From an uncultured Thiotrichaceae bacterium (GTDB taxonomy: Bacteria; Pseudomonadota; Gammaproteobacteria; SZUA-229), in the NCBI GenBank assembly GCA_964421315.1, contig CAYQXD010000004.1, positions 1 through 43,793 of the forward strand: a stretch of 43,793 nt of DNA. The letters are read 5' to 3'. Position numbers and translations under genes: made by a program. Below the pieces are notes generated by a model. The model saw only the letters and a list, made by a program, of their open reading frames with translations. It made no database searches and had not been told where the DNA came from. Every line of letters begins with the position of its first letter. Within the stretch, counting starts at the first letter, position 1. This document shows positions 1-43,793 of the stretch, in pieces.

Positions 1-43
1 CATTCTTCATAAAAGCATGGATGCTGAATCCAATTTATTACAC

Positions 44-136
44 ACCTAACGTTTTGCATAACTTGACGGTTTTATACAGAGCAGAGTGAAACGGCGCGGC
101 GTATAAAACCGGTCAACGTTGATGCACTTGTTAGGC
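44..136 (-). other. attC: attC site (93 bp) of the first cassette of array 1
   Basis: Minus strand: R'' GCCTAAC overlaps the stop codon at 131; long imperfect palindrome (TTGACCGGTTTTATAC ... GTATAAAACCGTCAAG); R' GTTAGGT at 50..44. Confidence 0.93.
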
Positions 137-817
137 GATTTTATCTTTACCACCTGTAGCTTTGACCTTTTCAGTCTCCTCAACAAAATCTGCTATGCCT
201 GGAAATGAGCTTCTGCCTCCTGCAGCTTCTCTGAAGTTTTTTAGTATTGCATGTCCATCTTTTGCAGATACCAAATAACTAAATTGCTCTGATATTATCT
301 GTTTGTCAGCAAGGTTATGCCTCCATGCTGTCATTATTGTTTCTAATGTATTTAGGTAGGAAACGATTATCCATCGTATTTCTGCGGACTCGTTTTCAGA
401 TAAATCAATAGTTTTATTGTCATCCCATGATTTTATTTTTTCATCAGTTGTATCGGGAAGGCAACCTAAAATAAGATGTTTATTCTTTATATCTATTTTT
501 ATTGCATTTTCATTAAATAGTTCCTTAGACTGATTAAAGTCTAGTGTTTCTGCAAATTTTCGTGCAATTGAACCTCTTCTATTTAAGTTTGTGCTCCATT
601 CCACTAAAAGATTAATTGCGGTTTCACGCCTTGATCTTTCATGGTCAGCTCCTAGGTTTTTAGTTGAGAGTTCTAATTGTTTTGTGGATGTTTCTAATTG
701 CGCTACAGAAACTTTAACTTGTGCGAGTGCTGCCTTGAATTGCCCAATTGCGATAAAAATAACGCCTACACCAATAATAGATGCTATTGCTGTAATCCAA
801 TCTGGAATTGTTGCCAT
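131..817 (-). CDS. Integron gene cassette; N-terminal membrane anchor plus coiled coil, DUF4760-like protein
   Basis: Starts just after the attI core GTTAGGC with RBS GGAG (ORF track starts at 829) and ends in attC R''. The YLNTLE...W...LAD motif resembles DUF4760. Confidence 0.75.
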   Translation of the reverse strand: MATIPDWITAIASIIGVGVIFIAIGQFKAALAQVKVSVAQLETSTKQLELSTKNLGADHERSRRETAINLLVEWSTNLNRRGSIARKFAETLDFNQSKELFNENAIKIDIKNKHLILGCLPDTTDEKIKSWDDNKTIDLSENESAEIRWIIVSYLNTLETIMTAWRHNLADKQIISEQFSYLVSAKDGHAILKNFREAAGGRSSFPGIADFVEETEKVKATGGKDKIA

Positions 818-840
818 GCATGTCTCCATTAATTATTTTC

Positions 841-944
841 GCCTAACAGTTAAATATACAGCGCCGCAAAACTCCTGATTTCAGGTAGATATACAGCGGC
901 TCGGCTAACAGAGATAGTCAGCTCTGTATAACTCCGTTACAATT
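841..944 (-). other. attI: attI-1, integron recombination site upstream of and divergent from intI
   Basis: Core G|TTAGGC at 847..841 is complementary to the first cassette's R'' (9-bp TCGCCTAAC/GTTAGGCGA). Direct repeats CGCTGTATAT x2 and a second core-like GCTGAC-N7-GTTAGC. Extent is defined by the copy at 30642..30742. Confidence 0.88.
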
Positions 945-990
945 GGTTTAATTTAGGGAGTACATATTAATACGTCAAGGAGGACTTGTC

Positions 991-2382
991 ATGTCAGTAA
1001 GTGAATCGCCCACTCATCAGGCTTCTGTTGATCAGTTTTGGGGCAACTATCTGTTTATATTAGAAAAGAATGCTATCCCAAAGAACTCGATACCCTGGTA
1101 TCGCAAGCATGCTGAAGCCTATATAAGAGCCCACAAAAATACCCCTCTTAGCGGTCAAACTGGACAGGATATTGACTGCTATCTAAATGCAAAAGGCAGA
1201 CTAACAGAACTAAAAGAGTGGCAGTTTCGTCAAATTGCCGACGCAATACGGCTTTTATTTACCGAACTGATTCAACCTCAATGGTCAGAATCTTATGACT
1301 GGTTCCAATGGCGGGCATTTGCCAGGGAACTTGAACCTGATCACCCTACACTGATGAGGGATGCAGACCCTGGTAGCATTGTCGCACCATCGAGTAATCA
1401 ACATATTCTTCGTTTTAGAAAAAATTATCCTGAAACTCATCTGGCTTTCGTGAAAACGATACGTGTACGTCAAATGGCGGTTAAAACTGAAAAAACGTAT
1501 GAACAATGGATCGCCAGGTTTCTACGCTATTGTAATTGGCAAGAAATAGATAAGCTGGGTCTTGAAAACATCAAAAACTTTCTGGAATACCTTGCTGTAT
1601 CACGCAAGGTTTCAGGGTCAACACAAAAGGTCGCTTTGAATGCATTAATTTTTCTCTTTCGGGAGGTGCTGGGGCGGGATGTTGAAAATATCTTAACCTT
1701 TACCCGAGCATCATCAAAACAACGAATACCAACAGTACTTTCAGTTGACGAAATCAAGCGTTTATTAAAAGAGATGAATGGCCGATCAAAGCTGATGGCA
1801 TCATTAATGTATGGCACAGGTATGCGTGTCATGGAATGCACACGATTGAGGATTCAGGATATTGATTTTGATTACCAACAAATTACTGTTAGAGAAGCTA
1901 AAGGAAATAAACAACGAGTTGTTCCATTACCAGAGAAACTCATCCCATTGATTCGTACCCATCTTACTCAAGTGAAAGCAATACACGATGATGACCTTTC
2001 TGCAGGGTTTGGTGAAGTTTTATTACCTGCCGCTCTAGCTAGAAAAATGGGATCTGCTGCAAAAAGTTTCTCATGGCAATATGTTTTCCCAGCGACTCGA
2101 TTAGCTTTTGATTATCGAACCGGTAAAACACGCCGCCATCATATCCATGAAACCGGTTTACAAAAAGCGATAAGAAACGCGGCTAGAAAAGCAAATTTCA
2201 CTAAAAGAGTGACTAGCCACACACTACGTCACTCTTTTGCTACACATCTACTGGAATCAGGGAAGGATATTCGTCTAATTCAGGAGTTGTTAGGTCATGC
2301 TGATGTCAGCACGACTATGATATATACCCATGTAATTAAAAAAGGCGGACTGGCCGTTAAAAGCCCATTTGATGCCTTATAG
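991..2382 (+). CDS. intI: Integron integrase (tyrosine recombinase) with ~130-aa N-terminal extension
   Basis: YGTGMR, KGNK, HTLRHSFATH, LLGH..V.TTMIY motifs; IntI-specific insertion (GFGEVLLPAALARK...WQYVFP...RRHH); adjacent attI and attC. Confidence 0.97.
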   Translation: MSVSESPTHQASVDQFWGNYLFILEKNAIPKNSIPWYRKHAEAYIRAHKNTPLSGQTGQDIDCYLNAKGRLTELKEWQFRQIADAIRLLFTELIQPQWSESYDWFQWRAFARELEPDHPTLMRDADPGSIVAPSSNQHILRFRKNYPETHLAFVKTIRVRQMAVKTEKTYEQWIARFLRYCNWQEIDKLGLENIKNFLEYLAVSRKVSGSTQKVALNALIFLFREVLGRDVENILTFTRASSKQRIPTVLSVDEIKRLLKEMNGRSKLMASLMYGTGMRVMECTRLRIQDIDFDYQQITVREAKGNKQRVVPLPEKLIPLIRTHLTQVKAIHDDDLSAGFGEVLLPAALARKMGSAAKSFSWQYVFPATRLAFDYRTGKTRRHHIHETGLQKAIRNAARKANFTKRVTSHTLRHSFATHLLESGKDIRLIQELLGHADVSTTMIYTHVIKKGGLAVKSPFDAL

Positions 2383-2392
2383 CGTAACTCTA

Positions 2393-2434
2393 CATAGGGT
2401 TGAATATGCTGTGTACAGCATATTCAACCCTATG
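2393..2434. terminator. Perfect 20-bp-arm inverted repeat between the convergent intI and csrA genes (bidirectional terminator or REP-like)
   Basis: CATAGGGTTGAATATGCTGT-gt-ACAGCATATTCAACCCTATG. Confidence 0.65.
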
Positions 2435-2438
2435 GGCT

Positions 2439-2618
2439 TCAAACGCTTTCTGCTTTTTCTTGCAAAATTCGCTGGTGAATTTCTTCACGGTTCACCACCA
2501 CGTTTTTAGGTGCATCAATGCCTATGCGTATTTGGTTGCCCTTTATTTCTAAAACCGTGATTTTTATATCATCCCCAATCATGATGGATTCATCTTTATT
2601 GCGTGTTAGTAATAACAT
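2439..2618 (-). CDS. csrA: Carbon storage regulator CsrA/RsmA homolog, 59 aa (not in the ORF track)
   Basis: Manual translation [59 protein letters not shown]; RBS AAGGAG upstream. Confidence 0.95.
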
Positions 2619-2656
2619 AATATCTCCTTATATTTACAAAATTATTTAAGTTTTAT

Positions 2657-2935
2657 TCACTGCGCTAGTAGCCAGTCTTCCCATTCTCTGGATATTTTTT
2701 TATCCGCTATTTTTTCAATTAAGCATTTCCTGGCATATTGGCTGGCATCATTCCTGCCTTCGTAATCGCCTAATCTGGATACTAAAGTATCCTGCAACCA
2801 TAACCTTACTACTTGATGTGCCTCAGCTGTACCCGGTACTCTTTTTAACTTGATTGCCATCATCTCGGATAGTATGTTATCCACTGAGATAGTGTTGCGC
2901 TTTTCCCCAAAGGTAATATGATAACGAGTGTGCAT
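2657..2935 (-). CDS. Small putative ribbon-helix-helix DNA-binding protein; paralog of 29819..30100
   Basis: Shares RYHI.FG.KR.TI.VD.ILSEMMAIKL...RLWLQDTLVS.LG.YEGRNDASQ with 29819..30100; start chosen by alignment. Confidence 0.75.
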   Translation of the reverse strand: MHTRYHITFGEKRNTISVDNILSEMMAIKLKRVPGTAEAHQVVRLWLQDTLVSRLGDYEGRNDASQYARKCLIEKIADKKISREWEDWLLAQ

Positions 2936-3079
2936 AAAAATAACCTGTTGCGTGATTTCACAGGATACTATTATATCCATAATGTGGGCAAGACAACCTA
3001 CAAAAAATAATCAAGCTGCCGCTTGAACCTTCATGGTTAGTTTATCCTCAAAAATGGGTGGAAAAACTGCGTGTGATAT

Positions 3080-3376
3080 TCATTTAGAATATTTCAGCCC
3101 GTGATGTTTAAAAAGAAGTCTCCCTTTTTCTTCTAAAGAAATATCGCCCTTTATCCATTGTTGCTCAAGCTCATAAGCAAACCCTTCAGTTAGTGGCTCA
3201 TAACCTTCCAGGGCTTCGGATGCCTCAACCCATTGCACAATAGCCATTCTCTCTTTACACTGAATCTCACGATCAACCAGGAAGCGCAAATGTTGCTGTG
3301 GTGAGCGATATTCCGCTTTGGCAATTGACCGTAAAGCATTCAATAAACCTTTATCAATTTTCATCGTTGTTTGCAT
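3080..3376 (-). CDS. Arc/RHH-like N-terminus fused to VbhA-like antitoxin domain
   Basis: C-terminal ASEALEG...QWIKGDISLEE resembles the VbhA-family S.xxEG motif; no Fic toxin adjacent. Confidence 0.55.
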   Translation of the reverse strand: MQTTMKIDKGLLNALRSIAKAEYRSPQQHLRFLVDREIQCKERMAIVQWVEASEALEGYEPLTEGFAYELEQQWIKGDISLEEKGRLLFKHHGLKYSK

Positions 3377-3414
3377 AATAAAACCTCACCACCTGGAAAT
3401 CACGCATGCGTGAT

Positions 3415-3774
3415 TCAGCGTAAATTTTTATAGAAACTTAGCTCTTTATTGGCATCGTCAATCATGACAATATCCGCGTGTAGCAACAATAAACGCCAGG
3501 CAGAATAAGGTATGTCTCTGTGATCTTTCGGGCTGGATGTCTTCCAGCGTCGAACCGTCGATGAGCCTTTTTTAGCGTTATAACTCACGCCTGTAATTTT
3601 TGCACAATCATTTTGTGACCAGCCAGCCAGTTTAATTAACTGGCTGACTTCTTCCGCACTGGGTGACTCATAATGTTGGTTCGAGTAAGGCAGTGTACAG
3701 GCTCTATTCCTGAATGCCTCCAGTGTTTGCGGCAGTACATCGCCAGCCGCATAGTTTGTATATTCATCTTGCAT
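3415..3774 (-). CDS. KorC-like HTH transcriptional repressor
   Basis: PSAEEV..LIKLAG...TVRRW...IPYSAW.LL resembles IncP KorC; RBS GGGAG before ATG at 3774. Confidence 0.7.
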   Translation of the reverse strand: MQDEYTNYAAGDVLPQTLEAFRNRACTLPYSNQHYESPSAEEVSQLIKLAGWSQNDCAKITGVSYNAKKGSSTVRRWKTSSPKDHRDIPYSAWRLLLLHADIVMIDDANKELSFYKNLR

Positions 3775-3802
3775 GGTTACTCTCCCATGTTTAAAAGGAC
3801 TG

Positions 3803-4249
3803 CTAGAGCAGTCCACGTTCCGCAAAAGATACCGACTCGCCTACACCAACAATAACGTGATCAAGAACGCGAATATCAATCATGCTAAGCGCAGAAACCA
3901 ATCTTTTAGTAATCGCTTCATCTGCACTTGAAGGCTCACAAAGACCGCTCGGGTGATTATGTGTAAAAATAACAGCGGCAGCATTTTGCGCCAGCGCTTC
4001 TTTCACCACTTCACGCGGGTAAACAGATGCACCGTCAATCGTACCGCGAAACAGCTCAACAAAAGCAATCAGATAATTGCGTTGATTTAAAAACAAAACA
4101 CCAAAAACTTCATGCTCATAATGAGCGATTGCTGTTTGACAATAATCTTTAACAACAACAGGTGATGTTAAACAATCATTGGTTAACAGTTTGCTGGCTA
4201 AAATTGATTTTGCTTGACTAAGAACTTCTAATTCAGAAGGTGTGAACAT
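3803..4249 (-). CDS. radC: RadC-family JAB domain protein
   Basis: HEVF.VLFLN, GTIDGASVYPREVVK, HNHPSG..EPS.AD, LDHVIVG motifs. Confidence 0.95.
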   Translation of the reverse strand: MFTPSELEVLSQAKSILASKLLTNDCLTSPVVVKDYCQTAIAHYEHEVFGVLFLNQRNYLIAFVELFRGTIDGASVYPREVVKEALAQNAAAVIFTHNHPSGLCEPSSADEAITKRLVSALSMIDIRVLDHVIVGVGESVSFAERGLL

Positions 4250-4299
4250 TGGATTAATCCCGTATTGTAGCCTTGGCTATTGCCCGGCTTTCAGTCTGT

Positions 4300-4328
4300 A
4301 TTATACCGCGCCATTGGCGCGGTTACAA
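4300..4328 (-). promoter_or_regulatory. Sigma70 promoter of the radC-korC operon with a palindromic operator filling the spacer
   Basis: Minus strand TTGTAA-ccgcgccaatggcgcgg(17 bp)-TATAAT; palindrome ACCGCGCCA-n-TGGCGCGGT. Confidence 0.8.
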
Positions 4329-4387
4329 GTAAAAAACAAATTTATTCCCCTGGTTAATTAGCGGTGAATTGTGTGACACAGTAAATT

Positions 4388-4795
4388 TCAACCGTGATTA
4401 CCTAATGCCTGGATAGCTGATTCAGCTAAAAAAGCAGAACGATTTTTAACGTTACCTTCTGCTACGTTCCGGTCGATTTGTTTAATCAATAATTTAGGAA
4501 GCGTGATTGTTACTTTTTCAGTTTTGCCTAAAAAGGCCGAAGTATCTACAGCCACGTATGACCATTGCGCGTCCTTGTAATCAGGATCATTGTAATAACG
4601 ATCAACAGGGGATGCTTGAGGGGCAATAATGCCGTCTTCTGCCAGAATTTCCAGATGATTATTAATAGCATCTCTAGCTGAAAACAACGCATCCTCAAGG
4701 GTATCGCCAGCAGAAAAACAACCTGCAATATCGGGAACAGTGACACCAAAACAGGAATTTTCATCTTTGTGTATGACAACGGGATAGTATTTCAT
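4388..4795 (-). CDS. hicB: HicB antitoxin
   Basis: YPVVIHKD...GVTVPDIAGCFSAGDTLEDA plus C-terminal RHH (KVTITLP...NRSAFLA). Confidence 0.93.
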   Translation of the reverse strand: MKYYPVVIHKDENSCFGVTVPDIAGCFSAGDTLEDALFSARDAINNHLEILAEDGIIAPQASPVDRYYNDPDYKDAQWSYVAVDTSAFLGKTEKVTITLPKLLIKQIDRNVAEGNVKNRSAFLAESAIQALGNHG

Positions 4796-4805
4796 AATTT
4801 ATACC

Positions 4806-4991
4806 TCACTTTTTCAACCCTGCCTGTTTTAAAATATTATTGACCGTGCCTTTTGGCAGGTCTTTCTTTGGGTGCGGGATAGTCACTAATCCGTTTATCT
4901 TATTGTGTTTAAAGTGGTGATGACTTCCTTTAGCTCTCACTAAATACCAGCCAGCACCTTCAATCAATTTAATTAGATCAGAACTTTTCAC
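4806..4991 (-). CDS. hicA: HicA mRNA interferase toxin
   Basis: GW...R.KGSHHHFKH...VTIPHPKKDLPKGT..ILKQAG. Confidence 0.95.
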   Translation of the reverse strand: MKSSDLIKLIEGAGWYLVRAKGSHHHFKHNKINGLVTIPHPKKDLPKGTVNNILKQAGLKK

Positions 4992-5078
4992 ACATAACCC
5001 CTTACTTCCATACTTTATATTATACCACTATACATACAATATTCACTATGTTTATACATATAATGGTATAATATTACT

Positions 5079-5864
5079 CTAAACAATACCCGCTTTCAAA
5101 ATCTTATCCGTAGTCGCAAAAATTTTCCTTGCTGATTTTTCTGGTATTGGCTGCCCCTTTAACCAGTGCTGAATGTAGCCGCGTGAATATTCAATGCCTT
5201 CCAGCCCTAGAACACTGCACAGAATATATGCCACGCTTTCAGCTTCAACTTCTTTGATGTCCTTCTTTGTTTTCTCGCTATCAACTTTCTTAAACTCTAC
5301 GGTATGTCCTAAAACAACGTGTGCGATTTCATGAAAACGGGTTTTATGAGGCAGAGCGGCAATAGGGGAAACAGCAATATCCCTGCCAGCCGCAAAACCC
5401 TGAACATTGCCATTTGGGTATTCAAAAGTAATTTCTGTTATATCTAAATTTTTTAACGCTTGCTTAACATCAAATTCAGGCAACTTTAATGGTGGCACCT
5501 CGTCACCCTCCGTATCAGACAATAAAAACCAGTTATTTTTAAAAATAAAGCTCTGGTATGTCTGCTCTTTTTCTTCGCCAGTTTTTTTGTCTTCGCCTTT
5601 ATATTTACGTGTAACGGGCATACATAATGAAATAGCCTTAGCCCCTTTTTTAACCTGTCTGTTTAGCCCTTTCCAGCCGTTGTAAGTATTAATGGGACTA
5701 ACTTCAATATCACGTTCAAGACACTGCATAAACGCCAGCATTTGATTGCCCAGGCTGTAATCATGAAAAGCAGAATAAGCCTGCGATAAAATGCCTTTTT
5801 TATTTACTGCCTCTTTTAATAAATCCGCCCAATTCACCTGATTATCTTTTTTATTTTGTTTCAC
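5079..5864 (-). CDS. ardC: ArdC-like ssDNA-binding antirestriction protein with HExxH metallopeptidase-like domain
   Basis: YS.GNQML, TYNGWK.LNRQVKKGAKAI, HEIAH, EVEAESVAY, S.GYIQHWL; likely GTG start at 5864 after GGAG. Confidence 0.82.
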   Translation of the reverse strand: MKQNKKDNQVNWADLLKEAVNKKGILSQAYSAFHDYSLGNQMLAFMQCLERDIEVSPINTYNGWKGLNRQVKKGAKAISLCMPVTRKYKGEDKKTGEEKEQTYQSFIFKNNWFLLSDTEGDEVPPLKLPEFDVKQALKNLDITEITFEYPNGNVQGFAAGRDIAVSPIAALPHKTRFHEIAHVVLGHTVEFKKVDSEKTKKDIKEVEAESVAYILCSVLGLEGIEYSRGYIQHWLKGQPIPEKSARKIFATTDKILKAGIV

Positions 5865-5900
5865 GTTTTTATCTCCGGTTTTAGTCTTTAAAAACAAACA

Positions 5901-6116
5901 CCCCTCTGGGGTTGAAAACCCCAAAAGAGGCGACCGGAGGAACGGAGGGAGCAAAGCCGGTGTTCTGGTGTAGTCAAGGCAGGGGGAACCGCCCAGGTTG
6001 ATTGATCGGAACGCAGTGGAGTGAAAAGCAAATAGGGGGATGCCTTGATGTAGCCAGGTTATCGGCTAGGCTCTTGTGTACCCAGAGGGGATGTAAAAAG
6101 CCGCCACGAAGCGGCT
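5901..6116 (+). promoter_or_regulatory. Frpo/ssi-like single-strand promoter hairpin upstream of ardC, followed by a GAAGCGG (pas-like) stem-loop
   Basis: Nested arms CCCCTCTGGG (5901)/CCCAGAGGGG (6081) and TCAAGGCA (5974)/TGCCTTGA (6041); the 3' arm carries TTGATG-16-TAGGCT. Confidence 0.65.
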
Positions 6117-6461
6117 AATAGACGGGTTTAAAGCGTGTTAACAAGGATGTTTACACGCAACGCACAAGGATGTGCTGCATGGTTTAGTGCTGTGCGTGTT
6201 TTGCACAGGACTATATGCAAAAACAAGTATGTAATTCATTTGAAAAGAGTCTGGAAGACGATAGCGAAAAGGATATGAAGGGCTTGTCCAGTGAGTTTTA
6301 TCCACTGGATGCAGCGATAGCGGAACCCGTAAAAGCCTGTCCGTAAGGTTCGCCCAGAAAAAACAAATAATTTTACTGCTATACAGAAGACATACCTTCA
6401 TTAGCTTGATACACTACTATCATCAGATGATAATATAAAACATCAAAAGAATAACAAGTAT

Positions 6462-6827
6462 ATGGGTAAAGATCCTGGATTAGATGTATTACTGGAACTA
6501 CATGGCACTGAATACACCGAAAACAACGGCTATTGGTACAAAATTGAGGCATGGCAGGTTAAACCTAACAAGGAGATACCCCACGGTATCCGCTATAGCT
6601 TGACGCTACACAACCACCATAACAAACGCATTATGGGATTCGATAACGCCCATGCTGTGAAATCAAGAAAAAAGGGTAAGTTTAAAGGACGGATCGTCGC
6701 TTACGATCACCAGCACAAATCAGCTATCGACAAAGGCACGCCCTATGTCTTCTCTAATGCACAGCAACTACTGAATGATTTTTTTATAGAAGTAAATCGA
6801 ATTTTGAAAGAGGCAGACAATGAGTAA
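6462..6827 (+). CDS. DUF6516/TumE-like putative toxin
   Basis: PHGIRYSLTLH....RIMGFDNAH...YDH.H...Y.F.NAQQLL.DFF motif; overlaps the downstream HTH gene. Confidence 0.75.
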   Translation: MGKDPGLDVLLELHGTEYTENNGYWYKIEAWQVKPNKEIPHGIRYSLTLHNHHNKRIMGFDNAHAVKSRKKGKFKGRIVAYDHQHKSAIDKGTPYVFSNAQQLLNDFFIEVNRILKEADNE

Positions 6828-7176
6828 ACTAAAAATTGGCATTATGCCCAGTGATCAATTTCAACGTCGCGTTCTTGATATTGCCGCTGGAAAAATCACC
6901 CCTAAACGCACAGAGCCAAAAATATGGTTTAGCTCGATGAAATCATTAGGCGAAGTATTAAGTGACAATAACATCCGATTGCTAAAGCTGATCAACGAAC
7001 ACCATCCAGAAAGCCTGGGCGAACTCGCTCGCCTGAGTGGACGGCAAACAAGTAACCTCAGCCGCACACTTAAAACCATGGAGAAATACGGTATTGTTGA
7101 GCTAAAGAAACACGCCCAAAAAGTGCAGCCCGTTATTAAGGCAACCGAATTTGATATTCAATATGCTATCGGTTAA
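6820..7176 (+). CDS. HVO_A0114-like winged-helix protein, probable antitoxin
   Basis: IWFSSMKSL..VLS.NN..LL..I....PESL.ELA.LSGR..SNLSRTLKTME.YGIV. Confidence 0.78.
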   Translation: MSKLKIGIMPSDQFQRRVLDIAAGKITPKRTEPKIWFSSMKSLGEVLSDNNIRLLKLINEHHPESLGELARLSGRQTSNLSRTLKTMEKYGIVELKKHAQKVQPVIKATEFDIQYAIG

Positions 7177-7208
7177 TAAATTTAAACAGCTCGGAAATAA
7201 ATAAAGTC

Positions 7209-7598
7209 ATGGTTGAACGAATATTAAGAATCACCCTCGAAGCAACCTTTGGTTTGCCTCACGAAATATTAAAAAGACGGATTGATATTATAAGAAATAA
7301 GAATGGTGAATATTTCTCTAAATACACTGTGATTAATGAAGACCTAAAAAAAGAAACCGTCATGACAAGATTAATAGTTAGTGATGTTGATAAAATCATT
7401 GCATCATTATCAAAAATTAATGTTCCCGCGTTTCCAAAGCATCCAATGGGCTTTGATGGACAATACACTGAATTAGAAATAGGTGATTATTCAGGTAAGT
7501 CACATTTTCGTTGGTGGAGCGTTCCTCCTGTTGGATGGGAGGAGCTTGATAAAATCACAAAAAAAATAATTAGCTACTGCAATGTTGATGATGCCTGA
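7209..7598 (+). CDS. Hypothetical protein, probable former gene cassette
   Basis: 129-aa ORF whose stop codon lies in an attC-like R'' (GCCTGAC). Confidence 0.6.
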   Translation: MVERILRITLEATFGLPHEILKRRIDIIRNKNGEYFSKYTVINEDLKKETVMTRLIVSDVDKIIASLSKINVPAFPKHPMGFDGQYTELEIGDYSGKSHFRWWSVPPVGWEELDKITKKIISYCNVDDA

Positions 7599-7650
7599 CA
7601 AGGAAAATCAACTGGAACGTTAAAAGCACCGGTGATATGCGGTGTTATGT
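7593..7650 (+). other. attC: Degenerate attC site (58 bp)
   Basis: GCCTGAC (mutated TAAC)...ATCAaCTGG...CCGGTGAT...GTTATGT. Its core GTTATGTG is the exact complement of CACATAAC at the end of the next gene (8447..8454). Confidence 0.7.
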
Positions 7651-7670
7651 GAAGGAAATGAGGTCATAGA

Positions 7671-8453
7671 ATGGATTATTCACCCATCATCAATCAAGTA
7701 GTCAGCACTATTTGGTATTTAATACCAATCGGGATTATTGTAGTCATCTTCAAGTCACCCTGGTTCAAGGGTGTCATAGGGGAGCTTGTCGTCAATTTAT
7801 CGGCAAAATTAATGCTCAATAAACACACGTATCACCTGATAAAAAACGTAACACTGCCAACTAAAGACGGAAGCACTCAAATTGATCACATTATTGTTTC
7901 AATTTACGGGGTATTTGTAGTTGAAACAAAAAACATGAAGGGCTGGATATTTGGTAATCCAATACAGCCAATGTGGACACAAAAAATATACAAGCATTCT
8001 AATAGATTTCAAAATCCTCTGCATCAGAACTATAAGCATGTTAAGACGCTGGAATCCTTATTAGGCATAAATGAACAACAAATACATTCTGTAGTCGTGT
8101 TTGTTGGTGACAGTACATTTAAAACAAAAATGCCTGAAAATGTCACTTATGGTGGCGGTTATATCAAATTTATAAAATCAAAAAAAGAGCCAGTTATATC
8201 TGAATCAGAAGTAAATGAAATTACAAGTAAAATTGAAACTGGAAGACTTGCTCCATCTTATAAAACAAATTGTGCTCACGTAAAGCACGTAAAAAATATT
8301 ATTACTGAAAAAGAAAATATAAAAAATCAAGCATGTCCTAAATGCGGAAGCTCAATGGTACTGAGAGAAGCCAGAAAAGGGCAAAACATAGGTAAGAAAT
8401 TCTGGGGGTGCTCAAATTTCCCGAAATGCAGGGGTATCGCAAATACCACATAA
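7671..8453 (+). CDS. NERD nuclease domain plus topoisomerase C4 zinc ribbon protein (former cassette)
   Basis: TQIDHIIVS.YGVFVVETKNMKGWIFG, FQNPLHQN.KH, CPKCG...FWGCSNFPKC. Confidence 0.92.
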   Translation: MDYSPIINQVVSTIWYLIPIGIIVVIFKSPWFKGVIGELVVNLSAKLMLNKHTYHLIKNVTLPTKDGSTQIDHIIVSIYGVFVVETKNMKGWIFGNPIQPMWTQKIYKHSNRFQNPLHQNYKHVKTLESLLGINEQQIHSVVVFVGDSTFKTKMPENVTYGGGYIKFIKSKKEPVISESEVNEITSKIETGRLAPSYKTNCAHVKHVKNIITEKENIKNQACPKCGSSMVLREARKGQNIGKKFWGCSNFPKCRGIANTT

Positions 8454-8465
8454 CAACTCATGCTC

Positions 8466-9044
8466 TCAAAACTGGTGTTTTTGCCTAAAATACCCTGTGA
8501 CACTATTAATACGCGATACAGAATCTCTCGACAATAACAAGCGATAATGGCGATAGTCGCAACAGAAATATTGCGTTAAAAAGTATGCGTCTTTCCCGTC
8601 AAACCAGTGGTTTAATGAATAGCGAATAGACTGTTCTATAAGAACCAGGTCTGGGTCTTCAAGTTTTCTTCGTGTCGCGTGAACAGACACCCGCTTCCAT
8701 CCATGCGATAAAGATTGAAGGAATTCATATATGTCTATTAACTCTTTACCATATTTAATCACTCCATCATTTTCTCGTAGACCATTTAATGAATTCAGTG
8801 ATTTTTCATATATTTCTTTCTTCTTGGTATTATCAATCAAGTTCACTTTGGAGAGAGACTGTGAATCATTAAAGCATTTATAACTATTTTCAACCAAAAA
8901 ATAGAAATAATCCCTGCACTGAATTCTACCTTCAACTAGCTTGGTGATCGGCAATAATTGAGTTACTTGAGTTTCTATTCCTTGTTCTATGTTCCACGCT
9001 ATTTTAGATAATTTTATAACTCGCGATTGTTTTTCAGTGTCCAT
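8466..9044 (-). CDS. Hypothetical protein
   Basis: 192-aa ORF with no recognised motif. Confidence 0.55.
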   Translation of the reverse strand: MDTEKQSRVIKLSKIAWNIEQGIETQVTQLLPITKLVEGRIQCRDYFYFLVENSYKCFNDSQSLSKVNLIDNTKKKEIYEKSLNSLNGLRENDGVIKYGKELIDIYEFLQSLSHGWKRVSVHATRRKLEDPDLVLIEQSIRYSLNHWFDGKDAYFLTQYFCCDYRHYRLLLSRDSVSRINSVTGYFRQKHQF

Positions 9045-9073
9045 TTGTTTTACGCCTTGTATGGCTAAATTAA

Positions 9074-9730
9074 TTATATATCAACACTCCACATTGAGAT
9101 AATGCCATACACAAACGCAATCGCTAGTATTGTTTTAATTGGTTTTTTATAGACAACCTTTAATAAATAACCTAAAAAATTACAAACTGATTCTAAAATT
9201 TCTACTGATAATTTTTCAACGACTTTACCAATAACATACACAACCGGAACAGCCAATATTGAGCCAATAATAATCCCTTCTACTCCTACACCAGCCACCA
9301 TAAAACCAATAGCTAAACACATATGTATGCTTATAAGTATACATATCCAAACAACTATTTTAGTTATAAATTTTGAAAGCCCAGTATAATTTTGATTCCG
9401 ACATGTTGAGGTTGAATCTGTGGTCGATAAATCAGGCTTATTATTATAATTAGGGGTGGGGTTATGGGTATGTTTTTGTGAAATACTGTCTATGACTAAC
9501 TCGGCAGCCCCTAAAAAATCCGCCATATCAGGCACGGTATAACCATCTTCATGAACACTTCGATTTCTAATTGTAGCCACTTTCCTTGCAGACTTGATAA
9601 CGGTATAGGGCAATAGTGATTTTACTGATGTTATTTTTTCATGGAGTCCTTTTCCGTCCGCTCCATAATTCAATTCTAATAATCTTTCGATTTTTTTTGA
9701 ATGGTTTAATATCGTTTCAATATCACTCAT
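9074..9730 (-). CDS. Membrane protein with DUF4145-like N-terminal domain
   Basis: GA.GKGLHEKI.S...VATIRNRSVHE motif followed by hydrophobic helices. Confidence 0.6.
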   Translation of the reverse strand: MSDIETILNHSKKIERLLELNYGADGKGLHEKITSVKSLLPYTVIKSARKVATIRNRSVHEDGYTVPDMADFLGAAELVIDSISQKHTHNPTPNYNNKPDLSTTDSTSTCRNQNYTGLSKFITKIVVWICILISIHMCLAIGFMVAGVGVEGIIIGSILAVPVVYVIGKVVEKLSVEILESVCNFLGYLLKVVYKKPIKTILAIAFVYGIISMWSVDI

Positions 9731-9934
9731 ATTTAACTAGCCAGTCGATTACCAGACGGTTCTATATTGTTGGAAAATACGAATACTGGTTATTTTAGGA
9801 GAAAGCAACATTTACCCACAATACTTTTATTCTTTGCCTTCATTTTTGAGAATTCCGGCAGTAATAAAACAGCGCAAAAACCGCGCTGATTGTGGATAAA
9901 TAGTTCAGTGGATGTAAAAAAACCGTTTGTAAAT

Positions 9935-12847
9935 TTAACGACCAATCGTCCTGGAAAAAACACCACTACCAACAAGATCGACCGAAGCAGTCGTATTATT
10001 TACGTTCTGAATGTCGCCGGTATCAATAACACGACTAAAAGTTAAATCAGTATCAATATTCCAGGTAGTCGTTTTATCCAGCTTTTTTACGCTATAACTT
10101 GAAAACCCCGCATGATCGGCTAATTCATTATCATAAAAACGACTTAAAACAGGCAGGCGAATTTTTTTAATAACAGAAATTTCTGTTCTTGGTGGGACTC
10201 TATAGTATCCACTAACAGGCAATATTGTTTGCCCTAATGTCGCATTTAAAACGCTCATGCTTTCAGTGTTAACATTGTAATTAACAATTGTCGTGGCAGT
10301 ATTATTTTTTGGGTATCCGGACTCAATTTCAACGGTTTTTACTATTATAGAATTAAGTTTGTTAATCACATCTTTTGGACGAGACCTGCTAAACAAAGCA
10401 CTACACGCAGATACACCTATATTACTATTTACAACTGAAAACCTAACAGGCGCTGGATAATTACCCGATAGATCACTGAGTTGGCATGTGTAATTTAATA
10501 ATGGAGATATTGATGGAACTGCCGTTATGTCTGATAAATTAGGCGAATCTTTGTAAACGGAATGGTAACTAGAATATTTAGTAGCTGATGGAAAAATTGT
10601 AGCATTATTCAAATTATGCCTTATTTGGTATGTTACCGAAGAAACAGAAGCACCTGATATGTCCCACTTTTCACTAACTTTAGCACGTGCGCTATTAACT
10701 CTGATACCCGTCTCATAAGTATGCGCCACACTATGAAGCTGGTTATCGGTTAAAGATATAAGCAGAGAGCTATTCGATGTGTTTTCAAAACTATAAATTA
10801 CATCGACATGAGAACCATCCATATTGCTACGGCTGGCAAAGGTTGTTGAAGTAAATAACGAATCATCGACTGTTGTAGTGATGGCTATTTCTGGAATGAG
10901 TACGTCAAACCTGACTTCAAAAAACTCTTCAGTAGAGTTTCCAGCATTATCAGTCACTCTAAATGTAACTTTGTGAACATCATTAGTTGTTGTCTGATAC
11001 CAGGTATTACCAAGATACTCTGTCACCATTGGAAAATAATAAAAAAGATTACCTTCAGCAATAGGTGCCGCACCCCAACCAAGAACCTCAATATTATTCA
11101 ACTCGTATTTATATTCAACCACAATATCATCTTGGGAAGTAAAAACGCCTGCGCCTTGTGGGTCTGTTGGCGAGAAACCTAAAAGAACATAACCCTGACC
11201 GTCTAAAGCACCCGTTAATGCAGTACCATTTAAACTGACATTATCAGTGCTAATGCACACCGGATTAATCTTTCCTGACGTTTGATTCAATTGGCGTATA
11301 TCACAAAGATTTAATTGTCCTTGAAAATTAGTAAACCTCGCTTGTGTGTTACCAGGCGTAATAATTGGAAAAATCAAATCCACCCCAACACTAGCCTCAA
11401 CTGTATTCGTATTACCCACCGAATCAGCAATAACAATACTGACTACATTGTCACCAGATAACAAAACAACCTCAGCCGACCAGGTATTCAGGTTTGCATC
11501 AATAACCGCATCAACTCCATTAACAACGATATTGGCCACCGGTGCGCCTTGCTCTGCATAAGTGCCAGTAGCGGTATAATTCTTATTATTAACCAGCAAT
11601 GGCGAAGTCATTGCTACCGTTGGTGAGCTATTGTCAATCACATAATGAAATGTGGTGGTGCTTTCATTATTTAATACATCGGTAGCCACCACGCCGATAG
11701 CTACAATGCCATCGCTATAACTGGTAGTGTTTAATGACATCACCGGATTAGTCACTTGTCCTGCACTGTGAGCAATGCCATTGACAGTGAACATCACGGT
11801 TTTAACACCAATCGGATCGCTCACGGTAAACTTAAGATTAACGATGTCTTTTAGAAAGCTGTCCGGTGCCAGGACTGCGGTGGCAACTGGTCCAACATTA
11901 TCCACTGGCTGCGCAGGCACACCACCAAACACACCATCGGTAGAACTGGCAACTTCATTGGCATAAAGCACAAAAGCATCCACACCAAGCGTGGTCACAT
12001 TACGATCAGATCCCATGATACTTAAAATATGTTGCGCAACCATAGAGCGCAGCGTTTCAACATCTAATGACACAGCGCCAAGCGATAACTGACCCACGCT
12101 GCTACCATTATTAATAAAACCCAAACCGTTAAAAATGCCATCTGCCCCAATATCCTGGCACATTACCTGCGTGGCATAAATGCTGCTATTTTGATTAAAA
12201 CGGTGTGGCAATACGCCGTTGGTAACGGACACTTCTGCGGTATAAGAAGAGATAGCCGCCAGCACTGCGCCATAGCGCAAATTGTCCGTCACCTCAAAAT
12301 TAGCATTATTCGGGTCGGTAATGTCATATGGCTTCGTGCCTAAAATATCAACACCAATTAAACCAGAAAAGACGCTGGTCGATTCGGTAATGGCATTATT
12401 TACATTCACCCCTTGACGTATTTTAGAGTCCGCTAAACACGTGGCTAAATGCGTAAACGATGTCACTTGCACAGTAATATCGCTACCTTGCTCATAAAAC
12501 AGATACGCACGTAGAACCTGACCGGGTATCAAATTAACCGACACACCGGATGCTTCCTCAGTATAACGACCACCGGTTACTTCTATGACAACAGGCCGGT
12601 CTATACTGGTGAAACCGTTAAGCACAAAATCACCTTTATTATCCGTGATCGTTTCAGCAATAAGATCACCCTGGACACCATCATCAAAGGCATACACACG
12701 AAGCGTACCGCCAATAATCACCGCGTCTGTTACCGTGCCATCAATCACACCACTAGGCGCAACCGGAGGCAGTCCACCACTGTTATCACTGCAAGCACTA
12801 ATGCTTAACAAAGATAAAAGCCCAACTATCCATATTAACTTGTTCAT
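9935..12847 (-). CDS. Large lipoprotein with Ig-like repeats, putative surface adhesin
   Basis: Lipobox ...LSISAC; V/T/N/S-rich beta repeats (VVATDVLNN, VIADSVGN, RVTDNAGN). Confidence 0.72.
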   Translation of the reverse strand: MNKLIWIVGLLSLLSISACSDNSGGLPPVAPSGVIDGTVTDAVIIGGTLRVYAFDDGVQGDLIAETITDNKGDFVLNGFTSIDRPVVIEVTGGRYTEEASGVSVNLIPGQVLRAYLFYEQGSDITVQVTSFTHLATCLADSKIRQGVNVNNAITESTSVFSGLIGVDILGTKPYDITDPNNANFEVTDNLRYGAVLAAISSYTAEVSVTNGVLPHRFNQNSSIYATQVMCQDIGADGIFNGLGFINNGSSVGQLSLGAVSLDVETLRSMVAQHILSIMGSDRNVTTLGVDAFVLYANEVASSTDGVFGGVPAQPVDNVGPVATAVLAPDSFLKDIVNLKFTVSDPIGVKTVMFTVNGIAHSAGQVTNPVMSLNTTSYSDGIVAIGVVATDVLNNESTTTFHYVIDNSSPTVAMTSPLLVNNKNYTATGTYAEQGAPVANIVVNGVDAVIDANLNTWSAEVVLLSGDNVVSIVIADSVGNTNTVEASVGVDLIFPIITPGNTQARFTNFQGQLNLCDIRQLNQTSGKINPVCISTDNVSLNGTALTGALDGQGYVLLGFSPTDPQGAGVFTSQDDIVVEYKYELNNIEVLGWGAAPIAEGNLFYYFPMVTEYLGNTWYQTTTNDVHKVTFRVTDNAGNSTEEFFEVRFDVLIPEIAITTTVDDSLFTSTTFASRSNMDGSHVDVIYSFENTSNSSLLISLTDNQLHSVAHTYETGIRVNSARAKVSEKWDISGASVSSVTYQIRHNLNNATIFPSATKYSSYHSVYKDSPNLSDITAVPSISPLLNYTCQLSDLSGNYPAPVRFSVVNSNIGVSACSALFSRSRPKDVINKLNSIIVKTVEIESGYPKNNTATTIVNYNVNTESMSVLNATLGQTILPVSGYYRVPPRTEISVIKKIRLPVLSRFYDNELADHAGFSSYSVKKLDKTTTWNIDTDLTFSRVIDTGDIQNVNNTTASVDLVGSGVFSRTIGR

Positions 12848-12864
12848 TTTTTACCCATCAAATT

Positions 12865-13437
12865 TTAAAAAGTAATGTAAAACCCTGCTTCTATTTTCCC
12901 TAAAACATCATTAACGGGAACAGAGGCACGAAGTGAAAAACCCGTACCATAATCGTCAAACCAGTCCGTATCCACGGTGAAATTAAAATCAACAGCAAGC
13001 CCTGTTTCGCTGGTATCGTCAAAACGCTGCGCTAGAAACCCCTGACTGTCGGCAATAAAGCGATCTTTAAACTCAAGCATCGCAACCGATAAACCCATAC
13101 CCAGCCACGGTTTAAAGTGACGACTTAAACGAAATCTTGATTGATAGATGGCTGCAACTTCAAACCCTGAAACACGTTGACCTATTTTTGTTTGAGAACC
13201 TTCAAAATCAAGCGAATGGTATTGCGCCTGTATCCAATACCGACTGCTGCGCCCTGAGTTGATCACAAGCAAGCCACTTAACGCATTTGCAGCTATTAAA
13301 TTTTCAGAATCACCATCCAGTGTCGATTGATAAACACCAACAACAGGCAGGATGCCATACTCAAAGGTATCGGCACTGGCAAGTGAAGGTAAAAAGAAAA
13401 GAAATGAGGCAAATATCCCTTTAAAATTAATATCCAT
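12865..13437 (-). CDS. Small outer-membrane beta-barrel protein
   Basis: Signal peptide (LASA|D), amphipathic strands, FKPWLGMG, C-terminal aromatic GFYITF. Confidence 0.72.
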   Translation of the reverse strand: MDINFKGIFASFLFFLPSLASADTFEYGILPVVGVYQSTLDGDSENLIAANALSGLLVINSGRSSRYWIQAQYHSLDFEGSQTKIGQRVSGFEVAAIYQSRFRLSRHFKPWLGMGLSVAMLEFKDRFIADSQGFLAQRFDDTSETGLAVDFNFTVDTDWFDDYGTGFSLRASVPVNDVLGKIEAGFYITF

Positions 13438-13526
13438 ATATCTGGTTTTTAGTTGAATGACACGGGTTAACAGCTAACTTGAATTTTATCACAACACTAT
13501 GTGAAGTACACAACTATACAACTAAA

Positions 13527-13901
13527 TTACTGCTTCCCGGTATTAATAAAAGCTCTAAATTGTTTGCAGGTTAAGGTCTTGCCCAGTATTTTATTGGATA
13601 CCTGACTAATCAGGTGATAGTAGGCGGTATGCAATAATGGTTTGCCGCTGTTTTCATAAACAAAAACCAGCCCTTTTGTGTGCGACTCTAAAATCTGTTC
13701 ACGCCACAATGCAATATCTGCTGGCATGGTGATGCTTTTTAATTCATTGACTTTCATGACACACAATTCACCAGGCTGATAACCCAGTGCAAACAAATAT
13801 AAAATCACTTTTTGTCGTGCGCCTTTGCGCACTAAAAAAGGCTGCAATCTATTTAATTGCGCGGCTGATAATGCTTTTTTCTCATTTATTTTTATCGTCA
13901 A
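13527..13901 (-). CDS. Small protein resembling a degenerate tyrosine-recombinase catalytic domain
   Basis: LYLFALGYQPGELCVMKVNEL resembles box I (G.R..E...L) but lacks the Arg; no HxxR or catalytic Tyr; overlaps the virB10 stop. Confidence 0.45.
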   Translation of the reverse strand: MTIKINEKKALSAAQLNRLQPFLVRKGARQKVILYLFALGYQPGELCVMKVNELKSITMPADIALWREQILESHTKGLVFVYENSGKPLLHTAYYHLISQVSNKILGKTLTCKQFRAFINTGKQ

Positions 13902-14977
13902 AATGTTTCCTCAACCCGTAATAATAGAGGTTGCGGTGCAACAAAAATCGTTATCTGGCGTTGGGTTGTGATATCTGAGGCACGTTGCTGATCGTTAATC
14001 ATTGACTGACCGCCTTTACTTAACGATTGCCCAATAAGATGGCTACCGCCAACCTCCCCCAAAATGCCTGAGCCTAACGCCGCTAAACTGGTCGATGCAC
14101 CACGTGTCGCTATTTTACTATCATCAGCATCAATAATGCCATTTAAGCCAGAAATCTTAGACAGGTCGTATATACGCGCTTTTAAGACAAATTCACGCCC
14201 CGATGGAGTAATAGCGTAGGTAGTGATCAAATCAAGGCGCTGCGTGGCACTGTTAAAGCCTTTGTCCGCGAAAAGCTGGGTATCAACCGGTAAAGTGCGC
14301 CGCTTACCATGCACCTCTTGAATCAAATACAGTTCAACATCACCCGGCTCGGCATTATTGACATCGCGCCGCAGCTCTGCCTTTATCCATGTCCCGCGCC
14401 GAATACCAAAATAACGTTTGTTATCTGGTAAAACCGCATCGCTGTAGGCCACTGTTTTTTTTGTAGCCGTGTGAGCATTCGAGGTTGTTTGCTCACCAGA
14501 AGTTGATGTTTGTTGTTGCGCGGGTGCTGACCGGGTATATTTTTGCGAGACCTGACGTTGGTTATTACGCAGATTTTGCGGATGTTCTCGTCTTTGACGT
14601 TGCGGGTTTACCGTTCCGTCTTGTTCACTACTTCTGGAATATTTGCTGGATGGGGATTTTTTATAGGATGCGGTTTCTGCTTGCTTAACCACCTCGTTAT
14701 TTTTACTTTCCTTTATCGGTGGTGTTAACGCATCATCACCAGCCGCCGCCGGTGTTGCATATTGCCGACTCGCACTGTTACCTTTTAACTGTTCAGCCGC
14801 CTTAAGCTGTATCTGATAACGCAGATCATCCAGGTTTAATTGTTGCTCAACCTTGCGCTTATCGGCAGCGCCCTTGTCTGATAATCGAGCAAGTTCTTCT
14901 GGCGTTATCGCAGCTACCGCGCTTGTTGCGACAAACGAAAATAAAGTCATAAATAAAAATAAACGAGACATTACCAA
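13898..14977 (-). CDS. virB10: VirB10/TrbI-like T4SS core protein
   Basis: Low-complexity linker, then GI.RGTWIKAEL...LP.DTQL...SGLNG...ITIFV C-terminal domain; operon position. Confidence 0.7.
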   Translation of the reverse strand: MVMSRLFLFMTLFSFVATSAVAAITPEELARLSDKGAADKRKVEQQLNLDDLRYQIQLKAAEQLKGNSASRQYATPAAAGDDALTPPIKESKNNEVVKQAETASYKKSPSSKYSRSSEQDGTVNPQRQRREHPQNLRNNQRQVSQKYTRSAPAQQQTSTSGEQTTSNAHTATKKTVAYSDAVLPDNKRYFGIRRGTWIKAELRRDVNNAEPGDVELYLIQEVHGKRRTLPVDTQLFADKGFNSATQRLDLITTYAITPSGREFVLKARIYDLSKISGLNGIIDADDSKIATRGASTSLAALGSGILGEVGGSHLIGQSLSKGGQSMINDQQRASDITTQRQITIFVAPQPLLLRVEETF

Positions 14978-15864
14978 ACCGCCTGTATGCTGCCGCCATC
15001 GGTTAATACTTCAAGCATTAACTGCTTGTTGTTATCGAGCTTATTGTTATCAACAACAATCACGCCCGTTGCTAACCCGCGTGGCTCCACCCGTTTAGGA
15101 ATATGTTTAGCGGTATCCAGCGGGATTTTTCTATCACTATTATCATCAATGGCAAACAGTTTGGCATCTTTAATCACCACATGATTAGCGGAGCTGTCAT
15201 TTTCAATATTAAATTTATAGATGGAATATTGCGGATAAGTCAAAACAAGATCGACAAACAACACGGTTTCATCCCCATTTTTTAATTCTAAAACCGCTTC
15301 TTCTTTAATACGGGATGTTTTAGGCTCAGACAGTGCCAACATGCCCACCTTGCCCAGTGCCAGGTTTTCTGAGTCACTGATCAGTTGCGCGCGTTTGTCT
15401 CGATAGGATTGCTCCAGTGCTTTTGTACGTTGTTTAATCGCATGTTGAATTAAGTCCTCACGTGCTTTTTCGCCCATAGTAAAACGCACATCTGTAATGT
15501 GTTTAGCATGTTTTTCTGTTGAGCGCATTTCAATACTGATTTGATAACCTGCAACTGAAATAAAAATATTACCAATATCCTTGTTACTGGCGACATGCTC
15601 AGGCGGAATACTGATGACAAAAAAATTACGCCCTGGCTCACGTTTGACCGGAACAAACACGGTCATGTTTGTATTATTGTTTGTATAAGGGACAAAATCA
15701 TCGTCTTCATCTAACAAAAAAGGAAAGGTGAAGCGTGTGCCGAGTCCTGGATAAAAATGAAGCGTTAATGTGGTTAACGCTTTAAGTTCTACTTCAATAT
15801 TGACGGGTTTTGCAAAGCCATTACCCGATAACATCAGCAAAGCGGTTAAAATAAAAATCCGCAT
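14971..15864 (-). CDS. Putative VirB9/TraK-like secreted core-complex protein
   Basis: Signal peptide, two beta domains joined by a helix; lies between the virB8-like and virB10-like genes. Confidence 0.5.
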   Translation of the reverse strand: MRIFILTALLMLSGNGFAKPVNIEVELKALTTLTLHFYPGLGTRFTFPFLLDEDDDFVPYTNNNTNMTVFVPVKREPGRNFFVISIPPEHVASNKDIGNIFISVAGYQISIEMRSTEKHAKHITDVRFTMGEKAREDLIQHAIKQRTKALEQSYRDKRAQLISDSENLALGKVGMLALSEPKTSRIKEEAVLELKNGDETVLFVDLVLTYPQYSIYKFNIENDSSANHVVIKDAKLFAIDDNSDRKIPLDTAKHIPKRVEPRGLATGVIVVDNNKLDNNKQLMLEVLTDGGSIQAVW

Positions 15865-16502
15865 TATTTAATTTCCCTTTCTTTAATCTTAAACACCTGT
15901 AAACCACGCGTTGATAATGTGGTTCGTGGTTTTAGTTGCATAAACACGGTTAAATCAAAAGGGGTCGCACGTTCCTTGCCATTGCTGTGTCTGACAACAA
16001 TATTACCGCGTAGATGCACCGCCGTCTCCAACCCTTCACGCCGGATAATAATCGGTTGATCGCCACCCCTTGCAAACTTAACACGCGATTGTGTCTCAGC
16101 CTCTTTAATCGCCGTTAGATAACCACTGCGCCGAACACCCGCCAATGTTTCTTTAGCAAAGTCAGCTGCCATCATGTTAATCGCACTGGCATAATCTTCA
16201 AATATCGTCGAACTGTTTACATTCACATAATTGCGCACAAAGTACATCGCGCCCGCCAGGATTTCTTGTTCAGTGCGCTGCGTGGCATCCATAAATTCAA
16301 ACGTGCCTAAAACACGACCGGATTCATCCACCGCAATCACCGGCTCAGGAATAACCCGATCAATAGCAACCATAATAATGTTTATCACTAAAAGGAAAAA
16401 AAACAAGAACCAGCCTAACAAGGAAAAACGTTGCAGGCGGAGCATCATTGAGCCTTGTATGCCGTGCTGAGTGATTAATTCATTCCGATTATTTTTACTC
16501 AT
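15864..16502 (-). CDS. virB8: VirB8/TrbF-like inner-membrane protein
   Basis: Single TM then VIAVDESG, FVRNY, and C-terminal PRT..STRGLQV (NP.GL-like). Confidence 0.68.
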   Translation of the reverse strand: MSKNNRNELITQHGIQGSMMLRLQRFSLLGWFLFFFLLVINIIMVAIDRVIPEPVIAVDESGRVLGTFEFMDATQRTEQEILAGAMYFVRNYVNVNSSTIFEDYASAINMMAADFAKETLAGVRRSGYLTAIKEAETQSRVKFARGGDQPIIIRREGLETAVHLRGNIVVRHSNGKERATPFDLTVFMQLKPRTTLSTRGLQVFKIKEREIK

Positions 16503-17638
16503 TATTTTGCCTTATTCTTTGCTTTATTCTGGCTGATAATCGCGCCACGTCTTGCCTGTCTTGTATTTGCATCCACTGGCGAGTGCTTGCTTTTAGCGTT
16601 GTTGCCCGAAGCATTACCCAACGTTCTTGATGCACTCAATGGCGCACTACCTTTACCTTTAGAACCGGGTTTAGGCTGGTAAAGCGGTACGCTAGCTTTA
16701 ACGCCATCAGCTGCCCCTAAAATTACATTTTTAGTCGTGCTTGTCGCTGCCCTGGCCACACCTCTACCGGCACGTTTAACGGCAGCAACCTGCGCCAATG
16801 CTCCGGCAACAAAAGGCACGACAAAATCACGTCCTACTGCACTATTTGAAATAAACCCATTGGTTAAAAAAGGCACAACAACCACGACAACCGCTAAAAT
16901 AATATTGAGTGTGGTGAACGCCAATAAGAGTGAACCTTGTTCAACTCTTGTATTGCCCGTTGCCCCTGCGGTCATGGTGACTGAAACATCCGTAAACACA
17001 TGAATAACAATACCCATTGCCAGAGATTCAATGATCGGCCAGGCCAGGATGAACGCGGTAAACAATGCCCAGCCTTTCAATAGTGTTAAGCCGCGTGTCA
17101 CTGACATCGGCAGCGCAATTAAGCCCCAGCAAAAAGCCAGGCCATAACCTAAGGCTTGAGCAATATGTAAGAAGGCAATGATTGCCGTGATGGTGATTAA
17201 TGATAAGTAATAAGCCCCTTTTGCAACGCTTTCATAGATACCGGAAACTGCCCAGTTAACAAAGCCAGTATCTTGCGTATTGGTTTCCAGTTGTTCAATC
17301 ATATCGGCCACCTGACTGGTCACTGAACCAATAGAACCAATTTGTGTGAAGTGGCTATACAGTGCGACAAACAACTCATTGACCATGTTACCGGCTGCAA
17401 AATACACGGTTATGGCTAAACCAATCATAATCATGTCACGTACCGCATTTAGCCAACGGCCATTGCTGTTGGTTATATCGAGCGTTTCCTCCAATGTTCT
17501 CACTGCGATGGCAATAACCAGCAAAACTGGTGTAACGTACATAAAAATGCCTTTTGCAATGACTTCTACGCCGCGATAAATAGCAGTCGGCACAATGAGT
17601 GCATTGATCCAGCTAACAATAAAGGTAGCATCTTCCAT
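16502..17638 (-). CDS. virB6: VirB6/TrbL-like polytopic membrane protein
   Basis: Several TM helices with an Ala/Gly-rich basic tail; operon position. Confidence 0.65.
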   Translation of the reverse strand: MEDATFIVSWINALIVPTAIYRGVEVIAKGIFMYVTPVLLVIAIAVRTLEETLDITNSNGRWLNAVRDMIMIGLAITVYFAAGNMVNELFVALYSHFTQIGSIGSVTSQVADMIEQLETNTQDTGFVNWAVSGIYESVAKGAYYLSLITITAIIAFLHIAQALGYGLAFCWGLIALPMSVTRGLTLLKGWALFTAFILAWPIIESLAMGIVIHVFTDVSVTMTAGATGNTRVEQGSLLLAFTTLNIILAVVVVVVPFLTNGFISNSAVGRDFVVPFVAGALAQVAAVKRAGRGVARAATSTTKNVILGAADGVKASVPLYQPKPGSKGKGSAPLSASRTLGNASGNNAKSKHSPVDANTRQARRGAIISQNKAKNKAK

Positions 17639-18279
17639 TACCTGGCTGCCTGGTTAGAAAAGCCACGATAAATATGTTTTGATTTAAAAAAGGCATCACT
17701 ATCACGTTTCATCGCCGCTGCATTTTCTGCTTCTTCGTTTTGTCTGCGCAAATCCTCAGCAGCCATCAGTGCCGCCATTGAGGCAGTTGATTGCGCGGTA
17801 ATTTGTGTACTTTGGCGTTGCGGAATATCGGTGCTGGCTTCTTCTATGTTTTCAACGGCGGCTTCCTGAAATTCAAACATGGCTTTCATGTTTTCCAAGC
17901 GACCAAGTTGATAATCATAAAAACGTCCGGTATTTTTACCGGTGTTTTCCATCACGTTTAGATCGTTGAGCAAACCCTGCATTTTCCATCGACCGCTCGC
18001 ACCCTGTGACGAGTTAAAACCAAACATTTCATTGGCGGCTTTTTTTAAATTAAAATTAACGATGGCATCATATGCCTGCTCCGCTTCATAAATTGTCTGA
18101 TTAATTTCAGCTGCGGTTTTTAAATGATCTTTCGCGTTATCATAAAGCTCAACGGTTTGTTGATACAAGGCGATGACCTGAGCTTCTAATTTTGGATCCC
18201 AGACAATGTCACCCGCACCCAAAACAGCATAAGCGTTGTTAGAAAACAATAATAAAAAAAGGATTTTAATGTGACGCAT
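17638..18279 (-). CDS. VirB5/TrbJ-like minor pilin
   Basis: Signal peptide, G.IVWDP motif, helical coiled-coil body. Confidence 0.6.
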   Translation of the reverse strand: MRHIKILFLLLFSNNAYAVLGAGDIVWDPKLEAQVIALYQQTVELYDNAKDHLKTAAEINQTIYEAEQAYDAIVNFNLKKAANEMFGFNSSQGASGRWKMQGLLNDLNVMENTGKNTGRFYDYQLGRLENMKAMFEFQEAAVENIEEASTDIPQRQSTQITAQSTASMAALMAAEDLRRQNEEAENAAAMKRDSDAFFKSKHIYRGFSNQAAR

Positions 18280-20650
18280 TGCGTATCTCCCTGAATAATT
18301 TTAACCGCTCAAACGGGTCCTTTGTCTGCATCGAGACTTGATCTTTGATTTCTAAATCGGTCGGTTTACTGCTGCTGTCGGTGGCCGATAAATCAAGCAA
18401 GGTTTCTGGAAAAGTCAGAAACATATCGTAGCAGGCATCACCCACCAGACGCAGGCCAGGACGATACGGTTTACCCATTGGGTTTTTATAACCTTGCCAC
18501 TTATCTAATGCACCTTGAGACAATGAAATACGTTGTGCGATTTCAGCGTGTTCGTCTGGACGATAAAGCAGCGATTTAAACTGCATCGAGTTCAGCACTT
18601 CATTTTCAATCGTATCCAGCTCCTTAATACCCTGGGTGACAATATCGACAAAGGCGGCATCTTTACGCCCCATTCTGGCCAGCCCGGAAATTAACGCACC
18701 CATCACCTCTGGAAACGCGGCCACCAGTTTGTGCATTTCATTTAACAAAATACCGGTCTTTCGGTAATTGGCGAAAGCCAGGTTGTTAAATCGCAGTGAG
18801 ATAAAAACCAGATAGAACTTGAGCAAATCAGGTGAAGCCTTGTCCACCTCTTTTAAATCAACCCCTGAAATACCCTCCGATAAAAACAAATTATCTTCGC
18901 GAGTAAAGATACGCCCTTCTGAGGTATCTAAAAAACTGTGCAGATTCGCCGACATCACACGCGCCGCTTGATTGACTTCCTTTTGTTCAAAATCCAGTTC
19001 TTCCAGAGACACTAAATAGTCGGCAAGATTAGGCGCTTTGGTGTTTGTTTTAGGCACCGCGTACAATAACTGCATGGCACTTTGCGCGGCATTGGACTCA
19101 TGTATATCCAGCTTAACGCGCCCATCGGTTAATAAAAAAGCCAGTGAATGCACGGTTTGAGCAACTAAGATGACATCAAGAGGATAATCATTATCATGCC
19201 TTGCCATTGCATATTCAGGCAAGGGATTAATCACCGTCTCGCGTGGATCAATCTTTGTATAGGTTCCGCCCAGGGCTTCAACCACCCACTGATAACTGCC
19301 ACCAATTTCTGCGGTGTACCAGTCAATACCAAAACCGTAGGTTTCCACCATGGTGAGTATTTTTTCAACATCCTTTCCTGATCCGGTTTTCGCGGTGGTC
19401 AGGGCATGAAGTAAGGACTGGTTGCTGTAATTAATACCAATGAGTTGTCCGTTAGCACTCAGACGCAGGGATTCAGGGTTATCACTGTCGCCTTTGGCGT
19501 ACACTTGAACAGGCGACATATTGGCGCACTGGATATGATGATCGGGGCGTAACATCGGAGATAAATAACCCTGCCCTGGTTGCGCTACCCGAAAATACGG
19601 TAATTGAATGTAGTCGTTTGACCGAACCTGCCCGTTTTTATTAATGCTGTCAGCCAGCCTTCTCGCCATTGTTTCAACTTCATCACGCTCGCCATGAAGG
19701 TGAATAATGTAAGCATTTTTAATGATACGAAGATCATTATCAGCGACAAAAGCACGAAAATCGCTCATGTCCTGCATTTGCCGCCGCTGCATATCTGCAC
19801 CTTTCTTACCCGCTGTGCCTTCGGCAAAGTTTGTGCTGCGCTCACTATCAGACATCGCCTTTTGCGTATTCACCGGCTTTAATATTTGCACGATATGCGC
19901 CGCTATATTCACGCTGGCAAGCTGTTCTATCCAGCCAGCATCGGCATCAGGGTACAAATAAACGAATAGCACTTTTGTATAAATAGTTTGATTTGCTAAA
20001 CAACCCTCTTTTAACGCAGGCACATAACTGACAATTTGTTCATTAAGCGGAATTTGTGGATTTTTATCAGATAGATCAACATGACTATAATCTTGTGTTC
20101 GGTCAAAACTTTGAACAATTCGGCAACGATATTCATTCACCGGTAAAACTTTACTGCCAGTCAAAGAGTTAAGTAAATCATGTGCATGGCTAAGTAATTT
20201 ATCGGCCAACAGAGATTGATTAACCAGTTGTTTTTTTATCCGTAAAGTAGAAAATAACGTTTTTTTCGGTATAGCCGTTATCACTAAACAAACGCTATTG
20301 GTCATGCCATACAAGGCTAAATGCTCGGCGTGTTTTTCACGAACAAAAGAAATAAATTTTTTACTGCGCTCTAATTTTTCATTTAATGAAAGGTATTTTT
20401 TTGCAAGACTATCATCCCACTCTCGCCAAAGATGCTGCTCATAAACATAATCAGAATCTAATTTTTCAAAAAAAGTAATTAATGATTCATAACAAATTTC
20501 TTTTTCTGCCGCCGTCATTATTTCGGTATCAACACCATCCCACTCAACCATGACGGACACGGCACCGTCATGGTGTGCAATACAGTGTTTACCTAAAGCA
20601 TGCGACCAGGTGAAATAATCAGAATAGTGTTTGTTAACTAAGGGAATCAT
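18266..20650 (-). CDS. virB4: VirB4-family ATPase with atypical Walker motifs
   Basis: 794 aa; HALTTAKTGSGKD, EIGGSY...GG.Y, INPL, LLNEMH, R.GRK..A....VTQ. Confidence 0.85.
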   Translation of the reverse strand: MIPLVNKHYSDYFTWSHALGKHCIAHHDGAVSVMVEWDGVDTEIMTAAEKEICYESLITFFEKLDSDYVYEQHLWREWDDSLAKKYLSLNEKLERSKKFISFVREKHAEHLALYGMTNSVCLVITAIPKKTLFSTLRIKKQLVNQSLLADKLLSHAHDLLNSLTGSKVLPVNEYRCRIVQSFDRTQDYSHVDLSDKNPQIPLNEQIVSYVPALKEGCLANQTIYTKVLFVYLYPDADAGWIEQLASVNIAAHIVQILKPVNTQKAMSDSERSTNFAEGTAGKKGADMQRRQMQDMSDFRAFVADNDLRIIKNAYIIHLHGERDEVETMARRLADSINKNGQVRSNDYIQLPYFRVAQPGQGYLSPMLRPDHHIQCANMSPVQVYAKGDSDNPESLRLSANGQLIGINYSNQSLLHALTTAKTGSGKDVEKILTMVETYGFGIDWYTAEIGGSYQWVVEALGGTYTKIDPRETVINPLPEYAMARHDNDYPLDVILVAQTVHSLAFLLTDGRVKLDIHESNAAQSAMQLLYAVPKTNTKAPNLADYLVSLEELDFEQKEVNQAARVMSANLHSFLDTSEGRIFTREDNLFLSEGISGVDLKEVDKASPDLLKFYLVFISLRFNNLAFANYRKTGILLNEMHKLVAAFPEVMGALISGLARMGRKDAAFVDIVTQGIKELDTIENEVLNSMQFKSLLYRPDEHAEIAQRISLSQGALDKWQGYKNPMGKPYRPGLRLVGDACYDMFLTFPETLLDLSATDSSSKPTDLEIKDQVSMQTKDPFERLKLFREIRNASH

Positions 20651-20670
20651 TTTTTACAAAAAGTGGGGGC

Positions 20671-20943
20671 TTATATACGGCTTTGATGCTCGACAGTGGT
20701 TAACTTTTTATTGCGTTTTGTTTCAACAATGACACGGGCAAAAGCAATGTCATCACCATAATAGGCAACATAAATAACGGCGGCTAAAGAAAAAAAGAAC
20801 AAAAACAGCGCCAGTATTTTTATCGGCCACAGCAATATCATGGAAAAAACAGCGGTAATTAACAGGCCAACTAAACCCATCGCCATGGGCATTTGCATAC
20901 CGACAACACGTTTAATATCAAAACGACGATTAAAAGCGGACAT
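20671..20943 (-). CDS. VirB3-like small membrane protein
   Basis: 90 aa, two TMs, between the pilin and virB4. Confidence 0.6.
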   Translation of the reverse strand: MSAFNRRFDIKRVVGMQMPMAMGLVGLLITAVFSMILLWPIKILALFLFFFSLAAVIYVAYYGDDIAFARVIVETKRNKKLTTVEHQSRI

Positions 20944-21248
20944 TAACCGATCAGTGTTGCAATCGAATAAACAGCACCGGCAATAAAAATACCGATTAAG
21001 CCACCAATCAAAAATTGTTTACCCTTATCGGAATCACCTGCAGAAAAGTACATGCCTGCAATACCAATCGCGATCACACCAACAATAGCCGCCAGCAAGG
21101 TAACAATATCCGTCACCGCCTGCCCTTTTGTTTCCAGCGCACCTTCGAGGTCGCCGCCTTGTGCGTAGCTAGGTAAATTAGACGCATAAACCATCTTATA
21201 CATAAACAAGCTAACCGCCAGAAACAACCCTTTTTTCCAAAATTTCAT
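20943..21248 (-). CDS. virB2: VirB2/TrbC-family pilin
   Basis: Signal peptide plus two hydrophobic helices joined by GDSDKGKQ; likely start MKFWKK. Confidence 0.78.
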   Translation of the reverse strand: MKFWKKGLFLAVSLFMYKMVYASNLPSYAQGGDLEGALETKGQAVTDIVTLLAAIVGVIAIGIAGMYFSAGDSDKGKQFLIGGLIGIFIAGAVYSIATLIG

Positions 21249-21309
21249 AAAAACCCCTATAGTGTGAACTATATAACTATAAAACAAAAAAATAATAAAA
21301 GCACTGTTT

Positions 21310-21681
21310 TTAACGAATGCTTTTGCGCTTGATATTCAGCTCGGTGCGTAATGTCCAGGCTGAAAACCCAATAATCAGTTGTCCAATAAAGTACAAAGGC
21401 AACAATAAAATACCATTAATATTGATGATGATTAAAAACGATAATAACCATTCTTGAATAATGCTGGCATTGGCAAACCAGGTAATAAGTTGCTCTGTCT
21501 GCATGACTGGCAAGACAGGTAATAACGCATGATTTAAAAGCCATTCTCGAACCAGACCACCACCTAACAAACGTGATCGTATTTCAAACATGGGCAAGCT
21601 GGTTAACAACAAAAGAATAAAACTGGGTAAGACTAAAAGCGGCCACAAACGAAACCAGGTCAACATGACGCATGACTCCAT
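21310..21681 (-). CDS. Hypothetical membrane protein in the transfer operon
   Basis: Hydrophobic ORF overlapping the end of the coupling-protein gene. Confidence 0.55.
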   Translation of the reverse strand: MESCVMLTWFRLWPLLVLPSFILLLLTSLPMFEIRSRLLGGGLVREWLLNHALLPVLPVMQTEQLITWFANASIIQEWLLSFLIIININGILLLPLYFIGQLIIGFSAWTLRTELNIKRKSIR

Positions 21682-23288
21682 CCTGGGTTGTTATCGAGTG
21701 TTTCCTTCTCAACATTATCAGCCACGGTTTGTTGTGATAGTTTGCGTATTTCTTCAAGCTTATGCGGATTAAGGTAACGCTCCCAAAATCGAAGCCCGAC
21801 TGACAAATCCTCTTCATGTTCATATTTTGGTATTTCAATATTTTCCCAATCAGCAAAATCCGGTAACGGAAAGCGCATTAACCAAAATGGATTTCTCGCT
21901 TGCACCCCTTTGGTTATCTGAGTAGAGACATAGGCCTGGCCGGTGTCCAGCTCGCGTAAATCGCGCCCGGTAACCCGTTCAACATCACGAATACTGATCG
22001 TGTTGCCGGTGTAACTTTGATTTTCAGAGGCGGACACCTCAGCAACATCAAAACGATCTAAAATGACTTTTGCAAAATCAATGGTTGATGCGCCCTGCAC
22101 CCGTAAAAATATTTTTGTTGCCGCCAAATCATCCATTTGTTCAAGAAAATTAAAGGACACCTCTTTGATTTGAGCAACGCTTTGAAAGCTAAAAGCCGCA
22201 GGCATACGCGCACTTCGGGCGCGAGCCATAAAGGGAGAAAAACCATCATGCACAAACCGTCCCCAGTCATCAAAAAGCAAGGCGTAATAATCCGCAGAGC
22301 TACCCCCTGATAATTGTCGCGCCCTGGCTTCAACAGCAAACATTTCAGTAATAGCAACGGCAACCGCCGTTGAGTATTTCGTAAACGGTAAATGAAAATA
22401 CACCGATTGCTGTTTATTGATTATCGAATGAATATCAATATCGGGTTCGTAGGCGTTTAATCGGTCAGTATGTTCACCCGAAACATAGATAAACAACCGG
22501 TTGAGTAAGCCACCAATATTGCGAACACGCTCATCATATGGCACCGCAAACCACGCTTTCGCCAAAGAAAGCTGCTCAGCATTAATTTTATCGGATTGCT
22601 GCGCTCGTCTGATTAACTCAACACCGGCATCATCAACGGTTAACACCACATATAAATCACGCAAGTTTGCTTGTTTATCTAAACCCAGTAATACGGGTAA
22701 CACACGATTTAACGCGGTGTACTGTTCATCAGAATAATAAGTAGTTGATGTACTGCTACCAATCAATACCGCACTTAAACGATCAACCACCGCCAAAGGC
22801 TCACCGGCGAGCAAATTAATACTGGCTGAATCGGGTAACTCGGTAGAAAACAGATAATCAGGGTGACCGACATTGGCGATGTATTTGCGAATAATATCCA
22901 GATCCCCTTTTCCATCAAAAAACGCGATGCCTTTACCTAGCGATTTTCTAACGTATTCAACATAACCCAGGCTAAAGGATTCACTCTTACCCGCGCCAGG
23001 TTGCCCAAAACATAAAACACCCTGCATCAAGGTTTTTATCGACAAGCTACATTGTTCTATAACAGGTCGGTCTGGATTGGTTATTTCTAAACATTCTCCA
23101 AGCTGCCAATCATCTGAGGTCATGGCTTTAATCGGTTTTTTACGGGTAATAATCAGTAAGATTATTGCAGCAGTTGCAGCAATAAAAACACCCGCAAACA
23201 ACCATGACCAGGTAAACATCAATACCATCGCATCAATGCAAATAATCAGGAAAAGAATGTAGAGTATATTTCTCAAAATACATTCCAC
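21660..23288 (-). CDS. virD4: Type IV coupling protein (VirD4/TraD-like)
   Basis: Two N-terminal TMs, Walker A GQPGAGKS, FFDGKGD, ARARSA...FQSVAQI. Confidence 0.88.
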   Translation of the reverse strand: MECILRNILYILFLIICIDAMVLMFTWSWLFAGVFIAATAAIILLIITRKKPIKAMTSDDWQLGECLEITNPDRPVIEQCSLSIKTLMQGVLCFGQPGAGKSESFSLGYVEYVRKSLGKGIAFFDGKGDLDIIRKYIANVGHPDYLFSTELPDSASINLLAGEPLAVVDRLSAVLIGSSTSTTYYSDEQYTALNRVLPVLLGLDKQANLRDLYVVLTVDDAGVELIRRAQQSDKINAEQLSLAKAWFAVPYDERVRNIGGLLNRLFIYVSGEHTDRLNAYEPDIDIHSIINKQQSVYFHLPFTKYSTAVAVAITEMFAVEARARQLSGGSSADYYALLFDDWGRFVHDGFSPFMARARSARMPAAFSFQSVAQIKEVSFNFLEQMDDLAATKIFLRVQGASTIDFAKVILDRFDVAEVSASENQSYTGNTISIRDVERVTGRDLRELDTGQAYVSTQITKGVQARNPFWLMRFPLPDFADWENIEIPKYEHEEDLSVGLRFWERYLNPHKLEEIRKLSQQTVADNVEKETLDNNPGWSHASC

Positions 23289-23974
23289 AATGGTTTGATG
23301 ACCATGACTTCAATAGAAGGCAGTTTCATCTCCCCTGCTTTGCAGGCGGCATTATATTGTTCTACCCATTTCAAATGACGTTTTTTCTGGTCAATACTGG
23401 TGGTGGCAATAATGAGATTATTTGCTAGATCACACCAGCATTGCCCGGTATGATCTGAGTAGTAATCCAGATCAGGTGCATGCCTGCGCGTCCAGGTTCG
23501 AGCAATTCGATTAGATGCCATCAAATAGTCATCAAGCAAAACAAGATACGAACAGCCTGTTTTGTCGGTTGCGGCATGTTCACCTAATGCAGGCCTTAAA
23601 CCATGCGACAAAAGCTGTTTTTTTGGTGTCCAGGCGAAGCCTGGGTATTTATCACTAAGCATAAAAGCGATTTCATTGCGATGGCAGGCATGTTGCTGGA
23701 CGGCAGCACTGGGCGTTCGTTTTCCAGAGGATACCATTGTATCCATCATGCGTGCCCCGGTTGAACTTAGCCGGAAAATAGCCGGACGAAAACCCGCCTC
23801 ACTAATAACCAGATTTTTTGCTTGTAAGCTCTTTATTGATTTTGATATGGCCGGTAATTGCACCGCACAGGCTTTAGCAAGCTGTGCCGGTGTCGCAAAA
23901 TAATTTTTTGTTAAAAAAGCCATGATACCGTCCTTAGTTGCCATTGATTGCTTAGTCCTTTGTCGCTGACTCAA
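23273..23974 (-). CDS. Winged-helix protein resembling Replic_Relax/MOB_C relaxases, catalytic motif degenerate
   Basis: FAT..QLA wHTH, FRLSSTG, QHACH; lacks a clear PD...ExD/E; overlaps the virD4 start. Confidence 0.5.
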   Translation of the reverse strand: MSQRQRTKQSMATKDGIMAFLTKNYFATPAQLAKACAVQLPAISKSIKSLQAKNLVISEAGFRPAIFRLSSTGARMMDTMVSSGKRTPSAAVQQHACHRNEIAFMLSDKYPGFAWTPKKQLLSHGLRPALGEHAATDKTGCSYLVLLDDYLMASNRIARTWTRRHAPDLDYYSDHTGQCWCDLANNLIIATTSIDQKKRHLKWVEQYNAACKAGEMKLPSIEVMVIKPLWNVF

Positions 23975-24236
23975 ACACAGAAAGTAACCACTGCTCTTGT
24001 GTGCAACCCGCTAATTTAGAAAACGCTTTTACTTTTTCTTTTGTTGTATCATTTAGGTTAATACGGGTTTGTTTTGTTGGCTCTTTGGTTGCACTCACAG
24101 GATTATCACGCACCGCTATGTCTGCTAAATGGGATAAATAATCACGGTAATTCATGCCGGAAATGGCGGCTTTTATTTCAAGCCTGGCTTTAAGCGACAC
24201 GCTAATTTTTATAGCCGTATTAGTCGGCTCATTCAT
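23952..24236 (-). CDS. Tandem ribbon-helix-helix-like DNA-binding protein
   Basis: Two repeats of beta strand plus helix-helix (TAIKIS..LKARL..AA..GM; TRINLN..TKEKV..S..GC). Confidence 0.55.
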   Translation of the reverse strand: MNEPTNTAIKISVSLKARLEIKAAISGMNYRDYLSHLADIAVRDNPVSATKEPTKQTRINLNDTTKEKVKAFSKLAGCTQEQWLLSVFESATKD

Positions 24237-25141
24237 AACACATCCAGTATTTCTTTAGCACGGGTGCCAATAATGGCCTGTAGCTGTTTCTTTGTTACCT
24301 TGCCGGTTAAATCAACATCAATTAGTGCCAGGTTATTTATCGCTGCCAGTTTTTGTAAAATCAACGCCATGTCCTTTGCGTTATCCATCGCAAGAGAAAC
24401 AGTGGGTGTTCTGGTTAAAGTAACGGGTGGGTTCTTTTTTTCTATCTTTGTACTTATCTGATCTGGTTCAACTGTATTTTGCGTTTCATTTAATTGCTCA
24501 AGTATTACATTCTTTTCATTAAACCAGGTTGATGCAGATAGATGCCCTTCTATAATCGCTTGTTTTACTTCTTCTGGTGCATTCGCCAGCCCAACAAATT
24601 TAGAAACAAACGTTTCAGATTTTCCAATCTCAGTACCAAGTGCCTTATTATTCAATCCCGTCTTTTCTTTAAGATCAGCTAGCTCATAGGCTAAATCCAA
24701 AGGCAGATAATCATCACGTTCCGTGTTCTCTGAAAGTTGAATTAACCGTTTTTTTGTATCCGTTTCAGTAACGCGGCGTATTGTTGCACGTATGGATTCT
24801 TGTTTTAATACATCTTTAATTGCACGATAACGACGCTCGCCAGAGATAAGCTCATATCGAAAAGCACTTATTTGCTTAACAATAACGCTCTGGAGTTGCC
24901 CGTTCTTTTTAATACTCGTTGCAAGCTCTTCAATATTTTCAAATATTGTTCTGCCCTGTTTTTTTACTTCGATACTATCTATCAACAAAATAACAGCATC
25001 AGGATCTTGTAAATCCGCTTCCGTGCGCTTAGCAATTTCAATTGCAGTATTATTTTGTGATGACTGCTGTTTTATATCGACAAATTTTTTGTTCGATTCC
25101 GAACGTTTTTTAGCAATGCTTTCTTTTAGATTAAATGCCAT
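24233..25141 (-). CDS. parB: ParB/Spo0J partition protein
   Basis: LA.SIKKNGQLQ..IV, YELISGERRYRA, QLSENTER.D, HTH. Confidence 0.92.
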   Translation of the reverse strand: MAFNLKESIAKKRSESNKKFVDIKQQSSQNNTAIEIAKRTEADLQDPDAVILLIDSIEVKKQGRTIFENIEELATSIKKNGQLQSVIVKQISAFRYELISGERRYRAIKDVLKQESIRATIRRVTETDTKKRLIQLSENTERDDYLPLDLAYELADLKEKTGLNNKALGTEIGKSETFVSKFVGLANAPEEVKQAIIEGHLSASTWFNEKNVILEQLNETQNTVEPDQISTKIEKKNPPVTLTRTPTVSLAMDNAKDMALILQKLAAINNLALIDVDLTGKVTKKQLQAIIGTRAKEILDVL

Positions 25142-25143
25142 GG

Positions 25144-25944
25144 TTATGCCTCAACGCTAAGCGGTAAAAACAATTCTTCAAATAATTCCATATAACGCAC
25201 ACTAACTTTTGAAGACGGGCGCAATATGACAACCGGTTTATTTGCCAGGGCGGCTTCTTCCATAATGGTTGTATAAGGAATCAGTGTTTTTGCTGCCACA
25301 AACATTTCTGCATCAACGGCACTTTGTATTTCATTTATATTTGATATCGCAGCTTTGGTATTTTCACTAACCTGAACATTCACAACGGCTAATAATCGTA
25401 ATCCGGCATCACCTAAACTAATTTTAAGCTCACTTAATTGTTCAATCATATTTATAAAATCAGGCAAAGGGGCTAAAGATAAAATAGATGGTTTTATTGG
25501 CACAATCACATCATCACAGGCAAGCAATGCCGCACTTAATAATCGACCATTAAAACCTGCCGTATCCACAAAAATATAATCATAAGCAGCCAGGTTTTTA
25601 TCTTTTTTAAATAAGGTGCGTAATCGGGACTCACCCATAATGGCTTGTCCTAACCATGATTCGGTTTCGATTAATGCTGAACCTGCACAAACAACGTCAT
25701 AGCCATAAGGTGACGTTGTGCAAATAGATGATGGCGCTTTAGGTGTATCCTGAAACATCTGACAAGCTGATGTTTCATCGTCAACATCTTTTATGCCAGA
25801 TAGCATGGTAGAAGACCCCTGTGGATCCAAATCAATAAGCAAAACTTTTTTATTATGTTTTGCCGCTGCCGCCGCAAGATTTGCTGAAGTTGTGCTTTTC
25901 GCTGTTCCGCCTTTTGGAAAAGCAATGGCAATAATCTGTGTCAT
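25144..25944 (-). CDS. parA: ParA partition ATPase
   Basis: KGGTAKST, VLLIDLDPQGS, YDYIFVDT. Confidence 0.95.
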   Translation of the reverse strand: MTQIIAIAFPKGGTAKSTTSANLAAAAAKHNKKVLLIDLDPQGSSTMLSGIKDVDDETSACQMFQDTPKAPSSICTTSPYGYDVVCAGSALIETESWLGQAIMGESRLRTLFKKDKNLAAYDYIFVDTAGFNGRLLSAALLACDDVIVPIKPSILSLAPLPDFINMIEQLSELKISLGDAGLRLLAVVNVQVSENTKAAISNINEIQSAVDAEMFVAAKTLIPYTTIMEEAALANKPVVILRPSSKVSVRYMELFEELFLPLSVEA

Positions 25945-26112
25945 TTGTATTATCCCCTTAAACATTCTCAAAGAATGTTACATTATACCAGTTATAATTA
26001 CAAAATAAATATTAATAATACATAAATAATGTAACATTATGGCGGAATGTTAAACAATTTAGTAATTTTATTATCCCAGTTACCTGATGGTGTTTAAAGT
26101 GATGATGACTCC

Positions 26113-26382
26113 TTAATCAAATAAATCAGAGTGCGATCCAGTACGCTCAAAACGTACTGTTTTCCCATCAATTCGATATATCAACAACCAATTTGGCTCT
26201 ACATGCAAATCACGACAGCCTCCCCAGTCACCCTTCAATGGATGGTCAAGATATACTGCTGGCAAAGGTTTTTCATCTATCAATAGTTGCATGGACTTTT
26301 TGATCTTTCCAATATCCTTGCCTCGTTTTTTGACACGTTTCAGATCACGGCGAAACTGCGTTGAAAAATCAGGTTGTCGCAT
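26113..26382 (-). CDS. yafQ: YafQ-family mRNA interferase toxin
   Basis: F.RDLKR..KRG...DHPLKGDW...RDLHVEP.WLLIY...RTGSHSDLF. Confidence 0.95.
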   Translation of the reverse strand: MRQPDFSTQFRRDLKRVKKRGKDIGKIKKSMQLLIDEKPLPAVYLDHPLKGDWGGCRDLHVEPNWLLIYRIDGKTVRFERTGSHSDLFD

Positions 26383-26642
26383 TAAATATCCAGCTGTTCA
26401 AAAAGATCCTTAGCATCCTTGGCGTGATGAACTTCTTCGCCTCGTTCGCTTTTGCGTAATGTTTCAGTGGTAAGTTTGTTTGGTATTTTTACCTCAAACG
26501 GGATGCCTTGATTTAATTCAATTTGTCGGTAAAACATTCGAATTGCCTCAGCGGTACTTATTCCTATTTGGTTGAGGATGCTCTCTGCACCAGCTTTAAG
26601 GTCGGCATCAATTCGAGCGTGAATGACTGCATTTTTTGACAT
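26382..26642 (-). CDS. dinJ: DinJ/RelB antitoxin
   Basis: IHARID..LK..AE.IL..IG.S..EAIRMFY.QI....GIPF...PN..T. Confidence 0.93.
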   Translation of the reverse strand: MSKNAVIHARIDADLKAGAESILNQIGISTAEAIRMFYRQIELNQGIPFEVKIPNKLTTETLRKSERGEEVHHAKDAKDLFEQLDI

Positions 26643-26834
26643 TAGTTAACCCTCTTGTTTTCTTTATTGTATCACAAACGGAACACAAATTAAAAAATTC
26701 TGACGTATAATGCCATTGCTGTGTTAATTGAGCACTCCTTGCGTTAGCGGCACCATCTGAAACCCCCTAAGCGATTTCATAATTATAAAATAAACGTTAA
26801 TAGTACATAAATAGCGTAACATTACGGCGGAATG

Positions 26835-27479
26835 TTAAACAATCAGTAGTTTTATATTGCTGCTAGTTTTTACCCTACTCGTTACTTTTTTTGGTTGCGC
26901 CCACGTTTGTTTTAATCCGCGCCGTTGCCAGGACAATGTTTTTTCCTGTATTTGTTTATTTGAATAATTGCCTGCATCCGCTTCAAATAAAATCATTTCA
27001 CCCGTTGCTTGATCGGTATAAACCGCATCAGGCAAATGCTCACCAATAAGGTTTTTATCGGTTTGAGATAATTTTATTGAAAGACGAAAATCACTTGGCC
27101 GATCTAAACGAAAATAAGCTTCTGAGGTGATGAGTTCATGGTAGTCACTTCGACTGCTGCCCGTATTGGGTAAACGGCCACCCCAGGCAACCGCCATTTC
27201 GTGACTGGAAAATTCAAAGGTTCGATAACGACCTTGACCCGCCACAAAAATATTGCGACTGCGAATTATATTGGCATCGAGTAATCGTTGTAATGAACGA
27301 GTGCCTTTTGTTTGTAGATGCGTGTAATGATGGTCGGCAGCTTGATTCGCTGAGATAATTTGTACTTTTCCTAAATCTCGCAAGAATTCTCGGTCTGCCG
27401 ATGTTAACCGTAATACGTTATTTTTTCCGGCAATGGAAAGGAGCTTTTTTGTTTTTGGGTTGTAGTGTCGTCGTGTCAT
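26835..27479 (-). CDS. Replic_Relax/MOB_C-like PD-(D/E)xK relaxase candidate
   Basis: RLT..D..FL..L wHTH, HEL..SEAY, LPDAVY...ILFEAD.GNY...I.EK. Confidence 0.62.
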   Translation of the reverse strand: MTRRHYNPKTKKLLSIAGKNNVLRLTSADREFLRDLGKVQIISANQAADHHYTHLQTKGTRSLQRLLDANIIRSRNIFVAGQGRYRTFEFSSHEMAVAWGGRLPNTGSSRSDYHELITSEAYFRLDRPSDFRLSIKLSQTDKNLIGEHLPDAVYTDQATGEMILFEADAGNYSNKQIQEKTLSWQRRGLKQTWAQPKKVTSRVKTSSNIKLLIV

Positions 27480-27639
27480 TTGGTTATTTTTTTAGGCTAT
27501 TTTATATGGAATCGCTTGTTTTTAATATCTAGCCGGTAACAACGACTGGGATTGTGGATGATGCAATGACCAGCGCGGGGTTAAACGTTCAGCAACCACT
27601 GATGTTAGTAGGGGACACGGGACTTGCTGCGTGGGTTTA

Positions 27640-27771
27640 GCAAGAACAGTTTTATCGTTCTTGCCGAAACGCTAACCAGAAAACCGGTCTTTTTCGGTTT
27701 TCTGGGTAGTGTGTAGCGAGGGCCGAGCCAACGAGCTTATCGAGGTACGAAGATAAGCCGTATGGCTCGGC
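27640..27771. other. Hairpin cluster upstream of the relaxase-like gene; candidate oriT or single-strand origin
   Basis: GCAAGAAC/GTTCTTGC, CCAGAAAACCG/CGGTTTTCTGG, and GCCGAGCCA/TGGCTCGGC with inner GCTTATC/GATAAGC. Confidence 0.4.
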
Positions 27772-28348
27772 GACAGCAAAGGCGCGATAGCGCGTAATGA
27801 GTGCATGTTTTGCAGCACGATATTACCTTGGGACTGTCCCGAGCTACGAGAAAATGGTAGGCGAAGCCTGCGGTGTAACCCATTAAATTTATTGTATTTT
27901 ACCATTAAAAAATGGAAACTATTACAGAAATATACCATACTTTTTGTTTTTTATACTACATTGCTTTTGTTTGGCACAATTTGTGCGTTTTTATACAAAT
28001 GTTCATTTTTTCTCATTTACATTGATAGAGTTTTTTAAAGTTGGTTGCACTGATGCTTTTTGGATCAACTTTATTATTAATGTTCACTGTGGTTAATGGA
28101 TACCACCAGTACAGGGATGTATTTGCCATACATGGATGTATTCCTTTCAAGCTGCATGGATGCAGCGTTAGGTTTTTGATAGAGCAGGGTAGAGCCAGGG
28201 ATGGCGTAGGACAGGTGTTTTTTTATTTATTTAATATAAATGAGCGATAGCGAATTCCTTGTTGAAAGGCATGGATGCCGGGGTTTGGTCAAGCCTGTAG
28301 GGAACAGGCTTGAACCTCCCGTCCGTTAAAAAATTAGAGGATTTGAAG

Positions 28349-28662
28349 TTATCCACAGGGTTTGTCTTGTGTTAAATAGAGTTAAATAAGTGTTAGTAGT
28401 GTTAAGACAAAAAAAACGCCTGTAAGTAATTGAAAAACCAATAAAAATAAAAACATGAGGTGTGTAAAACCCCGAAAATCGGTGTGTAAAACCCCGAAAA
28501 TCGGTGTGTAAAACCCCGAAGTTTGGTGTGTAAAACCCCGAAGTACATGTAGCGGTTATCAACAGGCAATTTCAGCCCTAAATATTCATCGGTGTGTAAA
28601 ACCCCGAAAACTTGACATTGGTGTGTAAAACCCCGAATATCAGCGGTGTGTAAAACCCCGAA
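28349..28662 (+). repeat. Plasmid oriV: DnaA boxes, AT-rich region and 7 iterons
   Basis: GGTGTGTAAAACCCCGAA at 28459, 28481, 28503, 28525 (22-bp period), 28591, 28620, 28645; TTATCCACA at 28349 and TTATCAACA at 28556. Confidence 0.93.
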
Positions 28663-28673
28663 AAGGATGTTGT

Positions 28674-29708
28674 ATGTCTATTAATACATTACTGCCAGAA
28701 AAACACCCACAGAACGACCTGTTTATCTGTGACGTAGCTGACGCTGTTTTAAAAGACATCATGCCGCAAATGGAACACCCGTTTTATTCGCTCTCTAAAA
28801 AGCCAGATACACAGATTAGACGCTACGAACATAATGGAAGCTGGTTAGAGATTACGCCAAGCGTTAAAGGTATGGCAACCATATATGATAAGGACATATT
28901 GATATATGCAATATCGCAAATAGTCGCGAAACTCAATCGTGGTGAAAAAATACAACAACGTGTAAAAATTAATTGTCACGAAGTTTTAATGTTTACAAAT
29001 CGAGGCACTGCAGGCAAAGACTATCTTTCACTAATAGAAGCCATTGACAGGCTTGCTGGTACTCGCATTAGTACCAACATAAGCGCTGGTGATGAAGAAG
29101 AATATAATAATTTTGGATTAATTGATCAGGGGTCTATTCGTCGCAAAAATGGGCTAAATGGTCGATTATTATGGGTTGAGCTTAAATTATCTGATTGGGT
29201 ATTTGATGCTATCAGTAATGCAAAAGTACTGACGCTACACAGAGACTACTTTCGTCTGCGTAAACCGATTGAAAGGCGGGTATATGAGATTGCAAGAAAG
29301 CAATGCGGCAATCAAAAAAGCTGGTCAATCAGATTAGAGCTATTACTTAAAAAATCAGGCTCGAAAAGTAGACTTAAAGAATTTAGACGATCGATTAAAG
29401 AAATATGTAAAACAGACCATTTGCCTGATTATAGTATTTACTTAGACGGATCAAACGATCAAGTCACGTTTACTAATCGGATGAAATATAAACAAAAAGG
29501 GAAGTTGCAACGCCCATCATTCAGTAGTACTAACATCTATGAAACCGCAAAAAAATACACTGGTGGTGAGGATGTATATGCCTGGGAGAACGACTGGATT
29601 AATTACTGGATAGAGTCAGGAAGCCCAACTTTACAAAACCCAGATGCCGCATTCATAGGATTTTGTAAAAGTCGTTATGTAAAAAATAAGCAACTGAGTT
29701 TAATTTAA
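28674..29708 (+). CDS. repA: Replication initiator protein A (RPA family)
   Basis: MEHPFYSLSKKPD, GMATIYDKDILIY, L.RLAGT.I.TN, LSDW, DYFRLRKPIERR.YEIARK.CG.Q. Confidence 0.93.
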   Translation: MSINTLLPEKHPQNDLFICDVADAVLKDIMPQMEHPFYSLSKKPDTQIRRYEHNGSWLEITPSVKGMATIYDKDILIYAISQIVAKLNRGEKIQQRVKINCHEVLMFTNRGTAGKDYLSLIEAIDRLAGTRISTNISAGDEEEYNNFGLIDQGSIRRKNGLNGRLLWVELKLSDWVFDAISNAKVLTLHRDYFRLRKPIERRVYEIARKQCGNQKSWSIRLELLLKKSGSKSRLKEFRRSIKEICKTDHLPDYSIYLDGSNDQVTFTNRMKYKQKGKLQRPSFSSTNIYETAKKYTGGEDVYAWENDWINYWIESGSPTLQNPDAAFIGFCKSRYVKNKQLSLI

Positions 29709-29712
29709 AATA

Positions 29713-29729
29713 GTGTGTAAAACCCCGAA
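29713..29729 (+). repeat. Eighth iteron immediately after the repA stop
   Basis: GTGTGTAAAACCCCGAA, same orientation as the oriV iterons. Confidence 0.9.
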
Positions 29730-29818
29730 GTGAACATAAAAAACCTAATTAAAACGATGATGCACTTTTACTTCATGGATAGTATAATATCCTCATTATG
29801 AAAAATGAGGGCTAATAT

Positions 29819-30100
29819 ATGTTGTGTCGTTATCATATTTGGTTTGGAAAAAAACGTACCACTATCACGGTAGATACTATTCTATCTGAAATGATGGCAA
29901 TTAAACTGGGGGGATTACCTGGCACAAAGGAGGCACATCGAGCCGTCAGATTATGGCTACAGGATACTTTAGTATCCACATTAGGCAACTATGAAGGTCG
30001 TAATGATGCAAGCCAGTGGGCAAGGCAATATTTAATCAGAGCTATTTCGGATAGTAAAATATCCAAAAAATGGGAAGACTGGAAATACGAGCTTGATTAG
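29819..30100 (+). CDS. Small putative RHH protein; paralog of 2657..2935
   Basis: See paralog; both are preceded by GGATA-N6-TATCC. Confidence 0.75.
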   Translation: MLCRYHIWFGKKRTTITVDTILSEMMAIKLGGLPGTKEAHRAVRLWLQDTLVSTLGNYEGRNDASQWARQYLIRAISDSKISKKWEDWKYELD

Positions 30101-30124
30101 GAAAAGAGACTTTTTAATACATCC

Positions 30125-30568
30125 ATGAAAAATAACAATGCTTACCGTTTAGTCATTACATTATTTTGTTTAATGCTGCTAACGGTGAATAGCCATGCAA
30201 AGGAATACAATACGCTCTTCGTAACAGAAGTGACCAGTGTTTTTGATGCAGATACTTTTCGCGTTAACATCAAAGATGTTCCGCCGATAATAGGGCAGAG
30301 AATGCCCGTGCGTATACTAGGCGTGGATGCGCCAGAAATCAGAGGCAAGTGCCAGGCTGAGAAAGTAAAAGCTCGATTGGCCAAACAATTTACGGTAGAA
30401 CAATTACGCTCCGCTAAAATCATTGAACTTCGCAATGTTCGGCGTGGTAAATATTTTAGATTGTTGGCGAATGTTTATATTGATGGTAAAAATTTAGCTG
30501 ATAGCCTGATCCAGGCGGGACATGCTAGAGCGTATGAAGGTGGGAAGCGTCAGGGCTGGTGTCAATAA
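30125..30568 (+). CDS. Secreted thermonuclease (SNase-like)
   Basis: Signal peptide; VFDADTF, VRILGVDAPE, KYFRLLANVY, L...GHA..Y.GG. Confidence 0.92.
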   Translation: MKNNNAYRLVITLFCLMLLTVNSHAKEYNTLFVTEVTSVFDADTFRVNIKDVPPIIGQRMPVRILGVDAPEIRGKCQAEKVKARLAKQFTVEQLRSAKIIELRNVRRGKYFRLLANVYIDGKNLADSLIQAGHARAYEGGKRQGWCQ

Positions 30569-30641
30569 AAAAATTACGGTTATGACTTCTCTTCAAAATT
30601 TATTAAAAACATATCGTCAGGTTTCCCAGTCAGAATGCGAA

Positions 30642-30745
30642 AATTGTAACGGAGTTATACAGAGCTGACTATCTCTGTTAGCCGAGCCGCTGTATGTCTA
30701 CCTGAAATCCGGAGTTTTGCGGCGCTGTAGGTTTAACTGTTATAA
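30642..30745 (+). other. attI: attI-2, second integron attachment site with no adjacent integrase
   Basis: 30642..30742 is the reverse complement of 844..944 with 4 mismatches in 101 bp. Identity stops at the core (G|TTA). Core GTTATAACCT is the exact complement of AGGTTATAAC at the attC at 33621. Confidence 0.9.
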
Positions 30746-30783
30746 CCTTTAAGGACACTTTGCTATGAAAATGGAACAGAATA

Positions 30784-31851
30784 ATGAACAGTAATCCACT
30801 TGGCATCCCTCAAAGAGAAAGAACTGGATCTAGTACGTTTGGAAAATATGAATACCAATACCACTGGGCTTTATGCCGTATTATCGACGAACAAAGAAAT
30901 ACACGTGAATATGCAATTTTCATGGAGCTACATGAAGACGTTGTCTTAGCTGACTCACTTGATTCCGATACTGCCATGTTTGAGTTTAATCAAGTCAAAA
31001 ATATAGGTAGTCCAAAATATAACATCACTAACTTAACAAAAAGAAAGAATGGAAAAGGGTCAATATTAGGAAAACTTATTTCATCGGCAATAAATAAACC
31101 ATTTAGTAAAAGTATTTCTACAGTAAATTTGGTTGCGTCATGTGGGTTTAATATTGACTTGATTGATAATAGCCTTAATTTGGATGTTATTACTGTTGGA
31201 GATTTGAGTGATAAGTCGGTGGAAACCCTCAAATCATCACTTAAGAATGAGTTGGGTTCTGATGACTTTCCTGACAACCTTAGATTCATCGTTCCAAGCC
31301 TAAGCATTACGGATCAACAGGATTCAGTAATAGGAAAAATATCAACATTAATTTCGGATATTTTCCCGGGAAGTCACTGTAATGCAGAATATATTTATCG
31401 AACATTAATTGATGAATTACACCGAAAAGGTGCCGTCTTATATGATTATAGTAAGTGGGATGATTTGTTAGAAAATAAAGCGCTTACATCAACGAAAGTA
31501 ACAAAAGCTATTAGCGCACATATTAGCTTGAAAGATATACAGGCAGTATTGCAAGAAGCAAGTGAAATAGCTGAAGAACTTGGCTTGTCATACTTACTAC
31601 AAAGAAGAATGCGTAAAAATATTGAAGGAATTCATATTCAGTCTATTGGGTTTCCAACTTCAATAAAGCTAAAAATTCGTGAATCAATATGCATAGCGAT
31701 AACGTCTATAGCTACAAATAAATCAATAGAATTGGTTGATATTATTAGTGGCGTTGAATCATTACTTCCTGATAAAACTAAAGCACAAATAGGAAGTAAT
31801 GAAATCGTTCGGGACCACATTATTTATGAAATTATTATGGGGGAAGTGTGA
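30784..31851 (+). CDS. lmuA: Lamassu effector LmuA, Cap4/DUF4297-type dsDNA nuclease
   Basis: RE..GS....KYEYQYHWAL, ELHEDV, FNQVK PD-(D/E)xK-type motif; followed by an SMC-like ATPase. Confidence 0.85.
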   Translation: MNSNPLGIPQRERTGSSTFGKYEYQYHWALCRIIDEQRNTREYAIFMELHEDVVLADSLDSDTAMFEFNQVKNIGSPKYNITNLTKRKNGKGSILGKLISSAINKPFSKSISTVNLVASCGFNIDLIDNSLNLDVITVGDLSDKSVETLKSSLKNELGSDDFPDNLRFIVPSLSITDQQDSVIGKISTLISDIFPGSHCNAEYIYRTLIDELHRKGAVLYDYSKWDDLLENKALTSTKVTKAISAHISLKDIQAVLQEASEIAEELGLSYLLQRRMRKNIEGIHIQSIGFPTSIKLKIRESICIAITSIATNKSIELVDIISGVESLLPDKTKAQIGSNEIVRDHIIYEIIMGEV

Positions 31852-32006
31852 GTTCAGATAATTACAAATTATTAATAAGAAACTTGAGGAAGAATAGACA
31901 TGAAGAGCTTAAAATTCAAACGATTAGTTCTAGTGTCAGATACGACAAAGTCCGCGAATCAGTTCAAGTTTCAAGAAAGATTCAACCTGATCACGGGGAG
32001 AAATAA
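31848..32006 (+). CDS. Possible 52-aa overlapping ORF, candidate LmuC (not in the ORF track)
   Basis: GTG overlaps the lmuA stop (GTGA); MSSDNYKLLIRNLRKNRHEELKIQTISSSVRYDKVRESVQVSRKIQPDHGEK; overlaps lmuB by 107 nt. Confidence 0.35.
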   Translation: MSSDNYKLLIRNLRKNRHEELKIQTISSSVRYDKVRESVQVSRKIQPDHGEK

Positions 32007-33654
32007 TAGTATTGGGAAATCGTCCTTAGTAAAAAATATATTTTGGGCTCTTGGTTGTGAGCCGGAGTTTGATGAAACCTGGAATTCGCTCGATTGCAAG
32101 GTGCTTTTAGAGTTTACAGTCGAAACAAAGAATTACTCAGTCCTTAGAGTGCATAATTCAATAACCTTTAGTGATGATGGTGAAAAATTTTATAAGTTTG
32201 GAAAAATAACAGGTGAGTTTTCCAAAGTTTTTTCTGAAATAGTTGATTTCAAGGCGCGGCTTCCAAATAGAGGGGATGATCCAGTCCTTGAGACTCCGCC
32301 ACCTGCATACTACTTTCTACCATTCTATATTGATCAGTTACGTAGTTGGACATCACCTTGGAATTCATTTCAAAATTTGGCGCAGTATGCACGCTGGAAG
32401 CAGCCAATAGTAAAATACCATACTGGTTATTTATCTCCCGAGCACTTTGAAATAGAAGAAGATATATTTGAATATGAGGCAGAAAAAAAAGAAGCTAATG
32501 AAGAGGTTAAGAAAATAAATACGGCTATAGAGATAGTTGAAAAATATATACCTAAGAGTAATTTAGCAATCACAACCGAAGAATTCGAAGTAATAACAAA
32601 TGAAGTTAAAGAGGAGCTTGGTAATTTAGCAGAGCAGCAAGAAATATTACTTAGCAACTTAAGCGATGTTCAATCATCAAAATATCATCTAGAGAATCAA
32701 CTGGAAATCGCAATAAGAGCTGTCATAGAGATTGAGGATGATTACCGGTTTTCAGTTGAGTATATTGAAAATGACGAACTTGAGTGTCCTCTCTGTGGAA
32801 CGGTTCATGATAATTCACTTGTAAGTAGAGCATCTATTCTTTCTGATAAGCAACAGGCAGAAGATCAGGTACAATTTATACAGCAAGAAATAAATACATT
32901 AGGTGTGACAATAGATAAATTACAGCCACAGTTAGAAAAGGCGAGGAACCGTATTGCTGAGATTAATAATAAATATGATAAGAATATTAACAAAAATACA
33001 AAATATAATTTAACAGAAATAGTTGATAGTTTCGCATCGCAATCAGTACAGAGAAACGTTGAAGAAACCAAGGCAGAAAAACAGGCTTTACATAAAAATA
33101 GAAGTGATAAGCAGAAAGAGCTTAGAAAGGAGCAAAAAGGGCTCCTGACAAACGATAGAAAACAGGGGCTTGGTGATTTCTTTACAGGGCTAATTACGGA
33201 GTTCATTGGAAAGCTAAATGCTAAAGGTGTAAATCTTAGCAAAGTTAAACATCCAATGGATTACAATAAGCTCTTTGGCAGTGGTGGAGCTGCCGAAGGT
33301 ACAAGAGCTGCTCTTGCATATCAAATGACAGTATTTAGACAGATCTACTATTCTAATAATGAGATTCCCGCTCCATTGGTTATTGATACTCCAAATCAAC
33401 AAGAACAGGCCATTCAAAACTATGAACGTATTATTGAACTTATCTTAGAAGATACTCCTAATCAAAGCCAGGTTATACTCTGTGGTATGGATAATAAATA
33501 TTTAGACCCGTATAAAGATAGGGCAAATATTATTTGTCTTGATGAGAATAAATTGCTGAAAAAGAATGGTTATAAGGAATTGAGCAAAGAACTCTCGCTG
33601 ATAACTGAATCTGCAAAAAAAGGTTATAACAATGCCATTAACTCGGACAGTTAA
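31900..33654 (+). CDS. lmuB: Lamassu SMC/Rad50-like sensor ATPase LmuB
   Basis: Walker A GRNNSIGKS, coiled coils around zinc hook CPLCG, Walker B PLVIDTPNQQEQ. Confidence 0.88.
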   Translation: MKSLKFKRLVLVSDTTKSANQFKFQERFNLITGRNNSIGKSSLVKNIFWALGCEPEFDETWNSLDCKVLLEFTVETKNYSVLRVHNSITFSDDGEKFYKFGKITGEFSKVFSEIVDFKARLPNRGDDPVLETPPPAYYFLPFYIDQLRSWTSPWNSFQNLAQYARWKQPIVKYHTGYLSPEHFEIEEDIFEYEAEKKEANEEVKKINTAIEIVEKYIPKSNLAITTEEFEVITNEVKEELGNLAEQQEILLSNLSDVQSSKYHLENQLEIAIRAVIEIEDDYRFSVEYIENDELECPLCGTVHDNSLVSRASILSDKQQAEDQVQFIQQEINTLGVTIDKLQPQLEKARNRIAEINNKYDKNINKNTKYNLTEIVDSFASQSVQRNVEETKAEKQALHKNRSDKQKELRKEQKGLLTNDRKQGLGDFFTGLITEFIGKLNAKGVNLSKVKHPMDYNKLFGSGGAAEGTRAALAYQMTVFRQIYYSNNEIPAPLVIDTPNQQEQAIQNYERIIELILEDTPNQSQVILCGMDNKYLDPYKDRANIICLDENKLLKKNGYKELSKELSLITESAKKGYNNAINSDS

Positions 33655-33713
33655 AAGCGTCGTTTCGCTGCGCTGCACTTTGCTTTTAACTGCCGGTTAT
33701 GGCGGCGTTATGC
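33624..33713 (+). other. attC: attC site (90 bp) closing the Lamassu cassette
   Basis: R'' TTATAAC; GCCATtAACtCGGaCAGTTAAAAGC pairs with GCTTTTAACTGCCGGTTATGGC with extrahelical bases; R' GTTATGC. Confidence 0.93.
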
Positions 33714-33737
33714 CCATTCAACATATAGGAATACTAA

Positions 33738-34427
33738 GTGATTACAACAAACGTAATACATAGAGTTGTCCAAATAAAAATAAATGGAACAAGTGGAACC
33801 TGTTTTACATTTGAATTAGATAAAATGCAGTACATTATTACAGCTCGACATATCGCAAACAGTATTACGGGGAAACATGTAGTTGAAATTTTCCATGAGG
33901 ATCAATGGGAAAAAATGAATGTAAATTTGGTGGGACACGGTTTAGGTGATGTAGACATCACAGTATTATCGGCCGACGTTCAAGTTTCTCCCACTTACCC
34001 AATGGAACCCACCTCGAAATCAACTGCAATAAATTATGGTCAAGATGTATATTTCTTAGGCTTTCCGTATGGCATGTCCACTGAAGTAGGTGAAATCAAC
34101 AGTAATTTTCCACTTCCTTTCGTCAAAAAAGCGATTCTTTCTTGTTTGTATACAAATAAACGAAATGAGTACTTATTATACCTTGATGGTTACAATAACC
34201 CAGGTTTTTCGGGCGGGCCTGTTGTATATCTACCGGAAAATTCAACTAAGTTCTGTGTGGCATCCGTAATTTCTGGTTTTAGGTTCCAAAGGGAACCTAT
34301 ATTTCAAGGTGATCAAGCAATTCCTTTAGAATATAAACACAATACTGGAATAATTGTTACATACGGAATACAACATGCGATTGAATTGATAACAAACAAT
34401 CCAATAGGATATAAATTAGAGGCATAA
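33738..34427 (+). CDS. Trypsin-like serine protease (gene cassette)
   Basis: ITARH, DITVL, NNPGFSGGPV catalytic triad motifs; ends in GGCATAA, complementary to its entry core TTATGCC. Confidence 0.88.
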   Translation: MITTNVIHRVVQIKINGTSGTCFTFELDKMQYIITARHIANSITGKHVVEIFHEDQWEKMNVNLVGHGLGDVDITVLSADVQVSPTYPMEPTSKSTAINYGQDVYFLGFPYGMSTEVGEINSNFPLPFVKKAILSCLYTNKRNEYLLYLDGYNNPGFSGGPVVYLPENSTKFCVASVISGFRFQREPIFQGDQAIPLEYKHNTGIIVTYGIQHAIELITNNPIGYKLEA

Positions 34428-34441
34428 TCAAAAGTAATAAC

Positions 34442-37400
34442 ATGATTAAAGAACAACAGATCGAAAAAGCCTTAATTGACAAACTAAAAGATCTCAAATA
34501 CACCTATCGCGAAGATATTCGCGATAGGTGTACGCTTGAACAAAACTTCCGCGACAAGTTCGAGGCGCTTAACCGCGTCCATCTTACTGATTCAGAATTT
34601 GCCCGTCTGCGAGACGAAATCGTTAACGCGGATGTGTTCACCGCCGCCAAAACCCTGCGTGAACGCAATACCTTCCTGCGAGAAGACGGTACGCCGCTGC
34701 AATACACACTGGTCAATATCAAAGATTGGTGCAAAAATGAATTTGAAGTTATCAACCAGCTACGTATTAACACCGACAACAGCCATCATCGCTATGATGT
34801 GATTTTGCTCATTAATGGTGTACCCGTGGTACAAATTGAACTGAAAACGCTGGAAGTCACCCCACGCCGCGCCATGGAGCAAATTGTCGATTATAAAAAC
34901 GACTCCGGCAATGGCTACACTAATACGCTGTTGTGCTTTATGCAGCTGTTTATTGTGAGCAATCGAGCCAATACGTATTACTTCTCCAACAACCACAACC
35001 AGCACTTTAGCTTTAATGCGGACGAACGCTTTTTACCTGTCTATCAACTTGCCAACGAAGATAATACAAAAATCACCCATTTAGATGACTTTGCCGATCA
35101 CTTTCTTGCCAAATGCACATTAGGTCAAATGATCAGCCGCTATATGGTTTTGGTGGCCAGCGAGCAAAAACTGATGATGATGCGCCCCTACCAAATCTAT
35201 GCGGTTAAGGCGATTGTCGATTGTATCCATCAAAACCGGGGCAATGGCTATATCTGGCATACCACCGGCAGCGGTAAAACGCTCACATCGTTTAAAGCCT
35301 CCACACTGCTTAAAGACAACCCAGACATTGATAAATGCCTGTTTGTGGTTGACCGTAAAGACCTCGACCGCCAAACCCGTGAAGAATTCAACAAATTCCA
35401 GGAAGGCTGTGTCGAAGAAAATACCAACACCGAAACTTTGGTGCGGCGTATGCTTTCAGAAGACTATGCCGATAAAGTTATTGTTACTACTATTCAAAAA
35501 CTTGGCCTTGCTCTGGATGAAACCAGTAAACGAAATCAAGTCAATAAAAAACAAGGCAAGCAAACCTATAAAGAACGACTAGAGCCACTGCGCAACCAGC
35601 GTATTGTATTTATTTTTGATGAATGTCATCGCTCTCAATTTGGTGATAACCACCAAGCCATTAAATCGTTCTTTCCCAATGCTCAGTTATTTGGCTTTAC
35701 GGGCACACCTATTTTTCCCGAAAACGCCACATACAAAAAAATCGATGGCACACAAGCATCTTACAAAACCACCGAAGATATTTTCCAAAAAGAACTGCAC
35801 GCTTATACTATTACCCACGCCATAGAAGATCGCAATGTACTGCGATTTCATATCGACTACTTTGGTGAAAAACCGAAAGAGGTCGAGAAAAGCAAAGCCA
35901 AACCCAAAGCACCTGAAGCAAAAGCAGTTGTTAACGAGATTATCAATAAACACGATGCCGCCACCAACCAGCGCCGTTTTAACGCGACATTAGCCACAGC
36001 TTCCATTAACAACGCCATTGAATACTACGAACTATTCAAACAAGAACAAGCTAAAAAACAGGCCGAAGATGAAAATTATCAACCCTTAAATATTGCCTGT
36101 GTGTTTTCGCCACCGCCAAAGGCTCTTGCCAAAAACAGCGAGAAAACAAATGAAAAAAATGTGGCTGATATAAAACAGCTTCAAGAAGACTTGCCACAAG
36201 AAAAAGCCGACAATGAAGAAGCGCCAGAAGAAAAGAAAAAGGCACTTAAAGCCATCATTGCTGACTTCAACACTCAATACGGCACAAATCATAATATTAA
36301 CGAATTCGATCTATACTATCAGGACATACAGCAACGCATTAAAGACCAAAAATATACCAATAAAGATTACCCGCATAAAAACAAAATCGACATCGTGATT
36401 GTGGTGGATATGCTACTCACCGGTTTTGATTCTAAATATCTCAACACCCTGTATGTGGATAAAAACCTCAGGCACCATGGTTTGATTCAAGCCTTTTCAC
36501 GTACCAACCGCGTGCTTAACGATACCAAGCCCCATGGCATGATTCTGGATTTTCGTTATCAGGAATCCGCCGTTAATACCGCTATTGCCTTATTTTCAGG
36601 GGTAAATAAAGACAAGGCCAAAGAAATTTGGCTGGTTGACCCTGCGCCCGAAGTGATTAAACAATTAGACGATGCCGTCAGCAAACTTGAAAAGTTTATG
36701 GACTCGCAAGGCCTTGCTTGCACGCCCGAAGAAGTCAACAACCTCAAAGGCGATGCCGCACGGGGCGAATTTATTAACCACTTTAAAGAAGTGCAGCGCC
36801 TAAAAACCCAGCTTGATCAATACACCGACCTAAGCAACGAGCAAGTAGACAGTGTGAATGCGCGACTACCGGAAGATCAACTGCGTGGCTTCCGTGGTAT
36901 GTATCTGGAAACGGCGCAACGCCTAAAAGCACAACAAGGTAAGGGTGATGATCCCGATGACCCCGTGCAACAACTGGATTTTGAACTGGTTTTGTTTGCC
37001 TCGGCCGTCATTGACTACGACTACATCATGGGCTTAATTGCGAAATCTATCGACGACACACCCAGCAAGCAAAAAATGACCCGTAAGCAGCTAATTGACT
37101 TAATCAGCGCCAGTGCCAACCTGATGGATGAGCGCGACAATATAGTCGCCTATATTAACAGCCTGCCAGCCGGTAAAAGCCTGAACGAGAAAGCCATTCG
37201 CCAGGGCTATCAACAATTTAAAGCACAACAATCCGCCAAAGAACTCAATGCCCTTGCCGAGAAGCATGGGCTAACAAGTGAAGTCCTGCAAGGCTTTGTT
37301 GATGACATTATGGAGCGGATGATCTTCGATGGCGAACAGCTAAGTGACCTGTTCGCACCGCTGGAACTGAGCTGGAAAGCCCGTACCAAGGCAGAGCTGG

Positions 37401-37480
37401 CATTGATGGACGAGCTAGTGCCACTGCTTAAAAAGCTCGCTCAAGGGCGTGATATTTCGGGCTTGTCTGCGTATGAGTGA
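34442..37480 (+). CDS. hsdR: Type I restriction endonuclease subunit R
   Basis: RYDVILLINGVPVVQIELK, WHTTGSGKT, DECHRSQFG, GFTGTP, MLLTGFD, QAFSRTNR. Confidence 0.97.
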   Translation: MIKEQQIEKALIDKLKDLKYTYREDIRDRCTLEQNFRDKFEALNRVHLTDSEFARLRDEIVNADVFTAAKTLRERNTFLREDGTPLQYTLVNIKDWCKNEFEVINQLRINTDNSHHRYDVILLINGVPVVQIELKTLEVTPRRAMEQIVDYKNDSGNGYTNTLLCFMQLFIVSNRANTYYFSNNHNQHFSFNADERFLPVYQLANEDNTKITHLDDFADHFLAKCTLGQMISRYMVLVASEQKLMMMRPYQIYAVKAIVDCIHQNRGNGYIWHTTGSGKTLTSFKASTLLKDNPDIDKCLFVVDRKDLDRQTREEFNKFQEGCVEENTNTETLVRRMLSEDYADKVIVTTIQKLGLALDETSKRNQVNKKQGKQTYKERLEPLRNQRIVFIFDECHRSQFGDNHQAIKSFFPNAQLFGFTGTPIFPENATYKKIDGTQASYKTTEDIFQKELHAYTITHAIEDRNVLRFHIDYFGEKPKEVEKSKAKPKAPEAKAVVNEIINKHDAATNQRRFNATLATASINNAIEYYELFKQEQAKKQAEDENYQPLNIACVFSPPPKALAKNSEKTNEKNVADIKQLQEDLPQEKADNEEAPEEKKKALKAIIADFNTQYGTNHNINEFDLYYQDIQQRIKDQKYTNKDYPHKNKIDIVIVVDMLLTGFDSKYLNTLYVDKNLRHHGLIQAFSRTNRVLNDTKPHGMILDFRYQESAVNTAIALFSGVNKDKAKEIWLVDPAPEVIKQLDDAVSKLEKFMDSQGLACTPEEVNNLKGDAARGEFINHFKEVQRLKTQLDQYTDLSNEQVDSVNARLPEDQLRGFRGMYLETAQRLKAQQGKGDDPDDPVQQLDFELVLFASAVIDYDYIMGLIAKSIDDTPSKQKMTRKQLIDLISASANLMDERDNIVAYINSLPAGKSLNEKAIRQGYQQFKAQQSAKELNALAEKHGLTSEVLQGFVDDIMERMIFDGEQLSDLFAPLELSWKARTKAELALMDELVPLLKKLAQGRDISGLSAYE

Positions 37481-38750
37481 GGCAGTAACAAAGACTCTGG
37501 TGCCTGATTTGCGTTTTCCTGAGTTTCGAGTTGCGGGGGAGTGGGGGGAAAAGAACCTAGGTGAATTAGCAAGTTTTTTTAAGGGAAAAGGATTACCTAA
37601 AAGTGCAGTTACGCATAATGGGAAAAACCTATGTATTCATTACGGTGAACTATTTACAAAATATTCGGAAGTTATAGAAAAAATCAAAAATCGCACTGAT
37701 TTTGATAATGGTTTCTTGTCAAAAAATAATGATGTACTTATGCCTACATCAGATGTTACTCCGAATGGGCTGGCAAAGGCATGTTGCGTAAAGTTAGATG
37801 GCGTTGTTCTTGGTGGTGATATTCTTGTTATTAGAGTGGATAAATTAGAAGTTAATGGTGAGTTTTTAAGTCGTTATATTAGATTCAAAGAGCAAAAAGT
37901 TCTTCAGCTTGTTACAGGCTCTACCGTTTTTCATTTATATGCATCTGCAATTGAAAAGCTAATGATTGCAATTCCACATATTAATGAACAACAAAAAATC
38001 GCCAATTGCCTGTCTTCCCTCGACGAGCTAATCACCACCCAAGCCAAAAAAATCGAATCACTCAAAGCCCATAAAAAAGGCCTGATGCAGCAGCTTTTCC
38101 CAGCCGAAGGCGAAACCGTCCCTAAACTACGCTTTCCTGAGTTTCGGGATGCGGGGGAGTGGAATGTCTCAACAATGGAGGGAATATCTTCAATTTCTTC
38201 AGGTGGTACTCCTAGCCGTACAAAAACTGACTATTGGAACGGTAAAACTCCTTGGGTCACGACAACCCTGATTGACTTCAATACTATAACGCTTGTGAAT
38301 GAATATATCACTGAAGCAGGGCTTCAAAATTCATCAGCCAAAATTTTTCCTAAGAACACAATTCTAATGGCGATGTATGGACAAGGAAAAACAAGAGGAA
38401 AGGTGGCAATATTAGGTGTTCAAGCAGCTATCAACCAAGCTTGTGCGGCTATTACTTTAAAAAAAGGAATTAATACAGACTTTGTGTTTCAAAATTTAGC
38501 TGCTCGTTATGATGAAATACGAAGAATAAGTAATCAAGGAGGCCAAGAGAATTTGAGCGGAACTCTCATTAAAAAAATACCTTTTACATACCCCGATGCT
38601 CAAACCAACGAACAACAAAAAATCGCCAATTGCCTGTCTTCCCTAGACGAGCTGATTACCACCCAAGCCCAAAAAATCGAATCACTCAAAGCCCATAAAA
38701 AAGGCCTGATGCAGCAGCTTTTCCCTGCCACGAACGAGGTGAATGGATGA
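37473..38750 (+). CDS. hsdS: Type I R-M specificity subunit
   Basis: Two TRDs bounded by repeated P.LRFPEF and EQQKIANCLSSLDELI...KKGLMQQLFP; ATG at 37473 overlaps the hsdR end. Confidence 0.96.
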   Translation: MSEAVTKTLVPDLRFPEFRVAGEWGEKNLGELASFFKGKGLPKSAVTHNGKNLCIHYGELFTKYSEVIEKIKNRTDFDNGFLSKNNDVLMPTSDVTPNGLAKACCVKLDGVVLGGDILVIRVDKLEVNGEFLSRYIRFKEQKVLQLVTGSTVFHLYASAIEKLMIAIPHINEQQKIANCLSSLDELITTQAKKIESLKAHKKGLMQQLFPAEGETVPKLRFPEFRDAGEWNVSTMEGISSISSGGTPSRTKTDYWNGKTPWVTTTLIDFNTITLVNEYITEAGLQNSSAKIFPKNTILMAMYGQGKTRGKVAILGVQAAINQACAAITLKKGINTDFVFQNLAARYDEIRRISNQGGQENLSGTLIKKIPFTYPDAQTNEQQKIANCLSSLDELITTQAQKIESLKAHKKGLMQQLFPATNEVNG

Positions 38751-38791
38751 CTAAGTTGCTTACAGAAAAAAATAATAGAGACTAACGAATC

Positions 38792-40399
38792 ATGACCGAA
38801 CAACAACTAAACAAACTGGGCAGTACACTTTGGGGCATCGCCGATCAACTGCGCGGTGCCATGAATGCCGACGACTTTCGCGATTATATGTTGTCGTTTC
38901 TGTTCTTGCGTTATCTTTCAGATAACTATGAAAGCGCGGCGCAAAAAGAATTGGGAACAGATTACCCCCAGCTTGAAGATGATAATAAACGTGCCCCGTT
39001 AACCGTGTGGTATAAGCAAAACGCAGAGGATATCGTAGCGTTTGAAAAACAGATGCGCCGCAAGGTGCATTATGTAATTGAACCACAGCACCTGTGGAGC
39101 AGTATATCGGATCTGGCCAGAACTCAGCACGATGATTTATTGCTGACTTTACAGGCAGGCTTTAAATACATTGAAAACCAATCCTTTGAAAATAATTTTC
39201 AGGGTTTATTTTCGGAAATTAATCTCGATTCTGAAAAACTGGGCAAAAATTACAGCGCCCGCAATGCCAAACTCTGTACCATTATTCAAAAAATCGCCGA
39301 GGGTATTGCTGATTTTTCCTCCAGTAGCGATGTATTGGGTGATGCCTATGAATACCTAATCGGGCAATTTGCCGCAGGTTCGGGTAAAAAAGCCGGTGAG
39401 TTTTATACACCACAGCAAATATCGACGATACTTTCTGAAATTGTCACGTTGGATAGTCAGGATCCTAAAACGGGCAAAAAGAAAAAGCTGAATAAGGTAC
39501 TGGATTTTGCCTGTGGCTCCGGTTCGCTATTGTTAAACGTGCGTAATCAGTTGGGGGCGCATGGTATTGGTAAGATCTACGGCCAGGAAAAAAACATTAC
39601 CACCTATAACCTGGCTCGCATGAATATGTTGTTGCACGGGGTTAAGGATTCTGAATTTGAAATCCACCATGGCGATTCCCTGCTGAATGACTGGAATTTG
39701 TTAAATGAAATGAACCCGGCGAAAAAACAGGAATACGATGCTGTTGTGGCTAATCCGCCCTTTAGTTACCGCTGGGAACCCTCAGAAGCCTTAGGCGAAG
39801 ATTTTCGTTTTAAAAGCTATGGTCTTGCGCCTAAATCGGCGGCCGATTTTGCCTTTTTGCTGCACGGTTTTCACTTTCTTGGTGATGAAGGCACGATGGC
39901 GATTATCTTACCTCATGGGGTGTTGTTTCGTGGCGGTGCTGAAGCGCGTATTCGTAGCAAGCTGCTAAAAGATAATCATATTGATACCGTGATTGGTTTA
40001 CCGGCAAATCTGTTTTTCTCCACCGGCATTCCCGTTTGTATCCTGGTGCTGAAAAAATGTAAAAAATTTGATGACGTATTGTTTGTCAATGCAAGCGAAC
40101 ATTTTGAGAAAGGCAAACGCCAAAACCGCTTGTTGCCAGAACACATTGATAAAATTATTGGTGCTTATCAATATCGCAAGGAAGAGCAACGCTATTCCCG
40201 CCAGGTGTCGATGGAGGAAATTGAAAAGAATGATTTTAATCTTAATATTTCAAGATATGTCAGCACTGCTAAGCCAGAACCGATTGTAGATTTGCAGGCA
40301 GTGAATGAAGAGCTTCTGAAAATAGACAAAAATTCGCAGGAAGCAGCTCAAAGACATAATCAGTTCCTTAAAGAGCTAGGCTTGCCACCTGTAATTTGA
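38792..40399 (+). CDS. hsdM: Type I R-M m6A methyltransferase
   Basis: GEFYTP, DFACGSGSLL, NPPF, LPHGVLFRG, NLNISRYV. Confidence 0.97.
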   Translation: MTEQQLNKLGSTLWGIADQLRGAMNADDFRDYMLSFLFLRYLSDNYESAAQKELGTDYPQLEDDNKRAPLTVWYKQNAEDIVAFEKQMRRKVHYVIEPQHLWSSISDLARTQHDDLLLTLQAGFKYIENQSFENNFQGLFSEINLDSEKLGKNYSARNAKLCTIIQKIAEGIADFSSSSDVLGDAYEYLIGQFAAGSGKKAGEFYTPQQISTILSEIVTLDSQDPKTGKKKKLNKVLDFACGSGSLLLNVRNQLGAHGIGKIYGQEKNITTYNLARMNMLLHGVKDSEFEIHHGDSLLNDWNLLNEMNPAKKQEYDAVVANPPFSYRWEPSEALGEDFRFKSYGLAPKSAADFAFLLHGFHFLGDEGTMAIILPHGVLFRGGAEARIRSKLLKDNHIDTVIGLPANLFFSTGIPVCILVLKKCKKFDDVLFVNASEHFEKGKRQNRLLPEHIDKIIGAYQYRKEEQRYSRQVSMEEIEKNDFNLNISRYVSTAKPEPIVDLQAVNEELLKIDKNSQEAAQRHNQFLKELGLPPVI

Positions 40400-40407
40400 C
40401 GAATGAC

Positions 40408-40452
40408 TAATAACAAGGCGCTCGTTTACGCCGCACAGCTTGGTCGTTATGT
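40408..40452 (+). other. Collapsed (45-bp) attC-like remnant after hsdM
   Basis: TAATAACAAGGCGCT...CGCCGCACAGCTTGGTCGTTATGT: both attC-type ends present 8 bp after the stop codon, centre missing. Confidence 0.6.
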
Positions 40453-40657
40453 TTAGCGAAGATAAATAGGGTTTAACTACAAAAGCGGTAAAAAACGCCC
40501 ACTTACCTGCCTTAACCCATTGGTGTGCAACAGAAACACATGAACTCTTTGGATTTACTTAAGCGGTAATTTCAAATAAAAATAAAAAGTAAAGAATCCA
40601 TAGCCTACCGATTAATAGAATTTGCTAAATACTAATTTACATAATGATGGAAAAGAT

Positions 40658-41227
40658 ATGACTGTACTTGAATACAAAATAAACGATCACCCTGGTGGAT
40701 TTGTTGGGTTTAGGGTTGCTCGTACAATTGGTGAAGAAAAGAATTACAAACAAAAATACTTTTCAGCGAAAAAGCATGGTTACGCTAATGCCAAAATTCT
40801 TGCTAACGATCAAGATAGTCAGTGGTTAATGCAGGCTGAAAAAGTCCGTTTTCAATCCAAAAGAAACACCTCTCGAAAAAATCGTAATATAAATATAATT
40901 GTAGATGGGCTGAGAGCTTATATATCGACAGAAAATAGAATTAGAGATGGGAAGAAAAAAACGTATTTTACACCGTGTTTTTTAGTAAAAAAAATCGGGG
41001 CAGGGCAACCTAGCATTATGTTTCGTACAAATAAGCATGGCTACAAAAAGGCCTATATACTGGCGGTTAAAAAATTAGCAGAAATACAGGATTTACCAGC
41101 GACTAAAGCACTTTCTATTATGGCGGCTATGCCAGATAAAAAAATCTTTACTGGGTACTTGCTTGATAATATCCGCAAGCGAGATCATACGCTGTCGAAA
41201 AAAGAGCTTTTATCTAAATTACAGTAA
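40658..41227 (+). CDS. Basic hypothetical protein with two AP2-like repeats
   Basis: Repeated F...KHGY..A..LA motif; K/R-rich; likely start MTVLEY. Confidence 0.5.
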   Translation: MTVLEYKINDHPGGFVGFRVARTIGEEKNYKQKYFSAKKHGYANAKILANDQDSQWLMQAEKVRFQSKRNTSRKNRNINIIVDGLRAYISTENRIRDGKKKTYFTPCFLVKKIGAGQPSIMFRTNKHGYKKAYILAVKKLAEIQDLPATKALSIMAAMPDKKIFTGYLLDNIRKRDHTLSKKELLSKLQ

Positions 41228-41256
41228 AAATTAATGATATTACACATAACAATACG

Positions 41257-41343
41257 GGGTAGTTACCTCATAGCTACGTAAAGTGCCAACTACTTTTAAG
41301 GAAACACCAACCGCGTCATCATGTGCGCGGTCTCCGCATTTAA
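41257..41343 (-). pseudogene. 3' remnant of a paralogous resolvase gene plus downstream flank
   Basis: Encodes LNAETAHMMTRLVFP* versus LNAETAHMMTRVVFS* of 41434..42114; flank also resembles 41382..41420; cut by the Tn3-like IR. Confidence 0.85.
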
Positions 41344-41433
41344 TGGGGTTTGAAGTCCAACGGTGCGAAAAGTTACTCTAAGGGTAGCTACCTCATAGCC
41401 ACATAAAGTGCCAACTTATTTGACTGTATCGCT

Positions 41434-42114
41434 TTAGCTAAACACCACCCGCGTCATCATATGCGCGGTCTCCGCATTTAACACTTTTGTATAGATTTCA
41501 GTGGATCGCCGGTCTTTGTGGCCGAGCCACTGCTGTAATACCGGCACGTCCACGCAATGCAATACACAGTTCACCGCAAAACTGTGGCGTAACACATGAC
41601 AACTCACTTCAATACTCAATGGGCTGCCCTGGGCTTTTAATGTATCCGCTGCCGCCTTTAGCCAGCGATCCGCCGTTGCTCTTGAAATAGCAAATAACGG
41701 CTCATGTTTGCCGCGCCGGTGGGTAGCCAGGTAACGTAAGGTCTCCTCGATGTAGTCACCATCATACACCGGCAACAAGCGTTGTTTAATGGCACCGGCT
41801 TTGGGTCGCCCGCGTTTTTGTTTTAAAGTCGGTAAAACAATCTCAGGATGTTTACCGTCGAAATAAAAATGCGCGGGGGTCAGGCTCAGCACTTCACTAA
41901 TGCGACCACCGGTGTGCCACAATGTATTAATCAAAAAATGGTGAATATCATTTTTTGTGGCATTGAGCAGATTGGTGATTTCGGGTTTGAGTAAGTAGGG
42001 GGGCAGGCTGTGTTCTTCCAGTAACAATGACCGCCGCCTGGATAAATAATAATCCCAGTCAATTAGCAACGATTGTGGAACGGGTATAGTTTGTTGCTGT
42101 GTTAATTGATGCAT
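41434..42114 (-). CDS. ResD/TnpS-like tyrosine recombinase (resolvase)
   Basis: LWHTGGRISE, TLKQ, HVLRHSFA, LQQWLGH....STEIY. Confidence 0.92.
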   Translation of the reverse strand: MHQLTQQQTIPVPQSLLIDWDYYLSRRRSLLLEEHSLPPYLLKPEITNLLNATKNDIHHFLINTLWHTGGRISEVLSLTPAHFYFDGKHPEIVLPTLKQKRGRPKAGAIKQRLLPVYDGDYIEETLRYLATHRRGKHEPLFAISRATADRWLKAAADTLKAQGSPLSIEVSCHVLRHSFAVNCVLHCVDVPVLQQWLGHKDRRSTEIYTKVLNAETAHMMTRVVFS

Positions 42115-42128
42115 TTTACTTTATGCGC

Positions 42129-42380
42129 TTATTGAGCGTCCAGCGTTGGCCATTTGCCACCGCTATGCAATATCTCCAGGATGGCTTTTTCTGGATTGCT
42201 ATGGCTATATTTACCCCAATACTGCAGCAATCGAGGTTGGCTTAAACGATTATGAGGCATACCGATGTCTAACGCCGTGATGAACGCATAAAGCTGATCT
42301 TGCGAGGCACACACTTGTATATTGCATTGTGCATTGGCATCGTCATAAACCAGATTATCGTCGTCATTAACTATTTTCAT
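42129..42380 (-). CDS. Hypothetical protein upstream of the resolvase
   Basis: 83-aa ORF with RBS AGGAG. Confidence 0.6.
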   Translation of the reverse strand: MKIVNDDDNLVYDDANAQCNIQVCASQDQLYAFITALDIGMPHNRLSQPRLLQYWGKYSHSNPEKAILEILHSGGKWPTLDAQ

Positions 42381-42882
42381 TTTTAGTCTCCTTTTTATCC
42401 CGCGTTAATGATAGCAAATCAACGCCCATAATGAAACAAAAAAACAGTTATTAGTAGTATTGTATCATTATTAAATCATTAAAAAACCGCCTGGGCAGCT
42501 GGCCACCGTTGCTGCAGCGGCTCCGGAGCCGGTGCTGGCAAAGCCACCTGGAGCCGCGAAAAAGGCTTTATTGGTAGGTTAAATCGAATTTAAGGAAAAA
42601 CCCGAAAAGCGCTGAAGTCGCAAATGCGGAAAATAAAGGCCATGAGACAAACTAGGGGGTTTTGTCTCAGTTAACAAGGAATAAGGACTATTTAGGGTTT
42701 TGTGTGAAACGCCGACAAAAGTACCCGTCGTCATTGTTGTTATTGGCCGTGTGTGCAAGATTATAGTTTGCCCGCATTATGGAAGCATAAGCTGACCATA
42801 TTGACTAATTTTCCTGAGTTTTGGTGTATCTGTCACAAAAACTGCTTAGAGTAACTTTTCGCACCATTGGACTTCAAACCCC

Positions 42883-42945
42883 TTAGAGATGGTGCTTATT
42901 GGAATCCTGATACGGCTAAACAATTTAGGGGTTGACACCATAGTC
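42883..42945 (+). mobile_element. Probable IS110-family 3' end remnant inserted in an attC
   Basis: Reads (L)RDGAYWNPDTAKQFRG*, resembling IS110 transposase C-termini; ends TTGACACCATAGTC about 4 bp from the cassette R''. Confidence 0.5.
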
Positions 42946-42959
42946 ACTTGTTAGGCATT

Positions 42960-43529
42960 TTAAAACATTTGCAAATTTTCAATTGCCTTTGAAAGCTCGT
43001 GATGCATTACCAACTGAAACTCACCAGTTGTATAGGCATTAGGCATACCAATTGAACTGCTATAAAATTTCTCACCTGGACGAGTTTCTGCATCTGCGAA
43101 TTGAAAACTAACTGCTTCACCAAGATCTCTGCCTAGTTGTCCATATTGACGATTAGCAACTGCATAATCATCATATCCTGCAGCTTCTGCTAAATGAGTA
43201 TATGTAATTGATCTATTAGGTGCTTCAAAATGCGCTTTAAGCATCATTTTCTGTTTGTCAGTTATGGAAATTTGATTTAGAGCTTTTTCATATGTTTCTG
43301 AGTTGATTACGGTCATGATTACCTTCCTACTTGCTTTTGGTTTGGATTTATTGAAAAAGCGATATATTTTAGTGTGATCTGCCTGGACTCCTCTTTCAGC
43401 AAGGAAATCTGATATATCACGCCATGTATATCCCTTATCGCGTAGAAGTAGAATTGCCTCACGATGAGTTTCAAGTGACCCCTTTGCTGGGGCGGATTTT
43501 GCATCGGTTAAGATATTTTCTGTCTTCAT
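42960..43529 (-). CDS. Gene cassette encoding an N-terminal HTH protein
   Basis: Entry core GTTAGGCA (43583..43576) and exit R'' TGCCTAAC (42957..42950) are complementary; HTH-like LRDKGYTWRDISDFL. Confidence 0.75.
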   Translation of the reverse strand: MKTENILTDAKSAPAKGSLETHREAILLLRDKGYTWRDISDFLAERGVQADHTKIYRFFNKSKPKASRKVIMTVINSETYEKALNQISITDKQKMMLKAHFEAPNRSITYTHLAEAAGYDDYAVANRQYGQLGRDLGEAVSFQFADAETRPGEKFYSSSIGMPNAYTTGEFQLVMHHELSKAIENLQMF

Positions 43530-43583
43530 GCTTTTAGACTACAACAATATGCAACAGATAGCAACAGTTGTTTTTTGCCTAAC

Positions 43584-43738
43584 GAGGCTGTAGAAAAACC
43601 CCGAAATTGTTGGATTTAAGCAGTTTTGGAAAAAAGCATAAAAGCTTAAGTCCACATATCACTTTGAGTCCAACTTAATTTAAAGCCATATGCATAGCTT
43701 TTTAGTTAATTACATTCTGTGATCAGCTAAATATTTTT
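43584..43738 (-). mobile_element. Probable IS end (IS1182-like) abutting the cassette core site
   Basis: GAGGCTGTAGAAAAA terminus sits where the upstream attC should be, immediately before GTTAGGC. Confidence 0.4.
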
Positions 43739-43793
43739 GCCTCGTCAGAAAAATTTGTGGGCAGTTTCTGGCACCGGTAACGCCCCCAACGTA
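43739..43793 (-). mobile_element. ISL3-family transposase C-terminus and right end (truncated by window)
   Basis: Minus strand encodes TLGALPVPETAHKFF* followed by CGAGGC, resembling ISL3 ends. Confidence 0.6.

Follow-up and report, generated by a model that had tools for sequence, protein, structure and literature searches.

The 43,793-nt window analysed here carries a complete integron and, in what is probably the correct reading (roughly 70% probability), an inverted partial copy of the integron platform that was loaded with a Lamassu cassette by IntI-type recombination, both on a plasmid-like replicon. Table 1 lists the features on which this reading is built.

Table 1. Positions of the features of the integron, its partial copy and the surrounding replicon
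Feature	Coordinates	Strand	Description and basis
Cassette 1, behind attI-1	50..846	-	797 nt; ORF and attC
attI-1	844..944	+	repeat search, flank alignment, comparison with relatives
intI-directed promoter-like site	915..943	+	TAGTCA-17-TACAAT; consensus scan only
Pc-like promoter, cassette-directed	950..978	-	TTGACG-17-TAAATT; consensus scan only
intI	991..2382	+	463 aa; TIGR02249 profile match
orf107	2657..2980	-	paralogue of orf93
Replication module	28459..29708	+	five direct repeats of ~22 nt (iteron-like), then repA 28674-29708
orf93	29819..30100	+	paralogue of orf107
nuc, staphylococcal-nuclease-like	30125..30568	+	profile match; co-directional with Lamassu cassette
attI-2	30642..30742	-	inverted copy without integrase, 97/101 to attI-1
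Lamassu cassette	30740..33707	+	2,968 nt; lmuA 30784-31851, lmuB 31900-33654, attC 33622-33716
Trypsin-like peptidase and type I R-M	33738..40399	+	hsdR 34442-37480, hsdS 37449-38750, hsdM 38792-40399
IR-bounded unit	41345..42882		38-nt inverted repeats (GGGG...TAAG type)
Cassette-like units	42955..43738	-	ORF 42960-43529 between GTTAGGC/GCCTAAC boxes; 159-nt unit 43580-43738

The integron and its inverted attI copy

The two attI sites are inverted arms of 101 nt, about 29.7 kb apart and 96% complementary. A direct count gives 97 of 101 matching positions, with differences at element positions 12, 13, 33 and 47, reproducing the count and coordinates of the original prediction. The BLASTN search proposed there, run on the genome to which the contig belongs (a draft bin at 80.6% completeness, split into 301 contigs), returned these two copies (E 2.7e-47 and 7.0e-42) and no third in the 301 contigs, which places the pair far beyond chance. 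Flank alignment limits the likeness between the two loci to the 101 nt. On the cassette side it stops just past a common GTTA in both copies, the crossover G lying at 847 on the minus strand in attI-1 and at 30739 in attI-2; at the opposite end the last shared positions are 944 and 30642, 1 nt past the TACAAT hexamer and 33 nt ahead of the RBS-like AAGGAGG of intI. Identity thus ends at the G/TT core and before the intI RBS, as claimed.

attI-1 lies 46 nt upstream of intI and ends, in the cassette direction, with ...TTTAACTG/TTA. Two degenerate direct units, both terminating in CTGTTAGSC, and two GCTGTATAT motifs lie within it. attI-2 has the core TTTAACTGTTA unchanged and shares with attI-1 an exact stretch of 54 nt (30642-30695) in the intI-proximal part; over 30 kb on its side there is no integrase gene. 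The intI-directed promoter-like site falls inside the repeat and is therefore present in both copies. The Pc-like promoter stands outside the repeat, between attI-1 and intI, and the consensus scan predicted no cassette-directed promoter at attI-2, which speaks against the idea of two independent first positions.

To judge from its sequence, the integron on the contig is complete and of an environmental class so far uncharacterised. It comprises an IntI-type recombinase of 463 aa, an adjoining 101-nt attI whose GTT-core crossover is placed by comparison, a predicted Pc-like promoter and at least one oriented attC cassette. The IntI core (residues 155-463), preceded by an N-terminal extension of 150 aa, matches TIGR02249 at 421.9 bits (cut-off 265) over model positions 7-315 of 315 and aligns with VchIntIA (2a3v) at 283.8 bits with few gaps. 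This alignment spans the IntI-specific insert (patch III to box II, without large gaps) and the RHR/Y motifs, and the catalytic motifs of the full-length protein are intact. Both matches bear out the claim that the ORF beside the first copy is an integrase. That it is the only one holds for the contig and fails for the genome bin, where at least two further IntI homologues lie on contigs C84 and C11.

Position and comparison with 29 related copies, from 16 other genomes of the same bacterial family, allow the repeat to be taken as a genuine attI. At E<=1e-8 the 101-mer has matches in 17 of the 97 family genomes, a figure that counts G000, and at E<=0.01 the number rises to 21 of 97. Likeness stops at Y/TAAC, that is GTTA, on one side in all 29 fetched copies. 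Wherever 500 nt or more of the cassette side are available (20 copies, without exception), the closest ORF of 70 aa or longer lies on the cassette strand, starts 10-290 nt from the element and is directed away from it; all 16 attC-model matches at related loci are on the cassette side in cassette orientation, with 0 on the other. Together with the adjacency of intI, this boundary and these matches support the predicted attI identity of the repeat, which shows no attC-like folding of its own.

Most relatives are orphans. Among the 28 related copies that could be evaluated, 21 have no integrase, 5 a broken or remnant one and 2 an intact intI. Orphan copies are present even in genomes without an IntI over the cut-off, namely G024 (99% complete), G027 (95%) and G028, so an orphan attI needs no ongoing service and its persistence does not imply use. 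attI-2 is the plasmid-borne counterpart of these integrase-less attI sites, which prevail in the family.

The two cassettes and the plasmid backbone

The first unit behind each attI is a cassette. Each carries an attC, at 41-138 on the minus strand in cassette 1 (contig end 41 nt beyond) and at 33622-33716 on the plus strand in the Lamassu cassette; these score 98.4 and 78.4 bits with an attC model of limited sensitivity, trained on just 5 sites, all of one type and both window attCs among them. An independent palindrome scan recovers both (score 13; the top score among 5 shuffles was 10-11.5), and each folds as a single bulged hairpin (z -3.4). Each attI is joined to its cassette exactly at G/TT with a matching R'', as predicted. 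The complementarity between junction and R'' is 9 nt at attI-1, the value given before, and 12 nt at attI-2 in place of the 10 bp claimed.

Cassette 1 has an ORF of 232 aa (131-829) with a weak likeness to DUF4760 (21.5 bits, under the cut-off of 25). In the second cassette, LmuA (355 aa) matches PADLOC PDLC00240 at 421.1 bits over residues 1-352 and Pfam Cap4_nuclease at 180.2 bits, and LmuB (584 aa) matches PADLOC PDLC00257 at 777.2 bits over 1-568. An LmuA effector of the DUF4297/Cap4-nuclease type beside an SMC-like LmuB ATPase identifies the pair as a predicted Lamassu system. Its crossovers lie at 30739/30740 and 33707/33708. A ~95% relative of the unit in metagenome X3 begins at 30733 and ends at 33713, and in metagenome X7 the unit begins at 30739; the DNA outside is unlike in both. 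A relative of LmuB at 76% in another genome has no attC.

With the attC model only one site per side is significant. The best further match downstream of the Lamassu cassette, and the only one for the peptidase/R-M segment, is at 40406-40455 (9.4 bits, E 8.8). The proposal that attI-2 heads its own cassette array therefore holds for one cassette and not for an array. Its specialisation for defence cargo is not borne out either, being founded on one cassette and an adjacent type I R-M system without demonstrable attC; in X3, the DNA beyond the Lamassu attC differs from the peptidase/R-M segment of the window.

The window, a whole contig, is classed as plasmid-like by its predicted initiator with iterons (RepA: PF10134 RPA, 276.4 bits) and its partition genes ParA/ParB. 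The leading-region genes RadC/HicB/ArdC are also present, and conjugation genes gave weak matches only (TraC at 80.1 bits with a cut-off of 567, VirD4-like at 26 bits). orf93 and orf107 are inverted paralogues (75% nt identity; 64/88 aa), and profile searches found no family assignment for orf107. At attI-2, nuc occupies the place that intI has at attI-1, and no terminator-like site was found between nuc and attI-2. The junction between them is absent from plasmid relatives (0 of 10 nuc loci, 0 of 80 RepA loci) and from PLSDB. Since no plasmid relative keeps it, cargo turnover at attI-2 cannot be seen. The IR-bounded unit, placed where the two cassette directions would meet, contains a tyrosine recombinase gene (226 aa, 41434-42114) and an ORF of 83 aa. 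The cassette-like units beyond it reach 10.9 bits (attC model) and z 0.1 (folding) as candidate attC, and the 159-nt unit is repeated in contig C240 of the same genome at 94% identity with other flanks.

Origin and present use of attI-2

The favoured reading supposes that a partial platform copy, with attI and the intI-directed promoter and without Pc or intI, came to lie inverted directly downstream of nuc. The LmuA-LmuB cassette would then have entered attI-2 through an attI x attC reaction of the ordinary IntI type at G/TT; the exact junction and its complementarity form a historical footprint. attI-2 would be a recent partial copy or conversion product of attI-1, because the attI pair is 96% alike, against 75% for the flanking paralogues, and the nearest foreign copy of the 101-mer matches at 94/101. 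The Lamassu genes would be transcribed by read-through from the co-directional orf93-nuc and not from Pc. attI-2 may also still be served in trans by the resident IntI, a mechanistically reasonable and plausible idea.

A possible, though on balance doubtful, alternative treats attI-2 as an inert relic, what remains of a second platform, or else a partial copy, with Lamassu now a fixed gene pair transcribed from the backbone. The family makes such a state familiar: intact intI is missing at 26 of the 28 evaluable related copies, and three genomes carry copies without any IntI over the cut-off. The substitutions point the same way. Against the 29 relatives, attI-2 holds the derived state at all four differences, which are T>C (T in 28/29), A>C (A in 25/29), T>G (T in 20/29) and T>C (T in 29/29); three of them fall at positions conserved in 25-29 of 29, and the four together change a small palindrome and each of the GCTGTATAT motifs. 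Such a pattern looks like relaxed constraint, although 4% divergence is insufficient as proof of decay. The relic is also consistent with the lack of a predicted Pc at attI-2 and of variant cargo there in the two runs that contain the plasmid, whose contigs drop rare variants. However, a full-length IntI with intact catalytic motifs is encoded on the same contig, and the core of attI-2 and its 54 intI-proximal nt are unaltered. IntI is, moreover, routinely supplied in trans in attI x attC assays (see also PMC12901181). IntI catalyses attI x attI reactions as well (PMC12901181).

Such reactions raise the improbable case that the inward-facing pair is a switch, IntI-mediated attI x attI inversion flipping the segment between the sites and swapping cassette sets between the Pc-bearing and the promoter-less platform. 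The orientation fits, identity ends exactly at the crossover, and IntI1 excises attI1-aadB-attI1 at over 97% (PMC12901181). If the contig ends join, the minus-strand cassette-like units at the right end would make the arrays converge. No recombinant joint appears in the X1 or X2 contigs, from which rare forms would be missing. No second inverted pair turned up: apart from the window, two copies share a contig only in G027 (C47), where they are in direct orientation. In addition, attI-2 is substituted at conserved positions. A larger joint reading, to which we likewise give small odds, would make the replicon a double-headed integron and the chromosomal orphan attI-promoter modules landing pads. 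As parts of that unlikely whole, two inward attI sites would bound all accessory DNA of the plasmid, with one IntI loading both; attI x attI inversion would swap cassette sets between a Pc-driven and a read-through-driven platform; and plasmid-borne integrases of this class would load, in trans, the integrase-less chromosomal modules of the family.

A wrong join across the repeat, which would put the attI copies or the leftmost 843 nt on different molecules or strains, is very improbable. The assembly is the draft bin described above, the piece 1-843 is attached through the repeat alone, and its depth in X1 is 230.7, against 258 and 274.6 for the other flanks. X1, possibly the source sample and so not independent, gives the common 54-mer a depth of 520.8, the summed value. 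The exact repeat of 54 nt is below ordinary read size, and independent k=31 contigs connect each of the four variant positions with the cassette flank that belongs to it. Public contigs of that kind break at the 54-nt exact stretch and cannot confirm the joins from cassette flank to platform. Were the join swapped, there would still be an attI next to intI and an orphan one. The idea that the repeats are inverted ends of a transposon or of an invertible segment served by another recombinase, such as the small tyrosine recombinase, finds inverted copies flanking ~30 kb and a second such enzyme to hand but is already contradicted, since related copies are single and not paired, abut intI where one exists and have GTTA as outer boundary followed by attC-bearing units, and since the nearest RepA relative, where no copy of the repeat occurs, has the small recombinase among its backbone genes.

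Known integrons and the meaning of the pair

The unit at attI-1 resembles complete mobile integrons in its IntI over the TIGR02249 cut-off with insert, its divergent intI and cassettes, its G/TT crossover, its attC boxes (R''-L''...L'-R') with bulged bases and its predicted Pc-like promoter between attI and intI. It differs in the 150-aa extension, the environmental marine host and a cargo other than resistance genes. To our knowledge, the window attI sequence is unrelated to attI1-3.

attI-2 and its cassette, with an attC and no neighbouring intI, recall the CALIN/single attC of IntegronFinder. A CALIN needs at least 2 attC sites, and attI-2 offers one at 78.4 bits, the next scoring 9.4. In contrast to a CALIN, the orphan unit demonstrably keeps its attI, and integrase and orphan attI-2 share one small replicon. 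Half of CALINs are in genomes with an IntI encoded elsewhere, and rearrangements splitting integrons are their proposed origin (Cury 2016, PMC4889954). By the same account, attI is unknown for nearly all environmental integrons, so that IntegronFinder cannot ask about attI retention for most integrons and integrase-less cassette clusters cannot be asked about their docking site (PMC4889954). Plasmid class 1 integrons with truncated intI1, for example IS26-associated ones, keep attI and cassettes (PMC9769970); attI-2, unlike these, has no intI remnant, its likeness ending 1 nt past the intI-directed -10, no IS at the break, and an intact cognate intI elsewhere on the replicon. These precedents (PMC4889954, PMC9769970) and the integrase-less majority of relatives (21/28) speak against the suggestion that a loaded second attI is not a standard category.

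Cassettes flanked by attI or delta-attI likewise place more than one attI-derived site in one integron context (PMC12901181). The sites described there are direct repeats or remnants of 11 to 238 nt in one array, while the window copy is a full 101 nt, inverted and ~30 kb off. Defence cassettes are known from sedentary integrons (10.1101/2024.07.02.601686), and brc128 is a Lamassu type 1-like two-gene integron cassette (10.1101/2024.07.02.601719). The present unit shares with BRiCs and with the defence cassettes of chromosomal integrons the packaging of a defence system as a cassette, and differs, brc128 being compared by description, in pairing a full-size LmuA (Cap4-nuclease) of 355 aa with an LmuB of 584 aa at an integrase-less attI.

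attI-2 with Lamassu neatly illustrates an integron remnant of a known kind and does not amount to a new type of system, and the understanding of integrons in general is unchanged. It adds another natural case in which an integron cassette transports a full Lamassu system. The pair, one integrase-linked and one orphan attI on a single replicon with four differences between them, makes the question of service in trans a simple one at the bench. For the family, the 101-nt attI defined by comparison gives a count: orphan attI sites outnumber integrase-linked ones.

Extent and assembly of the inverted repeat

A repeat search of the window recovers two arms of 101 nt that are 96% complementary, and a column count gives 97/101, confirming the reverse-complement pair of the original prediction. 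The mismatches between attI-1, beside the integrase gene, and attI-2, its inverted copy, fall only at element positions 12, 13, 33 and 47, so that the integrase-proximal 54 nt match exactly. When 400 nt around each copy are aligned, likeness is restricted to the 101 nt; identity ends after a shared GTTA on the cassette side and at 944 and 30642 on the opposite side. The window is the entire contig C4 of a draft bin of 301 contigs, with a completeness of 80.6% and a contamination of 2.3%. A search of all 301 contigs places the 101-mer at attI-1 and attI-2 only (E = 2.7e-47 and 7.0e-42). Feature coordinates are collected in the table.

Features of the window
Feature	Position	Remarks
Cassette 1, behind attI-1	846 down to 50	797 nt; 232-aa ORF and attC 41-138
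attI-1	844-944	arm of the inverted repeat
intI-directed promoter-like site	915-943	consensus scan
Cassette-directed Pc-like site	978-950	TTGACG-17-TAAATT; consensus scan
intI	991-2382	463 aa; N-terminal extension 991-1440
nuc	30125-30568	secreted-type staphylococcal-nuclease gene; integrase side of attI-2
attI-2	30642-30742	arm of the inverted repeat
Lamassu cassette, behind attI-2	30740-33707	2,968 nt; lmuA, lmuB and attC 33622-33716
DNA after the Lamassu attC, in order		trypsin-like peptidase; type I R-M operon; 201-aa ORF without family; unit with 38-nt inverted repeats
Trypsin-like peptidase gene	33738-34427	229 aa
Unit with 38-nt inverted repeats (GGGG...TAAG)	41345-41382 / 42845-42882	encloses 226-aa tyrosine recombinase and 83-aa ORF
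Cassette-like unit, minus strand	42955-43582	right contig end

The public metagenome runs X1 and X2 both contain the plasmid and are possible source runs of the bin. The contig comparison draws on them and on runs X3 and X7; runs X4-X6 and X8-X14 match in small shares and were left aside. In X1 and X2, independent k=31 contigs reproduce every flank of both copies, and the shared 54-mer has a depth of 520.8 against 258, 274.6 and 230.7 for its flanks in these contigs, twice flank depth. The k=31 contigs break at the 54-mer, and the pairing of a cassette flank with its platform is beyond their reach; the 54-nt exact repeat is well inside read length, and a join made the wrong way round would trade one cargo for the other and leave the orphan attI in place. 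No recombinant attI joint or alternative cargo at attI-2 appears in these contigs, which drop rare forms and are hence uninformative on the point.

The ORF beside attI-1 scores 421.9 bits on TIGR02249, well above the curated cut-off of 265; its residues 155-463 cover positions 7-315 of the 315 in the model. Its alignment to the solved VchIntIA (2a3v, 283.8 bits) spans the segment peculiar to IntI proteins as well as the conserved motifs with arginine, histidine and tyrosine, and its predicted product is an integron integrase. Residues 1-150 form an N-terminal extension that matches nothing in Pfam or NCBIfam and, by BLASTP, does not resemble the SAM-like domain of the same protein. This extension is common to 89 database proteins, mostly of 463 aa and called 'integron integrase' where named; where named, the proteins come from marine sulfur-oxidiser-type MAGs. 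The predicted single integrase holds for the window contig but not for the bin, in which contig C84 carries a second extension-bearing homologue (43% identical), seemingly split over two frames close to its C-terminus, and C11 carries one that lacks the extension (46%). An IntI fragment lies on C221.

The repeat as an attI and the cassettes behind it

The repeat appears to be an attI, chiefly on comparative grounds. Of 97 family genomes, 17 contain the 101-mer at E<=1e-8, the window's own bin counted, and 21 do so at E<=0.01, several of them with more than one copy; an order-level search took in the same 97 genomes and gained a stricter count only. Surroundings were fetched for 29 copies outside the window. 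In 29/29 the likeness stops on one side at [T/C]AAC (GTTA when read on the cassette strand), past which the sequences are unrelated. In all 20 copies that extend 500 nt or more on that side (window included), the first ORF of 70 aa or longer runs outward on the cassette strand and starts 10-290 nt off. Transposon ends were rejected as an explanation, for the relatives are mostly single copies with a GTTA boundary followed by attC-bearing units.

A covariance model for attC, built from five attC sites of attI-bearing loci, is small and insensitive, and its absences mean little. It returned 20 matches at E<=1 in 240,072 nt, of which three opposite-strand echoes of training sites and one match in a locus outside the 29 were set aside; the other 16, in 8 loci, are all found on the cassette side and all share the cassette orientation. 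Three hits of this model also fall on C242, a 3.2-kb contig of the bin. An energy-based attC scan, with at least 134 matches on the plus strand alone, was discarded as far too permissive.

The 101-nt element folds weakly and into no single hairpin (z -2.3 and -1.4), and the two window attC sites reach z -3.4 each. Its cassette strand holds two degenerate direct units, each with a CTGTTAGSC end and with the crossover in the second; read from sequence, these resemble the attI1 layout as given in the available text of PMC12901181.

Both window attC sites are recovered by a model-free palindrome scan (13 versus 10-11.5 for the best of five shuffles), the contig ending 41 nt past that of cassette 1. 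The opening bases of each cassette and its own R'' are complementary for 9 nt in cassette 1 and 12 nt in the Lamassu cassette; a circularisable cassette that had been opened between G and TT would be expected to leave such a footprint. The original prediction was right that both cassettes are complementary, although it put the lengths at 9 and 10 bp.

In the Lamassu cassette, lmuA matches PADLOC at 421.1 bits and Pfam Cap4_nuclease at 180.2 bits, and lmuB matches PADLOC at 777.2 bits; the crossovers lie between 30739 and 30740 and between 33707 and 33708. In metagenome run X3, a relative of this unit (60 differences over 1,190 nt) begins at 30733 with unlike DNA before it, and another piece ends at 33713, followed by 1,575 unlike nt. 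A relative in run X7 starts at 30739. These contigs are independent support for the Lamassu unit as a cassette. The closest LmuB relative in species-representative genomes (76% identity), at locus L143 of a sulfur-oxidiser MAG with lmuA in two ORFs, has no attC-model hit at its locus. It is a likely non-cassette counterpart, paralleling the pattern reported for other defence cassettes in the accessible part of 10.1101/2024.07.02.601719.

Beyond the Lamassu attC, hsdR scores 1110.4 bits, with hsdS and hsdM beside it. The peptidase gene immediately precedes hsdR and is co-directional with it; its product bears weak PADLOC likeness to a protease-type LmuA model and to an RT-protease, and may be a defence accessory of the operon. 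The five-site model finds no second significant attC behind attI-2 (best 40406-40455, 9.4 bits, E 8.8), and the predicted array is, on present evidence, one cassette. The proposed specialisation for defence comes down to this cassette and a neighbouring operon with no significant attC.

Towards the right contig end, an 87-nt stretch (41257-41343) outside the left 38-nt repeat is a ~90% repeat of the DNA just inside, recombinase 3' end included; the nearest RepA relative, locus L063, has the recombinase gene (73% nt) without the 38-nt repeats. A second cassette-like unit on the minus strand, 159 nt long (43580-43738), is 94% identical to contig C240:2863-3021, with unrelated flanks. One end lies at YAAC (GTT on the cassette strand), and its 22-nt end occurs once more in C240. 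Tested as an attC (43583-43730), the unit shows no folding advantage over shuffles (z 0.1); possibly it represents another type of attC, missed by the five-site model. The contig ends show no overlap; if they join, the attI-1 array would run round to the DNA behind attI-2.

Integrase-less relatives and the origin of attI-2

Enough integrase-side DNA is present to judge 28 of the 29 related copies. An intact intI of 463 aa accompanies 2 (87% and 90% identical), an intI in two or three frames another 2, short remnants 3 and nothing 21. In 14/29, here called class B, another conserved extension replaces the intI leader: attI positions 1 to ~90 are fused to ~130-150 nt bearing a promoter-like TTGCTT-17-TATAAC that faces the cassette side. 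Ordinary housekeeping genes follow in 8/8 scanned, on chromosomal contigs of up to 191 kb. The class B loci are L027, L028, L029, L031, L032, L033, L036, L037, L039, L041 (6040), L042, L045, L048 and L049. For one of these copies, an empty-site search yielded no empty site: in the ~1.5 kb around the match to the neighbouring glutamate-synthase-like gene (less where a contig ends), 11/11 other genus loci show no attI and no far flank.

No protein exceeds the TIGR02249 cut-off in G024 (99% complete), G027 (95%) or G028 (81%), three family genomes that carry attI copies; some class B copies are in such genomes. These surveys indicate that most attI sites in this family lack an integrase and that such sites endure where no integrase is resident; the presence of attI-2 does not by itself show that it is in use. 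The main rival reading, that attI-2 is an inert relic that no longer recombines, is unlikely but a serious contender.

The setting and substitutions of attI-2 bear on its origin. Its integrase side has no intI remnant, intI leader or Pc-like promoter: the cassette-directed site at attI-1 lies outside the repeat and so belongs to copy 1 only, while the intI-directed site lies inside it and so is in both copies. Beyond nuc come orf93, repA with five ~22-nt repeats and, farther on, ParA/ParB, all co-directional with the Lamassu genes. With no terminator-like site between nuc and attI-2, read-through from these upstream genes would be the simplest source of Lamassu transcription.

At the mirror position beyond intI lies orf107, a paralogue of orf93 (64/88 aa, 75% nt); by these identities orf93 and orf107 diverged long before the two attI copies, which are 96% alike. 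The closest foreign attI agrees with attI-1 at 94/101 positions and with attI-2 at 91/101. Together, these values point to attI-2 as a recent partial copy of attI-1, or as recently converted by it. At all four differences attI-2 departs from the family consensus, the attI-1 base being kept in 28/29 relatives at position 12, 25/29 at 13, 20/29 at 33 and 29/29 at 47. The changes hit both GCTGTATAT motifs and the CCTGA/TCAGG palindrome; they are what relaxed constraint would give, as the relic reading supposes, and are too few for a test.

The plasmid backbone contains a 65-nt direct repeat (89%; 25957-26058 / 26779-26843) with the palindrome AATGTTACATT, upstream of parA and of an ORF at 26835-27479. 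It had the top palindrome-scan score, yet is not an attC, and is possibly a partition or operator site. Backbone ORFs of 970, 794, 542 and 378 aa (9935-23288) match no Pfam family, and the NCBIfam matches of the large ones are far below cut-off (TraC 80.1 bits versus 567; VirD4-like 26 bits). If they form a conjugation system, it would be a very divergent one.

Comparison with known integrons

Among the 97 family genomes there is no other inverted attI pair; the only other contig with two copies, G027:C47, has them in direct orientation 4.6 kb apart. Searches of PLSDB returned only a 72-nt match in a Vibrio integron integrase for 700-2500 and only repA, at 65-68% identity, for 26000-33800. Ten family nuc-homologue loci compared at the nuc-attI-2 junction have neither attI nor orf93, and none of 80 metagenome loci with RepA relatives (50-74% identity) carries orf93, nuc, Lamassu, an IntI of this type or, at E<=0.01, an attI.

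The available text of PMC4889954 sorts integrons, in the IntegronFinder classes, into complete integron, In0 and CALIN, describes attI as unsearchable for most integrons, and places half of CALINs in genomes with IntI elsewhere. Class 1 integrons with truncated intI1 on plasmids are published (PMC9769970). Given these precedents, the suggestion that a loaded second attI falls outside the standard categories is not supported, and no new category is called for. For IntI1, measurements exist of attI x attI reactions and of cassettes that are attI-flanked or of the delta-attI type (PMC12901181). Defence systems as cassettes are likewise established (10.1101/2024.07.02.601686, available sections), and a Lamassu type 1-like pair is among those known (10.1101/2024.07.02.601719, available sections). 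The open-access main texts that were searched contain no description of a full attI that is inverted, lacks an integrase of its own and shares a replicon with the integrase-linked copy.

The boldest reading left, in which the attI-1/attI-2 pair acts as a switch, is improbable. Under the preferred reading, with a probability of roughly 0.7, attI-2 is a partial and orphaned platform copy into which the IntI of the plasmid itself inserted cassettes in the past and may do so still. What is new is the combination, in an uncharacterised integron class, of an integrase with a second cognate attI elsewhere on its small replicon, one that is full, inverted and integrase-less and that carries a full-size Lamassu cassette.
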